Shown here one piece after another: positions 1 to 64,000 of a stretch of DNA of 64,000 bases. The stretch spans positions 62,001 to 126,000 of IMG/VR virus record IMGVR_UViG_3300045125_000168. The stretch is one strand, 5' to 3'. The notes under the pieces are model-generated. The model worked only from the letters and a program-made list of their open reading frames with translations. It did not search any database and was not told where the DNA came from. The position numbers and the translations under genes are program-made. Positions within the stretch are counted from its first letter, which is position 1; each line of letters opens with the position of its first letter.

Positions 1-625
1 CCTTTTCTTTTTCCCTCTCTGTGCCTTTGCGAGCTTGCGCTCCATCATTCCGGTAGTAGCGTCCGTTGGACACCTTTTCCCCGTTTGATAGGGTTGCTAC
101 AGATTTCAATCCTAAATCTATGCCTACCTCACCTTGAACTTTAGGTGCTCGTACCTCGTAGTCTATGGAGACACAAAGATACCATCTCCCGCGAGAGTCT
201 TCGCAAAACTCACCTGCTCCATGAGCTACATCAGGCAACCGTTCCGGCTGAAACAATTTAAACTTGTGACCAGCGTAGGTGGCTTTGCCGTTTTTAAAAG
301 AGATCCCTGTCTTCTTGAAAGGTATCCAACCAAGGGATTTTTTTCCACGCCATCTCAGTTTTCTTTTTTGGCTTTTTTGTCTTCTGAGAGCGTATTCCTG
401 ACAGACCTCTTGGATGGTGGTCGAGTTAAGACCTAATTCTTTGCTAGAACCTTTTGTGAGCTTTTCTAAGTCTTGCGCGTTGAGCCACCGGCTATGGTTT
501 CGCAAGGCATAAAAAGAAGTTTCATTACAAAAATTCCAGACATAATTGACGGCTCGTGCCATTTGTTTCAGGTGCTTGGCAGTGGCAGCGTCTTTTATGC
601 GAATTTTAATAGTTTTTTTTGACAT
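1..625 (-). CDS. tnpB: RNA-guided endonuclease TnpB (N-terminal part, partial)
   Basis: Manual translation MSKKTIKIRIKDAATAKHLKQMARAVNYVWNFCNE...GRWYLCVS...EVGIDLGLKSVATLSNG, containing the RuvC-I motif GIDLG. Missing from the ORF track because there is no stop in the window. Confidence 0.9.
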   Translation of the reverse strand, partial: MSKKTIKIRIKDAATAKHLKQMARAVNYVWNFCNETSFYALRNHSRWLNAQDLEKLTKGSSKELGLNSTTIQEVCQEYALRRQKSQKRKLRWRGKKSLGWIPFKKTGISFKNGKATYAGHKFKLFQPERLPDVAHGAGEFCEDSRGRWYLCVSIDYEVRAPKVQGEVGIDLGLKSVATLSNGEKVSNGRYYRNDGAQARKGTEREKEK

Positions 626-732
626 CGCATCGCGATGTTTACACTATTTTCGGCACCTTTTCAAGGTTCAGCTTCGCTGGGCGCGGCTTATATCCCCATG
701 CCTAAAGGCAGGGGCTTTACGCCGTTTTCTCG
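1..732 (-). mobile_element. IS200/IS605-family (tnpB-only, IS1341-like) element, left end and 5' part; runs off the window
   Basis: Minus strand reads TTAC|CGAGAAAACGGCGT-AAAG-CCCCTGCC-TTTA-GGCATGGGG (hairpin 694-714), the IS608-type left-end layout, directly followed by tnpB with no tnpA. Confidence 0.85.
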
Positions 733-891
733 GTAAATGATCGCATGAATTAACTTTTCTCTTTGCGTGGGCAGTTTCAATTTCTTTGCTCACCCTTTGC
801 GCGTCAAAGAGTCAGTTACCCGGAAATCCCGGATAACTGATTATCCCAAATAACTCTTTAACATGCTGTAATTACTGGCTTTTAAGGCTAG

Positions 892-980
892 TGGCGGAGG
901 GGTGGGATTTGAACCCACGGACCAGTTTCCCAGTCGCGGCCTTAGCAAGGCCGTGCCTTAAGCCACTCGGCCACCTCTCC
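892..980 (-). tRNA. tRNA-Ser(GCT)
   Basis: GGAGAGGTGGCCGAGTGGCTTAAGGCA...GGCC-TTGCTAA-GGCC, long variable arm, GTGGGTTCAAATCCCAC, encoded CCA. The 3' acceptor strand is one base short, probably a read error. Confidence 0.92.
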
Positions 981-1048
981 ATCGAATGATGAATCAACTA
1001 TATCTCCCACAAAGATTTTTTCAAAGAACTTCTTGGGAGATCTTGTCG

Positions 1049-1393
1049 ATGTCGTTTCTCAAACGCCTGATGATCCTTGCCGTGAAGAAAACCGAATACT
1101 TTGTCTGGGACGAGATGGAATCCGATGGGATCGCTATCGGACCCTCAGCCAAAGAAAATGTTATCCTGCAAGTGCTCGGCTTCTCCAAGCTCGGTCTGCG
1201 CATCGCAGGACAAGCGCCGTTTGAGAAGTTCAAGTTCAACTGGTGGAGTCCCAACTCAGGCTTGATTCATACCGAACTAGAGGTCGTTACCCAGTCCAAA
1301 AACTATTTTGAAGCCAAGTTTGTGGGCTCAAACCCAGCGATCCAACGCGAGATCAAATTCTGGGAAAAACGCTATCCCAAAAAGGTTAGCTAG
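1049..1393 (+). CDS. hypothetical protein with MSFLKRLMILA leader
   Basis: RBS GGGAGA at 1035-1040 favours ATG 1049; AAGATT at 1012. Confidence 0.6.
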   Translation: MSFLKRLMILAVKKTEYFVWDEMESDGIAIGPSAKENVILQVLGFSKLGLRIAGQAPFEKFKFNWWSPNSGLIHTELEVVTQSKNYFEAKFVGSNPAIQREIKFWEKRYPKKVS

Positions 1394-1818
1394 GTGAGAA
1401 CGTGTGCCCTGGTGTGGGTTCGAGGATATCGCGAATAAATTTTTCGACCATCTTTTCCAGGTTACCTTCGTCAATCATCACAGGCGAAAACCCTTCGTTG
1501 ACGATTTGTGCCGCCAATTCGATGCGGTCCCCTTTCTCACCTAACGGCTCAGTCCACAGGGCTTTGTACAAAACTTTGCTGCGAATAAGTGCCCGTTTTG
1601 CCTTTCGAGCGGTGCAATCGACGCAGTTGGCCGTTCCAAGCGCGAAGCTCTTTCAGCGAATGAAGGTAGGCGTTAGGAGTTTGGTAGTGAGTGATTTTAA
1701 ACAAATTTTTCGCGATTGGTAGCTGCAACTCGGAAAGTTTGTTGAGCGCCTTGCTACGGTGAAAAGCGTTGCTCCGCACTTCATTTATTTTTTCTTGGAT
1801 TTTTTGCAAAAAAACCAT
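1386..1818 (-). CDS. hypothetical protein (frameshifted, two ORF pieces)
   Basis: ORFs 1549..1818 and 1386..1571 overlap in different frames; MVFLQKIQ leader. Confidence 0.5.
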
Positions 1819-1946
1819 AATTAAGCGTCCACTTTTTTCAATGATTTAATAACTTCATCACGGCTCCGTCAACACTTCAACGCGAAAAATCTCACGTCGC
1901 CTAATCCTTGGGATTAAGTTTTTAATTTTTTTGATGAAGATCAGCA

Positions 1947-2434
1947 TCAATCTTCGTTGATTATCTCGTGGAAAATATCTAATTCTTTTTCCAAAGTAAG
2001 CTCTTTCAAATATTCTAGTCGCGTAAGCGCGACACCTGTCACACCAGCCGCTTGAGCAGGTTTGTATAAAGTTGTGGCATCCTTTCGCACTACCGAGATT
2101 GCGAGGTTTAGTTTGTTTTTACACTCGGCGACCGCCATATCAAGTTCTTCAATCATCTCGACTTTTTTTAAGGTTTTCTTTTGCTCCTGAATCAACGCAC
2201 GGTACTCGGCAAAAAACGCCTCTTCCTTTTTGCAAAATCGTCATCTAGCCCCATGATTCGTTTTACAAAGAGAGTATGATCGACAACTGCCGCGCTAACC
2301 TGCAAGCTATCAATTTGTTCAATTATTTTTTGATATTGATTGGCCAAGCTGCTTAACATTTTAATGCGCTTTGTTAAGAGCTTAGACACCTCATTGCGAA
2401 ATTCTGTGCGAGCCAAAGCAGTGATAAAACCCAC
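1947..2434 (-). CDS. two small coupled hypothetical proteins (2192-2434, 1947-2195)
   Basis: Overlapping stop/start, GGGAG RBS, downstream of a sigma-28-type promoter. Confidence 0.5.
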
Positions 2435-2498
2435 GAAAAAACTCCCTTAACCAAGCCCGACCAAAAATTTGCAATAACTGGACCAGCTACCTACCATA

Positions 2499-2525
2499 TT
2501 ATCGGTATTTCTTTGTGAAAACTAA
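2499..2525 (-). promoter_or_regulatory. sigma-28 (FliA)-type promoter
   Basis: TTAG-N15-ACCGATAA, intergenic, pointing at ORF 2434. Confidence 0.65.
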
Positions 2526-2845
2526 ATGGCTATCTTTTTTGAATTATTTCGGTGGCTTGTGGCCTATACCTTGGCAAAGGCGTGGGCAAACCTGCGGTAG
2601 CGGTCTTGGCTGAATCCGATAATCTCAGTCGAAAGCTCCCCTTGGTCCCAGAATTGAAGGACGGGAAAACGTAGCCATTCGCTCGCAACCCGCGCCTCTT
2701 TAAGCTCGGACCACGAGAAAAGGAAAAGGGGACGTTGGCTTTTTTTAGCTCGCTTTGAGCCAACAACGTCCACTGCTCATTCAACTCACCGACCAGCACA
2801 ACAAGGTGCTGATCGGTGTCGATGAGATCAAAGTAGGCTTGATCT

Positions 2846-4034
2846 TTAGAGCGTGTCATCGTCATCCAACATCGGGGCTGGTTTGCGACGAGCCGCTGCT
2901 GCGGCCATTTGTTTCTTCTCGGTTTCTGCTTTGCGCATCGACGTCACTTTGCAAGCCGAAAAGCAATCGACGTTCCCTGCGAAGTCACCGAACGCCGTTG
3001 GACAGCCCTCGTAAGCTGCCGCTTGCGCTTCAGCAAGGCTCACAGGGCTCATAGCAGCCTTCGCTCCAGGACGAGGGCGGGAGCTTCATCTCTCACCGCA
3101 GCGACCTTCGCGGCCTTTAGATGTGCAGGGGCGGGAGAAACTTCCGTGTCCTCAGGGTCCACACCCAAAGTCAACCTCCGGTTGCTTCTGAAACTCTTGA
3201 AAGGAGGACGGTTTGGCAAACCCGTGCGAGGACTCTTCAGCCGCTGGTGCCGCTTGGTAGTAGCCTTGAGTGCGCAGGCTTCGTCGCATCTCTTCGCGGG
3301 ACGATGTGGTGCGCAGATATTCCACATGGCTGGTTTTTTACCGTCGCCTTGCAGTTTTTTCTTCGAGCCATCGGGGTATTTTTGGACGATGACGTTTTGC
3401 AACGCTTCCTTGTCCAACGCCACGCTCTTGGTATCGAGTGAAGCCGAGTACATGTTGGCAGGCTCTTGGGACTTATCAAATTTAATAAGCACCAAAAGCT
3501 CCGCGATCGGGATGGGTCACAGGAAAATTAGCCATTGGCTTTTTCAAGTCTTGGATGCGCTTGAAAAGCCGAAGCCGACATCTCCAGAAGGAAAATACCT
3601 TGCAGGCTGTTGACCGTATCACCGTCAACATTTTCTTCAGCGAGGTAGTGGAACACGTTCATGTAATAGCGATACTGACCGACGATTTTGGAGCCGCCTG
3701 TACCGACTGTGCCTGCGAGTTGCAAACGGCAGCAGTCGCACACTTCTTCGCGGTTATCGACAAAATCATCTTTTTGCGAATCCCAAGCATGGCAGTATTC
3801 ATAATACCGCTTGCCGTTTTTTGTCGTCACCGCATGGCGGTAGTCAGTCCACACAGGACCAACGGGACGTACTAGCTGCCAATCTTTGTCTGGAAACTCA
3901 AATGGTTTAACGAAATCGCTCCAACGGTGACGCTCATCAAGAGTAGGCACACTGTCGATTTCCTTAGCATCCCAGCACTCCTTAGATGTTTTGTTTTGAC
4001 GCGATGACGTGTGAGCAAAATGCTCTTGTGTCAA
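2846..4034 (-). CDS. gp32-like single-stranded DNA-binding protein (frameshifted)
   Basis: H..C..CDCC putative Zn ligands, YRYYMNVF strand, acidic C-terminal tail MLDDDDTL across pieces 3528-4034, 3049-3495, 2846-3052; replication-gene context. Confidence 0.55.
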
Positions 4035-5411
4035 TCAAGCAATCTAACACAATCAGGTGCTTTCATGTTTGAAAAGTTCTGAAGTTCTATTTGATCTGGC
4101 AAAATATCTTGCGCTAAGTCCACTAAGTTATTGAGGAGCGCAAACAGCTTTCTCTTGAGAGGCATTCTTTCGAGTGTCAAACGCAGAACTTCTTTTTCTT
4201 CCTCTTGCACTCTGGTTTCTCTTGCGGAAGGGTCTTCCAAACGGTCTTTAGGCGTTGTCACTTGGCCCACGTCGTCGTTGGAATAAAGCCTTTTTTCCAG
4301 GGAATGGGGATTTTGCAAAGCGATCTGCGAATAGATCTCCAAAACCTCAGCCAAAGGAATGTCATAGGCTTCGGCTAACTCTTGAAGAGAGCGCACGTCA
4401 CGGCCTTGCTTTCTGTGAAAGTCTTTTTAAACGCTTCCAGTTCGCGGTACTTTTGCCAAGACTGATAAGGCAACGCCACGAGGTTGTAGTTCGAGAGTTG
4501 GTAATAGATCTCGTAACGAATCTCGCGCTCGGCAAAGGTCGGAAAACTCAGCTGACATGCTGGGGGCATACTTCGGCAATGGCTTTCATCAAGCCACATT
4601 ACAACCGTAGTTAAACGTGTCGAAAAATTGCCACGCTTGGTTGCTTGCCGCGATCTGCTTTGTGAGAGTGTAGACGAGGCGAAGATAGGGGCGATGATAT
4701 CCAGTGTTTGATCTGAACGGTCTGTTCATAGGTTTCGATCAGAAGGTGAACCATCATAAACCAGTGGGACCGAGGCCGTAAAGACCGAGTTCTTTCTCAG
4801 CCCACTCCTCAAAGACCACTTCAGCGTAAGGGTCGGTCATGAGCTTACCAACTCCCACTCTCGCCAAAGTTCTTGAGCTTCCCGAGCTTTTGCCTTGAAC
4901 CACCACTCCCAAACCGTGCGCGATGGATTGAGATCCCAAAGGGAACGCCAGATCTCGTGAGTTTTTGGGGCCTGATTTTTTGCCTGATACTCGGTCACGG
5001 CATACCAAAGGGCATGTGCCGCTCCCACCAAATTGGTGCTTTTGCTTTTTCCAACTTGATAGACGCTTTCTTCTTCGTTGACGTCTTCCATGATGTTAGC
5101 ATTTTCAGCTAAAATTTCTATTCTTAGAAGTGCCCGAAGCTACCGCTGAAAGCTGAAGCAACAAAAGATCCCAAAAGCGCGTCGAGGGCATCGGGCACAA
5201 AAGTAAGAAAAGAATCCATAGTGTAAGTGCTCTAGGTGTGAAAACAGTTCAAAGATGATTGCTGCGGAGCGGGCGGAGGCTTGAAAATCAGCGTTCTGAG
5301 TTCCTCATCACCCTCGATAAATTCATTGAAGTGCTTAGGTGGTAACGATTTCTTTTTACGGCCCATAAACCCACCTTCAAGATTATGTAAAACCAACTTG
5401 TGAGGGTCCGA

Positions 5412-5965
5412 ATGAATTTAACGATCGCTCAACTGAAAAGAATGACCCCAGCGAGTATTCGCAAGTATGCCAGTACCGGGGTGATGATTAACACAATTCA
5501 ACGTCGTGGAGTGTCCATGAAGGACGCTCCCGCAGTGCATTCTACAGGTGATCGGTGTCGTGCCTACTACTGTACTACAGCGATCTCGGAACAAATACAA
5601 CGAGAAAATCGGTCAAAAAGCGCAAAGGCGGGGAAGCCCTACGCCTAGTGTCATTAAAAACTTTGGAACTAAAAAGAGAACCAGAAAACTGGTTATTTAA
5701 AGATAATAGCCTTGTTTGGGTCCACTGTGATTGTCCTTATTTTTCTACACCTCGAAGTCGTCCTCGCCCGTCAAGGATGTAGTGAAGTTAAATTTAAGGG
5801 TGAGTCTGGAAAGAAAAACCCTGGGTGAAAAGACGTTCCAACGGAGCCCTACTGAAAGTCAGGAACCCGCAGGGAATCCCGTACTTGTGCAAGCATCTGT
5901 ATGCGACGGTTCAGCTTCTTCTGGCTCAGGATCGAGGAAAGAATCGTTATACTGGTCCGTTTTAG
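5412..5965 (+). CDS. SWIM zinc-finger protein (frameshifted)
   Basis: VHCDCPYF...NPQGIPYLCKHLYA, the CxC-n-CxH signature. Confidence 0.7.
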
Positions 5966-6537
5966 GACGAGTATGGAACCTTGCGCAGTTGGATTTTGTC
6001 CATGCAGTCATTCAAGTAAAGGGTCTGACTGGAAGCAAAACTCCAAGGCATGGCTCAAGGAATTTTTGAACGACACCACAATCACCTGCTTTCCAGCATC
6101 TAGCACCTGCTGGACCGCAGGTGTAAAATCACCGGTCCCCTGAAATCAGGACAGCCACGTCATAGTGATCGAGGTAAGCGCCCTTCACCATGTCGCAAGC
6201 GAGCAGGATATCCTCACCCTTTGAGTAATGATGCGACGGTGCTCCAAAACCGAAACTCCTCGGCAAGTGGCTGAGGGTTTTTAAGGAGCGGCACAGACCG
6301 CACTCGGATCTTCAAATCCCGCGTCAAAATCCTTAGAAACGAGCGATGCCGATCGTCCATCTCGTGGTCCACAGGCAAAGCCGTATAGTAATTGATGCTC
6401 ACCAGATGATCGTCCGGCTGAACCAGCCAATCTTTGAGTTTGCGAAAATCGATGCGCACATTCAGAGTCTGCGAACAATGAAACAAAAAGGGCCGTCAAT
6501 AAAAAATGCTTTTAAAAAGAGGTCTGTGACGATACAT
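5961..6537 (-). CDS. NYN-domain (LabA/DUF88) PIN-fold nuclease (frameshifted)
   Basis: IFIDG, YYTA, KGEDILLACDMV, LISGDGDFTPAV motifs. Confidence 0.85.
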
Positions 6538-6538
6538 G

Positions 6539-7439
6539 CTACTTAATCCTTAGTAAATTTTTAAACATCTCTTGACGATCTTTCTCGCTTGGCGAGAAGC
6601 ACACACCTTGCCAGGGACAACCATCCCCATCCGATATCACATCGCACATACCAGGAACGTCCTCGGGTTGACCCTTTTCCAAACAAGCATCAAGCGTCTT
6701 CTTCTTCTCCTGCTCTTCTTGAAATAATGAAGATCCTGTGCCTGGATAAAACCACATCTTGTGCGGTTTTGGCCGAGGTTTCCCAATCCAAAGAATCATG
6801 CGTCCGACAATCGGTATCCAATAACTTTGACTTATCAAGGTGGCATAAGCAGACACCTGATAAAGATCAGACTCATAAGGTTTGACCGCTTTGGCTATAA
6901 TATTATGATTGCGCGTTTTGAGTTCCAAGACAACATATCCGTTTAGCTTTTCGCAAAAAACTAAACCGTCACAATGCCCTGAAAAACCAGTCGAGGGATC
7001 ATGCACCACCTTTTCCACATAGGTCGCAGGTGCGTGACACCGAAGACACTTGCCATGCGGTAGGCGGGTATTCTGAAACACCATCCCACAAGCATTTAAG
7101 TCAGAACACGACCAGTCCCCCCACAAAAGACCTTGCGCCCCCAGGTCTCCTGCACCAAGGCGTGAACCGCTCGACCCACATGGAAGTGGCAACGCATGGT
7201 GAAGTCTTCATCTTTTTTGGAAAATCCTCAGGACGCTTTTTGTGGAAAAGACCAAACATCAACGCCCTTGGACAACTCGGAAGAGACGAGCCGCGAAACT
7301 CAAAGCGCCACGACACCTCTTCCTTGTGGTCCAAAAGCGTGTCCAGAACAAACTGGTCCAATACGGCATAGGGATTGTTCAAGCAAAACCTCAAACGCGC
7401 TGATAAGAAGACGCCTGCTCCACTCGACGCTGATCCCAA
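6539..7439 (-). CDS. Cas4-like PD-(D/E)xK exonuclease with Cys cluster (frameshifted)
   Basis: SSLPSCPR, GHCDG, LELKT, YQVSAYA and C-terminal C..C.W..VC. Confidence 0.8.
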
Positions 7440-8545
7440 TCAATACGAGGTGGCAAGTCCTCTAAGTCCGGTTTTCTAGTCAAAAGGTCGCCTGCGAACA
7501 CTAAAAGACCCTGCCGCTTTTGCGCGTCCACGGTGTTCGGAGCGTGAGTCACCTCACGGGTCAAAAGATTGTAGAGGTCGTAACAGGTTATGGGCAGTAG
7601 AAGCTCGCTTAAACCACTGGGGCGAGGGCTTCTCATCCATATCCTTAAGACCATAGGCATCCACAATGTCCTTCCACCCTAAGGTGTCCTCAAGACGCTG
7701 CTTGAGTTCCGGGTCGCCTTCCCCATGCTCCCGGAAAAGCCCGAGGATGCTGCTGCGCACTTTCTTCGACCTCAGCCACACTGGCCTGCTGACGACGAAG
7801 CCGCGCAATCAACCGATCGACTTGACTCCAGTTCGGCTCAGGGGGAGACTGCAAGAACGTAAAGAAACTCTCCGCTCGTAGCTCCGAAGCGTTTTCATAC
7901 TTGAGCGGGTAGAGGTAAGAGTCTTCCGGCATATAGGTCAAGTTGGCACAGATCATCCGCTCCAGGGAGACATGGAACGCTGGGACCTCTTGTCCCCAAA
8001 TGCTATGACGAAACTCATAACCCCAGCGCCACACGGGTTCCGTGTCGCTTAGGACATCATGCTCCTCTTTAAGGAACATCAGATAGCTCACATGCCCGTC
8101 TTGAAGAGACGCCGATTTTAAAGCCAGAGGGCAATTAGAGCGGCCCAAATATTCTTCCAGGCGTTGATCGACTTGAATCGCCTCGGAACCTGTAAAGAAA
8201 AGGTTTTCTTTTTCGCTGAGACCTACAAGCCCCTGCTCCGGGTGTGTCACTGCACTGTAATACTTGTCACCGTTGACTTCCGAAAGCTGCTTGTGCAGGT
8301 AGGCCAGAACGTGACCGCGACCCGCGTTTTTGAGTTTCTTAGCAAACCCAAACGGCGCTCCTAAGTAGCCCACCAACTGCTCAAACGCACCATCATGGAG
8401 CGGAATGTGGCTTTCACCTTCAGCCAGACTGACAACCAGGGAGGCGTTGTCACCAAGTTCTAAGTCTAGTTGGGGAAGCTGAATCGTGCGGTACTCATAG
8501 GGGAAAACGCATCGGCTCTCAGTAGCATGGAAGCAAACCTCACAA
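7391..8545 (-). CDS. DUF932-like phage protein (frameshifted)
   Basis: HSIWG...LERMICANL motif and TCYDLYNLLT...TH tail typical of this family. Confidence 0.5.
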
Positions 8546-8679
8546 AACTCAAAGAAGGGGGAATTTAGGATAGCCTAGCACCCTTTTTGGCCGGAGGTCA
8601 CGCTTTCTTTTGACCTATTGCTCGGGTACTGTTTCCTGACGAGGAACACTCCTTGCAATGAGAGAGGTGAGGTTATTTT

Positions 8680-9234
8680 ATGTTTAAAAAAACGATGGTT
8701 AAGGCAGAAAAAACAAAGCTAAAAAAGAAAACTCCCCAGGATATTACTGATGCCCTGGTGTCTAGTTTTTTCGACACTTTGTACAAAAGATTGTCACAAG
8801 TCTCAGCCCCAAGTTATTTAGAACAGCTAGAGTTACTCACGGCGGATACTATCGATTTTAAGGAGAAAAAAAGGCAATTAGACTTTGGGAGAGAGGTCAA
8901 GGAAGCCAGACAGGCTCTTAGCAGAGTTTGACGAGATTTTTGCCGCCCATGTGACGAGTTTTGGAGTTATGTGCAAAAAGTCCAAGAGGCAAATTGGCCG
9001 TCCCACAAAAACGATGTGCGTGAGGCATGGACCCGTTGGGCTTCAAAAGCGGAACGCACGATCAAGCTGGTGCAAGCAAAAACAGAAGTGTGTATTGAAA
9101 ATTTGTCTGATTACAAAACACAGAAATATGAAAAAATGGCGCGTTTAAAGAAACTTAGAAAAATAAGCTCCGAACAACTATATCGAGCTTGGCTTAACAA
9201 AAAGAACCCTATCACCGGGGAAACACTAGACTAG
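8680..9234 (+). CDS. hypothetical protein (frameshifted)
   Basis: GAGG RBS; two consecutive pieces 8680-8931 and 8971-9234. Confidence 0.45.
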
Positions 9235-10157
9235 CTAGATTCAATACGACCCCAAGCGTGTGCGAACTCAGCGAGCGGGAGATCCCCAGGATCTTTCGCT
9301 CGCGTATTCCAATAGAAAACCTTGAGGCGCTCTTTCGGGAGATACATTCCGAGATCACCGATCACTTGCCGCGTGACGTCAAACCCCGCTTCGTCCTTGT
9401 CAAAGGCCAATACCAGAGTGCCTTGAAAACGTGGCAGGTATTCGACTAAAAATTTGTGCTTCCAAGCGTGTCCCCATTGGCCTGTTCCCAAAATCGCACC
9501 GACCTCGACTTTGCCCTCTAAGCCCATATCCCGCAGATGCTGGTAAGAGCGCAGCGCATCATAAGGCCCTTCGACTAACATCAAATAGTCAGGCCAAATG
9601 CATCGTCGCAAGGCAGGTGCAAACCCAAGAGGGAAAATATCAGGACGCTTTAAGTCCAACCCTTTGGCGTTGACAGCTTTGGGCATCTGCTCCGACGAAA
9701 GACGCAGAAACACTTGATTCGGTGCGCCCTGAGTGCTGGCCAAAGTCAAACCAATGCGCGGCAACCGCTCAGATCCCACGGTGCAAAGCTCAGGGTTAAA
9801 GCGAGCTTGAACCGTAAGAGCTTCCAGGGTCTTTGCCCTGATTTCTCGCCAACCCCAGAACCTTGGCCAAGCCTCTCGTGTCACAACTTGTGTCTCAGGC
9901 TCTTGAGACTCTGACAAGAGTGTCTTTTCAAAACTTTCTAAAAACAAAGCCTGAGGTTTGAACTCAAAGGTCTGAAGCTCGCCCTCATGATGAAACTTGG
10001 CAAGCTCGGTCTCAGGTACTCCCAAGGCTTTAAAGCCCTCGACGGGAGAGACTCCTTTGTTTTTCCCGAAGTGACAACTCCAACAAAAGAAGACCCCAGA
10101 CTTGCAATAGATATTACACGAGGGATCTGCATCAGTATGCCAAGGGCACCGGATCAC
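9231..10157 (-). CDS. DNA primase (Zn finger + TOPRIM)
   Basis: CPWH.D..PSC...FFCWSC zinc finger; VEGPYD and FDKDEAG TOPRIM motifs; KDPGD. Confidence 0.88.
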   Translation of the reverse strand: MIRCPWHTDADPSCNIYCKSGVFFCWSCHFGKNKGVSPVEGFKALGVPETELAKFHHEGELQTFEFKPQALFLESFEKTLLSESQEPETQVVTREAWPRFWGWREIRAKTLEALTVQARFNPELCTVGSERLPRIGLTLASTQGAPNQVFLRLSSEQMPKAVNAKGLDLKRPDIFPLGFAPALRRCIWPDYLMLVEGPYDALRSYQHLRDMGLEGKVEVGAILGTGQWGHAWKHKFLVEYLPRFQGTLVLAFDKDEAGFDVTRQVIGDLGMYLPKERLKVFYWNTRAKDPGDLPLAEFAHAWGRIESS

Positions 10158-11007
10158 GAACGCCTGATCGGTTTTTCATGGGTCCATGATAAAACCGTTC
10201 TAAAATCTCTTGGATCACGGAAGGGGAAACTGCATAGGGTCATTCCCCAGAAGCGAAGTTGGTCGCGTTCTCAATCGCTGCGAGCAAATCCTTTTGCTGA
10301 GTTCAAAGGTGTTGCCAAGAACCTGCAACCGCACTCGATCTTGCCTCCAAAGCGTGGTGCTCTTTATCACGATGTCATAAAGAGCTTCATGGTGGTTGCC
10401 TTCCGCGTCACTCCAGTCTTCAAGAGGTCTTATTTTGGTCTCAACTTCGCGCATGATTTTGGCTTTCTAAATAGGAAATCCGAGGATAGACCGAATCAAG
10501 GACAACTTTTTTCTCGCACCGATTGCACACATGCTGATACTGCGGAGGGTAACTTGTCAACGCTACTCCTGTTGCAACAAGCTCACCAGGGCAAACGTCA
10601 CATTTCTTTCGCTCCAAAAAAGTATCGACTTCATTTTTTTCGAGAAAAAATAGAGTATCCAAAACGTCCTCGCACGGTCATATTTTGTCAATTTTTTCTT
10701 TCATTAAGACTGGATTGAAGACGATTGTCCAGCGCAAAGCGCATTTTTATCAATGCCCATCATACGATCGATGCGAGCCCATTTTTCTTCGGTAGTATGT
10801 CCATCCCAATTAGGCTCGATCTGCTTCAGATTACCGACATTGAAGTTATCAGGAATGTGAAATGTCATTTTACCGCCATCAAGCGACAAAACTCTTTTCC
10901 ACCCTTCCCAATTATTGTCGGTGTCATAGTACCAGCCATCAGCATAACGAAGGGCAAGCATATTGCGCTCATAATATGCCAAGTCCTTCGCTTCAGTTTC
11001 TGTCATC

Positions 11008-11276
11008 TCAGGCTTCCAAGTTCTCATCTCCACCTCTTAATAATCCAAGTTCTTTGGCTAAAGCCTTGCCATGCTCTATTCCAATACGAGATTTATGGAC
11101 TGCTACCCAAAAATCCTTTTCAGTGATCGTTGCATTTATTTCTTCCACTTCCCAGTCTTCCGCAAGAAAAGCCTCTTTAGAAAGTTTTCCCACACAAGAA
11201 AAATCGATCGGCTCGCGGCTGTTCCAACTTTTTCTGAAAAGTTTCTACCGCTTTTCACAGCTTCTAGGATGTTCAT
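11008..11276 (-). CDS. small DUF2829/Tad2-like protein (frameshifted)
   Basis: MNILEAVKSGRNF...AFLAEDWEVE; paralog of 14560-14742. Confidence 0.45.
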
Positions 11277-11343
11277 GTTTTCCCTCTTGAAAGCACTTTA
11301 TCAAAAAACCCAATATGGGTGTGATAATACCCTTTCTGGGTTG

Positions 11344-11682
11344 TTACTCGCCCACACTGAAAAAGGTCTTTCCACCGTCTGTGCTGAAAAGACTCGACTG
11401 ACGTTTGTTCTGCCAAAGGTCGCGTTGTTCCCAAGGAAGCCTTTCTTCGGGTATCTTTTCCCATTCGGCAGCATCGCTTGTGACGGGAGTGAGAACTTGA
11501 AATTTTGCGAGCTTTTGAAAGACACTCAGGACGAGATCCGAAGACGCTCCACTGTGCCCTTCTTTGGCATGGGTCTCAATCAAGCGAAGCACGGCTTCTC
11601 CGATAAGACCATCGTAACAATCCTTGTCAAATAGACCTGCGCGTTGCAATTCTTCTCTCGCGTGTTCGATTAGTTTGCTCAT
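11344..11682 (-). CDS. conserved phage hypothetical protein
   Basis: HAREEL..AG, EGHSGAS, LTP.T...EW, WQNKR.S.LFS.DGGKT pattern common in phages. Confidence 0.55.
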   Translation of the reverse strand: MSKLIEHAREELQRAGLFDKDCYDGLIGEAVLRLIETHAKEGHSGASSDLVLSVFQKLAKFQVLTPVTSDAAEWEKIPEERLPWEQRDLWQNKRQSSLFSTDGGKTFFSVGE

Positions 11683-12464
11683 GCAAGAATGTCCTCGATG
11701 TTTGCCTTGAAAATATCCTCGTATTCAGGAGGCACATATTCACCCTGAAATAACTGGTCCAGGAATTGGAGTACCACAGGATCATTGAAAACGAATTTCT
11801 CAGGTGTTTGCTCTTGAATCGTCGCTTCTGTTTTTTCCATTCTCAAGCTCCAAGCCAATAATGATCGTATTGCTCGACAACATCCGAAGCATACGTTGAA
11901 TCCGGGCAAAGAGACACAAGTGCAACACGGCACTGATGACCCTCTCGGAGTAGGCCCACGACTCTTGTCGCGATCTCTTGATCCGATAATGCCGTTTTAA
12001 GGTAGTCGCAAATCTCATCAATACTCATGATTTGATATCCAAAAAAACCAGGTCTTTGACGCTACAAAACATATTCCAGTTCTGATCTGGACAATCTCCA
12101 GACTTATAGGCAAGTGTGCCTAGAACTTCTTCTGTGTAGTACAAGGGATGCTTTTCTTGACCAAGCCAGGGTCCCGAACTGTATTCGTCGGAGTCCGCAG
12201 TCATATAGACTTTCACAACCTTGGTGGGCATCAGTTCGTGACTTGAAACTTGCCGCTTATTTTTTCGATCATAGAACAACACGCACATGGGATCTTCGTT
12301 TTTCGGTTTCTTTAAGATTTCGATTGCCTCAAGAAAAGAATCCCGCAAGGCATTGATACGCCTCACTTGGTAGTCGGACCTAAAATTTTCAAAATCACCA
12401 TCCTGGGGCTCGCAAAGTTTTTCCCAAGCCAAAAGTTTTTCAGGATCAACCATAATTGTCCTCT

Positions 12465-12493
12465 TTGAATTTCTCTGGAATGTGGCTTATGAT
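12465..12493 (+). promoter_or_regulatory. sigma-70-type promoter
   Basis: TTGAAT-N17-TATGAT in the divergent intergenic region before the 12.5-13.2 kb genes. Confidence 0.45.
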
Positions 12494-12917
12494 ACCATCA
12501 ATATTTTAAAAAAAGAGGGAAATATGCAGGTTTTTGTGGTAGAAATGCTGCGTTGGGGTGAAAGAGAACTACACTCGTATGTGGCCGGAATCTACTCTAC
12601 CCTCGAAGAAGCTGAGGCTGCGGCTCAAGAGGCCGAAGAAGACCGAGGCGGAAAATATGTGGCCGAAATTGCGGCTTTCACTGTTGACCAAGGCCGCAAA
12701 AGAGATCACAGTGCTCAAGCGTAGTGACAAAAAATGGTACGAAGAAATACCCGAAGATCGAAGGTTGAACGTGGGGGACCGCGTAAAAAATATCGCGGAT
12801 TTTGAAGGAACTGTCCTTGAAGTGTCTGAAGAACATCTTGGAATACAAAGTGTGTGCGTTCGGTTCGATGTGCAGGATCGATGGCAATTAACTGAAAATT
12901 TGGAAAAAGTTTAAGGG

Positions 12918-13211
12918 TTGATTCTAGTGGACATCTCGTTTCTAGTCGCTGGTTATCCTGTACCTGTAGTTGATGGCTGGGTGAGCATAAGATCTTTGTG
13001 CCGAGCTTTGAAGCTCGACACCTCTCGTCAGAGGGAAAAAGCTGCCAAGGTATTTCAAGTCAAAACCTTGAAGGTGCCTCGGTTAGAGGCATCCGGGCGA
13101 GTAGCTTTGTATAAGCAAACGTGTATCCGACTTGAGGATGCAAAACAGTTTGTCGAATCTCAAGGTCTATGGACCCGAGGACCGTACCAAAAAGATGACT
13201 CGGCTTTCTAG
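12918..13211 (+). CDS. P22 antirepressor N-terminal-like DNA-binding protein
   Basis: WVSIRSLCRALKLD..RQREK...QTCIRL pattern. Confidence 0.5.
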   Translation: MILVDISFLVAGYPVPVVDGWVSIRSLCRALKLDTSRQREKAAKVFQVKTLKVPRLEASGRVALYKQTCIRLEDAKQFVESQGLWTRGPYQKDDSAF

Positions 13212-13683
13212 TCTGACGCGAAGGTGACCGAAAGGCTTTTATAAGTCATCTGAAATGTCGTACCGCTCAAACACGGAGAGTACGAGGGGGCAGAAGACTC
13301 CCAAAGAAAAGGTGCGTCCTCTTCGGAATAAGCACCAAAAGTGGAAGTGCCATGATCCAGCAACGGTTGCTGATACGGCATCCACTGCGAGGGGTCATGG
13401 TTTATCACCGTAAAATTCCCGGTGTTCGCGACCACAAAACCACCGCACAGGAAAAAATACAGGGGATCATTTCACCTACTCGCAGGTGGAAAAATACAAC
13501 CTGTGATGAGTCCAGTGCAAAATATATCAGCAACATATTTAGAAGCACAAAAAAAGAAAGTAATTAAGATGGTATTCCAGACCCAAGAACAACTGTGGCA
13601 ATACAGACGAACCAACCTGGGACTTCAATCTCAACTTCCGCGAAAAAAGGCATCGATTTCGCAAGTGACTTGCATGACTTTCG

Positions 13684-14525
13684 TTTAAAAAACCTTCGAA
13701 GCTCCAGATAATTTCCAGGGCTATGCGTCATCATCGGTGTCACGTCAACAGGTAGAAAATCGACCAAGCGAAAGTGTAAACATAGCCTATCGAAAAACGT
13801 AGGATGACGTAAGTGATTTTGGACTAACTCATTGTCTGTATTTTTCAGAGCTTCATAAAGAGATCCAACCGCGTTTTCAGGATCAAACCGAGGAAGGACT
13901 TCGGCAATTATCAGTTCACGCAATGACGGAGGAAACAACGGACGAATGCAATCCGAAACATCTCCAAAGAGGACTTTATAGGGCTTAATCCAAGAGAAGT
14001 CGGAAAACCCAAGAGAACGCTCCAGATGAACCGTTTTTATGGTCTTTTTTTGCCCAAGACATGGACCTTATCCTTTATCAAAGCCCACAAGTCTACGTCA
14101 CGGGTGACCACCAGATGATCCCGCTCTTTAAAAGTTTTAGTCACCGCTGCAATATAGTCGTCTGCCTCGTATCCAGGACCACCAAGTAAGTAACAAGGGA
14201 GATGACTTATCAGTCCAAAAATATCTTCTCTCACTTCTTCTGCGGTCAGTCCACCAGGGAGTTTTCTTTGTCTTTTTCGTTTTTTGTAGCGAGGGTAAAG
14301 CTCACGTCTTGATTCTGAAGATCCAACAGCATCGTAAGTAAAGACTAGGGCGGTCTCGTGCGGTTTTCCGAATTTTTGCCACACGGAGACGAGCTTGGTG
14401 TAAAAGCTCCTAATATGACCCGTGGGTTTTCCCTCTTTGAAGTATAATGCACGACTCTTTTGAAGTAGCGGAGGCCCACATCAAGTTCATCGTGTCGATG
14501 ATGATCGTGGACTTTGCACTTTCAA
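13684..14525 (-). CDS. 5'-3' exonuclease / RNase H (T4 rnh, T5 D15-like; frameshifted)
   Basis: IIIDTMNL, RRELYPRYK, GYEADDYIA, TRDVDLWAL. Confidence 0.85.
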
Positions 14526-14559
14526 CCGAGCAAGCTGTTGGTCGGAAATCCTGCACAGT

Positions 14560-14742
14560 TCAATCCCGCTTAATTTCCCAATCATCAGCTAAAAGGTCTT
14601 CCAGCGATATCGTGCGAAACCAGTCGTCAACCTCACATTGCTCTACCCAGGAGTTTTCACTCGGCCACCACTTGTAGGCTGGGACATCAAGTTCTAGCCT
14701 CCGAAACGGACGACCACTTTTGATTGCTTCGATCAGGTTCAC
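14560..14742 (-). CDS. small DUF2829/Tad2-like protein
   Basis: MNLIEAIKSGRPFRR...W.PS...EDLLADDWEI. Confidence 0.5.
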   Translation of the reverse strand: MNLIEAIKSGRPFRRLELDVPAYKWWPSENSWVEQCEVDDWFRTISLEDLLADDWEIKRD

Positions 14743-14976
14743 GGCTCAACCTCTTCAGCGTCGTCGTCCATCCATCTCTGGATGAGGGCTGCGAGCTTGG
14801 CTCTTTGCTCGGCAGTGGCCATTGTGGTTCCTTGAGGAGCAGTCATCCAATCATCCGCGAGGATGTCTTCTTTGGTAAGTCGGAAGGTATGCTCATCCAC
14901 GGCATACCAAGGTGTCTTTTAAGCCGCCCAAAGGATATTTGATGCTCGATAGCTCGCTTAAGGGCTTCAATAAGAT

Positions 14977-15438
14977 TCATGATCCCGCCTTGAAAACAAT
15001 CAAAACTTCTTCTGTTCCAGCATCGAAGTAGATCTCGTCTACCGCGAGACCCATCGTGATACCACTCTTATAATTCTCGACCTGAGAACCATAAGACTCC
15101 ACTTTGACCTCTGGATCTTTTAGGACTAATTCCTTGGTGAAACTCTTAGTGTCGTCGCTAGTTTCTTGCTCATAGTACGAGAGATTCATCAGGGCCTTTT
15201 GTCCGTCTGGAACTGAAACAGATAAAGAGAAGCCACCATCTTTACCCGCAGGTTCAAAGTCTACATACCACTTCAGAGTACCTTCGAGATAACACTCATC
15301 GAGATCGGCACCGGAGGGAATGTTGTATGCTTTATGAAAACCACCCTCCAGGTTGAAAGACTTATCTTTCAGTTCTGTCACAAACTCCAACCGACAAGAA
15401 CCAGAGGCCGCGACCGCTTGTAGTTTTTTCAAAAACAT
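14977..15438 (-). CDS. hypothetical beta-rich protein with MFLKKLQAVAA leader
   Basis: Intact 153-aa ORF; AAGATT 37 nt upstream. Confidence 0.65.
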   Translation of the reverse strand: MFLKKLQAVAASGSCRLEFVTELKDKSFNLEGGFHKAYNIPSGADLDECYLEGTLKWYVDFEPAGKDGGFSLSVSVPDGQKALMNLSYYEQETSDDTKSFTKELVLKDPEVKVESYGSQVENYKSGITMGLAVDEIYFDAGTEEVLIVFKAGS

Positions 15439-15968
15439 TGAGGGGACCCTTTCATAGTGATTCCTTTCAAATCTTTTAGGGCCTTTGTTCCAAAAGATAA
15501 GAGTGCTTTTTCAGGAAAGCATCCCAAGTAGGCTCAGAAGTTCTTCCCCGTGCATCTTTTAAGAATTTTAAAGCTGTTGTCAGTTCGTCCTTGTAAAACT
15601 TGTTAGATTTCTCTAAAAACTCGAACTCCTCGTCTTTGGGTGTCTGATTCATCCTCAGTCCGTCCTCTTATTTCATGGTTTAAAAAATCCTTGAGCAACT
15701 ATTTAAGCCTAATTTTTTCTCAAATGACTACTCCTTTTTTCAAAAAGGGGAAGGGGAGATTCCCGAACGGACAAAATCCCCAAGAGCCGAAGGCGATGGG
15801 GTTTTGGCCTGTACATGAGGAAGGGTGAGCCCGCGAGCGAAGCGAAGGGTGAGCCCTTCCTGGTGGAGACTCGACCCTAAAAATTTCAGAAAAGAAAACC
15901 CCCACGAACAACCGTGTTGTTTCCCCATCAAATAATATATCCCAGAGGGAGGGTGGCGGGGGGCGCTC

Positions 15969-17373
15969 TTAGGCTGTTAATATCGATCGTACAACCGCAC
16001 TCTTTTTCCAGGCGCGTTGTACGAGGACATATCCACCTTCGGGGCTACCGAGGCCGTTTTCTAGGTCACGCTGCAAATTCTTGTCTTGCTTCGCAGCGCG
16101 TTTGATATGGTCCTGCACTTCCTTCTTGAAAAATCTTCTCTCTTCTTCTGAGAGGCCCTCGAAGATCTTTAGAACCTCTCTGCCCAAGTCCTCGTCTCTG
16201 AGACTCTGATTCGGCTTCTGCTGCGTGATGGTGCAGATAACTCCATATAGCTCCGCGTTGGGAGTTGGAGCAGAAATCGGTGAGCCTTTTCGTCCGAGGA
16301 TTTGCAAAGATTGCTTCGATCTTTTGAAGCACATTTCGTCCTGGTCGTAGTACATGGAAAATTTTGGACCCAGGACAGTCTCCGGCTCAGACATTTCCTT
16401 TTGACGATCAGTGAACATCAGATCAGGGTGTTCTATCGCCAACTTGACGAGTGGAACACACATGCCCTTGCGCTTATAGAAACGATGCTTGTAATTGCAA
16501 CGCTTGGCTTCCGCTGCTGCTCGTTTCATCTTCAAGCCATGGATTGAATACATGCGAGCTTTGGGTTTTCGGAGTTGTATTCTTAAGGCTACAGCTTCCG
16601 CGTCCCCAAAACAACTTTGCACGTCTGGATGATCTTTGCTGGTCAACTCGGGAAAACCAGAAAGAAGTCTTTTCTTCAGACCTTGATACATGATGCTGCT
16701 ATCGCCTACACGCACACCATTTTTGATGTAGTCGTTGTAGGACTGGGCGGCCTGAGAACGGAGTTCCTTCTTGTCGTCGGTGTCTGCATAAGAGTGTTTT
16801 TTCAAGATAGGGAGACAGTCTTCAGATTTGTGTAGTAGCAAACCTCCATGCGTGGTTGAGCTCTTGCACGAACAAACCCACATCTTTCTTTCTCGCAAAT
16901 TCGCCCAGCGACACGTCAGAGTAGAACCCTGCATGGTGATTGGCGGAAGAGGATGTTTGGTTCGTGGGGCAGTTAAAGTGACCGTTCGCTTGCGCGAGCC
17001 GTAGGATATTGGTTGGAAAATTGAGTGTCCCGTACTTCGCTTGACGGAACAGATCTTGGACTCCCACCTTATCAGGTGAGGCCATGACGTAAATCAGGTT
17101 TTTGTGAACAGCTAACCCAGCATGAACCACGGGGACGTCTTTTGGCCAGTGGTGGGCAAAAGGCCCCTCGGTGGTCACAGGGTTTTCTGGATTATAATTA
17201 AGAGCAAAGTTTTTAAAATGGTGAAAGCTGAAACCAAGGGCTGAAAATTCTTGATAGACAGACCAGACCTTGGCTTTGGCTTCCGCATCAGCCTTTTCAT
17301 TGAATACGGCGAGAGTATCGTCACCTGTGATAGTGGCCCAATCGCAAATCCCTAGCTCCCTGGTATCGCTCAA
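15969..17373 (-). CDS. large hypothetical protein (frameshifted), possible replication-associated protein
   Basis: Pieces 16822-17373 and 15969-16934; basic C-terminal half; followed by a structured non-coding region. Confidence 0.4.
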
Positions 17374-17423
17374 CGCCTCGGCTAAAGGCAGAGAGATGTA
17401 AACCCAGAAGGAAGGTCCAAGAG

Positions 17424-19360
17424 TCAGACCCAGGGAGTTCTACCTGGAGCGATCGTGTCATTCGCGTAGAAGCCTTGACGGACTCGTTCGACAAACGGCA
17501 GGAAAATGTTGCGCAGGCAGCGAGCCGTATCGTCACTGGTCTTCTTGCGAACGATGGCATCGCAGCGTCGTAACCACTCGTTCCATTCTTCTACGTTTTG
17601 GCAGAGGTCGATGCTATCAAAGGCTTTCACCACATCGACATTAAAAGACCCAGCGGTTTTTTTGTCCGAGGGTCTTTTGCAGGCTTTGCATGACGTTGAG
17701 GGGAGTGGTCCCTGGCAGATATCCGCTATAACAATCTCCAAGCTGACGATTGAGAGCGCGGAGTGCGGTTTGGGCCATGATATTCAGGCCCGTATCAGTG
17801 GCTTTTTGCTCCTGGTGTCCTTGGTTCCAAACCCTACGGTCGCTGTTCTCAAGGACAACTTCTTGCAACGGAGCCTTGAGACGGAGAGGAAAGTTTTTCC
17901 TTTTTTCAAGGCAACCTTCCAGTGTTTTTAGCACAGGTGCCCAGATCTTTTCTGGGAAGAGGTATTCCTTATCCCGACTCTCGGCCCAGGCTTTGATGGC
18001 CTCTTGCAAGAGGGGGTATCAGTTGAGGCGACCACTGGTAGTGTTGCTCATAGAGCTTGTCACTCAGCGCCATAAACGCAGAAGAGGGCTTGGCGTCCTG
18101 CGGCTTTTTTGGCAACGGTTTGGTGATGGGGTTCGAGGAAACAAGGCTATTCCAAGCGCGTCCTCTGTACTTACCCTTGAGGGTTGGAAAAGCCCACTCA
18201 GGTAAATTGCGAAGCTCCCCACCGAGGACAAAGGCTTGAGCCGGAAAGTTTGCGGGGTGAAACGAATTGCTTCCGACTGCAAACTGACCTTCTTGCTTAT
18301 AGAAGAGATAAATGCCGGGGTACTTGCCGTACTCACCGATAGCCTGAACTTGTTTCAGAAAGAACGGCCATTTTTCTCCCAAAGGAAAGCAACGCAGGTC
18401 ATCATCACGTTCGATCCAGTAATTTGCCCTGTGAACAGCATAACTGGTTTCAGATCCCTGTTGCCCGAAGAGGGTAAGCCACATGCCTACTGATGGTTGC
18501 AGTTGTGCAAGGCTTTTGTCTCGGGCGTACACGATCTGATAAAGGGGTTGGAACAGGATGTAATCCATGCCCGCAGTTTGAAGTCGGAAGGCATCGAGGA
18601 TGGCTCTGAGAAAGTCGCGTTCGGACTTTCACACAGGCTCTTGAATGCACCGATTCAAAACACGACCAGATGACACCTTGGACATCGCGCTCGATCTCGA
18701 AGTTCTTAAGGCTTGGAGGTACACTTCGCGGGCAAGGCGGCAGAGCTTATTGAGCACTTCACCTAATTGAATCGCTTCGGTGTTGCGCGAGTAAAACTTT
18801 GCGTCTTGAATCTGTGCCTCTGTCTCACTGGCTCGGCAAAGCGGAGATACGATTTCTTTGAGCGAGGTCGCCCCCGAGTAAGGAGCTTTTTCGTTTCTGA
18901 CGAGGCACTCACCGTGCAAATTCTTCAGATCAGAAACTTTCTTTTTGTCAACCAGTTTCTGACCGTAGAGGCCAAAATATTTCAACTGACTGCGAGGTAG
19001 AGCCCACTGTGCTTTTTTGAGCAATGGTCCTTTGAGGTCGTCAAAGGTGCTGCCAAATTTTAAAGAGGGGTCCAGGAGTATTTCGAGAAATAGCTCAACC
19101 TCGGCCCGCCAGACTTTTGTGAGTTGGGGGTAGTTGTAAAAGCAGCGACCGAGAAGGAGTAGGGTCAAGACTTCCAAAGGCACCATAACCTCGTTCTCAG
19201 CAAGAACGGGCGGTACTTCTAATAGAAGTTTCGGCTCACCAATGACGGTGGCTTGGACGATCATACTCATGTGTCTCGATCGGTAGGGTACTCTGATTGC
19301 TTCACGGACATTATAAGTCACAGGTCCGAGCCCTTGGCGAGAGAAAAGTGAAGGGGTCAC
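17424..19360 (-). CDS. two hypothetical proteins (18629-19360; 17424-18568 frameshifted)
   Basis: Long ORFs transcribed divergently from the DNA polymerase. Confidence 0.45.
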
Positions 19361-19398
19361 TTTTTTTTAAAAAAGGTGTTTCGGGGAGTTAGGGTCCG

Positions 19399-22300
19399 TT
19401 GGTAAGTAAAAGGGAGCCATCTGCCTGGAGAAAAATTTTGGATCAGTCTTTCAAAGCTCGCGCTCGAAGAGAGCGAGCACGGCAGCTTGAAGCCGTGCGC
19501 AACTCGCATTCCTTGGTAGCCGTGAATTGCAAGGTGACTTGCTCGCAAAGGCGCGCTGCTCCCAGGTTGGAGCGCATCAAAGGTTGTACGGGAAAGAGTT
19601 TGCCGAGGTCTTTTTGTCTTCGATGCTCCGACTATGATGGAGGTCGAAGAGGGCCTTCCTCTGGTCGGTGGTGGTGGAGCGATCTTCCGTGACCAAATTT
19701 TGCGCAGGTTCACCCAGGAGACTCCAGGGTTCAGTTACCGCTTGACTTATTTGATTCGATCAATCTTGCCTGAGGACACGTCCAAGCGGTTCACCAAGAG
19801 AGAGTATGATGCCTGCTGGACCCATTTGATGACAGATTTGGGCCTGCATCGGCCACGCTTGATTGTCGCGTTTGGCACAAGCGTTTTCCAATATCTCCGG
19901 GGCAAGGCGATCAATAAGCGTGAGATCGACACGCTGCTGGATGGCAGCACCAGCATGAACTCTTTGCGCAAGCATGTTTTTAGCTTGAAACTTTTGGAAG
20001 ACTATGAACCAGACCTTCTCGTTTGCTACAGCCCCTCTTTCGTCCTCTCAAACCCAAGTGCGACCCGATACATCGAGGAAGACAGTCAACGAGTCGTCGC
20101 CACCGCAAAACGCAAGTATTCCGCTGTTGTTACTTCTGCTCGCGTTAGTTCTATTGAAATTAAAAGAATAGACCTTTTAGACACGGAAGAAAAAGCACTG
20201 AATTTTCTTACGGCTCTTGCGCAGGGCGAGTTGACAAGCGGGACACCCGTGGCGTTCGACACAGAAACGATGAATTTGAACCGCAGGTTTAACAACGCCT
20301 TCCTCTCGTGGCAGTTTTCCTTTGTGCGCGGTGAGGCCGTGGTGATTCCGATTGAGCATCCTGATAAGCCGCTATTTGAGCCCGTGGAGTCAAAAATCCG
20401 CTTGGTGGAAGCAGGTCGTCAGCTTTTTAACGCTTCCTCTAAGAAAAGTCGGATCTCGATGTTTGTGGCTCACAACGCGAAGTTTGATCTTTCTGTGTTG
20501 TATGGGCTTTTGGGTATTATCCAAAAAATCCTGACGCACCTTTTTGGTGGTGTACTCAAAACGCGATGCATTGGTTGGATGAAAACCGCAAAGGGCTTGC
20601 GCGTTTCATGGAGTCTGGGGACAAACCCTACAGTCTCAAAGACTCTCGGCAAAGAGCTTTTTAACTTTCGTTACCGGGCCGAGCATTTGGAAAAAGGTCC
20701 GATGGTCATTTGATGGACCTGGCCGATTGATGAGCTTGCCGAGTACGGTGGAAGCGATACGATTTTGACCTTGGCTCTTCAGGCCGAGCAGTTGCGGCTT
20801 GCCGATGAACAGCCTGACGCGGAGCAAAAGCAAAACTCCTCAGGTTCATGCAATTTTATTATTCTAAGACTAACCGTAGCCTCGCTTTGATGGAGTGCAA
20901 CGGGCTTTATGTGTCGAATGAGCATTTGAGCTACTTGCAAGGTGTAGACTCACCCATTTGGAACCGTATTACAGAGATCAAGCATCATCTTTTGCAGGAG
21001 AGTCCTGAGGTCTTGGAGTTTCGTCGTCGCTACTCTCACAAGCTCACTTCTAAAACGACGGTGGCTTATGATGACCTTTGGGCCGAAGATTCGGGGCCTG
21101 CGGAGATTGTCGATCTAGACATCAAAAGAAAACCCACCGCGATGCTTTTTACCTTGATTTTTTAAAACTAGAACCTTTGGAATACAGTCAAAAAACCAAA
21201 AGAACCTTCTTTGATTCTGGGTTTTTAGAGCATTACCTCAAGCTCGAAAAACTACCGCACGGCCCCTGGGGTGAGACCTTATTTGGACCATTACGCCCAG
21301 ATGGTGGAAGACCCGAAGACTGGTGATCTCGTTCCACCGCCTAATCCGCTTCAGTTAATCAGCGAGTTGGCCAAGCTGGAAAAGCTCGCAGCGGGTTATC
21401 TCAACTCGATTCAAAAGCTGATCGACGATCAGATGGGTGACTGTCGGGATAGTCGCGTTCGAGCTTCCTTCACCCGACCGGAACGGATACGGGTCGGTTA
21501 AGTTCATGCATAGCCGCAGGTTCCTTGGTTGAGGTGGTGCGTGATCTTGGTCAGTTCCCCAAAGGGATTCCGATTGAGGACGTAAAAGCGGGAGACCTTG
21601 TTTATTGTTACGATAACAGCGAGGTTCCGCAATTAACTTTAAAGCGTGTGCTTTGGTCAGGCAAACACAGGGCACCGAAAAGTTTTACGGTTGCATTGGG
21701 AGTCTGCTATCGATGGTTCCCGAGGTCACCTAGACTTGACTCCTGAGCATGGCGTTCGTCTCCTCGATGGTAGTTATGTCGCTGCTGAATGTTTGCAGCC
21801 TGATGATCGTATCCTTTGCTTAAGTCGTAAAACGCATTCCCGCTATAGCCGTTTGTATTTTTACGGTTGCTCGAAGGGAATTTTAGATCACGTTTTCGTG
21901 CATCGAACTCTGCGCCCTGAGCCTTTGGTCCCGGAGAAGTTGTTCATCATCGGGATTTGAACTTTTTAAATAATCGACCTGAAAATCTTTTGAAGACTGC
22001 GTGGTCTGAGCATTTTAGATCGAGTGGCTTGGACAAAAAAGGCAGAAGAAAGCGTAAGGTCGTTCCCTTCACACCAATATCAGAAGCGGTCAATCATCGG
22101 ATCGTTCGTATTGAAGAGCTTGCCCGTTCGGTCGCAGTTTACGATCTGCACATTGCAGATGTTAATAATTTCATCGTGAATGAGCTTTGTGTCCATAATT
22201 CTTCTCCGAACTTCCAGAATCTCCCTGCTGGACGGAATAAAGCGGCTAAGGAAATCAAAAATATGTTTCAGGCCGAGCCTCCGTCCAAAAGATGGCGAGA

Positions 22301-23170
22301 GGGAACGTGTCTGATTCAAGTCGATTATGCGGCAGCGGAAGTGTTTTGGGCCGTGAACTTTTCCAATGAGCCTGAGTTGGTGAAGTTTTTAAATGCCTGT
22401 GGGCAAGACTTGGCTCGGGCTTATGAGAACAGTGATTCTTTGCCTGATGCAGAGTTTGAAAAGATCATCCTCTCGACGGACTTTCACAAACGCACGGCCA
22501 GTTTGATGTTTGAGATACCGCCTGAGCAGGTGTCGAAGTCGATGCGGCAGGAAAGCAAGTCGATCACGTTCGGTCTTTTGTACGGTAAGACCGTGCAGGG
22601 GTTAGCGTCCGACAACGGCTGGACGGTTGAGGAAGCTGAAGCCAAGATGCGGAAGTTCTTTTCGGCTTTCCCTCGACTGGAGCGTTGGCCCAAGAGCAGG
22701 TGGAAACGGCTCGTCGCAAGGGGTATGTGGAAACCATGATGGGCCGCAGGCGCAGGTTGTCGCACTTTTATGCGACCAAGCAAATGAAACATGCGAGCGA
22801 GGCCGATCGCAAAGCCATCGAACTCACCGATCCAGGGCCAGTCTTCGGATGCGGGTATCATTGGCTTGAACAATTTTGTGGAATACGTGTTGGTCCACGA
22901 CTTGGAGCGCAGGTGGCTGGTTGAGAACGTGGTCCACGACTCGATCTTATTTCAGGTGCCGATGGGCGATGTGAGCAAAGCGTTGCCGATCATCAAGGAC
23001 TGCCTGACGACGGGTATGCGGAGTATATCGAGCGGGTGTGGGGTGTGCAGGTGCCTGTGACCTTGCGGTGTGATTTTGAGATCGGTCTCAGGTATGGGGA
23101 TTTGCACGGTTGGGACCAGAGGGCGAAGACCTTGGGTCCAATTTTGGGCAAAGTTCTGATGATGCCATGA
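19399..23170 (+). CDS. polA: family A DNA polymerase with N-terminal uracil-DNA-glycosylase-like domain and 3'-5' exonuclease, intein-containing (frameshifted)
   Basis: UDG4-like C..C...DAP...PLVG.GG...PRLIVAFG; exonuclease FDTET and HNAKFD; TGRLSS/SPNFQN; motif A DYAAAE; motif B RQESKSITFGLLYG; NSPIQG; motif C VHDS. Confidence 0.92.
21507..22199 (+). mobile_element. intein with HNH homing endonuclease in the DNA polymerase
   Basis: TGRLSS|CIAAGSLV...LTPEH...VHR...VVHHRD.NFLNNRPENL...VYDLHIADVNNFIVNELCVHN|SSPNFQN. Confidence 0.92.
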
Positions 23171-23248
23171 AACTTTGGAAAGTGGAAGATAAGTTTCAGT
23201 CTGTTGTGGTGAAAAATACAAAACCCCAACGGCATTGGACTTAGTAAC

Positions 23249-23950
23249 ATGGCAACCAGAAGAAAGCCCAGGGCAAGCAAGCCTGAACCGTCTGCTGCTT
23301 ACTTTACAAGATGATCTGGTCCGACCCGAGCAAGCCAACGGCCCAACGTATTCACCCCTACTGCCCGATGATTGATGCCCATGGCATGAGGCGCTACTCT
23401 CGACATTGAGCAGCACGGTGTCCACCTTTGGATGGGTGGAAATGGAAGAGGACACCTGCAGCAGCAAGCGATCGATTGGATTTTTGCGCAGAGAACTTCG
23501 CTCCCACTCGCAAGTCCCACCTGACTCTAGTGATCTCGTTCCCCTAGTGCGGAAACTTGACCACATGCTTTGCGTTGATTGACGTGATGCAAGGGTCCGC
23601 GGTTCCGGTTCACACCTTAGGGGTCGGTCAGATTGCCTCGTGCGGTTTGCTGCTGTTCATTAGTGGGGCTCGTGGGCATCGGACATTGACTCCCAACACC
23701 AGCATCCTGTCACACCAGTATTCTTGGGGCGCTTATGGGAAGAGCATGAGCTTTTTGCTCAGGCCAAGGAGTATGAGTTGACGGCGAAAAGGATGATGGC
23801 CCACTGACAAACGGTGTACGGGGATGTCCGAGGTGAAGATTCGTAGTACCTCTTACCCGCATAGGATTTCCTCTCTTGGCTCTCTGCAGCAACCGAGGCC
23901 AAGGCGTTAAATGTTTGCGATCGGGTTCATTCTACTCTTGATATGAATAA
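23249..23950 (+). CDS. clpP: ClpP-like protease subunit (heavily frameshifted)
   Basis: FALIDVM...VHTLGVGQIASCGLLLFISG..G.R...PNTSILSHQ. Confidence 0.8.
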
Positions 23951-24385
23951 GTTAGGAGATACTCAAAAAATTTGAAGGCGGCAGGGATGATACTGATACC
24001 AGCGTGGTTAGTTCTTTTTCTGTGTGCGGTTGTGCTCTTTGGTTGTGCATTGGATGTCTTACAATCTAGGTGCAAAAAAGACGGTTATCTGATGGGGATG
24101 AAAGCGGGTGTTTTCGTCCGAGAGATAGGAAGAACGAAGAGGCGGTCGTGAACTTTAAAGTCGTAGCACGGTGGTGGTAGGTCTTGCGTCGGTCGGATGC
24201 GCAATCCATGAAGGGTCTCAGCAGGTTGCGAAACCAGTTTGAGCGACATGTGGTAGTGGCTGGTCGAATGCGATAGGTCCCAGCGGCTCCTGCTTGTGGT
24301 GTGGAGTTTGCCTCAACTGCGAGGATGGGGCCTCTTATTTTTGCGTGAACGAAGTCGTGGTAAAAGCGAGAACAGAGGTAGGCAA

Positions 24386-25020
24386 ATGGGCCACGCGCAA
24401 CCGCGATTGGCAGTGATGTGATGCGTCAGTGTTACGAGCGTGGCTGGATCACGACTCCGTGATGGGCAACATAATATCCCCGAGGCGGCCTTTAGAGGCA
24501 CCGTTGCCAATCACGTGCACATCACCCCCTCTGGCTTTCGCAAAGACGACGATTTATCCTGAGAACGCGATGAAGCTCCGGTTTCAAGAGCCTAACGGGT
24601 CTTTGATCTGGGAGAGTGGGAAGCCTTCGGGCGAGTTGCACATGCACTGGCTTTTGCAGCGTACGTGTGCCCTCGACGAGGGCTGTTGTCCACGTTCATG
24701 CGACTCATATTGTCGCCGCGATGTATGCAGGTTTCAACTTGCAGGATTTGGCCAAGGAGTTTCCTGAAGTTTTTCGTTACACCCGCGTTGGTCCGAACGT
24801 GGCCAGTTTACCTGCGACCAGTGTTGAACTAGGTGATGCCACGGCTCAGGCTCTTGGCGTTTGTCCGACACGGGCAAAGTCGATTACGACATTGTTGGTC
24901 AAGATCGTCATGGTGTGTGTGCTGTTGGAAAGCATCCGTGGGATGCTTATGAGCACGTCGAACGCTTGAATCATGTGTGTGAAATTGTCTTAGCGGGTTC
25001 TATCCACAAGTTATCCACAG
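24386..25020 (+). CDS. class II aldolase/adducin-family protein (frameshifted)
   Basis: DGNI, ITPSG, KPSGELHMH, VVHVHATH, HGVCAVG...AYEHVERL. Confidence 0.85.
25000..25019 (+). promoter_or_regulatory. tandem DnaA-box-like pair
   Basis: CTATCCACA-AG-TTATCCACA; the second matches the TTATCCACA consensus exactly. Confidence 0.4.
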
Positions 25021-25189
25021 GTCCATCATCAAAAAGACGCAAAGTTTTTGTCAGATATAGACTTATGGCCTTAGGGCCTGTAAGATTTGTTGAGCTTTCT
25101 CTTAAAATCGAATTTGAAATCGTAGTGTTTGAAAAACTACGAGTTTTTTGCACGTCAATAGCGAACTTTTTTTGGTGAAAGGGTTTCTC

Positions 25190-25492
25190 GTGAAACGTCT
25201 GTTTGTTGGAAGTTTGTCCTGGGGTACTGATAACGACGCACTGCAACGCTACTTTGAGCAAGTTGGTCCTGTGACTTCTGCAAGAGTCATTATGGATCGT
25301 GACACTGGCCGTAGCAAAGGTTTCGGATTTGTGGAGATGAACACAGAGGAAGACGCACAAACAGCGATCAACCGCCTCAACGGTTCGACACTCGATGGTC
25401 GTCGTATTGTTGTCAATCCAGCAAACCCACCTGAAAACCGTGGAACCACGAGCTTCAGGCGTAACACTAATAATGATGCTTGGAACTCCTAA
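25190..25492 (+). CDS. RRM (RNP-1) RNA-binding protein
   Basis: RLFVGSL (RNP2), RSKGFGFVEM (RNP1), LNG.TLDGRRIVVN.A. Confidence 0.95.
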   Translation: MKRLFVGSLSWGTDNDALQRYFEQVGPVTSARVIMDRDTGRSKGFGFVEMNTEEDAQTAINRLNGSTLDGRRIVVNPANPPENRGTTSFRRNTNNDAWNS

Positions 25493-25507
25493 GTTACTTT
25501 GAAACTT

Positions 25508-25538
25508 CCCCGCTTCGCTTGTGAGGCGGGGGTTTTTT
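25508..25538 (+). terminator. intrinsic terminator
   Basis: CCCCGCTTCGC-TTGT-GAGGCGGGG followed by a T-run, just after the RRM gene. Confidence 0.75.
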
Positions 25539-27429
25539 CGAGGATGACGCGGTGCAAAACGACGAAGTAAGAGACATGAGTTATTTGGAGCTAAGGGCTC
25601 TTTTGGAAATTGATTGGTGTGACATTGCACCCCATCAAGTGACACTGTGGCTTGGCTCAACTTTTGGGCGCACCTTGAAGATTATTTAGGACTCGAAATT
25701 TCTGACGAGACTTTAGAAATCTATAATTCGACTTTGCCTAAAGAGTACGCTTTTCGTTCTTTGAAAGACGCTCGTGAGTATGTCAAACGTCAACTCGCGA
25801 TTGTTGATCGGTGGGTTGAAGATTCAAAATATTCGGGTGAGTCATGAATTTCTTTTTAAAAATGTTCCTCGGCGTCCTTTTAGAAGCAGCCGTCACGGGC
25901 TTAGATAAAACTTTTGGTTAAGAGAGGTTTCTCTTGACCAAGCCTTCAAAATCACCAAAAAATGCTACTGCTTCCAGTGTCAGAAAAGGTATCAGTTAGT
26001 TCTTACACGTTCAGAGTTTTTCAGGTTGAAGAAAAAAGCGGAAGAGGCGTTGAAGCAGGATCTCGATGAGGCACGGCTTCGGTTTGAGCAGCAGAATGAG
26101 CGACCCATGAGTGCTTATGAGGAGAAGAAATTTATCCAAAGTTTCCTCGATCCTCTTTGGTTACCGTGTCCTGATTGTCTCACGTCTCACGCGGGTACTT
26201 AGTCGGTTACTCCAACCAAAATTTTTGAAAGGAGTTGCTATGAAAGACCTGAAAGGCCTGAAGGAAGACATCAAAGGGCTTGAAAGAGAAGATGCTGAGA
26301 ATGCCGCAAGCTCTTATCAAAGCCAAGGATGAAGTGAAGGCCGAGTGCAAGCCAATGGGTCATTCCATTGCCTATGTGCTTTGCTTTCACAATGGCCTAT
26401 CTTTGCATGTTGCCGATGATGCTTCTCGGTGCCATGTTCAAGGACTTGTCTATGAAGTTTAAGCCTGCGGAGAAAAAAGAAGAGCAGAAGCCTGAAGAGG
26501 TCTCTGCTGCCTAAGGTTTTCTTCGCCAGAGGACGATCTCTTTGGAGATCGTCCCTATTTTTACGAAGAGTTTGATAACCGCTAAGATGAAATAAATAAT
26601 TGGTATAAATATTCCAAAATACCAAATAAGATTGCTTGTATCAAGTTAAATAGTGTAATATTTCCATCCTGAGCTTCAAATAAGATCCAACATAGTACAC
26701 CGATGAGATACCACGCGACGACGTAGTACAGCATACTGGTGTATTCCTTATGGTAAGGGTTTCTCACTAAATCTTGGCGGGTTTGTCATGGATTTAAGCG
26801 GCATTTTTACCCTGAAACTGGCGTTGGCAGAAACCTCAAACGATTGAAGTTCGCAAAGTAGGGAACTCGTATCTGTTCTCCTTTGTAGACCAGCTTGAAA
26901 GAGTTGTTCACGTCGAGGGTCAAGACGTGGGCTATGAGGTTACGAGTTTCTCAAGTCGTGATTTTTTCCATCTGACCACATTTGTGGTTTTTGGGGATTG
27001 GGAGCAGGTCACCTACAAGGATTGGCGGGGCCGCATTCTACCCGTAGAAATTTTAGCTCGCGAATATGCCCATGTCTGAGCTAAGTGACACCCTGCGAGA
27101 ATTAGACGAGAGACTTGTTCTTTCGCGTTATGATGGGCATCAATGGCGCACGGTGTCGATGGCGGAGTATGCTCTCGTGCGAGAGTACATTAGAAAGTTA
27201 GAAAATCAGATCGATGTGGAAGTTATGGAGCAGTTGAACTTGAGAGAAAAAGAATACTCGCGAGATGCTCGATTGTTTCGAGCATATTTTTCGATGTTCG
27301 CAAAAGATTTTATCGAGCCTCGAAATTGATTTAGTGGACATTAAAAAGAAGATCGATGAAATCGAATTAAGTCGTTCCACATAAGACTCTTTCAAGGCTT
27401 ATTTTCTATGAGCTTTGTGGAGAAACTTT

Positions 27430-28106
27430 ATGGCCTTGCTAAGTATATGTCCTCCCGGTGTCGTACTCCCTTACGCGGGTTCAACAAGCCCAGATGGTTG
27501 GTTATTTTGCGATGGTCGAGAGATTAGTCGAACGACGTATTTGGCCTTATTCACTGCGATTGGCACGGCACATGGTACAGGTAACGGAACAAGCACATTT
27601 AATATTCCCGACTACCGAGGACGTTTTCTAAGGGGTCGAGATGCAGGTGCGGGCAGAGATATTGATCGGGCTTCGAGAACAGCTTCGGGGACAGGTGGTC
27701 TGACTGGAGATAATGTAGGGTCTTTTGCAAGTCAACGCGACTAAGACGAATGGTGTGACAGTTTCGGGCGGTACCGCTTCGCTCGGAGGCACGACCAACT
27801 TTGCAAACAATGCACATAGTCATACTGGTGGTGGTCTTTATGCCGCGATTGCTTGCATCAACGGGGATGTGACCTATAGACAGATCGATGTTACGCCCTG
27901 GCAGGAAAACTTTTGGACAGATATCAATGCACCTCGCTACGAGTGGAACTGCGAATATCAGTGTTGGTGCCGCTATTTATGGAAGCTCTGGTAGCCCTAG
28001 TGCTACGGCTTCGGTCACGTTAAATAACACTGCGGCCTCTTTAGGCGCTGGTGATAGTGAAACGCGACCTCTCAATATCAATGTAAACTACATTATTAAG
28101 ATTTGA
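27430..28106 (+). CDS. phage tail-collar domain protein 1 (frameshifted)
   Basis: PPGVVLPYAG...GWLFCDG..ISRTTY..LF..IGT.HG.G.G..TFNIPDYRGRFLRG; C-terminal ETRPLNINVNYIIK. Confidence 0.9.
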
Positions 28107-28860
28107 TCCTACTTCAAAGAGGGATGTACATTGGAAACTATGACTTTCACCGACAACTTTTATCCTGAGAAAAATGCTGCTGCGAGTATTCGCACTGAAA
28201 TTGAGGTTGAGTATTACTTTGAAGAGGAGATGCTTTACCGAGTGCGAGGCTTTCCAGCACCGAGTCGCGGGGATTATGTGTATCTCCCTAACTATGAAAA
28301 CATGAAGGTGCGGTCTGTCGTCCATTATCCTGATCGCTTTCTTGTGATCGCTTATCTTGTAGACCCTAAGGACTATTGATGGGAAAAAGCGGCCAAAAAG
28401 TCGAAGTGACTTTAGAAGACCTTTGGGTTCTTTGGTCTAAGGGGAAGGGCTACAGGTTTGCTGATGGCCACGGACTCTGAGATTCAAGAGCCCAATGATT
28501 TTTTACGAGATGAATTGCATCGTGACTGTGCTCAGGTGATTGGTCGCAGGACATACCTGAGGCTCTTTAATGATGGTCCTTGGGATAAGCCAGAACCCAC
28601 TGTGTTTGAGGATTAGTCATGTACTGCATTCATCTGGGGACGATGGGCATAATAGTCTACCTGGGTGAGCAGCGGGTTTGGGTTTCCGAATACGGTATAG
28701 GCCAGTGTTTGCGTGTTGAGAGCTTTGCGACTTTAAAAGATGCCTTCGATTTTTGTGCCTACCACAAAGATTATCCTATGAACCGCACGTCTATTTGGAT
28801 TCGAGAGCTTTTCCTCGCCAAAAAATCCCTTAAAAACATAATCTGAGAAAAGGAGCCGCG

Positions 28861-29276
28861 ATGCGGAAGCTAGTCTTATTGTTTTGTCTTCTTTAGCTCT
28901 TCCGGCTTACGCGAAGGATTTTGGTGTCGGTTTGGGTTTCTCCACCGCAGGTTCTGGGATTTCTGGTTACGCGAAGGCCAATCACAATAGTTTCTTCAAG
29001 GGATGTTTGGTCATTACCGGACCCGATCCTTTTGTGATTGTCGATTACGCTGGGCTCACACCTCTTGGTGATCTGACTGGTTACGTGGGTGGGGGTGCTA
29101 TTATCCAACTGGGGCAGAGAAATGCGGGGCTGGGTGTTCACATTCCGTTCGGTCTTTACTATCAGGCCCGCAGCGTTCCTCTCATGATAAACGCGGATAT
29201 CGCCCCTGGGCTTACAGTTGGAAACAACGCCTCTAGCTTTGTGGATCTTTCTATAGGTTTTAGGTTCATGTTCTGA
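28861..29276 (+). CDS. small outer-membrane beta-barrel protein with signal peptide (frameshifted)
   Basis: AGGAG RBS, A-Y-A signal cleavage site, Gly/aromatic amphipathic strands, C-terminal GFRFMF. Confidence 0.65.
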
Positions 29277-29374
29277 GAACAAGTTAGTCTCTTTCCCTTG
29301 TGGCCTTAGTTTCTAGCTAAGGTTATTTTTTTTCTCAAAAATCAATTTTAATTAACGTAATTAGGAGCAAAAAA

Positions 29375-29611
29375 ATGGATTTTAAACTTTTAATTGAAAT
29401 TATCGGTTGGGCTTCGACGGTTCTTTTTGTAGGCTCTTTCTTAGTGAAGGAAAGGTCTGCGTTACATTTAATTGGATTTTTCGCTTGCATTTTTAAATTA
29501 GTTTATAGCTATGAACATGCCGTTTGGCCTCTATTTGTAAATTGGGTGATCCTTCTTTTTGTGCAAGCGTACCAATTTTTGTGTATCGTCGTCAAAAGAA
29601 CCAAGACGTGA
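29375..29611 (+). CDS. small 3-TM membrane protein (YgjV/PQ-loop-like)
   Basis: EIIGW.S..LF..SF, three hydrophobic segments, WP..VN. Confidence 0.55.
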   Translation: MDFKLLIEIIGWASTVLFVGSFLVKERSALHLIGFFACIFKLVYSYEHAVWPLFVNWVILLFVQAYQFLCIVVKRTKT

Positions 29612-30005
29612 TGGAACCAAAAGAAGAACTTGCAGCTTAGGGATTACAGGATGTGGTCTTTTCGTGTGGTGAAAACCAGTCTTCCTGAGGGTGGGATACG
29701 GTATGCGCTCCATGAGTGCATTTACGGTCCTCTAGCCGATGATATCGATGAGGCGCTCACGATCTCTGAAGTCGAAAAGCAGGGTATTAGTTGGACGGAA
29801 GACCCTGTTGGTCCTGAGTTTTATTTCCGACCAGGGGAAGTGGAAGACCCAGAGTTAGCGGTGAGAACTCTGCGTCAAGAACTCATGGACATGTTTAAAT
29901 CAACGACTTGGCCTATTATTAACGGAGATAGTGAGTCCGGTATGCCTTTGATTCAAGCGGTAGACCTAAAAGGACGAGGACTAGGGGAGCAAATGCTCCC
30001 CTTTT

Positions 30006-31173
30006 TCAATAGCGAAAGCAATTTATAGTACACCAGCGGTCCCAATTTGCATTCCCCCAATCGCCTTGATCCTCTCCCAGACCCATTACCTGATGTCCGG
30101 TCTCGTGGATAATTGTGCCCATCTGAAAGTCTTTTCTTGACTGAATTATGGCACTTTCCTGATAGTGTGCAAATTCAGTTTTTTTCACAGTCCCAGATTG
30201 CCAACCGGACACAGGCCATAATCCGCGAGCATATCCAGCCCTGCCACTATCCGCGTCTGCTGCAAACAACATCATGAAAGCGTTGACCACGTAATTGGGG
30301 GTCCAAGTATTATGAAGAGTGAGAGTTGAAAAATCGAACTGTGTTATTCCCCCCATCTTCGCATACAATTCTCTGATAAGCTCTCGGGACCTGACATACT
30401 CATTTGGTTTTTCTGGATGATTGGAGTCCATAAAATATGAATATGGTTTTGATGAACGGAAATTACCGACTACGACGTGCTGTAAATCAATATCCTTCTG
30501 AAACAAAGCATAACCTCTAAGGTCAGTGGTTGAGTTTCAACGCAGCGTCGAAAACGCTTGTTGTTGTAAAAGCCATGTCGTCGAAATCTACAAGCACAAG
30601 AAGACCGAGAATTTTTTAGCATTTGGAACAGACGTCAGCGTCGGAATTAAAATGGTCCTATCACCATCGATAAGGAGATCCTATGGTTGTTCTCGCACCC
30701 ATTGTTCAGGTGTGGGCTTTTCTGGTGGCAGCATGACTGGACCAAATGCTTGAGCGGAAGTTCTCGCATTTCCACATTCATTTTGAACTAAAATTCTATT
30801 GTACGGCACTGTTAGACACAGGCCGTATTGTGAAACAAATTGAACACGATTCACAGAAAGTCTTTTGATAAGGAATTTCTGCTCCTTGCTTTTACTACAC
30901 GATTTTAGACGAATGATTTGCCCTGGGGTCTTGTTTATAGATTGCAGGCATTTGTTGTTGGTCACGAGTTGCACATAATTGTTATTAGATGGCTTCTGTC
31001 TCACGTATTGACTTGCTTCGCCATCACATGGAATATCCCTAATGAAGTCCGCATCCAAAGACAAACAATTTTTCGACCACTCGTTCTGCAACCTTCCATC
31101 GTCTATTGCTCGTATTTCAGCATACGAAGCACACTCCAAATAATAAGACAAAGATCGTAATTATTTTTTCCAT
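30006..31173 (-). CDS. secreted ricin-B-lectin + zinc metallopeptidase protein (frameshifted)
   Basis: Repeated CL..C..Q-F/Y ricin-like units in 30681-31151; IIHETGHQVMGL HExxH motif in 30006-30506. Confidence 0.6.
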
Positions 31174-31286
31174 AAAAGAAGCCCTCCTTGATAGGACAGC
31201 CTAATCTGATCTAGGGAGAAGATGCGAATGCTCGCCTTTTGTTCCGCCAAGATTGTATTGTGACGTATCTTGCGAGGTCTTTTACA

Positions 31287-31884
31287 ATGGCGATTTTGTC
31301 TATCTGTCCGCCTGGAGTTGTGCTTCCTTTCGCTGGGAATACAACCGTAGTGCCTCAAGGTTGGCTTTTTGTGCAACGGTGCCGAAGTTTCTCGCACTAC
31401 ATACAAAGCTCTATTTGATGTCCTTGGTACGGCGCATGGACAAGGTAATGGAAGTACCACATTCAACCTTCCCGATTTGCGCGGTCGATTTTTGCGTGGC
31501 GTGGACAACGGAGTTGGTCGCGACCCAGACCGAGGTTTGCGCGTCGCAGCAAACACTGGTGGGAATGCGGGTGATGCGGTTGGTTCCGTGCAAGGGATTG
31601 CCACAAGTCTCGCTCCGGGAAATCAAAGCGGGACTAAAAACACGGCAGGTCTTGCGGTATCAACACAAAACAGCACCGTCTCAACGGATGCCATCATGCG
31701 TCCTGCTGGAACCGCAGCCACTACTATCAAGTCAGTTTTAGATGATCGCTGGGGTGGAGGTAGTTTTTACGATTGGGGAGTGATCCCCATTCCGAGTTCC
31801 TCACATAATCATGGTATGAACGTGAGTGGCGACCAAGAGACACGACCTATCAACGTCGGCCTTAATTTTATTATAAAATTCTAA
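31287..31884 (+). CDS. phage tail-collar domain protein 2 (frameshifted)
   Basis: MAILSICPPGVVLPFAG...CNGAEVSRTTYKALF...TFNLPDLRGRFLRG...ETRPINVGLNFIIKF. Confidence 0.9.
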
Positions 31885-31913
31885 TAAAATTAGGTGCTTA
31901 TAAAACTTAAAGC

Positions 31914-31940
31914 AAAGCCTTGTAAACACAGGGCTTTTTT
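31914..31940 (+). terminator. intrinsic terminator
   Basis: AAAGCCTTGT-AAAC-ACAGGGCTTTTTT. Confidence 0.7.
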
Positions 31941-32007
31941 CTTTTTACGGCTTAAAAAAGGTCTTAAAAAAAGAGATCAAGGATTTTTGGTTGTTGTACC
32001 TAACTTC

Positions 32008-32034
32008 TAAGCAATCGCAAAAAAACGTCGATAA
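32008..32034 (+). promoter_or_regulatory. sigma-28-type promoter
   Basis: TAAG-N15-GTCGATAA. Confidence 0.7.
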
Positions 32035-32094
32035 GAGAGTATAAGCGCGATGCAAAGCGCAAACGGACTAACAAACAACAAAGGAGTCAACACC

Positions 32095-32764
32095 ATGAAA
32101 ACCACCACCATCATCAGCTTAGTGTTCACCTTAGTCGCTTGCGGTCAACAACCAAACTATTCGGAACCAACCTTGACGGACAAGCAAGACAAAAAAGCAG
32201 AGAACACGGATACTCAAGAAAATAAAAAAACAAATGACGTGCTCCCCCCTCAGGGCATTGACGGATATATCTCGAACGCTTTTGACCTGACAGTTGATGG
32301 CGAGCGTTACACCGATAGCGAGGATTTCTACACCAAAGAGCTTGATCGATTGACGGAAAGTGCAGTCGAAGCTGGTTATGAAGACTGGAACCTTGACTTC
32401 GACGCTCAGATCGGTCTGGTTGATCTCAAATACGGCATGACGGTTTTCGTCGGCTCACCTAGCCGCAAAGGTTTCGCAGGTCAAACCACTGTGGCTTCGG
32501 ACGCGAGCTTCCATGTCCATGTGCCCGGAAGCCGCACGGCAAGAGAACTACAACATTCGTGCTGTCAAAAAAATCAACCTGACGCTGACACCTCCAGAAG
32601 GTAGCGACGAGAAGCCTGTGCGTTGGTGCTACAACTTCAGTGCCGAAATCGGTGAGGTTCGTGTTGATGGAGAGCCAGTAGTTCTCAGCACCTTCAAGAC
32701 CAAATTGACCAAGTATGCTTGCTCGGTCGCAGACCAAGGAATCGCAATCCCACCAAAAAAATGA
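32095..32764 (+). CDS. lipoprotein (frameshifted)
   Basis: AAGGAG RBS; MKTTTIISLVFTLVA-C lipobox. Confidence 0.7.
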
Positions 32765-32789
32765 GTGGGTTTTCAACCAAGGAGTTTTT

Positions 32790-32912
32790 ATGAAAAAGAA
32801 AGCAGCGAAGAAGAAAGCCGCACCCAAAAAGGCGGCACCCAAGAAAGCCAAGAAAAAGGTCGCTAAAAAAGCGGCACCTAAGAAGAAAGCCAAGAAAAAG
32901 AAAGCTAAGTGA
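32790..32912 (+). CDS. 40-aa Lys/Ala-rich histone-H1-like peptide
   Basis: AAGGAG RBS; MKKKAAKKKAAPKKAAPKKAKKKVAKKAAPKKKAKKKKAK; hairpin downstream. Confidence 0.7.
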   Translation: MKKKAAKKKAAPKKAAPKKAKKKVAKKAAPKKKAKKKKAK

Positions 32913-33607
32913 CAGTTTGTGTCTGTTAGTCCAATAACCCCTGTGTTTCTTAACATGGGGGCATTTCGAGGGATTGAACCATGAAGATCTTAGACAAATT
33001 TAGGGATATTAGAGTCGTTGCCTTGAAAAAGGGCCGTAAGTTTGTCTACGAGGTCCAAAAACGCAGAGGTTCTTTCTACTACTCGCACGGTCCTCTTTTT
33101 GACTCTGGAAGAAGCTGTTTATAAGTATGCAGTCAAGGTTTTGGACCAGGAAGTGAATCCTAAAAAGAAAGAGAGGGGCTTGACTACTATGAAAACCAAT
33201 ATTGAGGAAGAACAGATGATTACCATGCGAGATGCTGCCACATATTCTTTTGAAGTAGCCTACGCTGTTGCTTGCGCTTTGCTCTTAGGTAATCACGATG
33301 ATTGTCCAGGGTGTATGATTTGCGATGTTATCAACGCAGCCAAGGTCGATATTCAAAACAAGGACAACAAAGGAGAACTGTCATGAAACTTCAAACCGTG
33401 CTTGATTTTCTCTACAGCGAAGAGCAAAACGTGCAAATCTCTAGTTTTGGGACGGTGGCTGGGAGTTTAAACTGGGCGACCAACGCAACGGATTTCAAAA
33501 AGCAGCGCATTTTGATTCCTTGGATCAAGGAGCGGATTGGCTTATGAATACCTTTGAGCAACTCAGAACCGAGCGGGCAAACCGCGCTGCCAAGAGAGGA
33601 TAAGGCC

Positions 33608-34621
33608 ATGGGACAAAGACATCAAATATATTTGCGTCTGCCCGCGATGTACAATGAGGACAATCCGAACCATCAACCGACAAGAGTGGTTGGTATCCAT
33701 CACCAGTGGTTATATGGCCAAACGGCTATGAAGCTCCTGGTCAATTTTCTTACTTTCCTAGACAAAGCGGAGAACAAATATTCAGGGAGAGATGTTCTTG
33801 AAATTCTTCAATGTGCCTATGCAATTCATCCTGAGACAGGTTACTTTCATGGCATTTGTCCAGAATTAGACAAGAATGAAGTTGAGAACCCCATGAACGC
33901 AGACAATAACGATGGGATCACGATCATTGATTTGACTAATAAAAAGCCGAAATATTGTTTCATGTCTTTGCATCACTTGGAGTGTCTTGACCAGGATGTG
34001 GATGAGGAAGAGGTGCCGAATCTGGAACCTTTTGATGCCAAGACCTATATCGGCTTACACTACAAAAATTATGCTGCGGTCAAAGAAGATAAATTTTTCA
34101 AACTTTTCTCGCATCACCAAAATAAATATGTCGCGATTAAAAACTTTGCGGATTACAAACGCTATAACAGCCTGGGCAAAGCTACAAAAAAAGACTATGA
34201 CGATTCGGTTAAAGACTCTCAAGACTTTCGCAAGCTGACTCGCAAATTGGTGGCCTTCCTCTCGAAGTATGAAGTTTTGACGAGAAAAGACGTGCAAGAG
34301 ATTTTCCCGCGATGTTCCCAGAAGCCGAAGATGCCAAAAATGTCAGGAATTTACCGAGGAAATCTAAGAAAAAGCCTGCTATGCACATCTCTTGACAAAA
34401 AGCAAAAACCCTGCAACTTCCTTAGCCCCGATGTCAAGGAGGTTTTTTTGATCGAAATCCCGACCAAAGCCTATGTGTGTTTTCCACCTGGGGAGATATC
34501 AAAGCTCCGGTTGTCATTTTTGACGAAACACCTCACCGTTACAAAGTCGAAGCTCAAGAGGATTGGATCGATGGTCGCGCCCAAAAAGGCGATCTCAAAA
34601 TGGTGCCAAAAAACGTCGTGA
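33608..34621 (+). CDS. phage hypothetical protein (3' end probably extended by a frameshift)
   Basis: MGQRHQIY...HHQWLYG...DNNDGITIID pattern; GAGG RBS. Confidence 0.55.
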   Translation: MGQRHQIYLRLPAMYNEDNPNHQPTRVVGIHHQWLYGQTAMKLLVNFLTFLDKAENKYSGRDVLEILQCAYAIHPETGYFHGICPELDKNEVENPMNADNNDGITIIDLTNKKPKYCFMSLHHLECLDQDVDEEEVPNLEPFDAKTYIGLHYKNYAAVKEDKFFKLFSHHQNKYVAIKNFADYKRYNSLGKATKKDYDDSVKDSQDFRKLTRKLVAFLSKYEVLTRKDVQEIFPRCSQKPKMPKMSGIYRGNLRKSLLCTSLDKKQKPCNFLSPDVKEVFLIEIPTKAYVCFPPGEISKLRLSFLTKHLTVTKSKLKRIGSMVAPKKAISKWCQKTS

Positions 34622-34644
34622 TTTTTGAGGATAAGGAAAATTAG

Positions 34645-34956
34645 ATGGTCTTGAAGCCTTGCCCGTTTTGCGGCAAAGATGTCCACCTGTCACGTCGGTT
34701 GCGTCACGAAACTGATCCTGAGTTCAGGAACAAGATCGTATATGAGGATATTTCCGTGTCGTGTTCTGAATGCTGCGTCAAATTGCATCGCAGCTATCAA
34801 ATCAAATGGGTAGGTCCCCAGGGCAACGAATCTCATGTAGTATCAGAGGGACACGGTGACAAAGTTGCAAATGAGGTTGTGGCCTCGTGGAATCGACGAA
34901 GCAATCGGAAACCCAGAAATAACAAAAGCATTATGATTTTATTGTCAAAAGTTTAA
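34645..34956 (+). CDS. Lar-family (restriction alleviation)-like zinc-ribbon protein
   Basis: LKPCPFCG...C..C...WNRR. Confidence 0.65.
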   Translation: MVLKPCPFCGKDVHLSRRLRHETDPEFRNKIVYEDISVSCSECCVKLHRSYQIKWVGPQGNESHVVSEGHGDKVANEVVASWNRRSNRKPRNNKSIMILLSKV

Positions 34957-35030
34957 AAACAACCCTATTGATCTCATTTTGCCTTATAAAAAATAATCCC
35001 AATAAAATCAGTCATTTGAAGACAAACATT

Positions 35031-35057
35031 TAAGAACCTCTGCTTTTGTGCCGATAA
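35031..35057 (+). promoter_or_regulatory. sigma-28-type promoter
   Basis: TAAG-N15-GCCGATAA (consensus -10). Confidence 0.75.
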
Positions 35058-35798
35058 GACCCTATATATGGGGGTTACTATGGGCACTATCAAAAGCCAA
35101 GCTATCCACCTCGCTGAATCCCTTATGAAAATTGACCGTGTGCGCGTCGAGCACAGGCTGCGAGCCTTTCCAGCCTACTTTCAGGACGCCTCACGGATTT
35201 TAGAGTCCCGTTGGACGGGCTCGAAAGTCTCGTGCCTCTCGTGCGGGGGGCCGACCATTACAGTCCTGTATGACGGGGTGGAAGTCTGCAAATATTGCGG
35301 TGAGGGGGTATAACCATGTGGAAGCTATGCCTGGACTCTCTCTGGGGTTATCTTGAGGACGAGAATTTCTCGGGTGATGAGTACGTCTGGCGTACCGATG
35401 TCACCGATGAGGAGCTTGAGAACATGCCTAGATTCCTCAAGCGGCACCTGCGAGGACGTATCGACCAGTATGCCGTTGCTATCGAGGGCGAAGGGCATAT
35501 TGTCATCCGTCAGGCCCAGTCTGGGAACCCGATCATCATGCTCTACCGGATTGGTGGGTGACCTATGGCTCGCCAATCACAAAAGCACTGCTGGCTCAAA
35601 GGTGTCAAAGAAGTTTGGCTTCAGACTTTTTGGGATGTGTACTGGGTTTCAATTCGATAGCTCTCTCGGTGTGATCTGGCCACTGAATAAAAAATTCCGC
35701 GAATTAAAAGAGATGATTCACGAGGACCAGATAGCCTATGAGGTTGTGCAGATTTATTTCGACGATTATAACCGCACCAGACTCACGGAAAACTAACG

Positions 35799-36427
35799 AT
35801 GAGCTACCTCGATAAAATTCAGCGCATATTGGCCCATCAGCAGGAGATGGACCAAGTGTTTGCCGCAGGTAGAACTCCCTGCTCGAAGCGATGCGAGCGG
35901 CTGACACTACATTCAAGAGCGCCAAAATCCCATCAGCCTACGCTGGGGGTCTACGCGCGTTCATTCCACGGCAAAGCCTCGTCAACCGAGGACGTGGACT
36001 TTCTGCTTTAGCCTCCGACGTGAAGAGTGCAGAGAAAGCTCTACTCGAAGCGGGTTTCCAGAAAAAAGACGTACTCGATTACAGCAAGCCCAAGCGCATG
36101 ATTCACAAGTTTCTCTTTGGGGATCGCGAGGTCGATCTGCTGGTGTTCCCGCAGCACGAGGATTTTCTAAAAGGGGTTATGAGTCGCGCACAAGATGCGA
36201 AGGGTCTAGGCAAGGTGGTGAGCCTTGAAGACCTGATTTTGCTCAAGCTCTTTTCCTTCCGATTGAAAGACAAAGCCCATATCGTCGAAGTCTTGGAGTC
36301 AAAAAGCCAGACATGGACTACATCAAAACGTGGTGTAGCAAGTTTGGTATCCTTGATCGCTACGCTTTCTTGCTTGAAGACCACGGAGAGGCTTGAGCTA
36401 CCATTTTTTCCAAGGTTGACTTTGTGA
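35799..36427 (+). CDS. Pol-beta-superfamily nucleotidyltransferase with MSYLDKIQRILA leader (frameshifted)
   Basis: AYAGGL...STEDVDFLL, EVDLL, VSLEDLILLKL..R.KD. Confidence 0.7.
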
Positions 36428-36643
36428 GTCGTCGCTCCCTGACGATTGCTTGAGGTCACGAATCAAATAGTACAGGTCGTTTTCTTCTTGGGGGCTGAGG
36501 TCGTTGAGGCGGTTCTTAAAGATTTCCTCAACGTCCGTCAGATACCTTTTGTTGCTACCAACCGCGACCCGAAGGGCAACCATAAGGTCGTGGATGCAAC
36601 GGGACGAGGCTTTGACCTCTTGAACTTTTTTGACGTAAGCCAT
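36398..36643 (-). CDS. hypothetical protein with MAYVKKVQEVKA leader
   Basis: AGGAGG RBS; AAGATT 33 nt upstream. Confidence 0.6.
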   Translation of the reverse strand: MAYVKKVQEVKASSRCIHDLMVALRVAVGSNKRYLTDVEEIFKNRLNDLSPQEENDLYYLIRDLKQSSGSDDSQSQPWKKW

Positions 36644-36729
36644 GAGTGGTGTCCTCCTATTCCTATGCTGAATCTTAGGGCAAAGATTATCTGGGGCTGG
36701 GGTTCATCTGAATTGATAGGGGCATTTGA

Positions 36730-37641
36730 ATGCAACGGATTTCGGCCAAGGTAAAAATCAAGGTCACAAAAAAACAACCGATCGCTCCCGTGAAGCTCAT
36801 GCTTCAAGAAAAGATGGATAGCATCCCAGACGATCATGTGATCGATTTTGAGGATGTGAAAAAGGCTTATCCTGCGATTTCTGAAAAATTGAAAGAGATT
36901 TTTTCACGAAGTCTCGACGTATTACCGTTAAAAACTTGAGGGATTTGATTGAGGAGATCTCGCCAGAGGACCAGAAATTCTGGTTGAGCGAGCGTCCTTA
37001 CACGATGAACACCCAAAAGCAACTTAGAGACCCGCAAGTGGTGATTCAATTAAACTTTACGCCAAAAATGTTGAGCGACCTGAAAAAAGAGTCCAGTCAC
37101 TTACAACTACCTAGCCTCGTTGTTTGAAAAACACGCAGGGGGTGCTCATCCCCTCCACAACCAGACTTTTGCTTGGGCAAGGGTTTACAAATTCCCCGAT
37201 ATGTGGGTGATCGAAGAGATCCAATGCGACTATCTTGGGTGGGACAAAGACTTCAAGTATTTGACGGAGAAACAAGAAAAAAATTTGAAGGAATTAAAAG
37301 AGTCGGATCAAAAAGAGGTTAAAGATTTTTTGGCGAAGCACCTGCGTGGTTGGGAAAAGCAATTTCTTGCGACCATTGTTCAAATGGCCCGTGTCGAGAA
37401 AGCCAAAAAAGTTTTGATGTTTGATAGCTCGGAAAAGCAAGGTCAAGGCACCTCACCTTCCAAGCTGAAATGGTTTTATGAAATTATCCCTCGGGATGTA
37501 GGGTTCAAAAAAACTAAGCAGCACGTTCGACAACGGGAGTTCTCGGTATGGGAAAAGGTCGTTGCTAGTTTCATGCAAAGACTAGAAGATCAAATACAAA
37601 TCCAATTAAAACAGCTTTTTTTCTTCTTTTCAAAGGTATAG
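36730..37641 (+). CDS. hypothetical protein with H...W-A-R-V...IEEIQCD motif (frameshifted)
   Basis: Three pieces; the motif resembles the EEIQSD module of phage large polyvalent proteins. Confidence 0.5.
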
Positions 37642-37716
37642 ACACCGTTGTTTTCGACAAGGGCTACATCCTCATCGCGGTCGTAGAGGAAATCATCGGC
37701 GTGGTCATCGGGCTCG

Positions 37717-38479
37717 TTATACCAAGACCAAGATGGCGGTAACGCCTCTTTGGTATAGGGCAGAGACTGGTGGTTGTTTGGCGTGTTTCTCTCGTCCGAA
37801 GTAGTCTAGCTCTTGCGGTACGAGGTCCACCTGGACCCCCTTGAGTATTTTTTTGAAAAGCAAGACACCCATCCATTCGCTGTTGGTATGTCCTGTCTCG
37901 ATCAAAGCCTTGAAGCCAGAGGTTTTACCGCTTTGGATTTTCTCGCCTATGATGTAGCAATCCGCTCCTGAGGCGAGGGCAAGTTCTGTGACCATACCTC
38001 CAAGACCTGAGCAGATCACCACGCTTTTGATGATGCGGTTTGGTTGATCGCAGTAGGTTTCCCCATCGATAGTTTTCGAGCCAGAAAAACTGTGCGACTT
38101 TTTGCACTAGATCTTGGAAGGGCATAGGGTCGATCTCCCCGTGCCAACCGAGAGTCCCATCGAAGTGTTTGTATGGTGCTTTTAGTTGCAGGTGGTCGCG
38201 CCACTGATCGTTTAGTCCCCCTTCGCAGCAATCTAGCGCAGTGTGGAAGATAAGCTGAGGAACGCTCGTCCTAAAAGGGTGGTGGCTGATTAAGAGGTCG
38301 TAGCCGTTCTTTTGAAAGTAATCGACTACATGCGGTGTTGCGGTCACGCAGTAGAGGACTTTTTTGACGTCTTTATTGTAGTCCTCGATATTGTATTCAC
38401 CATAAGCCTCGCCACGAGTCCAGGCGATTTCTTCAGGGCAGGCGCTTTTTGCTACGCGAATTAAGTCAGCCATTTTCAT
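37717..38479 (-). CDS. NIF3-like dinuclear metal-centre protein (frameshifted)
   Basis: DLLISHHPF, HTALD, GHTNSE. Confidence 0.85.
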
Positions 38480-38506
38480 GGGATTACTCCTTTGCCTCTA
38501 CTTTAC

Positions 38507-38533
38507 TTATCGGAAGTTTCCCGAGAAAGCTGA
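38507..38533 (-). promoter_or_regulatory. sigma-28-type promoter
   Basis: TCAG-N15-TCCGATAA, 28 nt before the NIF3 start. Confidence 0.65.
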
Positions 38534-38584
38534 GATTTTCTCCTGTAAATACCTGAAAAAATATACCTTTTTTTTCGAAGAGGT

Positions 38585-40409
38585 TATCTGTCGCTTGCAA
38601 GCATAGTTTTTAGCTTTCGCAGGCAAGTAGTCGTTAGGTCTTGCACGTCGCGCACGATAATGTGGTCAGGATAGAAATGTTCTAACGGCATTTGACTCAA
38701 TGCCTATACCAACGCACTCGATATTGTCACGGATAAGCTCGCGCACGGCTTTTTTTAGATCAGCGTTGAGGATCGATGAAATGCCATCGGACGCTGGGGT
38801 CCCGTCTGATAGAACAATCATGATCTTACGATTGGCTGGGTGATTTCTTAGCCGTTGACCAAAAAACCGAATAGACTCTCCATCGCAATTAGCACCATCC
38901 GAAAATAGCCTTGCGATAGGCGTGAGATTTCGACTAACGAAGGGTTTGAAAATGTGATGCTGCAATGATTCAAATACCCGGTTGAAAAATGGATAAACTA
39001 TCTACGTCTACCGGATGCGGAATTGTGTATGTGTGAAAACCACCAACCTCGAAATCTATATCTAGCGATGTCAGGGCTTCCGCAAACGTCGCAGCGAGTA
39101 ACTTGGCTGTAATAATTTTCGAGCCCTCCATGGACCCAGACATATCGATCACAAGTTGAATCGCGACTTTGCGGGTTTCCTCACGCACACGGATTTTGAA
39201 CGGTGTGCGATAATTTTTGTCCACGGCAAGGCGCGTCAGGGCTTTGCGGTTGAGAATACCGCGCTCTTGTTCCATCAGGACCCTGCGATTTTCTTTTGCG
39301 ACGAGGATGCGGTCTAGCTCCAGTGCGAGTTTTAAAGCTTGGGGTCGCACCTTTTGCTTGATCGCTTGATAATCGGAATATGTCTCTTTGTACTCATGGA
39401 CTTTATCGAACTCCGTGGTATACGGCACATGCTTACGAGCATCGTCAAACTCTCGCTCTTCTTCGGTTTGTTCAAGTTCAAGGCGCTCTTCGCGCTCTTC
39501 TTCAAAATGCTCGGCTAGTTTCTCGTCCATGAATTGATGGATGTCTATGGGTTTTTGATCTTCGTCTGACTTCCTCATCACGAAGAGCTTCCGAGTTTAA
39601 GGTTCCGTCATATTCGCGGTCGCGTTGCTTTTTGCTCTGCCTTTTTTGTCTCCTGCTCGTCTGCCTTGTCTCCTCTTGGTCTTGGTCTTGGTCTTGGTCT
39701 TGGTCTTGGTCTTGGTCCTCCTCTTGGTCTTGGTCCTCCTCTTGGTCTTGTTCCCCTTGGTCTTGGTCCTCTTGGTCCCCCTGGTCTTGGTCCCCCTGGT
39801 CTTGGTCCTCTTGGTCTTGGTCCTCTTTGTTCTCTTGTTCCTCTTGGGCTCTGTCGATCTCACGCAGAATCCGACCGCAGATATCGATGATGTCGGATGT
39901 GTTTTTGCCGAGCGTAAAGATTTTGCCAGACTGACGACACGGGATGTAAAAGAGGCTTGGTGTCAGGGTCTAGCCTGGGCTTTTCGCCTTGCATAATAGA
40001 CCGCACACCGAGACAGACGCGATTCATGAGAGATATCTCATCCCATTTTTCATAGGGTGATTTTTTTCCACTTCGCGTTCAAAGGCTCTAAATGCAGCTT
40101 AGTGCCTGGAAAAGTCTCCCCTATGACTTTCTCAATCCGGCTATCCTCACAATGATTGGTGAGCCAATGAGTGCAATTTGTTCTGACATCGCCTTAGCAC
40201 GGCAAAGTCGGTGTACAGGACATGGGCTAGTTCATGATCCAGATAGCCCTGGGTGTCGAACAATAGCTCGGCTGGGGCATCAGGGGCCAATGCGGGAAGC
40301 ACAATTTTTTCCCGTCCGTGTATGCCTGGGTGCCCTGAAAGACGACCTGGACATCGTGTTGGCCCGATATCGCCCTCGCTACTTTCTCCAATGATCTTGT
40401 GCCCTTCAT
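38585..40409 (-). CDS. CobT-like VWA-domain protein (frameshifted)
   Basis: VVFQGTQAYTDGK N-terminus, acidic linker, MIDAS motif IDMSGSM, N.DGESI, IVLSDGTP, VGIGI. Confidence 0.85.
39672..39830. repeat. (CTTGGT)n-type tandem repeat encoding the DQDQEE acidic linker of the CobT-like protein
   Basis: Minus strand GACCAA repeats with GAG/GGG inserts. Confidence 0.85.
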
Positions 40410-40438
40410 GAAGTCCCTCCCCTTGATATCTATAAGCT

Positions 40439-40465
40439 ATATCGGTATTTACGTGGCAAACTTTA
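40439..40465 (-). promoter_or_regulatory. sigma-28-type promoter
   Basis: TAAA-N15-ACCGATAT upstream of the CobT-like gene. Confidence 0.7.
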
Positions 40466-40611
40466 GGTCTTTTTTTGAACTTTTTTTAGATCATCTTTTT
40501 TAAAACCTTTTATTTTGTGTTGCACGAGGTCTTTTTGTCAGCTAAGAGTACGGCTGTCAAGCGAAGGCGGTAGACCACAATTGTGGTCCAAAAAATCAAA
40601 GGAGATACATA

Positions 40612-40995
40612 ATGAGCGGGTTCGACACGATTTTTATTGACGCAGAAAGAAAAACGGTAAGTGTTATGAACTTCAAAGATTTCAGTCAACTAAGTGCTGC
40701 CTTAGGCGGGCGTGTCGAGTCGGTACGGCTCGACGATTTTGGTCACCATCTTTACATGGACGAAGGTGGGAGGCTCAAAAATCTAAAGCATGGTTTCCGT
40801 CTGGGAAGGCTTGAAGTGTTTGGCCATGGTGTAGTGGTCAAAGTGGATAAGAGAGGCTCTCTCGTAAATGTGAAACTCGACGAAGACGGGATTTTGCTAG
40901 GAACACCAGTCCTAGAAACCTGTGAAAAGTTGGTCAAATTCATGAGGATGAAAAAAGCACCAATCCCTGAGCCACAAATTTTCTTCGCAGAGTAA
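40612..40995 (+). CDS. DUF3846-like hypothetical protein
   Basis: L...LGG.VE.V....LYMDEGGRLK...FGHGVV. Confidence 0.55.
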   Translation: MSGFDTIFIDAERKTVSVMNFKDFSQLSAALGGRVESVRLDDFGHHLYMDEGGRLKNLKHGFRLGRLEVFGHGVVVKVDKRGSLVNVKLDEDGILLGTPVLETCEKLVKFMRMKKAPIPEPQIFFAE

Positions 40996-41071
40996 TTAAA
41001 GGGTCTTTGCTTGACACCCCCGCGCAAGCGAGGGGTATTTTAAAACTTTTTAAAAAGTGTGTCTCAAAAGC

Positions 41072-41098
41072 TAAAGTTTTATTTTGATCGTCCGATAA
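41072..41098 (+). promoter_or_regulatory. sigma-28-type promoter
   Basis: TAAA-N15-TCCGATAA upstream of the CobS-like gene. Confidence 0.75.
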
Positions 41099-41143
41099 GC
41101 CTCTTGTCAGCAAGATCCGTGACTGACAAAGGGAGGTACTAAG

Positions 41144-42166
41144 ATGCCAAGAGGCAAGGCTGAGACAAAAGCACCTGTAGCTGCGAAAAAAGCAACAACG
41201 ACTACCAATACCAATACTCTCATGGGTATCGAGTTGCCGGTCAGGACGGGGCTTTCGCCTGCACAACAAAGATTTGTCCCAGCGATTGACGCCAAATATA
41301 GTTTTCCCGGAAATCACCTTCGATGTCGTGAGCGACATCCTAGAAAATCGTTGCGTCCTGACAACAGGCCATGCAGGTACAGGCAAATCCAGTCTATTCG
41401 AGCAGATAGCGGCTCGGATGAATCAACCCTGTGTGCGGCCTGTGATGAATGGGCAAATGACCACCTCAGAGCTTTTGGGTGGCCTCCTGGTGCGAGCAGG
41501 AGAGACGGTTTTCGTCGATGGCACCCTGGTGAGGGCTATGCGTGAAGGGATGTGGGTGATTATCGATGAGATCGATAATGCCGATGCGAATATTTTGTGT
41601 TCGCTCAATACCGTCACAGAACCCGTGACCGAACACAAAAAAGACCGTGATCTGATTCTGAAGGAAAATGAAGGTGAGCTTGTGGTGGCCCACCCTAATT
41701 TCAGAATTTTGGCTACAGCAAACTCGGCTGGGTGCATGGAGCAATTTAGATCTCTTTACCCTGGCCGTAACAGGCTTGATGTGGCTTTTCTCTCGCGCTT
41801 TAGTGTGTATCACATCGACTATCTCCCGGCGGAGCAAGAAAGCGAGATTGTCCAGTCTAAAACAGGAATCCCTGCAAAAATTGCCGCTAACATGGTTATC
41901 GTCGCCAACCAGCTTCGCACTGCCTTTGCCAACGGAGAAATCTCTGCGCCTTGCAGCACACGTCAAATTTTTGAATGGGGTCGCTTGATTAAGCGGCATA
42001 TAGAACGGGCAAAGAGTCAGTTGGATTTTGATGATCTTTCGGATAAAGACCGGGAGAAAACATTGAAATCAATCGTGCAACACGCAGCTTCCCTAGCTCT
42101 TAAAAGCAGGTGAGCTTTGAAGACCAAGAAGTAATTGATCGTCTCATTCTGATGACTTTTGGATAA
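41144..42166 (+). CDS. CobS/MoxR-family AAA+ ATPase (frameshifted)
   Basis: Walker A GHAGTGKS, Walker B IIDEID, HPNFRILATAN, LD.AFLSRF, STR. Confidence 0.9.
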
Positions 42167-42192
42167 TTCAAAAATAAAAAGGAGGATTTTTT

Positions 42193-43096
42193 ATGGGAAC
42201 GAGAGCCGACAAAATAGCAGAAATGCGAGGATCGCTGGTTTGGTGGAAATTTTCTTCATTCCAAACGAATCGTCAAGACTTCGAGTCTCTTATGTCTAAG
42301 TTTGGGGATCTGCATGTGCAGCCCCTTAAAAAAGCCTATAAAGGCAAAAATTTGATGGAACCTATCACTTACCTCGACCTGTTACCAAAGAACTCTTACA
42401 AAAATGCGCTGCTGCGAGCGTTGCGTGTGCTCCTCAAAGGAGACAACCGTTTTTATAAAAGGTTGCGCGATGTCACTGATTCAGTGGCAATACCTGTGAT
42501 TGTTCCTGTCGAAACCTTTGAAGCTACGGTTCTAACTGATATTCAATTCGAGAGGAAGTCGTCATCACCTCAACAAAAAAGACGGATCACTTGACTTCAA
42601 TATTGAAACGCCTTTCAACGCGATGGTGCTCAAAGAGTATAGAAAGATGCAAAAGACTTTGGACTCGGAGCAACTCAGCAATGTGCTCATCAGCATCGTT
42701 CGTACTCAGTGCTACGGCGTTTCGATCAAGCTCGGTGTCTATTACGTGCCGGAAGCCCACCACGAGCAACTAAAAGTCTTGGAAAAAATCTGCGAATCGT
42801 TCAAGGAACATGAAATTGAATTGTTCCAAGTTCCTGTCTACTCGGATAAAAATTCCAAAAAGGCCATTCAGGCAGCTATCGAAGAGGATCTGATTGACCG
42901 TCTGGAAGTCATGAAAGATGACTTTGCAAAATTAGTTCGCACAGGAAAACTAAACCACGATATTCGCAGCAATCGTATCCTCGAAATGCAAGATCTGGTG
43001 AAGAGAGTGAGCGTGTATAAAAGACCTTTCTTCAAAGGCCAAGATCCTGGACGTGCGGCTGAAATCAATCGAAGAAAAAATCACCAAATACAATAA
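42193..43096 (+). CDS. DUF6744-like hypothetical protein (frameshifted)
   Basis: G.LVWW N-terminus, GVYYVP motif, coiled C-terminus. Confidence 0.5.
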
Positions 43097-43161
43097 ATTC
43101 GCCCGAGACGCTCAAAAAGACAAAGGGTTTCTTGACGAACTGTTGACGATGTGAGGGCCTC

Positions 43162-43488
43162 ATGAAAAAAGACACCATGGCCTCCTTTGTCGGGCTTTTC
43201 TTGATCGTCGGAACAACCGTCTATTCCTGCAATGAACGCGATGATCTTGAGAGCGAAGTGTCTGATTTGGAAAGCGATGTCGATGACCTTAAAAGAAAGT
43301 GGACGAACTCGAAGAGACACTTCATGAGATCAAAGATGTCTCTTCTCGAAATTGAGAGCGAGTATATTGAGGTCGATTTTAACCTCGGTCGTCTTTCTTA
43401 TGACGACTGGCGAGATGTGGTAAAGTGACTTGCGCGAAAACTTCGACAAAATCAAATCCGAAGTCGAGACGATGAGTATGAGGTTGTG
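43162..43488 (+). CDS. coiled-coil lipoprotein (frameshifted)
   Basis: Hydrophobic leader ending VYS-C; heptad repeats LESEVSDLESDVDDL. Confidence 0.5.
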
Positions 43489-45332
43489 AAATATGAGATC
43501 TACATTCAAATTATATCATATTGACGGATTTTCGGTTGTCGAGGACGAAGACCAAGGTATGAGTGTGACAAACGATGCAGAAAACGTCGTGCGGGATGTT
43601 CTGCTTACAATATCCAAAAACGAGAGCGATCATATACAGAGACACTCAAGGTAATTGGGATCAACTTTTGTTTGATGCAAAAGGTTTTTACAAAATTTAA
43701 GAGCTTGAACACACGAGATAAGGATCGTGCGCTTTGGCTTGCTCGATCGCTCAGAACTATTGCGCTAGGAGGTTGCAACATGAAATATTTTTTAGTGCCC
43801 CTTAAAGGGCAGGCGCATGCAGGCGAGGCGCCGTTTCCTGTATTTTCTTTACCGTGACGGTGACCGTTGTGTTCCAGATTGGACGTGGGTAACTGATTCA
43901 CTCAAAGGACCAGGAAGGTGCCCCCATTATTTCTAAGAGACAAGGATTGTCCATGATAAATAACCATGGCATGACGTTGACGCAATTTAAAATCGGTGAG
44001 CCGTTTTATACCGCAACGGGCAAATGGATTTGTGTGACGTAGGGACTTATTTCGTCCTTGCGGTCAAAGAATCGTCTTACCAGGATTATGTCACGGGGAG
44101 AACACGGGTGAACTTTTGATTTTCGATCGTTGGGACTTCGGTGGTTGCTATCTTGAACTTCCAGAAGGAGTCTGAATATGTCTCTTTTTATCGCTAAAAT
44201 AAAATCCGAGATAAAGAGATATCATAATATTGTGAATCAAAGGGTTTTGCTTGTGCAACAGGTAGGGAAGCCTGACGCAAGATGCTCATTTAAAGAATTT
44301 TTTCATAATGATGGCTTAACTAAGAAGCAGATAGAAGATATTCGCAGTTTGATGGTTGGTGATTGTATGCATCTCGAAGTCAGGCAAGGCTGGATTAAGA
44401 TCACGAGAGAAAAATGAAACCCAGGCACAAAGCCTGGGTTTCGAGTATTTCTTACTTGAGAAGAAAGGTGGCTTTAACCTTGTACCCGTAGAGTTTAAAC
44501 TCAGCGTTGAGTTGCGGAATGTTTTTTGTCTCAAGGCAAAGAATCGCATCGACGTTCAACCAGTCAAAGTCTTTGATGCCACGGACCTCAAACATATCGC
44601 AACCGGATTCGGTCATGCCCTTGTAGAAAGAAAAAACCGCTCGCTCTCATAGCTACCTTTTTGTCGCAGTTCCTCGATAAAGTCAGTCTTTAGCAGTAAG
44701 TTCGGGACGTCCTTTTCAATCGTAAAACGATTGGTCCCCAGGAGTTGTTTTCGCGTAGCCTTCTACCTTGAAGGATGTTTTTCTTCATCACGAGCAGTCA
44801 CAGAAACGGTGATCGTACTGGATTGCAAGAGTTTATCGCTTTGGCTGCGGATCGAGAACGTACTCGCTGGAGAAACCGATTTCAATCGTTTGCTCTTCAG
44901 GAGCTCACAGTCGGTGCCGAGCGATCTGTTTTTTGAAACGCACCACAAGACGCCACGAAGAATAGAAGACATAATGACGTTAATAGACGAAGCCTCATCT
45001 CTGAAATCTCCCTTTGGTTTTGGTCAGAGTTTGTTTAAGAACCAAGAACAAGGGCTTTGAATTTTAGAACTAGGGAAGATCATTAGAAGGTAGGATAGAC
45101 CGAAGATCCTGATCTTGCGCGGCATTGACATGCTCGACGTTTTGAACGCGCTCATGCAAGGAACCGCACTGATCGAGAAAAGACCGAGCAGCGTCACGCA
45201 TTTCTTTAGCCGATTGCCATAAGAGAAGAGCGAAGACTAGCAGCAAAAAAGTAATTATTCTGTCGATGAAAGGATCATGTGGGTTTCTCGACATCAGATT
45301 CACTACCCCAATCGATTTCAAGTCCACGCCAT

Positions 45333-46081
45333 TCAGATTTGCTTTTTAACTCTTGAGGTGTAGGAAAAATAGGTTGCACGACGACAAAGTGACTTCCGAT
45401 TTTTAACACCGCATTGAGGGATTCCCACTTTATCTCCAGGTTGCGTTCCAGGTCTTATCTTCGCAGTTTGAATCCCATACATAGTCAAAACATCGAAAGT
45501 CCCGCCCTTGAGCATCAAATTAAGCGGCACTTTTTCTTCGGAGTAGACATCGTTACCTTGGACGCTAAACTTAGTGTGACGCGCTGTATTGATAAAGATG
45601 ATAGCATCTCCACGATGCTCGCCCATCTTATGGCCCTTGCACAGTAGGACTATCTCACGAGTGCCGTTGCCTCTACTTAAGATTTCGGGCACAAGCTCAA
45701 TCGGAGTAGACACCACTTCAATGCGACCAACTTGCAGTCTAAATTCTTTATCATACTCCTCGGTACTAAAAGAAAATAACATATTACGACCAAAGAAAAC
45801 GTCTTCAAACTGAACTTTTAGCTCAATACGGATATTCAAGTCGCCTTTAAGGTTTGGCTTTCCAGACCGCATTTCATGCAACATCTCGCGATGCTGGTAC
45901 TCTAAATCCGTGAGCATCTTGTAGGCATGAGTGACTCGTCGAAAAACCTCAGGGTTACCCCCTTTGTCTGGGTGATGCTCTTGACACAGGTCACGCCATC
46001 TTTTTTAAGTTCTGAAAGAGTGGGGTTGCCTTGTTGTAAATCAAAGCCAAGATCCCTGAGATAAGAACGTGGGTCAAACAT
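45333..46081 (-). CDS. DnaJ-family co-chaperone (J domain + C-terminal domain; frameshifted)
   Basis: HHPDKGGNPEVFRRVTHAYKML (HPD motif); G.G...RGD; IRPGTQPGD. Confidence 0.85.
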
Positions 46082-46798
46082 GAATGATTCCCATAGTTAG
46101 AGCACATCACCTTGAACACAGGCAGAGTACAGGGTGTTTACCGTGGCCTCTTTTGCAGAACCACCATCGCACTCCCACTTAGCGGGCAGCTTGGTCACCA
46201 GTAGATCTGCAACGTAGGCAGCAACCGGGCGGCAGATGGCATCTTGCAACGCACCTTGCTCGCGTTCCTCACACAAATTCGCAGCTTCAATCTTGGCCAT
46301 AAGATCATCGGCAATTAGTTCTGGTTTTACAGCTAAGGACATTGCCGATTTTATCCCCGGCGATCACGGCAGCTTTGCGTGTGTCGCTGCATGTAGGCTT
46401 AAAAGTTTGGCAAGACGCTAAAAAGAGGCTCATAAGCAAAATTGATTTCATATTTTTGATCCTTTCAAATTTGTAATTTTATTTAACATCGCTTCGGAGA
46501 AAGCCGCAGATACCAGAGTTTTTCGCACATCGACGTTGCGTGTGCGCAAAGATAATTACCGAGAACCTCGTAAATATTTTTTTCCAGTATTTTAGGATTC
46601 ACTTTCACGTCGGGCATATCAAATAAATCTAATTGCCGCACGAAACTTTCGTAGATTCGCAGTTCGTTTTCCTCGTCAACGCCCGTGTCCTTGTTGCGGA
46701 AGCGAATGCCGACTTCAAGACATGAGCGAAGCCATGCGATCGAAACCACTTGTGTGACAAGCGTTTCCACTTCTTTGGTAATTTCCATGTCAGTAACC

Positions 46799-47882
46799 TC
46801 ATTGAACAATTAGGCCATTTCCAGTGTACTCGGGATAACCTTCGATGCGAAGGTCGAAAATTGTGTGAATTTGATCGATCGGTTTAGACCTTACGATTTT
46901 AGTCCAGGAGCAAGCGGTCATTTGCCATAAAAGGTGCCGCAGGAATGCGAGTTCATCTTCTACAAGGTCTTCGACAGGCGTTTCTAAATGGCAGTTCAGG
47001 ACGTCGATGACGAGAGAACGGGGTACTTTTTCACTCGCATACCGATAGGCCGAACGTGCATCTTGCACTTTTTCCACCAGGGACCAGCGGGTCATGTGAT
47101 TTTGCCCGCAGATCACCGTCAAACGACGAATATACTCCCGCAGTATTTTTGCTGCGGGCAGAGTCTCGACCCGAGACGGTTCTCCAATCCAATCGAGGCC
47201 GATCAAGAGGTCAAAGGCTTGGTACGACTCGCGCTTTATTTTGACAAAATAAGAGTCGCTGCGCTTTTGAATAGCCACTTGGATACCAAGGTTTTTGTAA
47301 CAGGCATTTAACCAGATTGGCTTGGTCGTGCTTTGGTATCCTCACGGCAGCGGTCGAGGCAACAGGGCAGCGAATCCCGAAGTTCAAAAAAGACCTTTTA
47401 GAAACGCGATCTGCCCCTCGCGGTCTACCTGCCCGATCATAGGCGTGTCGATCTCGATGGTGGTGCCAATAAAATCATGAATGATTCTTTCCCAATCATT
47501 CAGATAGGGAAAATCCCACTCATGATTGGGGATTGGGAGCTTTGCAAAAAGCCCTGTCTCCCTGGGCTTGCCCAGCCATTGACCCACATCTAAAAGAACA
47601 GGCGGCTGAAAAAGAGGGCGTCCGTCCACAAGGCTAAGGATGGGGTGGTCCTCCACACACTTGAGCGTGTCCCCATCCTCTGTTTCGATCTCATGCAGGG
47701 AGAGAAAGCCCTGAAGAGGTCGGTCACCCGTCGCGGGCCATTTCGGGTGGCGATTTCGAAGTCTTCTTTGAAAAAAAATTATGAGTCCAACCGATCTTAT
47801 CGCCAACAATGGCCTCATGCAGAAAATCAAATCGGACAAGACCAAGGGAGGAAGGAATCAAAGTGTCACCAGCCAAACACAT
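46799..47882 (-). CDS. free-standing intein/Hint-domain protein with LAGLIDADG remnant (frameshifted)
   Basis: AAAGGA RBS, ATG, then CLAGDTLIPSSLGLV; IETEDGDTLKCVEDHPIL; AFLKGLF; ends IFDLRIEGYPEYTGNGLIVQ-stop. Confidence 0.75.
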
Positions 47883-47898
47883 GATCTTGTCCTTTAGG

Positions 47899-48609
47899 TT
47901 ATGAAACGGTCATGAATTTTTTCCTGTAGGCATCCATATCCAGGGATAAAGATCCCCCTGGGTCAATTTTGCGCGTTGGTGCAATTTCATGGTGTCCGAC
48001 AATATTGCCGACTGGAAATTTGTAGGTTTGAAGCATCCAGCGAATCAGATCATCGAGGGCTTTTTCCTGGGCTGAAGTAAACGGGTCCCAAAAGCGGTTG
48101 CCGAGCATGAGTTTGTCGCGGGGTGTGCCTTTATAGGGCCTGTCGTACCCGTCTACAAAAGCGCCTGATTTCAAGCGTTGAATAGGTCCGAGACAGACCA
48201 CCTCAATACCGAGAAAATATTGGTTGAGGAATTTGAGATTTCCCCAAGCCGACTCTCCTGCATGGGCCGCTTGACGGTTGCAAGGAACCATTTGCACCGT
48301 TGCGCCATCTTTGCCGATTAGAAAATGAATATCGACCTCGTTCTTTTGAAAGAAGTCTACCGTCGCGTCCAGATTATCCGACACGGTGTAGTGAATCACG
48401 ACGCCTTGAGGTTTGAGTTCGCTTTTGCTAGTGTCTTTGTCTGGCACCATTTTAGCCTTAGGATAAACCCAAGGAGTCGCGAGAGCAGGAACGGGAGCAG
48501 ACTTCTTAACGGCAGCCGGAGATTGATTTGCTGATGATTTGATAGCTGGTGCAACAGCACCTGTTTTTAGTAGTCGTGGTTCTCCTGTCTTAAAAGGATC
48601 GGACGACAT
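47899..48609 (-). CDS. N-acetylmuramoyl-L-alanine amidase (Amidase_2), probable endolysin
   Basis: VVIHYT, IHFLI..DG, AHAG.S.W, LGIEV, IVGHHEIAP.RK.DPG. Confidence 0.92.
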   Translation of the reverse strand: MSSDPFKTGEPRLLKTGAVAPAIKSSANQSPAAVKKSAPVPALATPWVYPKAKMVPDKDTSKSELKPQGVVIHYTVSDNLDATVDFFQKNEVDIHFLIGKDGATVQMVPCNRQAAHAGESAWGNLKFLNQYFLGIEVVCLGPIQRLKSGAFVDGYDRPYKGTPRDKLMLGNRFWDPFTSAQEKALDDLIRWMLQTYKFPVGNIVGHHEIAPTRKIDPGGSLSLDMDAYRKKFMTVS

Positions 48610-48621
48610 GTTGCAACCTCC

Positions 48622-48998
48622 TTACTTTTTTCTGTCCGCAGCGTCGAGTTGACGGACGGAGCTTTTGGCCCAAGCAAAACCGGGATCACCACCCCAAAGC
48701 ATCCAAGCGATATATCCCTTGCTTGGATTAGAAGGGGTAGACTCCTTCCAAGCTTTTGATTTTTTATCGACTTGATGCCTAGAGAAAAAACTAAACATCC
48801 TGCGGGCCGTGGACGGGGAAATTGTTTTGCCGTTCGAAAGGTCGCGGGCTCTTGCGATACCAACGGGTGTTGCAGCTTTTTCACTTTTAAAAGCTCAAGA
48901 CCTCTTTTTGCAGCGTCTTTGACGCCTTTTGGCGGTTTGAAGTCGATATGATCGTATTTAGCTTCGATAAGTATCTCTAGTCGCCTGATCGCACTCAC
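48622..48998 (-). CDS. conserved phage domain protein (PP..V..AA.RGL...RM.SFFSRH...IAW.LWGGD) with leader (frameshifted)
   Basis: Manual translation MSAIRRLEILIEAKYDHIDFKPPKGVKDAAKRGL...GYIAWMLWGGDPG. Confidence 0.65.
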
Positions 48999-49307
48999 GG
49001 TTGACCCTTTCTTTTGTGGTCTGCCATTTCGAGAGTTTCGTTTCGATAGTGTCGAACATTTCTTCGAGAACAAAAGAATCTGGGCTTGCACCATAGTAAG
49101 AGAGAGGGCGCAGATCATCAGGTCGCAGGCTTCTTCTCGTAGGTGTTCGATCGCATGTTCGACATCTTTGTTTTCTTTCAGGTTGCGGTAAGCCTTAGCG
49201 ACCTCGCCTAGCTCCTCGGTCGCTTGCAGAAGGTCCCGGCTCATATTCACACGCAGGTAGCTAATATGGTCGATGATGTCTTGAAGACGAATCATAAAAA
49301 CCCTCAT
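48995..49307 (-). CDS. MazG-like nucleotide pyrophosphohydrolase
   Basis: EELGEVA...LREEACDL. Confidence 0.75.
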
Positions 49308-50570
49308 AGAAGTTTCGACGCGACGGTTGCGAGTTCGGAGCGTTCTCCTTTAACAAGCTGGACGTGTGCAGCGATGGCTTCCTCTTTGAACTTTTCGATG
49401 ACATACGTCAGACCATTATTGGTCGCATCGATATAAGGGTTATCGATCTGATCGGGGTCGCCTGTTAAAATGATCTTGGTGTTTTCACCCGCACGGGTCA
49501 AAATGGTTTTGACTTCGTGTGGCGTCAGGTTTTGCGCTTCGTCCACGATAAAATAAATGTTTGGAAGCGATCGTCCACGGATGTAGGTGAGAGGCTCAAC
49601 TTGCAGTATACCTTGATTCATCAATTCTTCATACCCGTGCTTCGGTCCTAAAAGAAGCTCAAGGTTGTCGAAAATCGGTTGCATCCAAGGGTTGAGCTTC
49701 TCAGACAAGTCTCCTGGTAGAAAGCCAAGGTCTTTTCCCATGGGGAAGATCGGTCGAGCGACGAGCAGTTTTTTAAACACATGCTCATCGGTGGTTTTGT
49801 GCAAACCCGCAGCGATGGCCATAAGAGTTTTACCCGTTCCCGCTCCTCCGCTTAGGGTCACGAGCTTAATCCGATCATCCATCAGGGCAGCCAGAGCCAA
49901 GAACTGTTCATCGTTGCGAGGTTTGACACCCCAGATATCTTCGGGGATGTTGACTCGTTTGATCTTTTGCGAAGCCGCATCAAAGCGCCCGTAAAGGGTT
50001 CTGGTGCGTCCTTCAATCGCGATAAATTCGTTGGCTTTGAGATCGTAAGAGCGGTGTGACTTTTGAAAAAAGCCATCAAGCTCGTGGTCCTCTACCTCGA
50101 TAGCGCGGACACCCGTATAAAGATCGGACACATCGATTTTGTCGCACTCGAAGTCTTGTGCTTCGACCCCGAAAGCGTCTGCTTTGATTCTAAGGTTTGC
50201 GTCCTTGGTGATAAGGACCGTCTCGTGCCCTCGGTCGCGGAAGGTGCCTGCAATAGCCAGGATATGATTATCGGTAGTATTCGATAGGGTGGGGGTAAGG
50301 GCTCTTTGTCGAGGTAGACGTACAAAATCCCAGAGTCCATACGGTCTTCATGAAGAATTACCCCTGAGCACAGACTACCTTTGTCTCGCAACCGATCCAA
50401 GATACGAGAGAACTCACGAGCGTGACGTCCAGTCTCGCTCATATCTTTTTTGAACTTATCAAGCTCTTCGATTACCGAGATCGGGATGACAACATCATTT
50501 TCCTCGAACATAAAAATGCTTTGAGGGTCGGTCAACATGACGTTGGTATCGAGGACAAAAGTTTTTTCAT
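49304..50570 (-). CDS. phoH: PIN-PhoH family protein (frameshifted)
   Basis: VLDTNV, VIEELD PIN domain; GGAGTGKT, RGRSL, DEAQN, GDPDQID. Confidence 0.92.
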
Positions 50571-50820
50571 CGTGGTTTTTCCACCGTTTGACAACGGTTC
50601 CTTGGTTAAGAGGTGGTCATATCCGAACTACCAGTAACCCAGAGGACACGATTCATTTTGCGAGCGGGCTTTGATTCGGACGAAGCAACCACACTCGCGG
50701 CATACGTCCTTTTTTACGTCAAGTTTGTCGCAACCAAAACACGCGAGTAATCGAGACGTGCGAAGGTTGACATCCGCTTCCTTCCAGTGAGCAAGAGCTT
50801 TGAAAAACGATGTGATGCGC

Positions 50821-51849
50821 TTAATAAGTTTCGCCATGGTTTGAACGGGCCTTAGACTGAAAGATGCCTGCAACTTTGTCCCAAAAACCTTTGCGCTTTT
50901 CGAGAGCCTGCAATAATTCCGAATCTTTCACAGGATGTGTTCCGTGTTTAGAAACAGCGACCGCAGCAGCAGTGTTCGCAAGGTGAACTGCCTCTTCCAA
51001 AGGACATGCAGAACCGAGTGCAAGCGCCATGACCGCAGCGACGGTATCACCTGCCCCTGACACGTCAAACACCTCTTGCGCTACAGCAGGTAAATAGATG
51101 CTCGGTGCTTGTCTGCGCACGAGCACCATGCCTTCGGCCCCAAGCGTGACGAGGACGTTTGGAAAGCCGAAAATGTCTCGCAACTGCTCACCGAGGTATT
51201 CTCCAGTGACTTTCGAGTGCGAGTCGATTTTGAGCGCATCGCAGGCTTCTTTGCGGTTCGGGGTGATAAGAGACGCTCCACAATAGCGCGTGTAGTCGCG
51301 ACCCTTGGGATCGACGATCACCGGGATTTCATGTTTTTGTCCAAGCTCGATAATTGCCCGACAGGACTCAGGGGTAAGAACTCCTTTGCCGTAATCGCTT
51401 AAAAGCAGCGCGTTGGGGAGGTTGGGTGTTTGAAGAGACTCCTCGATTTTTCCCACAAGACTCACCCGAATCTCGTCCGAAAGTGGTTCGGTGGTTTCGT
51501 GATCGATACGGCAGATCTGGTGGCCTTGGCAGGTGATGCGGGTTTTGCGGGTGGTCATGCGACTATCATCAAAAACAAACAGTGGGATCACCAAATCGTC
51601 GTTTTTAAGCATATTTTTGAGCAAAAAACACGTCTCATCCATCCCGACAACGCTGAATAGATGGGCAGAGGCACCGAGCCCGGAGACGTTCATCGCTGAA
51701 TTTGCGGCACCACCAGGAACGCAAAATTGCCGACGTACTTCCACGACCGGAACCGGAGCTTCTGGTGAAATGCGCTGCACTTCTCCGTCCACATACTCGT
51801 CAAGCATCACATCACCGATCACTGCGACGGTTGTTTTTGTTTTTGCCAA
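50821..51849 (-). CDS. rfaE: RfaE/HldE domain I-like D-glycero-D-manno-heptose-7-phosphate kinase (PfkB family)
   Basis: IGDVMLDEY..G.V.RISPEAPVPV, GGAAN, SDYGKG, VDPK, TPNRKE, DVSGAGDTV. Confidence 0.9.
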   Translation of the reverse strand: MAKTKTTVAVIGDVMLDEYVDGEVQRISPEAPVPVVEVRRQFCVPGGAANSAMNVSGLGASAHLFSVVGMDETCFLLKNMLKNDDLVIPLFVFDDSRMTTRKTRITCQGHQICRIDHETTEPLSDEIRVSLVGKIEESLQTPNLPNALLLSDYGKGVLTPESCRAIIELGQKHEIPVIVDPKGRDYTRYCGASLITPNRKEACDALKIDSHSKVTGEYLGEQLRDIFGFPNVLVTLGAEGMVLVRRQAPSIYLPAVAQEVFDVSGAGDTVAAVMALALGSACPLEEAVHLANTAAAVAVSKHGTHPVKDSELLQALEKRKGFWDKVAGIFQSKARSNHGETY

Positions 51850-51957
51850 GGCAGCATAGAAAAATTCCCCCTTAGATCAAAAAATCTTTCGCTTCTAGGC
51901 ACTTACAGCGTCTTTTGGAAAAATGTTCTGTTATTTTAGCAAATTAAAACTTTTTTC

Positions 51958-51984
51958 TCAGTGAAAATCAAAAGTCTCCGAAAA
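51958..51984 (+). promoter_or_regulatory. weaker sigma-28-type promoter
   Basis: TCAG-N15-TCCGAAAA upstream of 52019. Confidence 0.5.
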
Positions 51985-52018
51985 GAGTTATGAACTTACT
52001 TTTAGGAGGTTTTAAAAT

Positions 52019-52712
52019 ATGGCTACCAAGAAGAAAAAGCGGCAACGACCAACAAAAGTGCGATCAATGCAGTATTTGGCGGGGCGACCCCTCTAGCTCC
52101 AGCGGAAAAAAGGCCGCTAAAAAGAACAAAAAAGAGCAGCAGGAAATGCCTGCCCCTTTTGATACCTATGTTGCCCTCCACATCGTCGGCAACATGGTGA
52201 AAAAGCCCGCAGAGGCGATGGCGGCTGAGATCAAAGAAAAAGTGGTCGATATGTTTGACGACATCCTCACCGAGACGGGGGGAGTCGAGACTTTCTTGGG
52301 TTACCTCGGGGATGCCGAGGCCAACGTCCAATGCCGAAAAAGCGCAAATATTCCAAGGGAATTTGTGGATATGCTGCGCGAGAACGACATCCCGTTTGAA
52401 GAAGAAGAGCAGCAAGCAGCCCGCTACATCATTAACCCTGAAATCCTCAAGGATCAGGATTTACTTGGAAAATTGGCTGTTGCGTTGCAAAATGCCCCCG
52501 GCCTTGGTGGCGTGGAGATCATCCAGAAACAACTGCCTGAGGTCAAAGTCAAGCCAACTGAGGAAACCCTACGGCATCTCGCTAAAATCAAGGACAAGAC
52601 GTTGCGTCGGACTCTTCTCGATGGTATCACCACCATCGCGTTCGGGCAGCACAAAATGCCTACCAAAAAGGCTCTCAAAGTCCTGGAAGAATTGGATATT
52701 TTTGGCGAATGA
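52019..52712 (+). CDS. hypothetical protein (frameshifted)
   Basis: AGGAGG RBS before ATG 52019. Confidence 0.55.
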
Positions 52713-53345
52713 TTATGTATTACAATACCTGGAAATTTTTGTACCCGCCTCGGCCTGAGTCTGCCATCATGCCAAGTCTTCTTGGTTTTTACGAGGGCCG
52801 TGGGTGGTGGGCTCAAAAAGCCAAAAAAATGGCACCAACTCCCTCATCGGCATCTCGCCTGAGGGTGAGATTGTGACACGGACCCGTCACGACACCGAAC
52901 ACAAGGCTTGGACACTGACACCACACCTGGAAAATGCTTTGCGTGGGCTTTTCCCCCTGGGGATTGGTATGTGCTTTGTGCTGAATTACTGCATAGCAAA
53001 ACAAAAACTATAAAAGACACGCTTTTTATTCATGACATCCTGGTGGAGAAAAGCGTGTTTTTGCTCGACTCGACGTTTGCGGACCGGCAAAAAATCTTAG
53101 AGCCATTCAAAACAAACGTCGAAGCATGGTCGCATTATGTTATCGACGGTCAAAATAAACTTTGGCTTGCGAAGAATTTTACGACAGGCTTTCGCACTCT
53201 TTTTGACGCGATCCGAGATCCAACCATCGATGAGGGTCTTGTTTTAAAAGACCCTCAAGGTCGGCTCAAAATGTGCGTCTCCCCCACCGACAACGCTTCC
53301 TGGTGTGTCAAGGCTAGGTATCCGACTAAGAATTACCGCTTCTGA
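52709..53345 (+). CDS. minimal ATP-dependent ligase-like nucleotidyltransferase (frameshifted)
   Basis: Q.KKNGT (motif I), AELL, HDIL, EGLVLK, W.VK.R; no OB domain seen. Confidence 0.7.
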
Positions 53346-53877
53346 TGCCGTAAAAATACAAATCGTGGGATTGGTTGTTGGTCTCAAAGGCGTGTTCGAT
53401 AAAAATGGAGGCGCAATCTAAACACGCTTCGATATCCTGTTGCGTCAAATTTTTGTAGTAGTCTTCCCATCCTTCGGTAGAACAGGTCAGAGGCGAGTCT
53501 TCAGGGCTTGTGCGTCTTGTGCCATGCTCGGGCCTTCCCGTCGTTGCGCAGGTAAAAATCAATAAGCCACCTTTTTTCAACATCCGCACGGCATTCTTTA
53601 TTGTTTCGGCGTAGAATTGGTCATGCTCAAAGCATTCTGTTGAGATAATACAATCGTAATATTCGTCTGCACCTTGCCATTCATGCCCGCGACAAACATA
53701 GTCTACGCCTTTACCAGGGCCGATATCGATGCCGTGATATTCACAGTTTGTGAAAAGACTGCGATTGCTGCCGTTGATGTCGAGAGATCCGATGTCGAGA
53801 ACTTTTGTGTTTGCAAAAAAATGGGGATGCTTTTGTTTGACGATAGCACAGAAAGCACGTTGTTCTGGATGAGACAT
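53326..53877 (-). CDS. class I SAM-dependent methyltransferase
   Basis: VLDIGSLDING, GIDIG.G.GVD, STECFEH, LKKGG. Confidence 0.88.
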   Translation of the reverse strand: MSHPEQRAFCAIVKQKHPHFFANTKVLDIGSLDINGSNRSLFTNCEYHGIDIGPGKGVDYVCRGHEWQGADEYYDCIISTECFEHDQFYAETIKNAVRMLKKGGLLIFTCATTGRPEHGTRRTSPEDSPLTCSTEGWEDYYKNLTQQDIEACLDCASIFIEHAFETNNQSHDLYFYGIRSGNS

Positions 53878-53896
53878 AACGAATCCTCGCTCAATT

Positions 53897-54487
53897 TTAA
53901 TTATGGACGAAAAGAATTTTGTCGATCCTGCGAGTCGTGGGTTGTGTCGCCAGAACCTCTTTGAAGTAATCCCAATCGGCGCAAGGGTGGGAATGATTAA
54001 AACCCACTTTCTGAGCGAGGCTTGATTTGATAGCCACACAACCCATGTCGATGTGACCGAATCTTAGTTCCGCAGTGAGGTATCCATAGCTTGAGCGGTT
54101 ATGAAACACAGGGCTCGGATAATTATGAATGCAATCGAAGTAAATAAAATCAGCAGGACTTTGGAGCACATGATCGACCATCACGGGGACGTAGTAGTTA
54201 TCCCCATTGGTGATGAGCACATACTCTCGGGTCACCACGTTTTTTAGCGCCCAGGATCTTAGAAAATGCCCATGATGGCCTGTGCGCCTTTCACTCTCGT
54301 AAAAGATCACCTTTTCTTTGACGAGGTACCCGTTGTCCCGCAAATCCTCGCCCAAAGCCTGATTAGGCCCGTCATGAACAATATGTAAAGTCCAGTTGTC
54401 GTTCGTTTGTGCTTTGATGCAGTTGATGAAGCATTTAAGGATCTCATCCTGCCCATAAGTGACTGCGATAATATCAAGACCCGACAT
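53897..54487 (-). CDS. glycosyltransferase family 2
   Basis: IVHDG, NGDNYY, ADW motifs. Confidence 0.75.
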   Translation of the reverse strand: MSGLDIIAVTYGQDEILKCFINCIKAQTNDNWTLHIVHDGPNQALGEDLRDNGYLVKEKVIFYESERRTGHHGHFLRSWALKNVVTREYVLITNGDNYYVPVMVDHVLQSPADFIYFDCIHNYPSPVFHNRSSYGYLTAELRFGHIDMGCVAIKSSLAQKVGFNHSHPCADWDYFKEVLATQPTTRRIDKILFVHN

Positions 54488-54509
54488 GAAATCCTCTCGG
54501 TGTAAAAAA

Positions 54510-55085
54510 TCAGTTTGGTGCAAAGACGACGACAAAGTAATTGCCGCTTTGCGCGGTGCCTAATCTTTTGATTGATTTATCCATAAGGATGGCTTTGTGG
54601 GCAGGGCTTTTCAGTAAAGCATCCACTGCGGCTTGGGGACTTCCGTGCCCACAAGCGATCACTTCAGCCCCACCGTTGACAGTGAAACCGCACTTGGTCA
54701 GCCGCTCGACAAAACTCGAAACATCGGTCCCCGTGTGGACGCAGGTTTTGCGCAGGGCGAGTTCCGAGGCTTGTTTGGTTGCAGCGCAGGCGAGTTTTTT
54801 GTCTTCAGCAACGGTGCTTAAGCCTTTGGCTGACCGCTCCTTATTGATGGCCTCACCGAGCGCAGAAGCAGGCATTGGTTCGAGCTTCGGTTGCGCGGGT
54901 AGGCAAGGCCAGGGGTTCGGCCAACCTTTTGGCAAGGGCAGACAGTGTTTTGGTTTTTCAGCAGGAATACTGGTCGGGTCTTTTGCCAGAATAGCAGGCG
55001 GTGCCGAAGGTTTTTCGTCGTCTTTGTCATCGGAGCAAGACACTGCGGCCCATAAAACCAGAGAGCCGAAAAGAAAGTTTCGCAT
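54510..55085 (-). CDS. CAP/SCP-domain lipoprotein
   Basis: AVS-C lipobox; IN.ER...GL, HTG.D, EVIA.G, SPAH.AIL. Confidence 0.85.
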   Translation of the reverse strand: MRNFLFGSLVLWAAVSCSDDKDDEKPSAPPAILAKDPTSIPAEKPKHCLPLPKGWPNPWPCLPAQPKLEPMPASALGEAINKERSAKGLSTVAEDKKLACAATKQASELALRKTCVHTGTDVSSFVERLTKCGFTVNGGAEVIACGHGSPQAAVDALLKSPAHKAILMDKSIKRLGTAQSGNYFVVVFAPN

Positions 55086-55421
55086 AAAAAAGACCTCTTT
55101 TAAAGCTGTTTCTTTTCAGCTTAAAGGAGGTTTGAGATTCTGGCAACCTTCGCATCCCACCGGGAGCCGAGGGGCTCGTCGATGGGAATGCTTGTGGTGT
55201 GGTACAGGTCGGAGTGGAGGCAGGAACACGGGCGGATATGGGACTCTCGGGGGGTCTGGCACAGATGTGTCAGCATCTGCTAGTTGGGTGGATTGCTACA
55301 TCACTCCGAAGTTGAAGCCTTGCCTGTCCAGTGACCACGATAAGGTCGTTTCGTGAGGCGAATATATAGGCAAGTTTCGAGCTTTTGCCACTGTTTTTTT
55401 TGTCCTTTAGAAAAAAATTTT

Positions 55422-56492
55422 CTAATTTTCGAGGATGCGGAAGAGAGCTAAGGCGTCAAGTCCACCGAAGCCATATTCTTGGTCCCAACCGGCAGGGCCA
55501 AGGTCTTTGGCTGAGATTTTCAGCGCCTCCATCACTTTGTTTCGGCGGTCAATCTTGCTCATCTCAGGCTTACTGGCCTTTAGATAAGATAAGGCTAAGG
55601 CCATGATGCCTGTAACAACTGGTGCGGCCATCGATGTGCCTTGTAGCTTTCTGAAGGACGTGCCGAGGTAGGGGCCATAACAGGCCACACCAGGGGCAAC
55701 GATTTCAAGAGCCGCCCCATAGTTGGAGAAAGACGCCCGTGCCTCTTTATGATCCAAAGCCCCTACGGTAAGAACGCCATCGAAAGCACCTGGAAAAAGA
55801 GGCTCAGAACTCCCTCGGTTTCCCGCAGCGGCCACCACCAGGACACCCTGACGGTAGAGCTTCCACACGAGCTTTTCCTGCTCTTTGCTGCGCTGCGTTG
55901 AACCGAGTGAGAGGTTGATGATGTCGGTGTCGTCGTCGAGGGCCGCAGCTAACGCTTGGTTGGTAAAAATGGCGTTGCCGACCCCGCTGTTGTCAAGGAC
56001 GCGACCGCATTTCCAAACGGACTCGTGGAGCAATACCGACCCCTGCTCCGGCAATTTTGCCAGCCACCCAGGTGCCGTGCCCCGTGTAGTCGCGAGGGTC
56101 GTCCACACCACTCAGGAAGCATCGCATGTGAATCTCTTTACCTGCAAAAGCAGGGTGAAGAGAGTTAATGCCGGAATCAAGTACGGTCACGGTGACCCCC
56201 TCACCGCGCACACCATAAAAAGACCAGAGGTGAAGGACTTTCAGCAGATCAAGATCCCAGAGGGGACGTTCCGCAGGGTCGAGCTTGGGCACCTCTTTGC
56301 CATCCCAAAGAGGATTGACGCTCATCATACACAAAGGCTCATCCTGGACCTCGGGCTCAACCAGAGGGCCAACATGACTTAGCTTTTGAGCCAACAACTC
56401 TCTCTCTTGTGTCTCAGGGTCAAGGCTTCTTGACCCTCGACGAGGACATCGTTGTTGGTGACGACCTTGATGGAACTCTTTTTCTTGCTCAC
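55422..56492 (-). CDS. S8 subtilisin-like serine protease (frameshifted)
   Basis: VLDSG, GHGTWVAG, AAAGN, GTSMAAP. Confidence 0.92.
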
Positions 56493-56731
56493 AAAAAAGC
56501 CCTCACTCAATTTTGAGACGAATCACAACATCTTCACGTCCTGCCTCTACGGGACAATTCTGCATGGGAGTCGTTGCAGGCGGGTGGGGTTCGATGTGAA
56601 TCGGCTTTTCGGGTTGTGTCACGATAGAGTCAAGCACTGGTGGTACGTGTAGACCGCCGATGAAGCCGGAGGATCAAGCAAAATAGAACAACGCAAAATA
56701 AAACCTTTGGCTTGCACATATTTTTTCCTTC

Positions 56732-57142
56732 CTAAGGCAAAATGGCTGTATAGGGCTCTTGCAGAAGCCTGTTTCCGAGTCCATCTAGCACGTAGTAAAG
56801 GAACACTTTGGCTCCATTCTCAGGTTTTTTAACCGCTATTGTATCTCCAAGCACGAAATAGCCGAGATAGTCATCACTATAGGTGGCTTCGATGAAGAAG
56901 GTACCTTTTGGTAAAACTTTTGGATCGAACTTGATAAAAAGATAATTGTCCTGCTCGACGTAAGTGAAATGTTTTTTGGCATCGTCCGGAGCATCGGGGA
57001 GATCAGGTCGCGGTGAAACGGGAGCCGTAGGGGAGTGCGGAATGGTCGGAATGTCCAGCACGGGTGCAGGTTCCGATACAGGCTGTTTTGGGTGAACACA
57101 AGCGGCAAGAGAGAAGATCAGTAACACCGTGATAAGGCGCAT
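56732..57142 (-). CDS. lipoprotein
   Basis: MRLITVLLIFSLAA-C lipobox, Pro-rich linker. Confidence 0.65.
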   Translation of the reverse strand: MRLITVLLIFSLAACVHPKQPVSEPAPVLDIPTIPHSPTAPVSPRPDLPDAPDDAKKHFTYVEQDNYLFIKFDPKVLPKGTFFIEATYSDDYLGYFVLGDTIAVKKPENGAKVFLYYVLDGLGNRLLQEPYTAILP

Positions 57143-57143
57143 G

Positions 57144-57362
57144 TTAAAGATCCTTATTTTGCGGCTCCTCTTGGCGGAACACGTCGGTTTCAGTGTCCAG
57201 TAACCCGTGGACAATCTTCCCCATGTCCTGTGCCCCGCAGCGCGTATAGTCTCTCCCACCATCAATAAAGCATTGACCGCAGGCGCACGAACAAAAGTCG
57301 TGGCGATACTTCGACCAAATCACGCTTTGACAGACAAGACATTTCAAGGCAGAGACTAGCAT
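57144..57362 (-). CDS. small phage zinc-binding protein
   Basis: C..C...I.S.YRHDF..C.CG...IDGG.DY.R. Confidence 0.65.
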   Translation of the reverse strand: MLVSALKCLVCQSVIWSKYRHDFCSCACGQCFIDGGRDYTRCGAQDMGKIVHGLLDTETDVFRQEEPQNKDL

Positions 57363-57376
57363 ATTACTTACCATAA

Positions 57377-60184
57377 CTAGAGAGTTGGGAAACGTCCTAG
57401 CTCGTGCCACATTTTACCAAGACGATTCAGTTCACGAACTGGATTTGATACGTCTCCAAGCAGATCAGACGCCTGAGCCTGCGTCAACCGATGATAGATG
57501 AAGACCGAAGCTGTAGGCGTCCCGTTCTCACCATAAATTTCAAGATCGGTTAGAGGATTGATCTTAAGGCTTATCATTTTTAGACCATGACGGTTGAACG
57601 CCTCTTTTTTCACGAGATAGTCGGCAAGATTTTTCCAAGAGGTGGAGTCTGAGAGAACCCAGGTCAGACCATGGGCCATCATCAAACGAGAGACACCGGA
57701 ATTGTCTTCCTCGGCTCCCAAATATTTCACGCCTTGAGCTTTTTTCACCAAGCCTTCTGAAACCGCATGGCGCAAAAGACGCTCTAGGATTTCATGAGCT
57801 TTAGCTTCTCCCTCTTCTAACTTTTTGACCAGATCCTCTTTGCTTTGGCTTTTGGACACATCCACCCAAGGCACGAGACCTTGCCGCTTGGCGAGTTCAC
57901 TATAAAGGCGACGTTGGATCGCGGCCTTTTCATCCTGTGACCCTTTAAGTTTCGGACGATAGAGCTTACCGATCTCGTCCCAAAGCGCCTGATTTTGACT
58001 GGGAAGGTCGGGGGATATTTTTTTCCGGCAAGGACTTCTTCTTTACCGACCACCAGTTGTTCATCGGTCGGCTCATAGACGGAAAGCCCTTCGAGGCTTT
58101 CGACCGTTTTTATAAGGTTTTCTTTTAGAGGTTCCCAGGTGTCAATCGCTAACCAGTCGGTAACATCCAGCCGTTCGACTTTTTTTACCAGTTTTTCCAA
58201 ATGCTCTTTTTCGCCTGTCACCACCAGCGACGGACGACCCTCAAACTTGGCGGTTTTCATGAGCGTTTTGATTGCGGAAGGGGAAGAAAAGAGAGGTGTG
58301 ACCGCAGCGAGGCGGTGGGAACGATCTTCTTTTTGATCGTAGAAGAAAATTAAAAATCTGATAGCAATCATGCAATAATCCCCTACTTTGGAAAAAATCC
58401 AAAATACCGTAAAACACTAGATCCGCGATTGGGAGCGAAGCTCTTGACTTGAAGAGCAAGCGGAGCTTCTTTGATACTTTGCGGCATCGCAAGGTCAAAA
58501 GCAAAAGGTAAGGCCATCCCCCAGGTTGTGTTCGGGAGATGAGCCGAACGCCCTCCGAAGACCATTTAATCTTGTAGTTGCCTGCTTCGCTCACTTCACT
58601 AGGGAGATAGTTGGAGAGCAACAAAGAGGCCGAGGCAAACGAACTGGAAAGCAATCCTTCCTCAACTTGCAGGAGGGTTGGTCCGAGGGTGGACTTGATG
58701 GACCAGGAGAGCGGCTCTAATCGGTCTTCCACATCGGAGTCAATGCGCACATAGCCTTGGGTGAAAGGCCATTTACGGTTTTCATAGACTATTGAAGGGA
58801 TATTTAAAAGATCAGCGGCAGAGGAACCGATCGGTCCCCAGGTGTGTGCCGAAGCATAGGTGGTCGCTAAAGGTGCGACCAAGGCGAGGATTTGGTTCTC
58901 TCGCAAAAAGCACCGTTGGTGCCAGACTATGGTCACAGGTCCAGGGTCGTCTTGAACGTCTAACCGTATGGTTCGCGGCACTCCCGCGTCCAAATAAAAA
59001 TTGGGGAGGCATAAAGGCCATTGCAGCTTTGCAGTCGGATATAACCGTGGTCGTTTTTACCATGCGGGCTGACGATAGCTTGGAAGGCACGACCTTCAGA
59101 CACGTCGGGTGTGGTTATCGTCAGGCGAGGCTGCACATTGATTGCGGAGCGGTCAGATTCCTGGGCTCGCCATGTGATGGTCAGTTGGGGCAAAGGGTTG
59201 GCTTCAGAGATTTGCAACCGAAGCATATCGTTCGGGTTGGCAAGATCAAGTCCCCAGCCCACCGGGGCAAGGTCCACCAGAAAGGCGCGTTTTTCTTTCA
59301 AGGAGAAATCGCAGTTGGTCAGGTTGTTTGACCACGCACCTTCAAATCGGGGAGGAACACCCACGAGATAAGGGGCGACGTTGAGCGCAGGTTGAGCGAC
59401 TTCGTTCGTTAAGGCTCGACCCTCAGCCCCCCTTCATAGGTTAAGGGGTGGAAGCGATATATTGACCCAAGGTTAAAGGGGTTGTGCGCTCTAAGGCAAG
59501 CTCAACCCATAGCCGTGGGACTTCGGGTGGAGCAATCGTTTCAATTTCTTTTGGAGCTTGGAAGACCTGCTTTTCTTCCTTAGTGATCGTCTCTTCGCTT
59601 TGAACGATGACATCTTGGTTTTTGGTAAAATGACCTCCACCAAGGTAATCGTTTGCTGCGTTGAGTCGGGTAGCGTGACCTTGACGCTATCGGGGAACTT
59701 TGCGAATCCCGTGAAATAGAGCCGTGCCTCTTCCTGACGCACCATCCCAGCAAAAACCTCAAAAGACTTGACTTCAGGGATTGCAGGTGTGGCATCCAAA
59801 ATATAAGAGCCCGTTTGCACGTCGCTCCCCAGCAGACGCACAAGAAGTTGATTGGTCTTATAGATGGGCTCGACAAGGATTTTCACAGAGATTCCTTGTC
59901 ACGCAAAACTTCCAGATATCTTTCCTCTTGATCTGGCTTCAAAGGGAACTTGTAAAAGTCGAGCCATCGTTGGCGGAAGGTTTGCAAAGCGCGACGGAAG
60001 TTTGGACTAGAGCGATCGAGGTTGCGCCTAAGAGCATCGGCCAAGCGTTCGCGGCTTTGATCGAGCAAGCGAGCCTGCATATCTTTTTGCATCGACAACA
60101 AGATCTCATTTTTGTCTTTAGCTTGCTTCGGTTTGTCATGGTCGCGCTTTTAGCGAGAACAGCGACCCTCTGTAAAAAATGCAT
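57377..60184 (-). CDS. run of hypothetical proteins (several frameshifted), possibly virion-associated
   Basis: Contiguous same-strand ORFs headed by the MHFLQRVAVLA leader gene with AAGATT upstream. Confidence 0.4.
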
Positions 60185-60222
60185 GATGAGACTCCTCTCA
60201 AGGTACGGATTGGAATAAATCT

Positions 60223-60765
60223 TTACTTGATCCCGTAACCAAGAAGAGTCGCAAGCTCATGGTGTCTGGTTTCGATGACGCTCCAGTTGATGTCTTTCCA
60301 AAATTGATCGAGGTAACTGTCGAAATCGTTTTGATAATCGATTTGGTAAGCGTGTTCCCAGCAGTCGATCACGAGAATCGGCACACATCCAAGTGGAACC
60401 TTATCGTCGTGGCTTTTGATGGGAAAGCCCACAAAGGTCTTGAGAGTATGAGACCGGCCCCAAATGGCCCAGCCGTTGGGCTTGGCGTCTCGGGCGAAGT
60501 CGCTCATCCATTTTTGAAATGTCGCGAGGTTTGATTCTCTTCTTTTGAGGATTTCTTCGAGGAGAGGGCTTCTCTCGTCTCCTGCATGATCCTCAAGTTG
60601 CTCAAACCAAAGCGAATGAAGATAGATGGCGTTGTGAAGAAAAGACCTTTCAAAAGGTTCTTCTTTTTCTTCCCGCTCGGTATCTTCGATGACTTCCAGT
60701 CGTTTTTTATAGTTCTCGACTAGTTCCGTGTGCAGGCTCGCCGTTTTCGGCTTGTGGAGCATCAT
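60223..60765 (-). CDS. Fe/Mn superoxide dismutase-like protein
   Basis: LH.EL..NY, NAIYLHSLWF, GWAI, PILVIDCWEHAY..DY...YL..FW..INW. Confidence 0.85.
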   Translation of the reverse strand: MMLHKPKTASLHTELVENYKKRLEVIEDTEREEKEEPFERSFLHNAIYLHSLWFEQLEDHAGDERSPLLEEILKRRESNLATFQKWMSDFARDAKPNGWAIWGRSHTLKTFVGFPIKSHDDKVPLGCVPILVIDCWEHAYQIDYQNDFDSYLDQFWKDINWSVIETRHHELATLLGYGIK

Positions 60766-60801
60766 GATTTTTCGCCCTCGAACGAAGTTTAGGACCAAAT
60801 C

Positions 60802-61498
60802 TTAGAGGCTCCACGCCTGGAAACCAAAGGTGTCGAAAACACCGCGCAGGGAATCGGCACTACCAAGGTCTGGAAAGCTGTTGAATACCATAAAGCTCGC
60901 GCCCCAGCCGTTGATCTGATTTGGGTTGTCGGCGCTATCGTCCCAGTTGACACCCTCTTCGGTGAAAAAACCTTGCAACCAAAGGTTGGGGAAGATGTTA
61001 GAGGAATACAAAATATTGACGTAGTTCGGTTGTCCACCTGCCGAAATGTTCGACTTGTTCAGAATGCTTATAAAGTCGTAAAAGTTGCCAAGACCTTCGG
61101 GAATATATTGTTCTGGTATTTGGGATAAATTATTTTGGTCGATGGTCTCATGCGCTCCGGGGCTGATAGCACCGGACTGAAAAGTAAAAGATATGATCGG
61201 ATGATCGATCAGGATGTTAGACTCCTGAATACCAAGACCTACGGTGGGCCATTCGTGGTGGATAGCACCGCCTGCGACCTTTTCAATCGTGGTACGAGTT
61301 CCCACCTTCCAGCCGCATTGTGAGGGGTTGATCCAAAAGCTAATGTATTGGTCTGGTAAGTCAGAGTCTCGTCCTATAAGGAAAGGAAGCCTGTTTCTTC
61401 CAGTCCTGTTGGGAGGTATTTTTTTGATATTTAGTTTTTTTTTGGTTTTCTACTGCTGCCTGCAAAGCACTGAAACGATCAGGGGTTAAGGAAGCCAT
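60802..61498 (-). CDS. possible tail tube/baseplate-hub-related structural protein (frameshifted)
   Basis: FWINPSQ...TTIEKVAGG..HHEW, beta-rich; weak similarity only. Confidence 0.35.
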
Positions 61499-61501
61499 AT
61501 T

Positions 61502-62158
61502 TTAAGAACCTTTTTTCATATCTAGATTGGACTGCTGATATATTTTTTTCGATGGAAATTCAAAAGCCGTCAGATACTCACAACCCTGTCTGCCGTAATA
61601 AGCACAACCTGTGTCGATCATCGCATAGTTTTCGGTGATAATCGGATCTTTTTCGGTGTTATGTCCGAAGACACAATAGCGATCAGGACCAGGGTTGACG
61701 CTATAGCGGTTCCATAGAATCGATAGGTCCAGACGGAAAGAGTTTAGCTGAAGACAGTTCTCGATGTCTTCATAGTAAGGTCCAGCATGGCTGACAAAGA
61801 GATAACGCCCTTGCTCATCCTTGAGATCAGGAAATTCAAGGTAGAGGGGCCATGACGCAACCCACTCTATTTGGTCGAGCGTGTAAAGTTCTGGACGCCC
61901 CTTGTTCATAAGCCATGTGCGAGGAGGGTAAAGACCAGAGGGGACTTCCATACGGAAGTGGTCGAGCATCATGTCTTCATGATTTCCGCGCACAACTCGC
62001 CATTGTGGGTGATCTCGAACGTAGTCTAAAACCTCGGAAGACCGAGGGCCTCGATCGATCAGATCACCCACAAAGATGATGTCATCCTGGTTAGGCAGCT
62101 TTTTTATTAAGGCTTGCAGGGTTTTTAAACAGCCGTGAACATCGCCTATAATAAACAA
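61502..62158 (-). CDS. Ser/Thr protein phosphatase (metallophosphoesterase)
   Basis: GDVHG, GDLIDRG, RGNHE, SHAG, FGH, IDTG. Confidence 0.93.
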   Translation of the reverse strand: MFIIGDVHGCLKTLQALIKKLPNQDDIIFVGDLIDRGPRSSEVLDYVRDHPQWRVVRGNHEDMMLDHFRMEVPSGLYPPRTWLMNKGRPELYTLDQIEWVASWPLYLEFPDLKDEQGRYLFVSHAGPYYEDIENCLQLNSFRLDLSILWNRYSVNPGPDRYCVFGHNTEKDPIITENYAMIDTGCAYYGRQGCEYLTAFEFPSKKIYQQSNLDMKKGS

Positions 62159-62180
62159 GTGCTTTCCCTTTCATCAGCCA

Positions 62181-62897
62181 TCAGCCCCAATCGGCCTCGT
62201 AGGATGTCGCGGACGGTTCGTTCCCCGTGGAGAACAAAGCGCCTTGCTTCATCGGACCTGAGGTGCGGTAGTTTCCGGTTTGTAGAGCCTCGGTGGCAAA
62301 CTCTTTCGCTTCTCTCAGGAAGGCTCCTGCAAGCAGGAATTGCAGATCTTCTTCCGTCAACTCGCCACGGTGGATTTCGAGTTCGGAGGCGAGGGAGTTA
62401 CCGTCCATCTCACCTGCTGCAACCCGTTGCTCCCAAGCCTGCATTTTCGGGTGCAAAGTGATTTGCGCGGCATCGACATTTGGGTTTTCAGTAGAACTGT
62501 TTGCTGCTTGCGTCAGACTGACCGATTCCATGAGATTGGATTTACGTTCGCTTGCGGTTCCAGCGGTAAATTCCGAAGCATTCAAGCGAGCGTACTCAGC
62601 CCGTCCTTTGGGACTGTTCAACATACTGAGGGCTTCTTTTTCGTCGATAATCCGCAGGATATTTTTTCGCAAGCTGTTGCGAATTTCCACGGAGGTTTCC
62701 AAAATCCCACGGGGTAGAATGTCTGTCAGACAGTAGGGAATCCAAGTCTTTTGGAGTTCCAGTTTCACTTGTCTACCAGAGGTTGGATCGCTAACGGTGC
62801 AGACAAAAAGGCCACGGGGTTCGGTATTGTTGATAACGTACACAGATTTGTCTTGACGAAGAGCGGTCTCAAACTTGGTGAGATTGTTGAAATCCAT
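62181..62897 (-). CDS. hypothetical protein
   Basis: Intact 238-aa ORF with AAGGGA RBS. Confidence 0.65.
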   Translation of the reverse strand: MDFNNLTKFETALRQDKSVYVINNTEPRGLFVCTVSDPTSGRQVKLELQKTWIPYCLTDILPRGILETSVEIRNSLRKNILRIIDEKEALSMLNSPKGRAEYARLNASEFTAGTASERKSNLMESVSLTQAANSSTENPNVDAAQITLHPKMQAWEQRVAAGEMDGNSLASELEIHRGELTEEDLQFLLAGAFLREAKEFATEALQTGNYRTSGPMKQGALFSTGNEPSATSYEADWG

Positions 62898-63006
62898 GAG
62901 CGGTCCCTTTTAATGAAATGTTAAAACTATGATAAAGCCAAAAATCAATTTCGGCATTATTTAATGTGCGCATATTCAGCGCATTTGGTTAAGATCATCG
63001 CCATCT

Positions 63007-63306
63007 TCACGAGCTTGTCGCGAGAAATGCCTTTGATAAGGAGGGGGAGTTCATCTCAAGATGCTTGCCGTTACCTTCATTCAGTAGAGAGAAAATATCC
63101 CAAGCCTTAAGAGATTGCTCCTCAACGCACTTTAGGATTTCGTGTAAGACCTTGGCTTCGTCACGTATCTCTTCAGCAGTACGACCTGTTTGCAATTCAG
63201 TTTGCCAGTTTTCGTCAGAGGCGCTTCCAGGGGAAAGATCGATGCTATTAGGTCCGTCCTCAGCTTGAAGAAGATACTTATTCTTCACGTGGTCGTAAAA
63301 GCGCAT
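63007..63306 (-). CDS. hypothetical protein with MRFYDHVK...LLQA leader
   Basis: GAGG RBS; AAGATT 37 nt upstream. Confidence 0.55.
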   Translation of the reverse strand: MRFYDHVKNKYLLQAEDGPNSIDLSPGSASDENWQTELQTGRTAEEIRDEAKVLHEILKCVEEQSLKAWDIFSLLNEGNGKHLEMNSPSLSKAFLATSS

Positions 63307-64000
63307 AGTCGTTCCTCTTGTTGATTCCTAAAAATATAATCTTTGGTAAGACCTCAAAAAAGGGTAATCAATCGATCGTGCCCTTAGGGCTACTGATAGC
63401 ACAGTCGTAATTATCCGCGATAAATTGTGCTCCATAATGAATTGATTTTACAATTTCGTCTTCAAGAGCGACGATTTCGGGGTCTCCAGATCGATTTTTA
63501 TTGATCTGCGGATCAGAGAAATCCCATAAACCAATCAGCATTTTCTGGATTACAATTGAGAATGCATCGGTATTTTTACGCACATCGCAGATGGTCTTGC
63601 AGAAAGTTTTTTTCTGGGCGCCCTGATCATTTGTTAGTTGGACTGGATGGGCAGGGCTATCTCGCACCCCCATCCTCGTTCCTCTTACTGCTGATTGATA
63701 GTTTTGCTAAGTCTTTTGGTTTGGGTAGGTTGTTGACTAGGGGATATGGGATCGACCTCTCTGCTGGATCTTGATCCTGACTTGGCTCTTTTGTCCTCTG
63801 TCCCGCAACCATAGAGCAGTAGGAATGGAATCAGAGATTTTCGGAACTGGTCTTCCAAGCCTCGGGTATTAAACTAGCCTCTATCCGTTCTAACTGAGCG
63901 ATGTAAGACCAAGCCATGTTACCCCTAGTGCGGAAAGTATTTTGCGTCAAAGTGCAGTGATTTGTTGTGCGGTCCATTTTCGTACTGTAGTCGCACCTGA

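What the first reader, a model, noticed from the sequence alone, without database searches (positions are those of the whole stretch)
1012..63343. Second cis-element: AAGATT at a fixed ~37 nt upstream of dispersed genes (candidate late promoter)
Seen: distance from the first A of AAGATT to the start codon is 37 (1012 to 1049), 33 (5379 to 5412), 37 (15475 to 15438), 38 (31249 to 31287, tail collar), 33 (36676 to 36643), 39 (51888 to 51849), 39 (60223 to 60184), 38 (60803 to 60765) and 37 (63343 to 63306). A near match, ACGATT, lies 37 nt before 35799. None of these genes has the sigma-28 motif, and several are isolated genes inserted against local gene orientation. Inference: a short, single-box phage late promoter, analogous to T4 TATAAATA, read by a phage-encoded sigma or RNAP.
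Basis: partly seen in the sequence, partly recalled or inferred. Interest (0 to 1): 0.8.

Follow-up and report, generated by a model that had tools for sequence, protein, structure and literature searches.

The report
Conserved AAGATT promoter-like box in jumbo phage
A six-base word, AAGATT, sits about 37 bases before the start of roughly one gene in ten in this uncultured giant phage and its relatives. It is most likely the core of a phage-specific promoter, but nothing yet shows that it is a "late" one.

Summary
AAGATT is not enriched in the window overall (46 copies, about 59 expected). Yet of all 4096 hexamers it is the most position-specific one upstream of 172 independently called genes: 12 genes carry it at -30 to -42, against 0.88 expected (p=2e-10). 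The element is strand-specific, and one-mismatch variants are not enriched. It survives as a conserved island at three orthologous gene starts. Nine of 16 motif genes head divergent units, against 28 of 170 other genes.

Best reading: a single-box, -10-like promoter core with no -35 element. The lineage encodes its own sigma-70-family protein with regions 2 and 3 but no detectable region 4. That gene lies directly beside one conserved AAGATT site, so a phage sigma is a plausible reader. This link is inferred, not shown.

"Late" is unsupported. Downstream genes are mostly small proteins of unknown function, plus a SOD-domain protein, a PfkB kinase and tail-fibre-like genes. No capsid, portal or sheath gene was found in the roughly 120 kb examined. 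The ACGATT near-match has no support.

The parts
1012..1017 (+). AAGATT box, 37 nt before ATG 1049 (114-aa protein of unknown function). The upstream neighbour is a divergent tRNA-Ser.
5379..5384 (+). AAGATT box, 33 nt before ATG 5412. This gene is divergent from the phage sigma gene. The site is conserved at the orthologous position in L008, L009 and L025 as AAGATT, and in L026, L014 and L029 as (T/C)AGATT.
4061..5366 (-). Remnants of the phage sigma-70-family gene, split across several reading frames in this assembly. Orthologue of the intact 451-aa gene L008:14255-15610.
15470..15475 (-). AAGATT box, 37 nt before ATG 15438 (153 aa). It directly follows the TAA stop of the upstream gene and lies in a 5.8-kb segment that the relatives lack.
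26770..26775 (-). AAGATT box, 41 nt before ATG 26734 (50 aa), heading a divergent unit.
28098..28103 (+). AAGATT box, 33 nt before TTG 28131 or 42 nt before the called start 28140. The orthologous gene in L009 has the box at 39 nt.
31249..31254 (+). AAGATT box, 38 nt before ATG 31287, the start of a frameshifted tail-collar-domain gene.
36671..36676 (-). AAGATT box, 33 nt before ATG 36643 (81-aa ORF with an AGGAGG Shine-Dalgarno). The JGI caller called a gene on the opposite strand here.
51883..51888 (-). AAGATT box upstream of the PfkB-family kinase gene. It is 39 nt from TTG 51849, or 31 nt from an out-of-frame ATG that has a good Shine-Dalgarno.
60218..60223 (-). AAGATT box, 39 nt before ATG 60184. 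It overlaps the TAA stop of the upstream SOD-domain gene.
60798..60803 (-). AAGATT box, 38 nt before ATG 60765 (180 aa, Sod_Fe_C domain). It overlaps the TAA stop of the upstream gene.
63338..63343 (-). AAGATT box, 37 nt before ATG 63306 (99 aa).

Best explanation
AAGATT, in the extended form not-G, AAGATT, T-rich, T at +10 and a purine near +14, is the core -10-like element of a promoter class specific to this lineage of uncultured jumbo phages. It has A at hexamer position 2 and T at position 6, the two bases that sigma-70-family factors flip out of the -10 element. No -35 partner is present. Transcription would start about 7-8 nt after the box, giving a leader of about 24 nt that holds the Shine-Dalgarno sequence. 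This explains the near-constant 37-nt distance to the start codon. The most likely reader is host core RNA polymerase carrying the lineage's own sigma-70-family protein, which has regions 2 and 3 but no detectable region 4.

Shown: the positional, strand-specific and evolutionary constraint on the box, and the presence of the sigma gene.

Inferred: that the box is a promoter, where transcription starts, and which factor reads it. The temporal class (early, middle or late) is unknown.
For: Position and strand:
- AAGATT is the top position-specific hexamer upstream of 172 independent gene calls (p=1.9e-10).
- The result repeats in unseen sequence (p=1.4e-10).
- It is strand-specific.

Conservation:
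- The box is a conserved island in otherwise diverged orthologous upstream regions in phages of 38-48% GC.

Gene arrangement:
- Nine of 16 motif genes head divergent units where a promoter must exist (Fisher p=8e-4).
- In L008 and L009 the whole divergent intergenic spacer is 47 nt and contains two AAGATT copies.

Selection against stray copies:
- Antisense copies inside coding sequence are depleted (14 against 25.3 +/- 5.0), while sense copies are not (35 against 31).

Box anatomy:
- Flanking positions fit a -10, discriminator and start-site layout.
- Canonical sigma-70-type promoter matches are no more frequent than in shuffles.

The sigma:
- PHROG 351 at 2e-13, SigA in the PDB at 3e-9, and Foldseek to E. 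coli sigma-70 at 2e-7.
- None of about 60 family clusters has a Pfam region-4 hit, whereas every cellular RpoD in the same table does.
Against: - There is no transcript 5'-end data.
- The exact invariance of a hexamer, with no tolerated one-mismatch variants, is stricter than most -10 elements.
- The fixed distance to the start codon would also suit an RNA-level leader element.
- A second conserved promoter class, the sigma-28 type TAAAG-N14-GCCGATAA, exists in the same phages and could equally be what the phage sigma reads.
- The AlphaFold model still shows a small C-terminal helical bundle (residues 379-433), so loss of region 4 is not proven.
- Terminator-then-promoter arrangements were not clearly enriched.
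Confidence: 0.62

Rival explanations
1. AAGATT is a promoter -10 element, but a host sigma factor (housekeeping or alternative) reads it, not the phage sigma. The phage sigma would instead serve the sigma-28-like TAAAG-N14-GCCGATAA class or some other class.
For: The box keeps the A2 and T6 of a -10 hexamer. Two conserved promoter classes coexist but only one phage sigma was found. The genes served look like accessory genes with their own promoters rather than structural operons.
Against: The same hexamer is kept in relatives of 38%, 43%, 47% and 48% GC with very different palindrome-avoidance profiles, which suggests different hosts. The phage's own tRNA-Ser has an ordinary TTGAAA-16-TATAGT promoter, so the host's primary sigma probably prefers the canonical consensus. 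There is no TG extension to make up for the missing -35.
Confidence: 0.2
2. AAGAUU is an RNA-level leader element, not a promoter. It could be a processing site or a binding site for a translational regulator, such as the phage's conserved RRM-domain protein, placed about 20 nt upstream of the Shine-Dalgarno sequence.
For: The distance to the start codon is tight. In 7 of 16 cases the box lies in a 33-123 nt gap after a co-oriented gene and would be transcribed from upstream. The lineage keeps an RRM_1 gene.
Against: The box is over-represented at heads of divergent units, where spacers are tiny and a promoter is still needed. Antisense copies are depleted in coding sequence but sense copies are not; this is the opposite of what selection on an RNA signal predicts. 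The box is 20 nt from the ribosome-binding site, too far for a typical translational operator.
Confidence: 0.1
3. AAGATT is the half-site of a DNA-binding regulator (activator or repressor) that sits next to a weak, unrecognised promoter.
For: Tandem copies 9-13 nt apart occur upstream of the gene that is divergent from the sigma gene, and at L016 positions 18833 and 18842. The hexamer is invariant.
Against: Most sites are single, non-palindromic and strictly oriented. No other shared element that could be the actual promoter appears in the alignments.
Confidence: 0.06
4. The pattern is chance or a by-product of upstream base composition.
For: AAGATT is not enriched in the window as a whole.
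Against: An unbiased scan of all hexamers and positions ranks it first. It replicates in unseen sequence and in other genomes. It is conserved at orthologous positions.
Confidence: 0.02

Closest known systems
T4 late promoter TATAAATA, read by gp55 with gp33 and the gp45 clamp (from established knowledge; background in PMC5780444)
   Same: A single, nearly invariant -10-region box with no -35 element, dispersed through a large phage genome. It is read by a phage-encoded sigma-family protein lacking a normal region 4.
   Different: The sequence differs. The sigma here is about 450 aa with regions 2 and 3 and resembles SigA/RpoD, not gp55. No gp33 or clamp link has been shown. The genes served are not demonstrably late.
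AR9 non-virion RNA polymerase late promoter, A(-11)ACA-N6-U-R(+1) (PMC7598289)
   Same: A jumbo phage with a very short single-box promoter that starts AA.A and has a conserved T, then a purine, a few bases downstream.
   Different: AR9's box is read on the template strand of uracil-containing DNA by a non-sigma subunit of a phage multisubunit polymerase. Here position 3 is G and the spacing to the conserved T is one base shorter. No beta/beta'-like genes were seen in about 120 kb, and a sigma gene is present instead.
Bacterial sigma-70 -10 hexamer TATAAT, including -35-less promoters
   Same: A at position 2 and T at position 6, and placement consistent with a start site 7-8 nt downstream.
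   Different: Positions 1, 3 and 5 differ. There is no TG extension. The hexamer is invariant rather than degenerate.
SPO1 late promoters read by gp33/gp34, -10 box GATATT (recalled from memory, not checked here)
   Same: A large phage whose own sigma-like factors read a -10 box sharing 4 of 6 bases with AAGATT.
   Different: SPO1 late promoters also need a -35 box (CGTTAGA). None is present here.

Membership tests
sigma-70-family -10 promoter element | A at hexamer position 2 and T at position 6 on the non-template strand | tested here: met
   AAGATT is invariant at 16 of 16 aligned sites.
sigma-70-family -10 promoter element | Primary transcript 5' end 6-9 nt downstream of the hexamer | not testable with these tools
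The only indirect sign is purine enrichment at +14 (13 of 16).
sigma-70-family -10 promoter element | A sigma factor able to read it is available | tested here: inconclusive
   A lineage-specific sigma-70-family gene is present, but its promoter specificity is unknown.
T4-type late promoter system | TATAAATA box | tested here: not met
   The box is AAGATT.
T4-type late promoter system | Precedes virion structural (late) genes | tested here: inconclusive
   It precedes a tail-collar gene and the small gene heading a 940-aa fibre or decoration gene, but mostly proteins of unknown function, a SOD-domain protein and a PfkB kinase. Capsid, portal and sheath genes were not located.
phiKZ/AR9-type jumbo-phage polymerase promoters | Phage encodes split beta/beta'-like RNA polymerase subunits | tested here: inconclusive
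   No RNA polymerase Pfam or PHROG hit in about 120 kb of the contig or in the relatives' loci. About 230 kb of the contig was not examined.
phiKZ/AR9-type jumbo-phage polymerase promoters | Consensus AACA-N6-T-R (AR9) or TATG (phiKZ late) | tested here: not met
   The consensus here is AAGATT-t-n-n-T, so the sequence and spacing differ (PMC7598289).
sigma-28 (FliA/SigD) promoter | TAAA-N15-GCCGATAA | tested here: not met
   Such boxes exist elsewhere in the contig, for example before 35068 and 38479, but not at AAGATT genes.

The most novel reading that the evidence does not exclude
AAGATT and the roughly 450-aa sigma that has no detectable region 4 form a previously undescribed phage sigma-promoter pair. 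This would be a -35-independent transcription system, working like T4 gp55 with its late promoters but evolved separately. It would be shared by a whole family of uncultured 100-350 kb phages that has no relative in the GenBank phage collection and is represented in IMG/VR only by this contig.
Probability: 0.35. Interest if true: 0.7.

Novelty: new variant of a known kind. Interest (0 to 1): 0.5.

Why it matters
Promoters of uncultured jumbo phages are almost unknown. A review of jumbo-phage RNA polymerases notes that middle and late promoters of those phages cannot be predicted by bioinformatics (PMC7598289). Here a six-base box can be called from sequence alone, replicated in unseen sequence and traced across a phage family. 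The same family carries a matching candidate sigma factor. Together these give a directly testable sigma-promoter pair: core polymerase plus recombinant sigma on AAGATT templates. They also give a handle for defining transcription units in a lineage where most genes have no known function.

Tried and rejected
- Stop-codon reassignment as the cause of the short ORFs. No alternative code gives long ORFs. The cause is frameshifts: relatives have intact genes of 1040 aa (PolA), 1100 aa and 340 aa where the window has fragments.
- Nucleotide and protein searches against GenBank phages. There was no nucleotide match, and no match for the PolA fragment. The sigma gave only weak partial matches (25-29% identity over less than half its length) to unannotated faecal phage fragments. 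PhoH and the CobS-like ATPase gave only distant hits.
- IMG/VR scans with the sigma alignment returned only the window's own contig. The genome-contig scan returned only Mycoplasmatales RpoD genes.
- A -35 partner, a TG extension, or a downstream -10 with AAGATT acting as a -35 box. None was found.
None is enriched.
- A terminator immediately upstream of the boxes. Terminator-like hairpins appeared at a few individual sites by eye and in the scans, but there is no general pattern.
- Literature search for AAGATT as a phage promoter. The only phage hit was a PCR primer.
- Cluster look-up for names of the sigma family. None carries a name.
- Walking the contig to find capsid, portal or sheath genes. 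None was recognised in the extra sequence. One look-up failed.
Full report
**What the window is.** The window is bases 63,760-127,759 of JGI metagenome contig Ga0494335_066 (351,605 bp, sample 3300045125). Part of that contig is IMG/VR UViG_3300045125_000168, 236,430 bp. GC content is about 47%. The window carries phage genes: a family-A DNA polymerase with a UDG-like N-terminus and an intein, a DnaG-like primase, PhoH, a CobS/MoxR-like ATPase, tail-collar proteins and a tRNA-Ser.

ORFs are strikingly short. No alternative genetic code repairs this. Related contigs have intact genes of about 1040 aa (PolA), about 1100 aa and about 340 aa (primase) where the window has pieces in several frames. 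The tail-collar gene shifts frame next to a T5 run. The assembly is therefore riddled with indels, or the genes are decayed. Spacings measured here may be off by a base.

**The observation.** AAGATT is not enriched in the window as a whole: 46 copies against 59 +/- 7 in shuffles. The signal is purely positional.

I scanned every hexamer at -33 to -39 of Shine-Dalgarno-preceded starts. AAGATT came first with 8 genes; the next best had 4.

To avoid using my own gene calls, I took the JGI gene calls returned with the contig pieces: 172 genes over window coordinates -8951 to 82933.
- AAGATT at -30 to -42 is the most significant position-specific hexamer at any offset: 12 genes against 0.88 expected, p=1.9e-10. 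It scores above the Shine-Dalgarno hexamers.
- The distance histogram has a cluster at 30-42 with a mode of 37, over a flat background.
- The reverse complement has no peak.
- No one-mismatch variant is enriched.
- Two further window sites emerged, at 28098(+) and 26775(-).

**Independent replication.** The wrong-orientation control gives 2 (sites). This sequence comprised 37 kb of the same contig outside the window plus four related contigs: L008, L009, L025 and L026. A fifth relative, L029, has a site at 34 nt. The metagenome fragment L014 has one at 38 nt.

**Anatomy of the box.** Sixteen aligned sites give the following pattern:
- no G at -1;
- an invariant AAGATT;
- T at +7 in 10 of 16 sites;
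- T at +10 in 13 of 16 sites;
- a purine at +14 in 13 of 16 sites;
- a mildly C-rich stretch just upstream.

There is no -35-like partner, no TG extension and no second box downstream. Tandem copies 9-13 nt apart occur twice. In three co-oriented cases the box overlaps or abuts the TAA stop of the upstream gene.

**Evolutionary constraint.** The window from about 2.5 to 29 kb is syntenic with L008 and L009, whose primases are 62-64% identical to the window's.

Three AAGATT sites are orthologous:
- Window 5379 matches L008 14241/14254 and L009 14312/14325 (both tandem pairs) and L025 9970. The same position reads TAGATT in L026 and L029, and CAGATT in L014. Only the GC-rich L012 lacks it.
- Window 28098 matches L009 467.
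- L008 1019 matches L009 184.

Flanking bases differ freely, so the box is a conserved island. These genomes range from 38% to 48% GC.

**Why a promoter.**
- Nine of 16 motif genes have a divergent upstream neighbour, against 28 of 170 other genes (Fisher p=8e-4). Such genes must have their own promoter, and AAGATT is the only shared element. In L008 and L009 the whole spacer between the two divergent start codons is 47 nt and holds two boxes.
- Inside coding sequence, antisense copies are depleted (14 against 25.3 +/- 5.0 in codon shuffles), while sense copies are not (35 against 31). This fits selection against stray antisense promoters and does not fit an RNA signal.
- AAGATT has A at position 2 and T at position 6, the two bases sigma-70-family factors flip out of a -10 element (PMC7598289 summarises this mechanism). 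The purine at +14 fits a start site 7-8 nt downstream. That implies a leader of about 24 nt and explains the constant distance to the start codon.
- Canonical sigma-70 promoter matches are no more frequent than in shuffles.

**Who reads it.** The gene divergent from the 5379 gene is a sigma-70-family protein. It is intact in relatives (451 aa, L008:14255-15610) and fragmented in the window (5366-4061, minus strand).
- It matches PHROG 351 'RNA polymerase sigma factor' at 2e-13, Pfam Sigma70_r2 and weakly r3, and SigA/RpoD in the PDB at 3e-9. Its AlphaFold model (pLDDT 75.5) matches E. coli sigma-70 by Foldseek at 2e-7.
- It defines a family of about 60 clusters on contigs up to 275 kb. None has a Pfam region-4 hit, whereas every cellular RpoD in the same table does.
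- The model keeps only a small C-terminal helical bundle.

A sigma without a working region 4 would suit a -35-less box, as with T4 gp55. This is inference. The same phages also conserve a sigma-28-type promoter, TAAAG-N14-GCCGATAA, which could equally be the target of this sigma. That the box persists across relatives with different GC content and different palindrome avoidance favours a phage-borne reader over a host one.

**'Late'?** Not shown.
- Ten motif-driven products have no PHROG match.
- Others are a Sod_Fe_C protein, a PfkB kinase, a tail-collar protein, and an 89-aa gene heading a 940-aa head-decoration or fibre-like gene.

**Comparison and novelty.**
- The closest working analogue is the T4 late promoter with gp55: a single invariant -10-region box read by a phage sigma lacking region 4.
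- AR9's AACA-N6-U-R late promoter looks superficially similar, but it is read on the template strand by a non-sigma subunit of a phage polymerase (PMC7598289). No such polymerase was seen here.
- No paper in the library describes AAGATT as a phage promoter.
- The lineage has no relative in the GenBank phage collection. In IMG/VR the searches found only the window's own contig.

I rate it a new variant of a known kind. It is a solid and testable finding, but it is not a new principle.

**Limits.** About 230 kb of the contig was not examined.

Noticed in passing
window 19577-23255 (PolA), 15978-19264, 4061-5366, 31287-31884; also L005 2446-3823 (RecA) and L004 8712-9931 (S8 peptidase): Many genes are broken into pieces in different reading frames. 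Related contigs have single intact ORFs at these positions: PolA of about 1040 aa, a gene of about 1100 aa, and a sigma of about 450 aa. One shift sits next to a T5 run. This looks like an indel-rich (probably long-read) assembly rather than recoding.
   Followed up: partly
window -8951 to 82933 (whole examined contig); also L027, L028, L009, L025, L026: Extreme avoidance of 6-bp palindromes. There are 628 sites against 1447 expected. Sixteen of the 64 palindromes have zero sites, including GAATTC, GGATCC, CTCGAG, GTCGAC and CATATG, and 38 have three or fewer. The ratio is 0.39-0.43 in this contig, 0.49-0.71 in relatives L009, L025 and L026, and 0.87 in the close relative L008. This suggests hosts with many type II restriction systems.
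   Followed up: partly
window 35052, 38512(-), 41093, 53145(-); L005 about 6247 (window -2705); L029 upstream of genes ending at 3669, 5193 and 6054: A second conserved promoter class of the sigma-28 type, TAAAG-N14-GCCGATAA, lies 10-45 nt before small genes. It is kept in the distant relative L029. None of these genes carries AAGATT.
   Followed up: partly
window 893-981(-) and 997-1024(-): The phage tRNA-Ser(GCT) has a near-canonical TTGAAA-16-TATAGT promoter. Its -35 hexamer lies just beside the AAGATT box at 1012-1017 on the opposite strand, giving a back-to-back promoter arrangement. Further tRNAs are Ser(GGA) at L005 5947-6035, 13 nt upstream of an AAGATT box, and Tyr at L016 19101-19183.
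   Followed up: partly
window 10200-15970: A 5.8-kb segment lies between the primase and the roughly 1100-aa gene. It is absent from relatives L008 and L009, where those two genes are adjacent. It holds small genes, including the AAGATT-driven 14977-15438.
   Followed up: no
window 21957-22739; L016 11431-12534, 13300-15297, 5286-5771; L005 8533-9577: Several mobile elements are present: an intein inside PolA, HNH and GIY-YIG homing-endonuclease genes, and a split TnpB (IS605 OrfB / Cas12f-like) gene.
   Followed up: no
window 25148-25492; L009 1688-1972: An RRM_1 (RNA-recognition motif) protein gene is conserved between this phage and a relative at 79% identity. This is unusual for phages.
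   Followed up: no
whole contig: IMG/VR lists only 236,430 bp of the 351,605-bp JGI contig as viral. The sigma family is found on other contigs of 97-275 kb. In IMG/VR the sigma-family searches found only this contig, and it has no match in the GenBank phage collection.
   Followed up: partly
L008 6597-9890 (window 15978-19264, minus strand): A conserved gene of about 1100-1340 aa lies between PolA and the primase. It has no Pfam, PHROG or PDB sequence match, so its function is unknown.
   Followed up: partly

What the first reader, a model, noticed from the sequence alone, without database searches (positions are those of the whole stretch)
2499..51984. Phage regulon built on sigma-28/FliA-type promoters
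Seen: seven intergenic, correctly oriented sites with an exact 15-nt spacer. They are 2499-2525(-) TTAG/ACCGATAA, 32008(+) TAAG/GTCGATAA, 35031(+) TAAG/GCCGATAA, 38507-38533(-) TCAG/TCCGATAA, 40439-40465(-) TAAA/ACCGATAT, 41072(+) TAAA/TCCGATAA and 51958(+) TCAG/TCCGAAAA. Known: the FliA consensus is TAAA-N15-GCCGATAA, and in Bdellovibrio FliA drives free-swimming attack-phase genes. Inference: the phage couples its early, non-structural genes (CobS/CobT, NIF3, lipoprotein plus histone-like peptide, ligase) to the host flagellar/motile-phase sigma factor, or encodes its own sigma-28-like factor. This would restrict or time infection to motile or predatory cells.
Basis: partly seen in the sequence, partly recalled or inferred. 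Interest (0 to 1): 0.85.

Follow-up and report, generated by a model that had tools for sequence, protein, structure and literature searches.

The report
Flagellar-sigma-type promoters in a jumbo phage
A giant uncultivated phage and its relatives put textbook copies of the bacterial flagellar (sigma-28/FliA) promoter in front of some of their operons, which suggests phage gene expression tied to the host's motile state, although who reads these promoters is not settled.

Summary
All seven sites exist as written, each 6-65 nt upstream of a start codon on the correct strand. The strict two-block pattern T[ACT]A[AG]-N16-CCGATA[AT] occurs 6 times in the window against 0.28 in shuffles. It occurs 8 times in 131 kb of the contig against 0.51, and 7 of those 8 lie sense-upstream of genes.

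Relatives give the strongest support. In four related contigs (CobS 58-84% identical) the cobT/cobS divergent spacer carries the same two promoters; TAAAGyTT and CCGAwrA are kept while the spacers have diverged. Cellular cobS-like loci (1.4 Mb) have none.

The window is part of a 351-kb metagenome contig (236-kb IMG/VR phage) with many frameshift errors. It belongs to a purely viral family of about 440 aa that resembles primary sigma-70, not FliA.

No FliA-like gene was found in the 137 kb sampled. The host is unknown; one gene tree points weakly to Bdellovibrionota.

Best reading: genuine sigma-28-class promoters heading a subset of operons, most likely read by host FliA. This is not proven.

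The parts
2499..2525 (-). sigma-28-like promoter TTAGTTTT-N11-ACCGATAA, 65 nt before the GTG of small ORF 2192-2434
1947..2434 (-). two small ORFs (80 and 82 aa) downstream of the 2499 site; no family match
4031..5366 (-). phage-encoded sigma-70-family gene, broken by at least 6 frameshifts; collinear with the intact 444-aa homologue P0035
31914..31937 (+). terminator-like hairpin with T tract, just upstream of the 32008 promoter
32008..32034 (+). weaker sigma-28-like site TAAGCAAT-N11-GTCGATAA
32050..32912 (+). predicted lipoprotein (signal peptide followed by Cys) and a 65-aa Lys/Ala-rich peptide (32715-32912) downstream of the 32008 site
35031..35057 (+). sigma-28-like promoter TAAG-N15-GCCGATAA; an exact match to the Bdellovibrio form TTAAG-N16-CCGATA
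35068..35796 (+). three small ORFs (about 80 aa each) downstream of the 35031 site; no family match
38507..38533 (-). sigma-28-like promoter TCAGCTTT-N11-TCCGATAA, 28 nt before the NIF3 start codon
37925..38479 (-). NIF3/DUF34 gene, frameshifted near its 3' end
40439..40465 (-). near-consensus sigma-28 promoter TAAAGTTT-N11-ACCGATAT for the cobT-like gene; conserved in 4 relatives
38970..40409 (-). cobT-like gene (weak CobT_C match), frameshifted, containing a hexanucleotide-type repeat at 39671-39855
41072..41098 (+). near-consensus sigma-28 promoter TAAAGTTT-N11-TCCGATAA for cobS; conserved in 4 relatives
41144..42166 (+). cobS (AAA_5/CbbQ_C) with two frameshifts; 96% identical to the intact P0001
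51958..51984 (+). weakest site, TCAG-N15-TCCGAAAA, in the divergent gap between the PfkB kinase gene (-) and ORF 51990-52712 (+)
51990..52712 (+). 240-aa ORF with a Lys-rich N-terminus downstream of the 51958 site; no family match

Best explanation
The sites are genuine promoters of the sigma-28 (FliA/SigD) class: -35 TAAAGyTT, an 11-12 nt gap, then -10 (G)CCGAwrA.

They head a subset of operons in an uncultivated jumbo phage (cobS, cobT-like, NIF3, a lipoprotein operon and several ORFan operons). The trait is inherited across a clade of related phages.

The most likely reader is the host's own sigma-28 RNA polymerase holoenzyme. That would make these operons expressible only in cells whose flagellar/motility (or, in Bdellovibrionota, attack-phase) programme is on.

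The phage's own sigma, encoded at 4031-5366(-), is sigma-70-like and probably serves other promoters that have not been identified.

Shown: the motif, its enrichment, its position and orientation, its conservation, the existence of a phage sigma gene, and the kind of sigma it is. Inferred: that the sites fire, where transcription starts, and which sigma reads them.
For: Enrichment and position:
- The strict pattern is enriched more than 15-fold over dinucleotide shuffles, and 7 of 8 matches are sense-upstream of genes.
- Matches to the independent 16-nt E. coli consensus: window 2 vs 0.03. One site with both blocks perfect and a 12-nt gap lies 2.7 kb left of the window. Three more sites lie to the right, at window-equivalent 86609, 99372 and 102178.

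Conservation:
- In L285, L286, L288 and L005 the cobT/cobS divergent spacer carries both promoters, with the blocks kept and the spacers changed.
- The cobS to DUF6744 gap also carries one in L005, L286 and L288.
- The 80 metagenome cobS loci hold 13 sites with up to 2 mismatches, against 1 in shuffles. The 79 cellular cobS-like loci (1.4 Mb) hold 0.

Other sigma candidates:
- Sigma-70-type hexamer pairs are not enriched (25 vs 20.6; TTGACA and TATAAT are not enriched upstream).
- The phage sigma family matches RpoD best (E 1.5e-11), then SigF and SigA. No FliA appears in the top 60 PDB hits, and hhalign to E. coli FliA gives only 47% probability over regions 2-3.
- The Foldseek top hits shown are almost all E. 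coli sigma-70 chains.
- Its C-terminal domain is short and lacks a canonical region 4.2 recognition helix, which argues against it reading a conserved -35 block.
- The sigma-28 consensus is the same in E. coli and Bdellovibrio, so phages moving between hosts could keep it.
Against: - There are no transcript data.
- The host is unknown, so it is not known that it has an active FliA.
- Only 137 kb of the 351-kb contig was read, so a phage FliA-type sigma could lie in the rest. Some cultured jumbo phages carry group-3 sigmas annotated fliA or SigF.
- The phage does encode a conserved sigma whose specificity is unknown, and no second promoter motif was found for it.
- Depending on an alternative host sigma is risky for a lytic phage, and no precedent turned up in the two full-text literature searches run for one.
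- Five of the seven window sites have poor -35 blocks.
Confidence: 0.5

Rival explanations
1. The phage's own sigma (window 4031-5366, family of P0035) reads these promoters. On this reading they form a phage-autonomous middle or late class that has converged on the sigma-28 consensus.
For: - The sigma gene is conserved across the clade (at least 60 clusters at 45-85% identity, all viral or metagenomic).
- It sits in a conserved replication-gene neighbourhood.
- The sigma-28-like motif is the only recurrent promoter-like motif found.
- Phage sigma cascades are a well-known strategy (own knowledge: SPO1 gp28, T4 gp55).
Against: - The protein is sigma-70-like, not FliA-like.
- Its C-terminal domain lacks a normal -35 recognition helix.
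- Identity with the FliA consensus in both blocks and in spacing would have to be coincidence.
- The 21 kb around the sigma gene in the distant relative L301 has no such sites.
Confidence: 0.2
2. A second, FliA-type sigma encoded in the unsampled 214 kb of the contig reads the promoters.
For: - Group-3 or FliA-annotated sigmas occur in cultured jumbo phages such as Microcystis phage MaAM05 and Erwinia phage Hallingskeid.
- 61% of the contig was not examined.
Against: - None was found in 137 kb by precomputed Pfam or by my own sigma HMM.
- None was found in about 700 kb of relatives' cobS neighbourhoods.
Confidence: 0.15
3. The sites are not promoters. They are operator sites of a phage DNA-binding protein, or they mix a few real sites with chance matches.
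For: - With up to 3 mismatches the motif is not enriched.
- An unbiased dyad search ranks TAAA-N16-CCGA only 4th, and the result is not significant after multiple testing.
- The weaker sites (32008, 51958) could be chance.
Against: - The sites show strict orientation, fixed spacing and position just upstream of ribosome sites.
- The blocks are conserved while the spacers diverge in four relatives.
- The motif is absent from 1.4 Mb of cellular control loci.
Confidence: 0.08

Closest known systems
Class 3 flagellar (sigma-28/FliA, SigD) promoters, TAAAGTTT-N11-GCCGATAA
   Same: Both blocks, their spacing, and their orientation and distance to genes. The best sites match 14-16 of 16 consensus positions.
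   Different: They sit in a phage genome in front of cobS, cobT-like, NIF3, lipoprotein and ORFan genes, not flagellar or chemotaxis genes. A frequent -10 variant is CCGAAGAG. No cognate FliA has been identified.
Bdellovibrio bacteriovorus attack-phase FliA regulon (TTAAG-N16-CCGATA; PMC3627812)
   Same: Sigma-28-type promoters used far beyond flagellar genes. The 35031(+) site matches that consensus exactly, and 3 of the 7 window sites have G at the fourth -35 position, as there.
   Different: The host is not shown to be a Bdellovibrio. The only link is a single-gene (RmlA) grouping with an Oligoflexia species.
Phage-encoded sigma factors that direct middle or late transcription (SPO1 gp28 and gp33/34, T4 gp55, phiEco32 gp36; named from my own knowledge)
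   Same: The phage encodes a conserved sigma-70-family protein.
   Different: The protein is about 440 aa with a sigma-70-like N-terminal part and a truncated region 4. It has no homologue in 50,697 deposited phage genomes, and it is not linked to any promoter by evidence.

Membership tests
sigma-28/FliA-class promoter | -35 TAAA(GTTT) and -10 (G)CCGATAA separated by 15 nt (11 nt between the octamers) | tested here: met
   Two window sites have up to 2 of 16 mismatches; the other five keep the -10 block but have weaker -35 blocks.
sigma-28/FliA-class promoter | Lies upstream of a gene in sense orientation, more often than chance | tested here: met
   7 of 8 strict matches in 131 kb
sigma-28/FliA-class promoter | Conserved as a functional element in orthologous positions | tested here: met
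   cobT/cobS spacer in L285, L286, L288 and L005
sigma-28/FliA-class promoter | Transcription starts a few nt downstream of the -10 block and depends on sigma-28 holoenzyme | not testable with these tools
   No transcript data; uncultivated phage
sigma-28/FliA-class promoter | A FliA-type sigma is available (host or phage) | tested here: inconclusive
   No FliA-like gene in 137 kb of the contig. The host is unknown.
phage-sigma-dependent promoter class | The phage encodes a sigma factor | tested here: met
   window 4031-5366(-)
phage-sigma-dependent promoter class | The sigma's DNA-recognition regions fit the motif | tested here: inconclusive
   Closest to RpoD, not FliA. Short, atypical region 4. 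The specificity cannot be read from sequence.
Bdellovibrio attack-phase regulon (host-coupled) | The host belongs to Bdellovibrio or a close relative | tested here: inconclusive
   The RmlA tree places the phage clade with Pseudobacteriovorax (Bdellovibrionota) at 100/89 support, but this is one gene in an unresolved polytomy. The tRNA and cobS scans of GTDB genomes gave nothing.

The most novel reading that the evidence does not exclude
A whole clade of uncultivated jumbo phages wires part of its gene set to the host's flagellar sigma factor, while carrying its own sigma-70-like factor for the rest. Infection would then be gated by the motile state of the cell. If the hosts are Bdellovibrionota, it would be gated by the predator's free-swimming attack phase, the only phase in which a phage can reach the cell.
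Probability: 0.35. Interest if true: 0.8.

Novelty: new variant of a known kind. Interest (0 to 1): 0.62.

Why it matters
Phage promoters are normally housekeeping-sigma promoters or are read by a phage-made sigma or polymerase. A conserved set of flagellar-sigma promoters in a phage lineage would be a new way of coupling infection to host physiology (motility, attack phase).

It is directly testable with sigma-28 holoenzyme and a 160-bp spacer.

It also exposes a large, purely viral family of sigma-70-like proteins with a truncated region 4. What promoters these recognise, and how they interact with the host polymerase, is unknown.

Tried and rejected
- Stop-codon recoding as the cause of the short ORFs. 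Rejected: the interruptions are a mix of TGA, TAA and TAG with frame changes inside conserved motifs, and relatives have intact genes.
- A codon-usage gene map. The signal was too weak. JGI gene calls were used instead.
- A position weight matrix that included the spacer. It overfitted.
- De novo k-mer and dyad searches of upstream regions. They had low power and revealed no second promoter motif.
- Host assignment. Megablast and CobS tblastn against deposited phages found nothing closer than 30%. An exact tRNA-Ser pattern gave 0 hits in GTDB genomes. CobS in GTDB genomes hit only Burkholderia-type cellular loci at about 40%. The ESM Atlas gave no usable taxa, and cluster listings carry no organism names.
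- An IMG/VR scan for the motif, hoping for entry points into the same genome.
- A sigma-family scan of IMG/VR. It returned only this genome.
- Co-occurrence of sigma or cobS with multi-hit IMG/VR contigs. None was found.
- PHROG and Pfam searches of the downstream ORFs. They gave no matches.
- The recurrent AGGTCTTTTT element as a second promoter. This is unresolved.
Full report
WHAT THE WINDOW IS

The window is positions 63,760-127,759 of JGI metagenome contig Ga0494335_066 (351,605 bp). Positions 1,760-238,189 of that contig are filed in IMG/VR as UViG_3300045125_000168. Its gene content is that of a large tailed phage:
- DNA polymerase A with an intein, a primase, and a 5'-3' exonuclease;
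- PhoH, MazG, cobS/cobT and NIF3;
- tail-fibre 'Collar' domains and an amidase;
- HNH and GIY-YIG homing endonucleases, and many ORFans.

No deposited phage is close: megablast finds nothing, and CobS reaches at most 30% identity.

The ORFs are short because the assembly is full of frameshifts, not because a stop codon is recoded. In the polymerase, cobS and the sigma gene, the reading frame changes inside conserved motifs and the interrupting stops are a mix of TGA, TAA and TAG. Relatives have the same genes intact. 'Intergenic' was therefore judged from the JGI gene calls plus homology to those intact relatives.

THE OBSERVATION

Each sits 6-65 nt upstream of a start codon on the same strand, and most of these starts have a ribosome-binding site.

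Three tests show more than chance:
- The published consensus TAAA-N15-GCCGATAA with up to 2 mismatches gives 14 hits against 4.5 expected. Allowing 3 mismatches loses the signal.
- The 16-nt E. coli form TAAAGTTT-N11-GCCGATAA with up to 2 mismatches gives 2 hits against 0.03.
- The strict pattern T[ACT]A[AG]-N16-CCGATA[AT] gives 6 hits against 0.28 in the window.

I walked the contig rightwards to record position 194,703, giving a clean 130,944-bp merge. The strict pattern occurs 8 times there against 0.51 expected (0/200 shuffles).

Of those eight, five lie in the 5% of strand-positions that are sense-upstream of called genes (p=1.5e-5). Two more are the cobS and cobT promoters, whose real 5' ends the gene caller missed. 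Only one site (11580+) is antisense inside a gene.

More sites lie outside the window:
- window-equivalent 86609(-), 99372(-) and 102178(-);
- TAAAGTTT-N12-GCCGATAA, with both blocks perfect, 2.7 kb to the left.

Sigma-70-type hexamer pairs are not enriched.

CONSERVATION

CobS homologues led to relatives at 96-58% identity and to 80 more distant metagenome loci.

In L285, L286, L288 and L005, cobS and the cobT-like gene are divergent neighbours about 160 nt apart. In every one the spacer holds two outward-facing sites: TAAAG[T/C/G]TT-N11/12-GCCG[A/T][A/T][A/G]A towards cobS, and T[A/T]AAG[C/T][T/G]T-N11-[G/A/T]CCGA[T/A][A/G][A/G/T] towards cobT. The spacer and flanking bases have diverged. 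The window has the same pair, separated by an inserted DUF3846 gene. The next gap (cobS to DUF6744) carries a further site in L005, L286 and L288.

Across the 80 metagenome cobS loci (679 kb) there are 13 sites with up to 2 of 16 mismatches, against 1 in shuffles. They are concentrated in 9 loci, several of which carry two near-identical copies. In 79 cellular cobS-like loci from GTDB genomes (1.43 Mb) there are none.

The element is therefore a lineage trait of a group of phages, not a property of cobS loci or of base composition.

WHO READS THEM

Searching six-frame ORFs with a small sigma profile turned up a weak hit at 4034-4426(-). Pfam gave a sub-threshold Sigma70_r3 match there. Four pieces in three frames map collinearly onto sigma regions 2.1, 2.2, 2.3/2.4 and 3-4.1.

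An exhaustive HMMER search found an intact 444-aa homologue, P0035, at 71% identity. tblastn shows the window gene spans 5366-4031 on the minus strand, with at least 6 frameshifts.

What the family looks like:
- It has at least 60 clusters of 430-455 aa, all from metagenomes or viral bins. Some are named 'specialized sigma subunit' by JGI.
- It is absent from 50,697 deposited phage genomes.
- It sits in a conserved neighbourhood with primase, RecA-like and clamp-loader-like genes.
- Its profile matches solved sigma factors: RpoD E=1.5e-11, then SigF and SigA. No FliA chain is among the 60 best.
- hhalign against E. coli FliA gives only 47% probability, over regions 2.2-3.1.
- An AlphaFold model (pLDDT 69.7) finds mostly E. 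coli sigma-70 chains as the best Foldseek matches, aligned over nearly the whole length.
- The C-terminal domain is four short helices ending in a conserved P..EL..FF. It has no basic recognition helix of the region 4.2 type.

So the phage does have its own sigma, but it is primary-sigma-like and looks poorly equipped to read a conserved -35 block.

No FliA-like gene appears in the 137 kb examined, whether by precomputed Pfam or by my profile. None appears in about 700 kb around cobS in relatives. However, 61% of the contig was out of reach, and some cultured jumbo phages do carry group-3 sigmas.

WEIGHING

Matches of 14-16 of 16 positions to the universal FliA consensus, in both blocks and at the same spacing, recurring in many phages, are hard to explain unless a FliA-type sigma reads them.

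My estimates:
- host FliA: about 0.5;
- the sigma-70-like phage factor: 0.2;
- an unsampled phage FliA-type sigma: 0.15;
- not promoters at all: under 0.1.

That the sites are functional sigma-28-class promoters, whoever reads them, I put at about 0.8.

HOST

There is no direct evidence:
- An exact tRNA-Ser pattern and CobS gave nothing useful in GTDB genomes.
- The phage's RmlA is 68-73% identical to many bacterial enzymes.
- In a maximum-likelihood tree of the 120 best hits, the phage clade falls in a 9-member group (support 100/89). That group contains Pseudobacteriovorax antillogorgiicola, the only named member, of phylum Bdellovibrionota, class Oligoflexia. It is separate from the Xanthomonadales-dominated majority.

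This is one gene in an unresolved polytomy. In B. bacteriovorus, TTAAG-N16-CCGATA precedes 92 of 140 attack-phase promoters (PMC3627812), and site 35031(+) matches that form exactly.

SCOPE OF THE 'REGULON'

About 12 sites were found in 137 kb holding about 250 called gene fragments. Most intergenic regions, including those around the replication genes and the sigma gene in relatives, lack the motif.

The downstream genes are cobS, the cobT-like gene, NIF3, a lipoprotein plus a Lys/Ala-rich peptide, a GIY-YIG/HTH protein, and ORFans without any family match. No ligase was found. 'Early' is untested.

NOVELTY

Two full-text searches found no paper that links phage promoters with sigma-28. I file this as a new variant of known kinds (sigma-28 promoters; phage use of alternative sigmas). 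It is of real but unproven interest.

Noticed in passing
window 4031-5366 (-): Frameshift-broken gene for a sigma-70-like protein of about 440 aa. It belongs to a large, purely viral or metagenomic family with a truncated region 4, and no deposited phage has it.
   Followed up: yes
window-wide, e.g. 19634-23200, 41144-42166, 37925-38479: Genes are riddled with +1/-1 frameshifts, while relatives have them intact. This is most likely a noisy (long-read?) assembly rather than pseudogenes or recoding.
   Followed up: partly
window about 21507-22199 (+): Mini-intein inside the DNA polymerase A gene. It starts right after the TGRLSS motif (CIAAGSLVEV...) and ends ...VHN/S. Pfam gives a weak Intein_splicing match.
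   Followed up: partly
window 39671-39855: Degenerate TGGTCT/TCCTCT tandem repeat (10 overlapping copies of a 50-nt unit) inside the cobT-like gene. On the coding strand it would give an acidic/Gln-rich low-complexity stretch.
   Followed up: no
window 32715-32912 (+): 65-aa Lys/Ala-rich, histone-H1-like peptide directly after the lipoprotein gene. It has no family match.
   Followed up: partly
window 19606, 31959, 40465, 40527 (+); 47396, 55096, 63354 (-): Recurrent AGGTCTTTTT element in intergenic positions. An extended form, TTGC(N)CGAGGTCTTTTTGTC, occurs upstream of both the DNA polymerase gene and the DUF3846 gene. It could be a second regulatory or promoter element.
   Followed up: partly
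window 23061-24720: 1.66-kb stretch without any called gene and with positive GC skew. There is no Rfam match, and it is unexplained.
   Followed up: no
window 893-981 (-): tRNA-Ser(GCU) with a mismatch in the acceptor stem. An exact 49-nt core has no match in 185,579 GTDB genomes.
   Followed up: yes
contig level (record Ga0494335_066): The metagenome contig is 351.6 kb, but IMG/VR keeps only record positions 1,760-238,189.
   Followed up: no
window 25148-25492 (+) and L295:18666-18935: Two RRM_1 RNA-binding proteins are encoded by the phage. It also encodes two S8 peptidase loci, a CAP-domain lipoprotein, a ricin-type lectin and an Fe/Mn-SOD-like protein, an unusual load of secreted or host-like proteins.
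   Followed up: no
window 46799-47845 (-): The ORFs read like intein or Hint-type pieces (...LSLHEIETEDGDTLKCVEDHPIL..., ...GNGLIVQ*). This was not checked.
   Followed up: no
L091 (IMGVR_UViG_3300044691_000458) 8120-9507: An unrelated 50-kb viral contig has three exact TAAAGTTT-N12-CCGATA matches within 1.4 kb. Sigma-28-type promoters may occur in other phage groups too.
   Followed up: no

Follow-up and report, generated by a model that had tools for sequence, protein, structure and literature searches.

Does a short interval in the genome of an uncultured jumbo phage hold an island of effectors packaged together, or ordinary accessory genes that happen to lie side by side? The original prediction, made from the letters of the sequence, had described a Pol-beta-type nucleotidyltransferase (NTase) bearing a leader, a second protein with the motif EEIQCD and what looked like a copy of that leader, and a back-to-back AAGATT pair between divergent starts. 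The interval lies in a stretch of 64,000 nucleotides (hereafter the window), which is part of a 236-kb IMG/VR record of a tailed phage, listed as a "provirus" excised from a 351,605-bp contig. Here we explore gene structure, family membership, fold and gene context in this interval, whose features are collected in Table 1. We consider it likely that it consists of three ordinary, unlinked accessory genes of the phage, with indels that are most likely assembly errors.

Table 1. Features of the interval, with positions counted from the first letter of the window.
Feature	Position	Strand	Basis
Upstream gene, ~77 aa, function unknown, one frameshift	35565-35796	+	L011 homologue, three-frame translation
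NTase gene, 199 aa, DUF6036/DUF2204/AbiEii-like minimal NTase	35799-36396	+	Intact homologues, DNA alignment, tblastn, hhalign
N-terminal helix of the NTase (the predicted leader), ~21 residues, outside the shared NTase core	35799-35865	+	Homologue alignment, model
NTase catalytic motif G-G-x13-D-V-D (GGLARSFHGKASSTEDVD, frame followed)	35945-35999	+	Alignment with remote NTases
ORF81, conserved small protein of 81 aa, function unknown	36398-36643	-	ORF and homologue
Inverted repeat AATCTT-AGGGCA-AAGATT, 6-bp arms with one G-C pair	36671-36688		Sequence reading
GNAT-like gene (EEIQCD protein), one gene of ~300 aa, small N-terminal domain and GNAT-like fold domain	36730-37641	+	Intact homologues, DNA alignment to L015, model
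EEIQCD, family signature (D/E)-E-x-Q-S-D, predicted core beta-strand (model strand 159-166)	37213-37230	+	45-member alignment
Variable C-terminal tail (VVASFMQRLEDQIQIQLKQLFFFFSKV)	37560-37641	+	Homologue comparison

Both the NTase gene and the GNAT-like gene are interrupted by single-base indels. Alignment of the NTase gene at the DNA level to the homologous locus L011 placed deletions at about 35878/9, at 36004/5 and at 36298/9 and an insertion at about 35954, and tblastn found the gene spread over three frames, up to its TGA stop at 36394-36396. In the GNAT-like gene a deletion at about 36899/900 beside a T run and an insertion at 37082 in an A run leave three ORFs (36730-36939, 36936-37127 and 37120-37641), which tile the intact homologues P0008-P0011 of 284-302 aa. 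The piece starting at 37120, which had been taken as a gene, is the last of these three fragments and corresponds to the C-terminal 60% of the protein. Since the frameshifts had been overlooked in both genes, one gene had appeared as several pieces with odd ends. The problem extends throughout the record, which shows ±1 frameshifts at a density of about one single-base indel per 150-450 bp: the NIF3 and CobT genes nearby are broken by frameshifts, and so are the small upstream gene, matched by its homologue L011:2-292 in two frames (35595-35642 and 35647-35766), and another gene, at 43.5 kb. Neither programmed frameshifting nor a different genetic code was accepted as an explanation, because the shifts run both ways and occur at unrelated sites in all genes checked. 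Folds were predicted and searches performed using intact natural homologues, not altered codes or joined sequences.

Judged by its sequence, the product of the first gene is a small Pol-beta-type nucleotidyltransferase of the DUF6036/DUF2204/AbiEii kind, as had been predicted. Its intact homologues (P0002-P0006 and P0160) measure 183-210 aa and include metagenomic proteins of 199 aa. The NTase motif hG[GS]-x9-13-D-h-[DE]-h was found as A-Y-A-G-G, 13 residues and D-V-D in the window and in most intact homologues, the exceptions being P0006 (N-V-D) and P0005 (I-Y-L). The predicted GG...TEDVD motif is hence present, but the extra base at about 35954 puts it in two reading frames, which had gone unnoticed. 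It aligns with the GGLAvxFHGxPRxTxDIDF of remote NTases, in which the invariant D of a downstream iDLLV corresponds to REVDLLVF in the window and to K in P0006; D109 and E111, two to four residues ahead of this third acidic position, are invariant.

A profile of the NTase family, run against a database of 5.8 billion sequences, reached PF19502, PF09970 and PF08843 proteins with E-values of 7e-7 to 3e-4. Alignment to annotated NTases by hhalign gave a probability of 99.5% over 163 columns and paired up both GG...DxD and the acidic strand further on; the test is not independent, since its alignment came from hits to the query profile. The family lies just below the Pfam gathering threshold of DUF6036 (PF19502; 21.9 versus 23.6 bits, E = 1.7e-4) and below the cut-off of PF09970 (13.6 versus 20.3 bits), while the fragment from the window alone scored 12.3 bits. 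PADLOC, PHROG and NCBIfam gave no usable match for the NTase family, and sequence profiles of PDB entries yielded only noise for both this and the GNAT-like family. The structural model, made from five sequences, is poor (pLDDT 54), with core residues 65-130 reaching 74-85. Structural neighbours of this low-confidence model are MenT1 (Z 7.5), ANT(2'')-Ia (Z 7.1), TM1012 and Pol mu/lambda, all with Z below 8, and upon VIA re-ranking most top matches had the NTase fold, with unrelated complex I subunits interleaved. As both the G-G...D-x-D motif and the following acidic strand are intact, the NTase is predicted to be probably active. In the infected cell it would move an NMP from an NTP onto the 3' end of an RNA, onto a protein or onto a small molecule; a role at an RNA or tRNA end, or in anti-defence, is our leading guess.

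Comparison with known systems places the protein nearest to DUF6036 and DUF2204. It shares with these their size of about 160-200 aa, the motif GG-x-A-x3-(H/Y)G-x-x-R/S-x-T-x-D-h-D followed by the hDLLV acidic strand, and the C-terminal helix pair VSLEDLIxLKL...R-x-KD-x-A, whereas it differs from them in being phage-borne and in having an additional N-terminal helix of about 21 residues. To our knowledge no member of the three NTase families has a biochemically defined substrate. NTase toxins of the MenT1/AbiEii type extend the acceptor end of tRNA (PMC10435456, PMC11541572). They provided the best small-protein matches to the low-confidence model (8rr5, Z 7.5, rmsd 3.4 over 113 residues; 8an5_B, TM 0.46-0.49) and share the type of catalytic motif, and remote relatives of the window NTase bear PF08843; the window NTase itself, in contrast, has neither a conserved adjacent antitoxin gene nor a direct match to PF08843 or PADLOC. 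A further context was found in one lineage only (L009/L010), where P0006, a homologue of 199 aa, comes fourth in a set of genes on one strand, in the order Hen1 - Pnkp - SIR2 - NTase. Such a Pnkp-Hen1 RNA repair cassette is absent beside the window NTase, with a weak Pnkp-like match about 26 kb away in the genome.

The leader predicted on the NTase is a subfamily-specific N-terminal helix. P0003-P0006 keep it and P0160 differs there; the remote NTases lack it, with an hhalign match that begins at residue 22. The NTase model places a helix, with low confidence, at residues 3-20. When the NTase N-terminus was searched against all six frames of the 236-kb genome, it matched only itself, the next best match having E = 1.0, and the tail at 37.6 kb was not even among the weakest matches. 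The supposed second copy of the leader, VVASFMQRL near 37560-37590, belongs to a C-terminal tail instead. Homologues stop 2-25 residues past a conserved W-x-K-V/A-L/V-A and end in unrelated tails, so that this segment is missing from them, and it is not similar to the N-terminus of the NTase.

Read as one gene, the EEIQCD protein belongs to a family with the invariant signature H-P...W-x-R...E-x-Q-S-D...Y. E164, Q166 and D168 are invariant among 45 sequences, and the signature serine is found in 40 of the 45 members, the window having a cysteine. The model of a homologue (pLDDT 84) indicates that the C-terminal 200 residues fold in a GNAT-like manner but lack the canonical loop for the CoA pyrophosphate. 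Among 48,161 chains compared with it (VIA), the top 50 are without exception of the GNAT fold, with 95-127 residues aligned and Z-scores of 7.5-9.8, values of which those of 8-10 are just above the background of 7-8 stated for the structure tool; Foldseek and atlas matches agree on the fold. Model residues ~80-283 superpose on the cores of the GNAT superfamily, which includes the tRNA-acetylating AtaT and TacT and the anti-CRISPR AcrVA5 (Z up to 9.8 for 3lod over 123 residues; 1y9k 9.5, AtaT 6gtp 7.9, TacT2 7.8, AcrVA5 7.7), and the C-terminal Y-x3-P-(R/K)-x2-G-F resembles the Y...GF end of GNATs.

The family differs from GNATs in other respects. The Q/R-x-x-G-x-G/A loop that binds the acetyl-CoA pyrophosphate after beta4 was not found as a conserved column in the 45 members, where the pattern matched in four scattered single cases; the strand closes with the invariant E-x-Q-S-D in its place. 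Identity to GNATs is about 10%, an extra N-terminal domain of ~80 residues is present, and a two-helix insertion of ~40 residues follows the E-x-Q-S-D strand. Searches of 21 members gave no Pfam Acetyltransf/GNAT match at E-values up to 0.001-1, and no Pfam, PHROG or NCBIfam model nor PDB sequence profile covers the family. The JGI label "phosphopantetheinyl transferase" on P0009 was rejected, since it lacks Pfam support. From its fold, the protein would be a transferase-type enzyme or a substrate-binding module with a non-canonical donor.

This family comprises 238 cluster representatives at E ≤ 0.001. Its members occur as stand-alone proteins, with two paralogues in the phage studied here, and elsewhere as the C-terminal module of giant repeat proteins adjoining mCpol genes: in three independent contigs, all uncultured and phage-like, the gene next after an mCpol nucleotide-cyclase-like gene encodes a version of ~1,860-1,890 aa with LRV repeats. 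Searches of GenBank phages at nucleotide and protein level were negative for the region, for the NTase fragment and the 173-aa piece, and for the giant homologue P0036. Pattern scans of IMG/VR with either fragment or with alignment A2 found no relatives, nor did a search of GTDB genomes with A2, and an atlas search by features returned unnamed viral clusters only (scores of 0.82-0.84).

Between the two genes lies ORF81, whose stop codon is 1 nt from that of the convergent NTase gene and which diverges from the GNAT-like gene. A GGAGGA ribosome site precedes its ATG at 36643 by 8 nt, and a homologue with 59% identity is found in L018/L019 amid different genes; PADLOC, PHROGs and NCBIfam gave no usable family match. 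The 86-nt spacer between this ATG and that of the GNAT-like gene at 36730 (36644-36729) contains the predicted AAGATT pair. The pair is thus real and lies between divergent starts as described, but AAGATT is not a recurring signal: it occurs 46 times in the window versus 59 expected and 188 times in the genome versus 182 expected, for which reason a recurring AAGATT promoter was rejected, and none of its extended forms is enriched. Inverted repeats of the 6+6+6 type with at most one mismatch number 2 versus 0.53 expected, a count reached by 11 of 100 shuffles. The spacer folds no better than shuffled sequences (z = 0.27), with no stable structure from the repeat, and a consensus scan of it found no sigma-70-like promoter. 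The repeat, a 6-bp palindrome in the spacer between divergent promoters, is a one-off, and a function for it is unsupported.

These data allow the competing explanations to be weighed. If the frameshifts were real, both genes would be pseudogenes of a decaying prophage, in line with the provirus call on the 351,605-bp contig and with the fact that every checkable gene is broken. The kind of damage argues against this, since the NTase and GNAT-like genes carry six ±1 indels, zero nonsense substitutions and no large deletions, being of full length otherwise. Differences from homologues in the DNA alignments fall by codon position as 28/15/103 in the NTase and 75/51/160 in the GNAT-like gene, and this third-position bias holds downstream of every shift in both. 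Taken together with the homopolymer runs that adjoin at least the two indels of the GNAT-like gene, this points to an artefact or a very recent event. No integrase was found in the record, and such a density of indels without other decay is expected of an under-polished long-read assembly. Genuine decay is therefore quite improbable, and assembly error in a poorly polished assembly the most likely origin of the indels. As for the palindrome, it could be an operator, or overlapping -10 elements, co-regulating ORF81 and the GNAT-like gene, which would be compatible with our preferred reading. Its distances of 28 nt and 42 nt from the two ATGs suit this, as do GATAAT on the minus strand and GATTAT on the plus strand, read directly across 36685-36690; given the empty promoter scan and a repeat count within chance expectation we regard it as unlikely. 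Orthologues of these two genes sit amid other genes.

The proposal that the NTase and the EEIQCD protein are injected effectors, packaged in the virion by a common leader and expressed from the back-to-back AAGATT element, named the NTase correctly, and an additional N-terminal helix is indeed present in its subfamily. About 4-5 kb upstream are tail-collar and lectin ORFs, and in phage-like gene arrays that run on one strand giant proteins end in fused GNAT-like domains, an architecture shared by some ejected phage proteins. Against it, the helix shares no sequence with any other gene or with the tail at 37.6 kb, a C-terminal segment that is not conserved. The palindrome is flanked by ORF81 and the GNAT-like gene only, and the NTase, convergent with ORF81, is not driven from it; AAGATT is not enriched; and instead of head genes, the nearest neighbours are NIF3, CobT/CobS-like and Lar-like genes. 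The NTase and GNAT-like genes are neighbours in no relative found (L009-L015). We consider an effector island of this kind highly improbable. Only slightly less doubtful is a phage-borne toxin-antitoxin or abortive-infection pair of the AbiEii/MenT-like or MNT-HEPN-like type, with the NTase as toxin and a small neighbour as partner. Apart from the MenT1 match and the remote relatives with PF08843, it could be read from a small ORF that ends 3 nt before the NTase start in the window and from another that overlaps the start in L011. Against it, the upstream partner varies (the 77-aa gene in the window, an unrelated 71-aa ORF in L011, SIR2 in L009), no PADLOC model matched, and among the neighbours scanned HEPN/AbiEi families were absent and no conserved cognate partner emerged.

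The reading of the interval as unlinked accessory genes in an error-rich assembly has consequences beyond it. With a frameshift roughly every few hundred bases in this record, any short ORF, "piece", unusual N- or C-terminal end or seeming leader elsewhere in the window should be taken for an assembly artefact unless proven otherwise. With the NTase, the uncharacterised DUF6036/DUF2204 nucleotidyltransferases gain a phage-borne branch, and the homologue beside a Pnkp-Hen1-SIR2 cassette makes a role at RNA ends or in anti-defence worth testing. What novelty there is, is mild and confined to the unnamed GNAT-like family, next to otherwise ordinary accessory genes. As a tentative, rather doubtful extension, the EEIQCD protein may represent an undescribed enzyme family in which the CoA loop of a GNAT-like fold is gone and an invariant H-P / W-x-R / E-x-Q-S-D / Y site has been acquired, and which would act as a novel catalytic effector in phage-host conflict, a module that giant proteins may deliver. 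Solving a structure and screening for cofactors would be inexpensive for this family.

The window (bases 62001-126000 of the 236,430-bp virus record) lies in a record that corresponds to bases ~1760-238189 of a 351,605-bp JGI metagenome contig (3300045125, Ga0494335_066). In IMG/VR the record is labelled a provirus; CheckV puts its completeness at an estimated 87%. Since its largest ORFs match PHROG head-decoration, tail-fibre and minor-tail families, it was regarded as a tailed jumbo phage. Neither integrase (PF00589) nor Terminase_6N had a match inside the record, and trimming of a larger phage contig may have produced the provirus boundary as an artefact. Nucleotide, protein and pattern searches found no near relatives among GenBank phages or IMG/VR. 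The sole tRNA detected in the window is a tRNA-Ser (GCT) at 893-981 on the minus strand.

No ORF in the 64-kb window exceeds 359 aa, which was the first sign of interrupted reading frames. A word search with the 178-aa nucleotidyltransferase (NTase) ORF identified intact homologues with lengths of 183-199 aa, which by tblastn share 49-67% identity with the longest piece of the window gene that stays in one frame; P0160, of 210 aa, came from a later profile search. In three-frame translation the NTase protein passes through three frames, and all parts of the intact homologues are encoded, in frame order 2-1-2-1-0. When aligned as DNA with the orthologue from L011, a locus from another metagenome contig, the gene shows 1-base deletions after ~35878, 36004 and 36298 and a 1-base insertion near 35954; this tiling and these indels identify a single gene. 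The 173-aa EEIQCD ORF has homologues of 284-302 aa, which are tiled end to end by window ORFs 36730-36939, 36936-37127 and 37120-37641. Alignment with locus L015 revealed two indels: beside a T run near 36899 one base is missing, and an A run near 37082 has gained one. Breaks occur in all genes for which a homologue or family model allowed comparison (listed as broken, split, frameshifted or in pieces in the table).

Features of the interval, its surroundings and related loci (window coordinates unless prefixed; G000:C1, whole phage genome record; L017, same phage; L021 and L022, other metagenome contigs)
Feature	Position	Strand	Remarks
Ricin-type lectin ORF and phage tail-collar ORF	30681-31884	- and +, respectively	~4-5 kb upstream of NTase
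Cys-rich 103-aa ORF	34645-34956	+	weak precomputed Pfam match to Lar_restr_allev (restriction alleviation), JGI gene table
Small gene upstream of NTase	35565-35796		split over frames
NTase gene, 199 aa	35799-36396	+	broken 4 times; intact homologues, DNA alignment to L011
AATCTT-AGGGCA-AAGATT inverted repeat	36671-36688		within 86-nt spacer
GNAT-like gene	36730-37641	+	broken twice
NIF3 gene	37717-38479	-	three pieces
CobT-VWA gene	38666-39581	-	split over frames
CobS-like AAA_5/CbbQ_C gene	41274-42113
DUF6744 ORF	42623-43096
Gene at ~43.5 kb	43493-43688		split over frames
Second GNAT-like paralogue, stand-alone	G000:C1:167013-167861 = L017:3014-3862	-	frameshifted; outside window
Giant LRV protein with mCpol	L021:6874-13589; L022:2960-9918; third contig from SRR23086399

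All six disruptions in the NTase and GNAT-like genes are ±1 indels, with no nonsense substitutions and no truncation. Differences from homologues at the three codon positions number 28/15/103 for the NTase and 75/51/160 for the GNAT-like gene, mainly at the third position, a bias that holds along both whole genes. Long-term decay does not fit, given that the bias persists after each shift, that only ±1 indels occur and that nothing is truncated. Such indels without other decay are the pattern of an under-polished long-read assembly, and the frameshifts seen here are consistent with an assembly of this kind or with extremely recent damage. Folding and searching were done on natural intact homologues. 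Single-base frameshifts abound throughout the record, and the data-quality warning applies to the whole window, in which further short ORFs and 'pieces' are probably similar artefacts.

Intact NTase homologues gave sub-threshold Pfam matches to DUF6036 (E = 1.7e-4), NTP_transf_5 and DUF2204. Against 5.8 billion sequences the family profile reached proteins pre-annotated as PF19502, PF09970 and PF08843 (E = 7e-7 to 3e-4), and hhalign aligned the family with a remote annotated set at 99.5% probability over 163 columns, this set being drawn from the family's own profile matches and so not independent. GGLARSFHGxxSSTEDVD is paired with GGLAvxFHGxPRxTxDIDF and REIDLLVF with iDLLV, and the VSLEDLILLKL...RLKDKAH helices are also aligned. 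The predicted Pol-beta-type NTase is borne out by these searches. Structural comparison agreed in part: the neighbours of the AlphaFold model are mainly NTase-fold (Pol mu/lambda, MenT1, JHP933, ANT(2'')-Ia, TM1012 and LnuA; best Z 7.5), but the model is poor (pLDDT 54, built on five sequences) and VIA re-ranking placed subunits of respiratory complex I, which are unrelated, among them with similar Z. With its catalytic motifs intact once the frame is followed, the NTase was taken as a predicted active enzyme that would be produced in the infected cell.

The original prediction gave this NTase a leader and saw a second, leader-like copy in VVA-SFMQRL at the end of the 37120 piece. The hhalign match starts at residue 22; the 21 residues before it are modelled, at low confidence, as a helix. 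The intact homologues P0003-P0006 keep this helix, P0160 differs here, and remote NTases lack it. When all six frames of the genome were searched with the N-terminal peptide, it retrieved itself only; the next match had E = 1.0, and even the weakest matches did not include the 37.6-kb tail. VVA-SFMQRL is C-terminal and situated past the last conserved block, W-E-K-V-V-A, where homologues stop with unrelated short tails. Judged by these comparisons, the 'leader' is an N-terminal extension specific to the subfamily and not a shared targeting sequence.

An exhaustive profile search assigned 238 cluster representatives (E <= 0.001) to the GNAT-like family, among them stand-alone proteins of ~300 aa and internal or C-terminal domains in proteins of 600-2,200 aa. 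No model of Pfam, PHROG or NCBIfam matches the family, and a Pfam scan of 17 larger members left this domain uncovered in each. The JGI name of member P0009, "phosphopantetheinyl transferase", is without Pfam support and was rejected. In the model from a 45-sequence alignment (pLDDT 84), residues ~80-283 matched only GNAT-fold chains, which took all 50 top places in a comparison with 48,161 chains (Z 7.5-9.8); Foldseek and the atlas agree. A two-helix insertion of ~40 residues follows the E-x-Q-S-D strand. Residues Q97, H141, P142, W150, R152, E164, Q166, D168 and Y251 are invariant, and the canonical Q/R-x-x-G-x-G/A CoA loop is found at no conserved column of the alignment. On its modelled fold the EEIQCD protein is filed as a GNAT-like fold protein, not as an acetyltransferase; it may be a transferase, or a module for substrate binding, whose non-canonical donor site lies around E-x-Q-S-D, H-P and W-x-R. 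The second paralogue of the same phage is ~28% identical to the window copy (via its match to P0008) and closest to P0020 (48%). On three independent contigs an EEIQSD/GNAT-like domain forms the C-terminus of LRV-repeat proteins of 1,862-1,894 aa, each directly after an mCpol (PF18182) gene and within a lengthy array of unknown ORFs that all share one strand. This arrangement is a lead.

Adjoining NTase and GNAT-like genes were found in no other locus (L009-L015). Two NTase loci, L009:5165-10600 and L010:2251-7686, show a one-strand run Hen1 - Pnkp - SIR2 - 199-aa NTase; this RNA-repair cassette adjoins a 1,856-aa Ig-like-repeat protein. In L011 the NTase homologue is surrounded by small ORFs that have homologues at dispersed places in the window's genome. 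The GNAT-like homologue is preceded by 429- and 441-aa ORFs in L014, by another gene on the same strand in L015 and by a 1,324-aa ORF in L012 and L013, phage-like contigs carrying P0009. In L012 (region 4145-8984) this ORF stops 10 nt before the GNAT-like gene, and P0012 (1,127 aa) is a fusion, homologous in its N-terminal part to the 1,324-aa protein; with two genes in one case and a single protein in the other, the arrangements resemble a Rosetta-stone pair. No homologue of the 1,324-aa protein occurs in the window's genome. Both contigs also carry a TnpB-like gene (OrfB_IS605 / Cas12f1-like_TNB; L012:1083-2264 and L013:2954-4141, minus strand) near CsrA and SLT genes.

Around the interval lie Lar-like, NIF3, CobT-VWA and CobS-like AAA_5 genes, and the 81-aa ORF between the NTase and GNAT-like genes has a 59%-identical homologue in a different gene context. 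This context gives no indication of the proposed effector island, and the two genes are unlinked in the relatives found. Adjoining the CobT-like gene, 39671-39847 is an imperfect tandem array of TCTTGG units (periods 6, 15 and 39) that translates on the minus strand into a stretch rich in Lys, Thr and Arg.

The 86-nt spacer separates two divergent start codons: an ATG on the minus strand (36643), with GGAGGA ahead of it, and one on the plus strand (36730). AAGATT, proposed as a divergent element, is no recurring signal: it is rarer than expected in the window (46 observed, 59 expected) and not enriched genome-wide (188 against 182), nor are its extended forms. The inverted repeat with <=1 mismatch occurs twice against 0.53 expected, a count matched by 11 of 100 shuffles. 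Shuffled sequences fold as well as the spacer does (z = 0.27), and a consensus promoter scan placed no promoter in the spacer. A GATAAT/GATTAT hexamer at 36685-36690, read by eye, could act in either direction and is a lead only.

The original observation is thus confirmed in part and its interpretation supported only in part; leaders, effector island, packaging and AAGATT signal are not supported. Among NTase relatives of known chemistry, MenT toxins extend tRNA acceptor ends (PMC10435456, PMC11541572), and ANT(2'') and LnuA are small-molecule adenylyltransferases. Because the RNA-repair cassette in L009 is the sole suggestive context, an RNA-end-directed or anti-defence role is the leading guess, albeit a rather doubtful one. 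The finding is ordinary: beside the warning on data quality, an NTase of known kind and a member of an unnamed GNAT-fold family.

What the first reader, a model, noticed from the sequence alone, without database searches (positions are those of the whole stretch)
46799..47882. Extein-less, free-standing intein gene (Met-Cys...Gln-stop)
Seen: its own RBS (AAAGGA) 17 nt after the amidase stop. Met is followed directly by intein block A (CLAGDTLI), then a block B-like LKCVEDHPIL, a LAGLIDADG-like AFLKGLF, and blocks F/G (FDLRIEGYPEYTGNGLIVQ) ending at a stop. The next gene has its own GAGG/ATG. There is no N- or C-extein, block-B Thr and the penultimate His are missing, and the terminal residue is Gln. 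Known: inteins normally sit in host proteins, with yeast HO as a domesticated free-standing exception. Inference: a domesticated intein acting as a DNA-binding regulator or nuclease, or a Hint protein with a free N-terminal Cys acting in trans, rather than a splicing element.
Basis: partly seen in the sequence, partly recalled or inferred. Interest (0 to 1): 0.75.

Follow-up and report, generated by a model that had tools for sequence, protein, structure and literature searches.

The report
Free-standing, nuclease-dead intein gene in phage
A large phage carries a whole intein as a separate gene with no host protein to splice and no working DNA-cutting site, yet selection preserves it, making it a rare prokaryotic-virus counterpart of the yeast HO story whose function is still unknown.

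Summary
The quoted motifs, start and stop are all present on the minus strand at 47882-46799. The deposited sequence is not one ORF, however. It changes frame four times, three of them in homopolymer runs. Neighbouring conserved genes are broken the same way, and a short-read relative has 1-nt indels at five of the break points. I therefore read the breaks as assembly errors.

Three short-read contigs from two lineages (L002/L009, L004) carry intact 356-360-aa ORFs at the same locus. All start Met-Cys and end Gln-stop, with separate flanking genes. "Extein-less" is real.

The protein is intein-derived. Its nearest canonical relative is the P-loop intein of DnaB helicases from related phages, and the AF2 model matches only inteins. 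Cys1, the block-B His and the block-F Asp are kept. Gln sits at the penultimate-His position and the stop codon sits where the terminal Asn would be. One LAGLIDADG half-domain is deleted, and the surviving motif has no acidic residue, so neither splicing nor cleavage is expected.

dN/dS is about 0.12. This phage's own dnaB is the intein-less allele with an intact homing site.

Best reading: a domesticated intein. Sequence-specific DNA binding is inferred, not shown.

The parts
46799..47882 (-). Free-standing intein-derived gene. Conceptually 360 codons plus the stop. In the deposited sequence it is five in-frame pieces separated by four frame changes.
   Evidence: intact orthologs
47890..47895 (-). 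Shine-Dalgarno-like AAAGGA, 7 nt upstream of the ATG and 3 nt after the amidase stop codon (47901-47899).
   Evidence: L002 has AAGGAG at the same place
47841..47879 (-). Intein block A (CLAGDTLIPSSLG). The Cys1 codon is 47879-47877, directly after the ATG.
   Evidence: the Cys column is invariant in 24 sequences
47771..47778 (.). Frame change 1: an 8-base A/T run, one base short relative to L002. Short-read relatives X1 and X2 have an extra A here.
47690..47700 (.). Frame change 2: one base missing, not in a homopolymer run.
47642..47656 (-). Intein block B (VEDHP). The His is kept and is invariant. Val sits at the Thr position.
47386..47391 (.). Frame change 3: a 6-base A/T run, one base short. 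It creates the apparent TGA after AFLKGLF.
47292..47296 (.). Frame change 4: a 5-base A/T run, one base extra.
47195..47413 (-). The only remaining LAGLIDADG half-domain, corresponding to the second half of canonical relatives. Its motif reads FLKGLF-LNFG where relatives have FLRGLFEGDG, so there is no acidic residue.
   Evidence: (I-DmoI matches of about 80 residues)
46802..46861 (-). Intein blocks F and G (IFDLRIEGYPEYTGNGLIVQ). The block-F Asp is kept. The block-F His position holds Pro. Gln sits at the penultimate-His position.
46799..46801 (-). Stop codon TGA, at the position where canonical relatives have the terminal Asn. L002 and L004 have TAG here.
47899..48609 (-). Upstream gene: an N-acetylmuramoyl-L-alanine amidase (endolysin type) with its own stop codon. 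It is not an N-extein.
46483..46788 (-). Downstream gene gp111 (function unknown), starting at the ortholog-supported ATG 46788 after GAGG. It contains one frame change near 46540. It is not a C-extein.

Best explanation
**Identity and origin.** The gene encodes a complete intein body with no host protein. It consists of Met plus Cys1, the N-terminal Hint lobe, a remnant linker, one degenerate LAGLIDADG half-domain, a helical accessory region and the C-terminal Hint lobe. It ends one residue before the usual terminal Asn. It descends from the intein that sits in the Walker-A (P-loop) site of DnaB helicases of related large phages. It was copied out of dnaB into a variable locus just downstream of the endolysin amidase, in the ancestor of a small clade of metagenomic phages. 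This part is shown.

**State of the window copy.** The four frame changes in the window are most likely long-read homopolymer errors, so the real gene is probably intact. This is inferred from strong indirect evidence.

**What it cannot do.** It cannot splice, because it has no exteins, no terminal Asn and no +1 nucleophile. It should not cut DNA, because one LAGLIDADG half is missing and the other has no metal-binding acid. This is shown at sequence level.

**Why it persists.** It is kept by purifying selection, strongest on the Hint lobes, so it has a function of its own. This is shown.

**Likely activity.** The most likely activity is the one that excised inteins and nuclease-dead LAGLIDADG proteins keep: sequence-specific binding of DNA without cleavage. 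A plausible target is the ancestral homing site, which is intact in this phage's own intein-less dnaB. This part is inferred and untested.
For: **Extein-less and conserved.**
- Intact ORFs of 360, 360 and 356 aa sit at the same locus in three short-read contigs (L002, L009, L004).
- They have the same Met-Cys start and Gln-stop end.
- L010 shows the same junction.

**Intein ancestry.**
- phmmer over 1.84 billion representatives finds only the family itself and then a DnaB helicase with a canonical intein, P0024 (E 7e-9).
- Pfam PF14890 matches at E 2.6e-5.
- The AF2 model (pLDDT 87, pTM 0.86) matches only inteins: TliVMA E 2.8e-15, PI-PfuI 1.4e-13, and Atlas TM 0.72-0.79 over residues 1-360.
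- The tree places the family as a 100/100 clade beside the DnaB-intein group, on a stem of 2.8 substitutions per site.

**Residue states.** The alignment with 21 canonical inteins is.

**Selection.**
- L002 vs L009: 8.5 synonymous against 3.5 non-synonymous changes, dN/dS 0.12, p about 9e-4.
- Window vs the ~89% relative: 11 synonymous against 7 non-synonymous codons in the listed stretch.
- The ORFs stay open at saturated dS.
- Hint-N identity is 56-77% against 36-48% for the LAGLIDADG half.

**Assembly errors.**

**Empty DnaB site.** G000's dnaB reads ANSGGGK|SLYALNLM at 24672|24671. It is 51-60% identical to the exteins of the intein-bearing helicases P0024 and P0028 (48% to P0027).
Against: - No direct evidence for DNA binding. 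The complex prediction was not run.
- The whole protein is neutral to acidic (pI 5.7-7.1). Only the LAGLIDADG half and the helical region are basic.
- It is the fastest-evolving gene in its neighbourhood: 45-61% identity where the neighbours have 63-94%. That could mean relaxed constraint.
- The family has only about five sampled lineages, so invariance of Cys1, His and Asp is weak statistically.
- The AF2 model used an alignment that contained inteins, so the fold match is not independent of the sequence homology.
- Reads from the source sample were not available, so the frame changes in the window itself are not directly shown to be errors.
Confidence: 0.55

Rival explanations
1. It is an active free-standing homing endonuclease, like excised PI-SceI or yeast HO/WHO. 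It would cut genomes that lack it and copy itself into the site downstream of the amidase gene.
For: - It descends from a homing-endonuclease intein.
- The gene is present in some related phages and absent in others at a variable locus.
- It diverges fast.
Against: - The first LAGLIDADG half-domain is deleted.
- The surviving motif has Leu and Phe/Asn at the two acidic positions in all three full-length family sequences.
- Pfam LAGLIDADG_3 does not match.
- Carriers have the more similar amidases (75-83% identity to L002's, against 59-70% in non-carriers). This fits one acquisition followed by vertical descent rather than repeated homing.
Confidence: 0.1
2. It is a decaying relic with no function, an intein pseudogene like Arthrobacter Arth_1007 that has simply not been deleted yet.
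For: - The window copy has four frame changes.
- The family sits on a long stem branch and is the least conserved gene in its neighbourhood.
- Catalytic residues for both splicing and cleavage are lost.
- There is a precedent in PMC3196547.
Against: - The ORFs remain open at 356-360 aa in three short-read contigs from two lineages, although synonymous sites are saturated.
- dN/dS is 0.12 between close copies.
- The same kind of frame change hits essential, 85-94%-identical neighbours in the window. This points to assembly error, not decay.
Confidence: 0.12
3. The preserved Hint active site is the point. After Met removal the protein has a free N-terminal Cys next to the block-B His and block-F Asp. 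It would carry out acyl-transfer chemistry in trans, for example capturing thioester intermediates.
For: - The Hint lobes are the best conserved parts of the protein.
- Cys1, the block-B His and the block-F Asp are invariant in the family.
- Met-Cys is a good methionine-aminopeptidase substrate (established knowledge, not tested here).
Against: - No substrate is known.
- There is no precedent for a trans-acting Hint domain of this kind.
- With about 49% overall identity, joint invariance of three residues is not unusual.
- The block-F His and the block-G His-Asn are lost.
- The Hint lobe also contributes to DNA binding and to the fold in PI-SceI and HO. That would explain its conservation without any chemistry (established knowledge).
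Confidence: 0.1
4. It is an ordinary intein whose exteins are hidden by assembly errors, fused in reality to the amidase or to gp111.
For: - The window assembly is full of 1-nt indels.
- In L002 the amidase and the ORF happen to be in the same frame, separated by a TAG.
Against: - Clean short-read contigs show stop codons and ribosome-binding sites on both sides.
- The frame relation to the amidase differs between L002, L004 and the window.
- The residue after the ORF position is not Cys, Ser or Thr.
- Phages without the gene have amidase and gp111 as separate genes, with another ORF between them.
Confidence: 0.02

Closest known systems
DnaB helicase P-loop inteins of related large phages (P0024, P0027, P0028 and others)
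   Same: - They are the closest sequence relatives (24-26% identity; E 7e-9).
- They share the block order and the unusual block A (C....[LI][IV]PT).
- They share block B (G/T-x-[ED]-H) and the helical accessory region.
- They share block F/G ([EH]Y..NG...).
- Their exteins are 51-60% identical (P0024, P0028; 48% for P0027) to this phage's own DnaB.
   Different: - They sit in-frame in dnaB after GGGK.
- They end SHN followed by Ser or Thr.
- Nearly all have two LAGLIDADG halves with Glu and Asp (P0030 lacks the first half and the Asp).
- The free-standing gene has no exteins, no Asn, one half-domain and no acids.
Yeast HO endonuclease and the WHO elements (Coughlan et al. 2020, PMC7282813)
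   Same: - They are intein-derived genes with no exteins.
- They do not splice and persist as separate genes.
- They diverge fast.
   Different: - HO and WHO are eukaryotic.
- They carry a C-terminal zinc-finger domain and lack motif G.
- They are active LAGLIDADG nucleases.
- Here there is no zinc finger, motif G is kept up to its last two residues, and the nuclease site is gone.
Arthrobacter sp. FB24 Arth_1007 intein (Tori and Perler 2011, PMC3196547)
   Same: - It is an intein of phage-DnaB type outside any helicase gene.
- It is unable to splice.
   Different: - Arth_1007 still has 66 residues of flanking extein.
- It lacks the block-B His and is described as a pseudogene.
- The present family has zero exteins, keeps the His and is under purifying selection in several lineages.
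   Same: - The LAGLIDADG domain is retained as a fold but lacks the active-site Asp.
- P0030 also lacks the first half-domain.
   Different: Those are kept because the host protein needs splicing. Here no host protein exists, so selection must act on something else.
Nuclease-dead LAGLIDADG proteins recruited as nucleic-acid binders (WhiA regulators, intron maturases). This comparison is from general knowledge and was not tested here.
   Same: The LAGLIDADG scaffold lacks catalytic acids and is kept by selection.
   Different: There is no sequence relationship. Those proteins have two half-domains and no Hint lobes. A binding function is not shown for the present protein.

Membership tests
Canonical intein (protein-splicing element) | Inserted in-frame in a host protein, with an N-extein and a C-extein | tested here: not met
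   Stop codons and ribosome-binding sites flank the ORF on both sides in the window, L002, L004 and L009. The frame relation to the neighbours is not conserved.
Canonical intein (protein-splicing element) | Hint fold with blocks A, B, F and G in order | tested here: met
   Alignment with 21 canonical inteins. The AF2 model matches only inteins in PDB, BFVD and the Atlas.
Canonical intein (protein-splicing element) | Cys or Ser as the first residue, and the block-B His | tested here: met
   Cys2 and His80 are invariant. The block-B Thr is Val, but many splicing-type relatives have Leu there.
Canonical intein (protein-splicing element) | C-terminal Asn (or Gln/Asp) followed by a +1 Cys, Ser or Thr | tested here: not met
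   The stop codon aligns with the Asn column and Gln aligns with the penultimate His. No residue follows.
Canonical intein (protein-splicing element) | Pfam Intein_splicing (PF14890) above the gathering score | tested here: not met
   24.5 bits against a cut-off of 35.8, E 2.6e-5. The window read-through scores 19.2 bits.
LAGLIDADG homing endonuclease | Two LAGLIDADG half-domains in one chain, or one half that dimerises | tested here: inconclusive
   Only the second half is present. Dimerisation was not tested, because the complex job was not folded.
LAGLIDADG homing endonuclease | Acidic residue at the end of each LAGLIDADG helix for metal binding | tested here: not met
   Canonical FEGDG is FLSFG (L002), FLNFG (window) or LLSNA (L004). 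Pfam LAGLIDADG_3 gives no hit.
HO/WHO family | Intein-like region without exteins, fused to a C-terminal zinc-finger domain, with an active nuclease | tested here: not met
   There are no exteins, which matches. But the protein ends at block G with no zinc finger, and the nuclease acids are absent.
Bacterial intein-like (BIL) domains | Hint domain without an endonuclease, embedded in a larger and often variable or secreted protein | tested here: not met
   There are no flanking protein regions. An endonuclease remnant and an accessory domain are present. The definition is from general knowledge.

The most novel reading that the evidence does not exclude
The gene is a domesticated intein used in conflict between phages. 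One version: the nuclease-dead protein sits on the intact homing site in the phage's own intein-less dnaB and blocks cleavage and invasion by the active DnaB intein of co-infecting relatives. The other version: through its preserved Hint pocket and free N-terminal Cys, it intercepts the thioester intermediate of a rival's intein-bearing helicase and poisons its splicing. Either would be a new kind of anti-mobile-element or inter-phage competition factor.
Probability: 0.1. Interest if true: 0.85.

Novelty: new variant of a known kind. Interest (0 to 1): 0.55.

Why it matters
Inteins are usually seen as parasites that survive only because the host protein needs them to splice out. Yeast HO and WHO are the one well-studied case where an intein left its host gene and took on a life of its own.

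This family would be a counterpart in viruses of prokaryotes, and the opposite way round. The nuclease is dead, and the splicing (Hint) lobes are the best conserved part, although there is nothing to splice.

That makes two questions testable:
- What can a Hint plus LAGLIDADG scaffold do other than splice and cut?
- How can an intein be copied out of its gene with boundaries exact to one residue?

There is also a practical point. The window assembly carries roughly one indel per 600 bp of coding DNA between 45 and 53 kb, so any ORF-level finding in it needs a check against relatives.

Tried and rejected
- **Stop-codon recoding.** I first read two in-frame TGA codons and tested this (inconclusive). 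I rejected it once the L002 ortholog showed that the TGAs lie in an out-of-frame stretch between two frame changes.
- **Profile and sequence searches on the window pieces alone.**
  - Pfam gave only a weak PF14890 hit on the last piece.
  - PHROGs and NCBIfam gave no significant hit (only E>0.1 to families of unknown function on the first piece).
  - PDB sequences gave nothing.
- **Scans with the pieces or with the family alignment.**
  - IMG/VR viral contigs gave no relatives.
  - GTDB genome contigs gave none.
  - JGI metagenome contigs gave only the already known L004 contig.
  - INPHARED phages gave nothing by DNA or protein.
- **Amidase-based scans of IMG/VR.** Nothing.
- **AF2 with the 3-sequence family alignment.** It failed (pLDDT 39). 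Adding 21 canonical inteins gave a confident model.
- **Complex prediction.** I submitted two copies of the protein with 50 bp of the empty dnaB site. The job was not folded and is not evidence either way.
- **Atlas feature search of the helical region 233-332.** Only sub-threshold leads to LAGLIDADG and intein clusters.
- **Hallmark searches in G000.** Terminase (PF03237, PF03354) and capsid (PF07068, PF05065) models found nothing. The viral nature rests on the IMG/VR class and on gene content.
- **Fusion with the amidase or gp111.** Rejected; see the rival explanations.

Full report
**What is in the window**

The feature lies on the minus strand.
- The amidase gene ends with TAA at 47901-47899.
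- AAAGGA follows at 47895-47890.
- ATG-TGT (Met-Cys) starts at 47882.
- The last codons read ...GNGLIVQ before TGA at 46801-46799.
- The next gene has GAGG and then an ATG at 46788.

Under the bacterial code the 1,084 bases fall into five in-frame pieces. The four frame changes are:
- one base missing in the 8-base A/T run at 47771-47778;
- one base missing near 47696;
- one base missing in the 6-base run at 47386-47391;
- one base extra in the 5-base run at 47292-47296.

I first took two TGA codons for in-frame stops and tested stop-codon recoding. That idea fell once an intact ortholog showed that those TGAs lie in the out-of-frame stretch between the third and fourth shift.

**Are the frame changes real?**

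Probably not. I compared the window with the intact genes of a related contig, L002. Almost every gene between 45 and 53 kb changes frame.
- PIN-PhoH is split in two although it is 94% identical in protein to a single 422-aa ORF in L002.
- The DnaJ-like gene (85% identical) is split in three.
- gp99, gp130, gp111, gp118 and gp209 are also split.

Of the 13 break sites I inspected, 11 hold homopolymer runs of four or more.

Four public metagenome runs hold short-read contigs of a relative about 89% identical in DNA and colinear over 45300-50600. That relative has 1-nt insertions where five of the window's frames break: 50290, 49097, 48876, 47770 and 46548.

This is the signature of homopolymer indel errors in a long-read assembly, not of gene decay. 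Reads from the source sample itself were not available, so the point is inferred and not shown.

**Intact orthologs and the extein question**

Homologs of the amidase led to related contigs.
- L002 (10.6 kb, short-read) has the amidase, then an intact 360-aa ORF, then gp111, gp118 and a DnaJ-like gene.
- L009 holds a 99% identical copy.
- L010 shows the same amidase-ORF junction.
- L004, a JGI contig, has an intact 356-aa ORF that is 48% identical, with the same neighbours.

All start Met-Cys and end IIVQ-stop. The spacers to the flanking genes hold ribosome-binding sites.

The frame relation to the amidase differs between contigs. It is the same frame with a TAG between them in L002, and a different frame in L004 and in the window. 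Read-through fusions are therefore excluded.

Related phages with more distant amidases (59-70% identical) lack the gene.
- L003 has an 89-aa ORF on the other strand between the amidase and gp111.
- L006 has a DHH-like gene.
- L008 has an acetyltransferase.

Carriers have the more similar amidases (75-83% identical to L002's). This fits one acquisition in their common ancestor at a variable locus.

**What the protein is**

On the intact L002 protein, Pfam gives only Intein_splicing, below its cut-off (24.5 bits, E 2.6e-5).

An exhaustive HMMER search of 1.84 billion representatives finds:
- P0021, the L004 protein;
- two fragments that are the window's own broken ORFs;
- a 965-aa DnaB helicase, P0024, with a canonical intein at residues 212-682 (E 7e-9);
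- two weaker matches that are not inteins.

A search with that intein recovered about 150 canonical inteins. I aligned 21 of them with the family. The alignment gives the anatomy:
- **Block A.** Cys1 is kept. The block matches the clade's own flavour (C....[LI][IV]PT).
- **Block B.** It reads VEDHP. The invariant His is kept. The Thr position holds Val, but many canonical members of this clade have Leu there.
- **First LAGLIDADG half-domain.** About 100 residues are missing.
- **Second LAGLIDADG motif.** Canonical FLRGLFEGDG is FLKVLFLSFG, FLKGLF-LNFG or FIKALLLSNA. Both acidic positions are lost.
- **Helical accessory region.** It is kept.
- **Block F.** The Asp is kept. The His position holds Pro.
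- **Block G.** Canonical NG[LI][MI]SHN is NGIIVQ followed by the stop codon. Gln stands at the penultimate-His position and the stop stands where the terminal Asn would be.

With this alignment AlphaFold2 gave a confident model (pLDDT 87, pTM 0.86). The three-sequence alignment had failed. The model's matches are all inteins:
- PDB: TliVMA E 2.8e-15, PI-PfuI 1.4e-13, PhoVMA, PI-TkoII, mini-inteins and PI-SceI. About 80 residues also match the half-domain of I-DmoI.
- BFVD.
- ESM Atlas: TM 0.72-0.79 over residues 1-360.

Nearly all the matched proteins are much longer because they include exteins. The fold match is not independent of the sequence homology, since inteins were in the input alignment.

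**Origin**

A maximum-likelihood tree puts the window, L002, P0020 and P0021 in one 100/100 clade. The clade sits on a long stem (2.8 substitutions per site) attached to the DnaB-intein group.

The phage's own genome has a DnaB helicase gene. Its protein is 51-60% identical to the exteins of the intein-bearing helicases P0024 and P0028 (48% to P0027). It is uninterrupted at the insertion point, reading ANSGGGK|SLYALNLM at G000 24672|24671.

The genome therefore holds the empty homing site in dnaB. About 85 kb away it holds a free-standing, degenerate copy of the intein that occupies that site in related phages. How the copy came to have boundaries exact to one residue is unexplained.

**Is it functional?**

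- L002 and L009 differ at 12 bases. These amount to 8.5 synonymous and 3.5 non-synonymous changes, dN/dS 0.12, binomial p about 9e-4.
- Between the window and its ~89% relative, the substitutions listed for 47737-47849 give 11 synonymous and 7 non-synonymous codons.
- Between L002 and L004, synonymous sites are saturated (pS 0.79). Both ORFs are nonetheless open and 49% identical.

The gene is thus under purifying selection, but it is the fastest-evolving gene in its neighbourhood. gp111, gp118 and DnaJ are 63-74% identical in the same L002-L004 comparison. PhoH is 94% identical between the window and L002.

Conservation is uneven. Hint-N is 56-77% identical and Hint-C 60-67%. The LAGLIDADG half is 36-48% and the linker 27-45%.

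**Mechanism**

Shown at sequence level:
- No splicing is possible. There are no exteins, no Asn and no +1 nucleophile.
- No canonical LAGLIDADG catalysis is expected. One half-domain is missing and no acid remains.

Inferred: the protein is essentially an "excised intein" made directly from its own gene. What such a scaffold still does without catalysis is bind DNA. In PI-SceI and HO the Hint lobe contributes to binding (general knowledge). I therefore favour a sequence-specific DNA binder, with the ancestral dnaB site as a candidate target.

Points against this:
- There is no direct test. The complex prediction was not folded.
- The whole protein is neutral to acidic, and only the LAGLIDADG half and the helical region are basic.

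The rivals are an active homing endonuclease, a functionless relic, trans-acting Hint chemistry with the free N-terminal Cys, and a mis-assembled ordinary intein. They are weighed in their own sections. The last is contradicted by the clean contigs.

**Comparison with what is known**

- **Yeast HO and WHO.** These are the described intein-derived genes without exteins (PMC7282813). They have a zinc finger, lack motif G and are active nucleases.
- **Arthrobacter Arth_1007.** This is a phage-DnaB-type intein outside any helicase. It has 66 extein residues, no block-B His and no splicing, and is called a pseudogene (PMC3196547).
- **PhoVMA.** Inteins with dead endonuclease domains such as this one are known (PMC8966425), but they are kept because the host protein needs splicing.

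Full-text searches for free-standing, stand-alone or orphan inteins, or inteins without exteins, found no phage case.

I rate this as a new variant of a known kind. It is a free-standing intein in a virus of prokaryotes, nuclease-dead, with the Hint lobes as the best conserved part. The family is very small in current data: about five lineages, all metagenomic.

**Verdict**

The motifs and boundaries are right, but the ORF is broken in the deposited sequence, most likely by assembly errors.
Extein-less, non-splicing and domesticated hold up. The nuclease option is unlikely. The function is still open.

Noticed in passing
window 21507-22199 (+): A canonical intein sits in the family-A DNA polymerase gene. 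Cys1 is at 21507 and the intein ends ...LCVHN followed by Ser at 22200, with the DNA_pol_A C-extein after it. Its interior changes frame like other genes here. The profile built around the free-standing family does not detect it, so it belongs to a different intein lineage.
   Followed up: partly
window 45000-53400 (both strands): There is about one 1-nt indel per 600 bp of coding DNA, mostly in homopolymer runs. It splits PIN-PhoH (50538-49304), the DnaJ-like gene (46081-45284), gp99/gp130 (49307-48625, where ORF listing shows an artificial 246-aa fusion ORF), gp111, gp118 and gp209. ORF calls in this window cannot be trusted without a check against relatives.
   Followed up: yes
G000:C1:23900-25233 (-), outside the window: The phage's DnaB helicase gene is the intein-less allele of a helicase family that carries a P-loop intein in related phages. 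The empty site GGGK|S is at 24672|24671.
   Followed up: yes
whole record G000 (236,430 bp); source JGI contig of 351,605 bp: IMG/VR classes the record as a provirus cut from a longer contig. Pfam models for terminase (PF03237, PF03354) and major capsid (PF07068, PF05065) find nothing. Only three tRNA genes are present (two Ser, one Tyr). The host and the true ends of the element are unknown.
   Followed up: partly
L003:5247-5516 (-), L006:5985-6797 (+), L008:1615-2352 (-): The position just downstream of the amidase gene is a variable cargo site in related phages. L003 has an 89-aa ORF on the opposite strand, L006 a DHH-like phosphoesterase and L008 an acetyltransferase.
   Followed up: partly
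P0030 residues 211-559 (DnaB helicase from a metagenome): This is a splicing-type DnaB P-loop intein of only 349 aa. Like the free-standing family, it has lost the first LAGLIDADG half and the catalytic Asp (FEANGD), but it keeps Cys1 and SHN|S. It shows the same endonuclease decay inside a host gene.
   Followed up: no
window 47099: All four short-read runs of the ~89% relative show a 1-nt deletion here, inside a stretch where the window's frame agrees with L002. A compensating change, if any, was among the indels the tool did not list.
   Followed up: no
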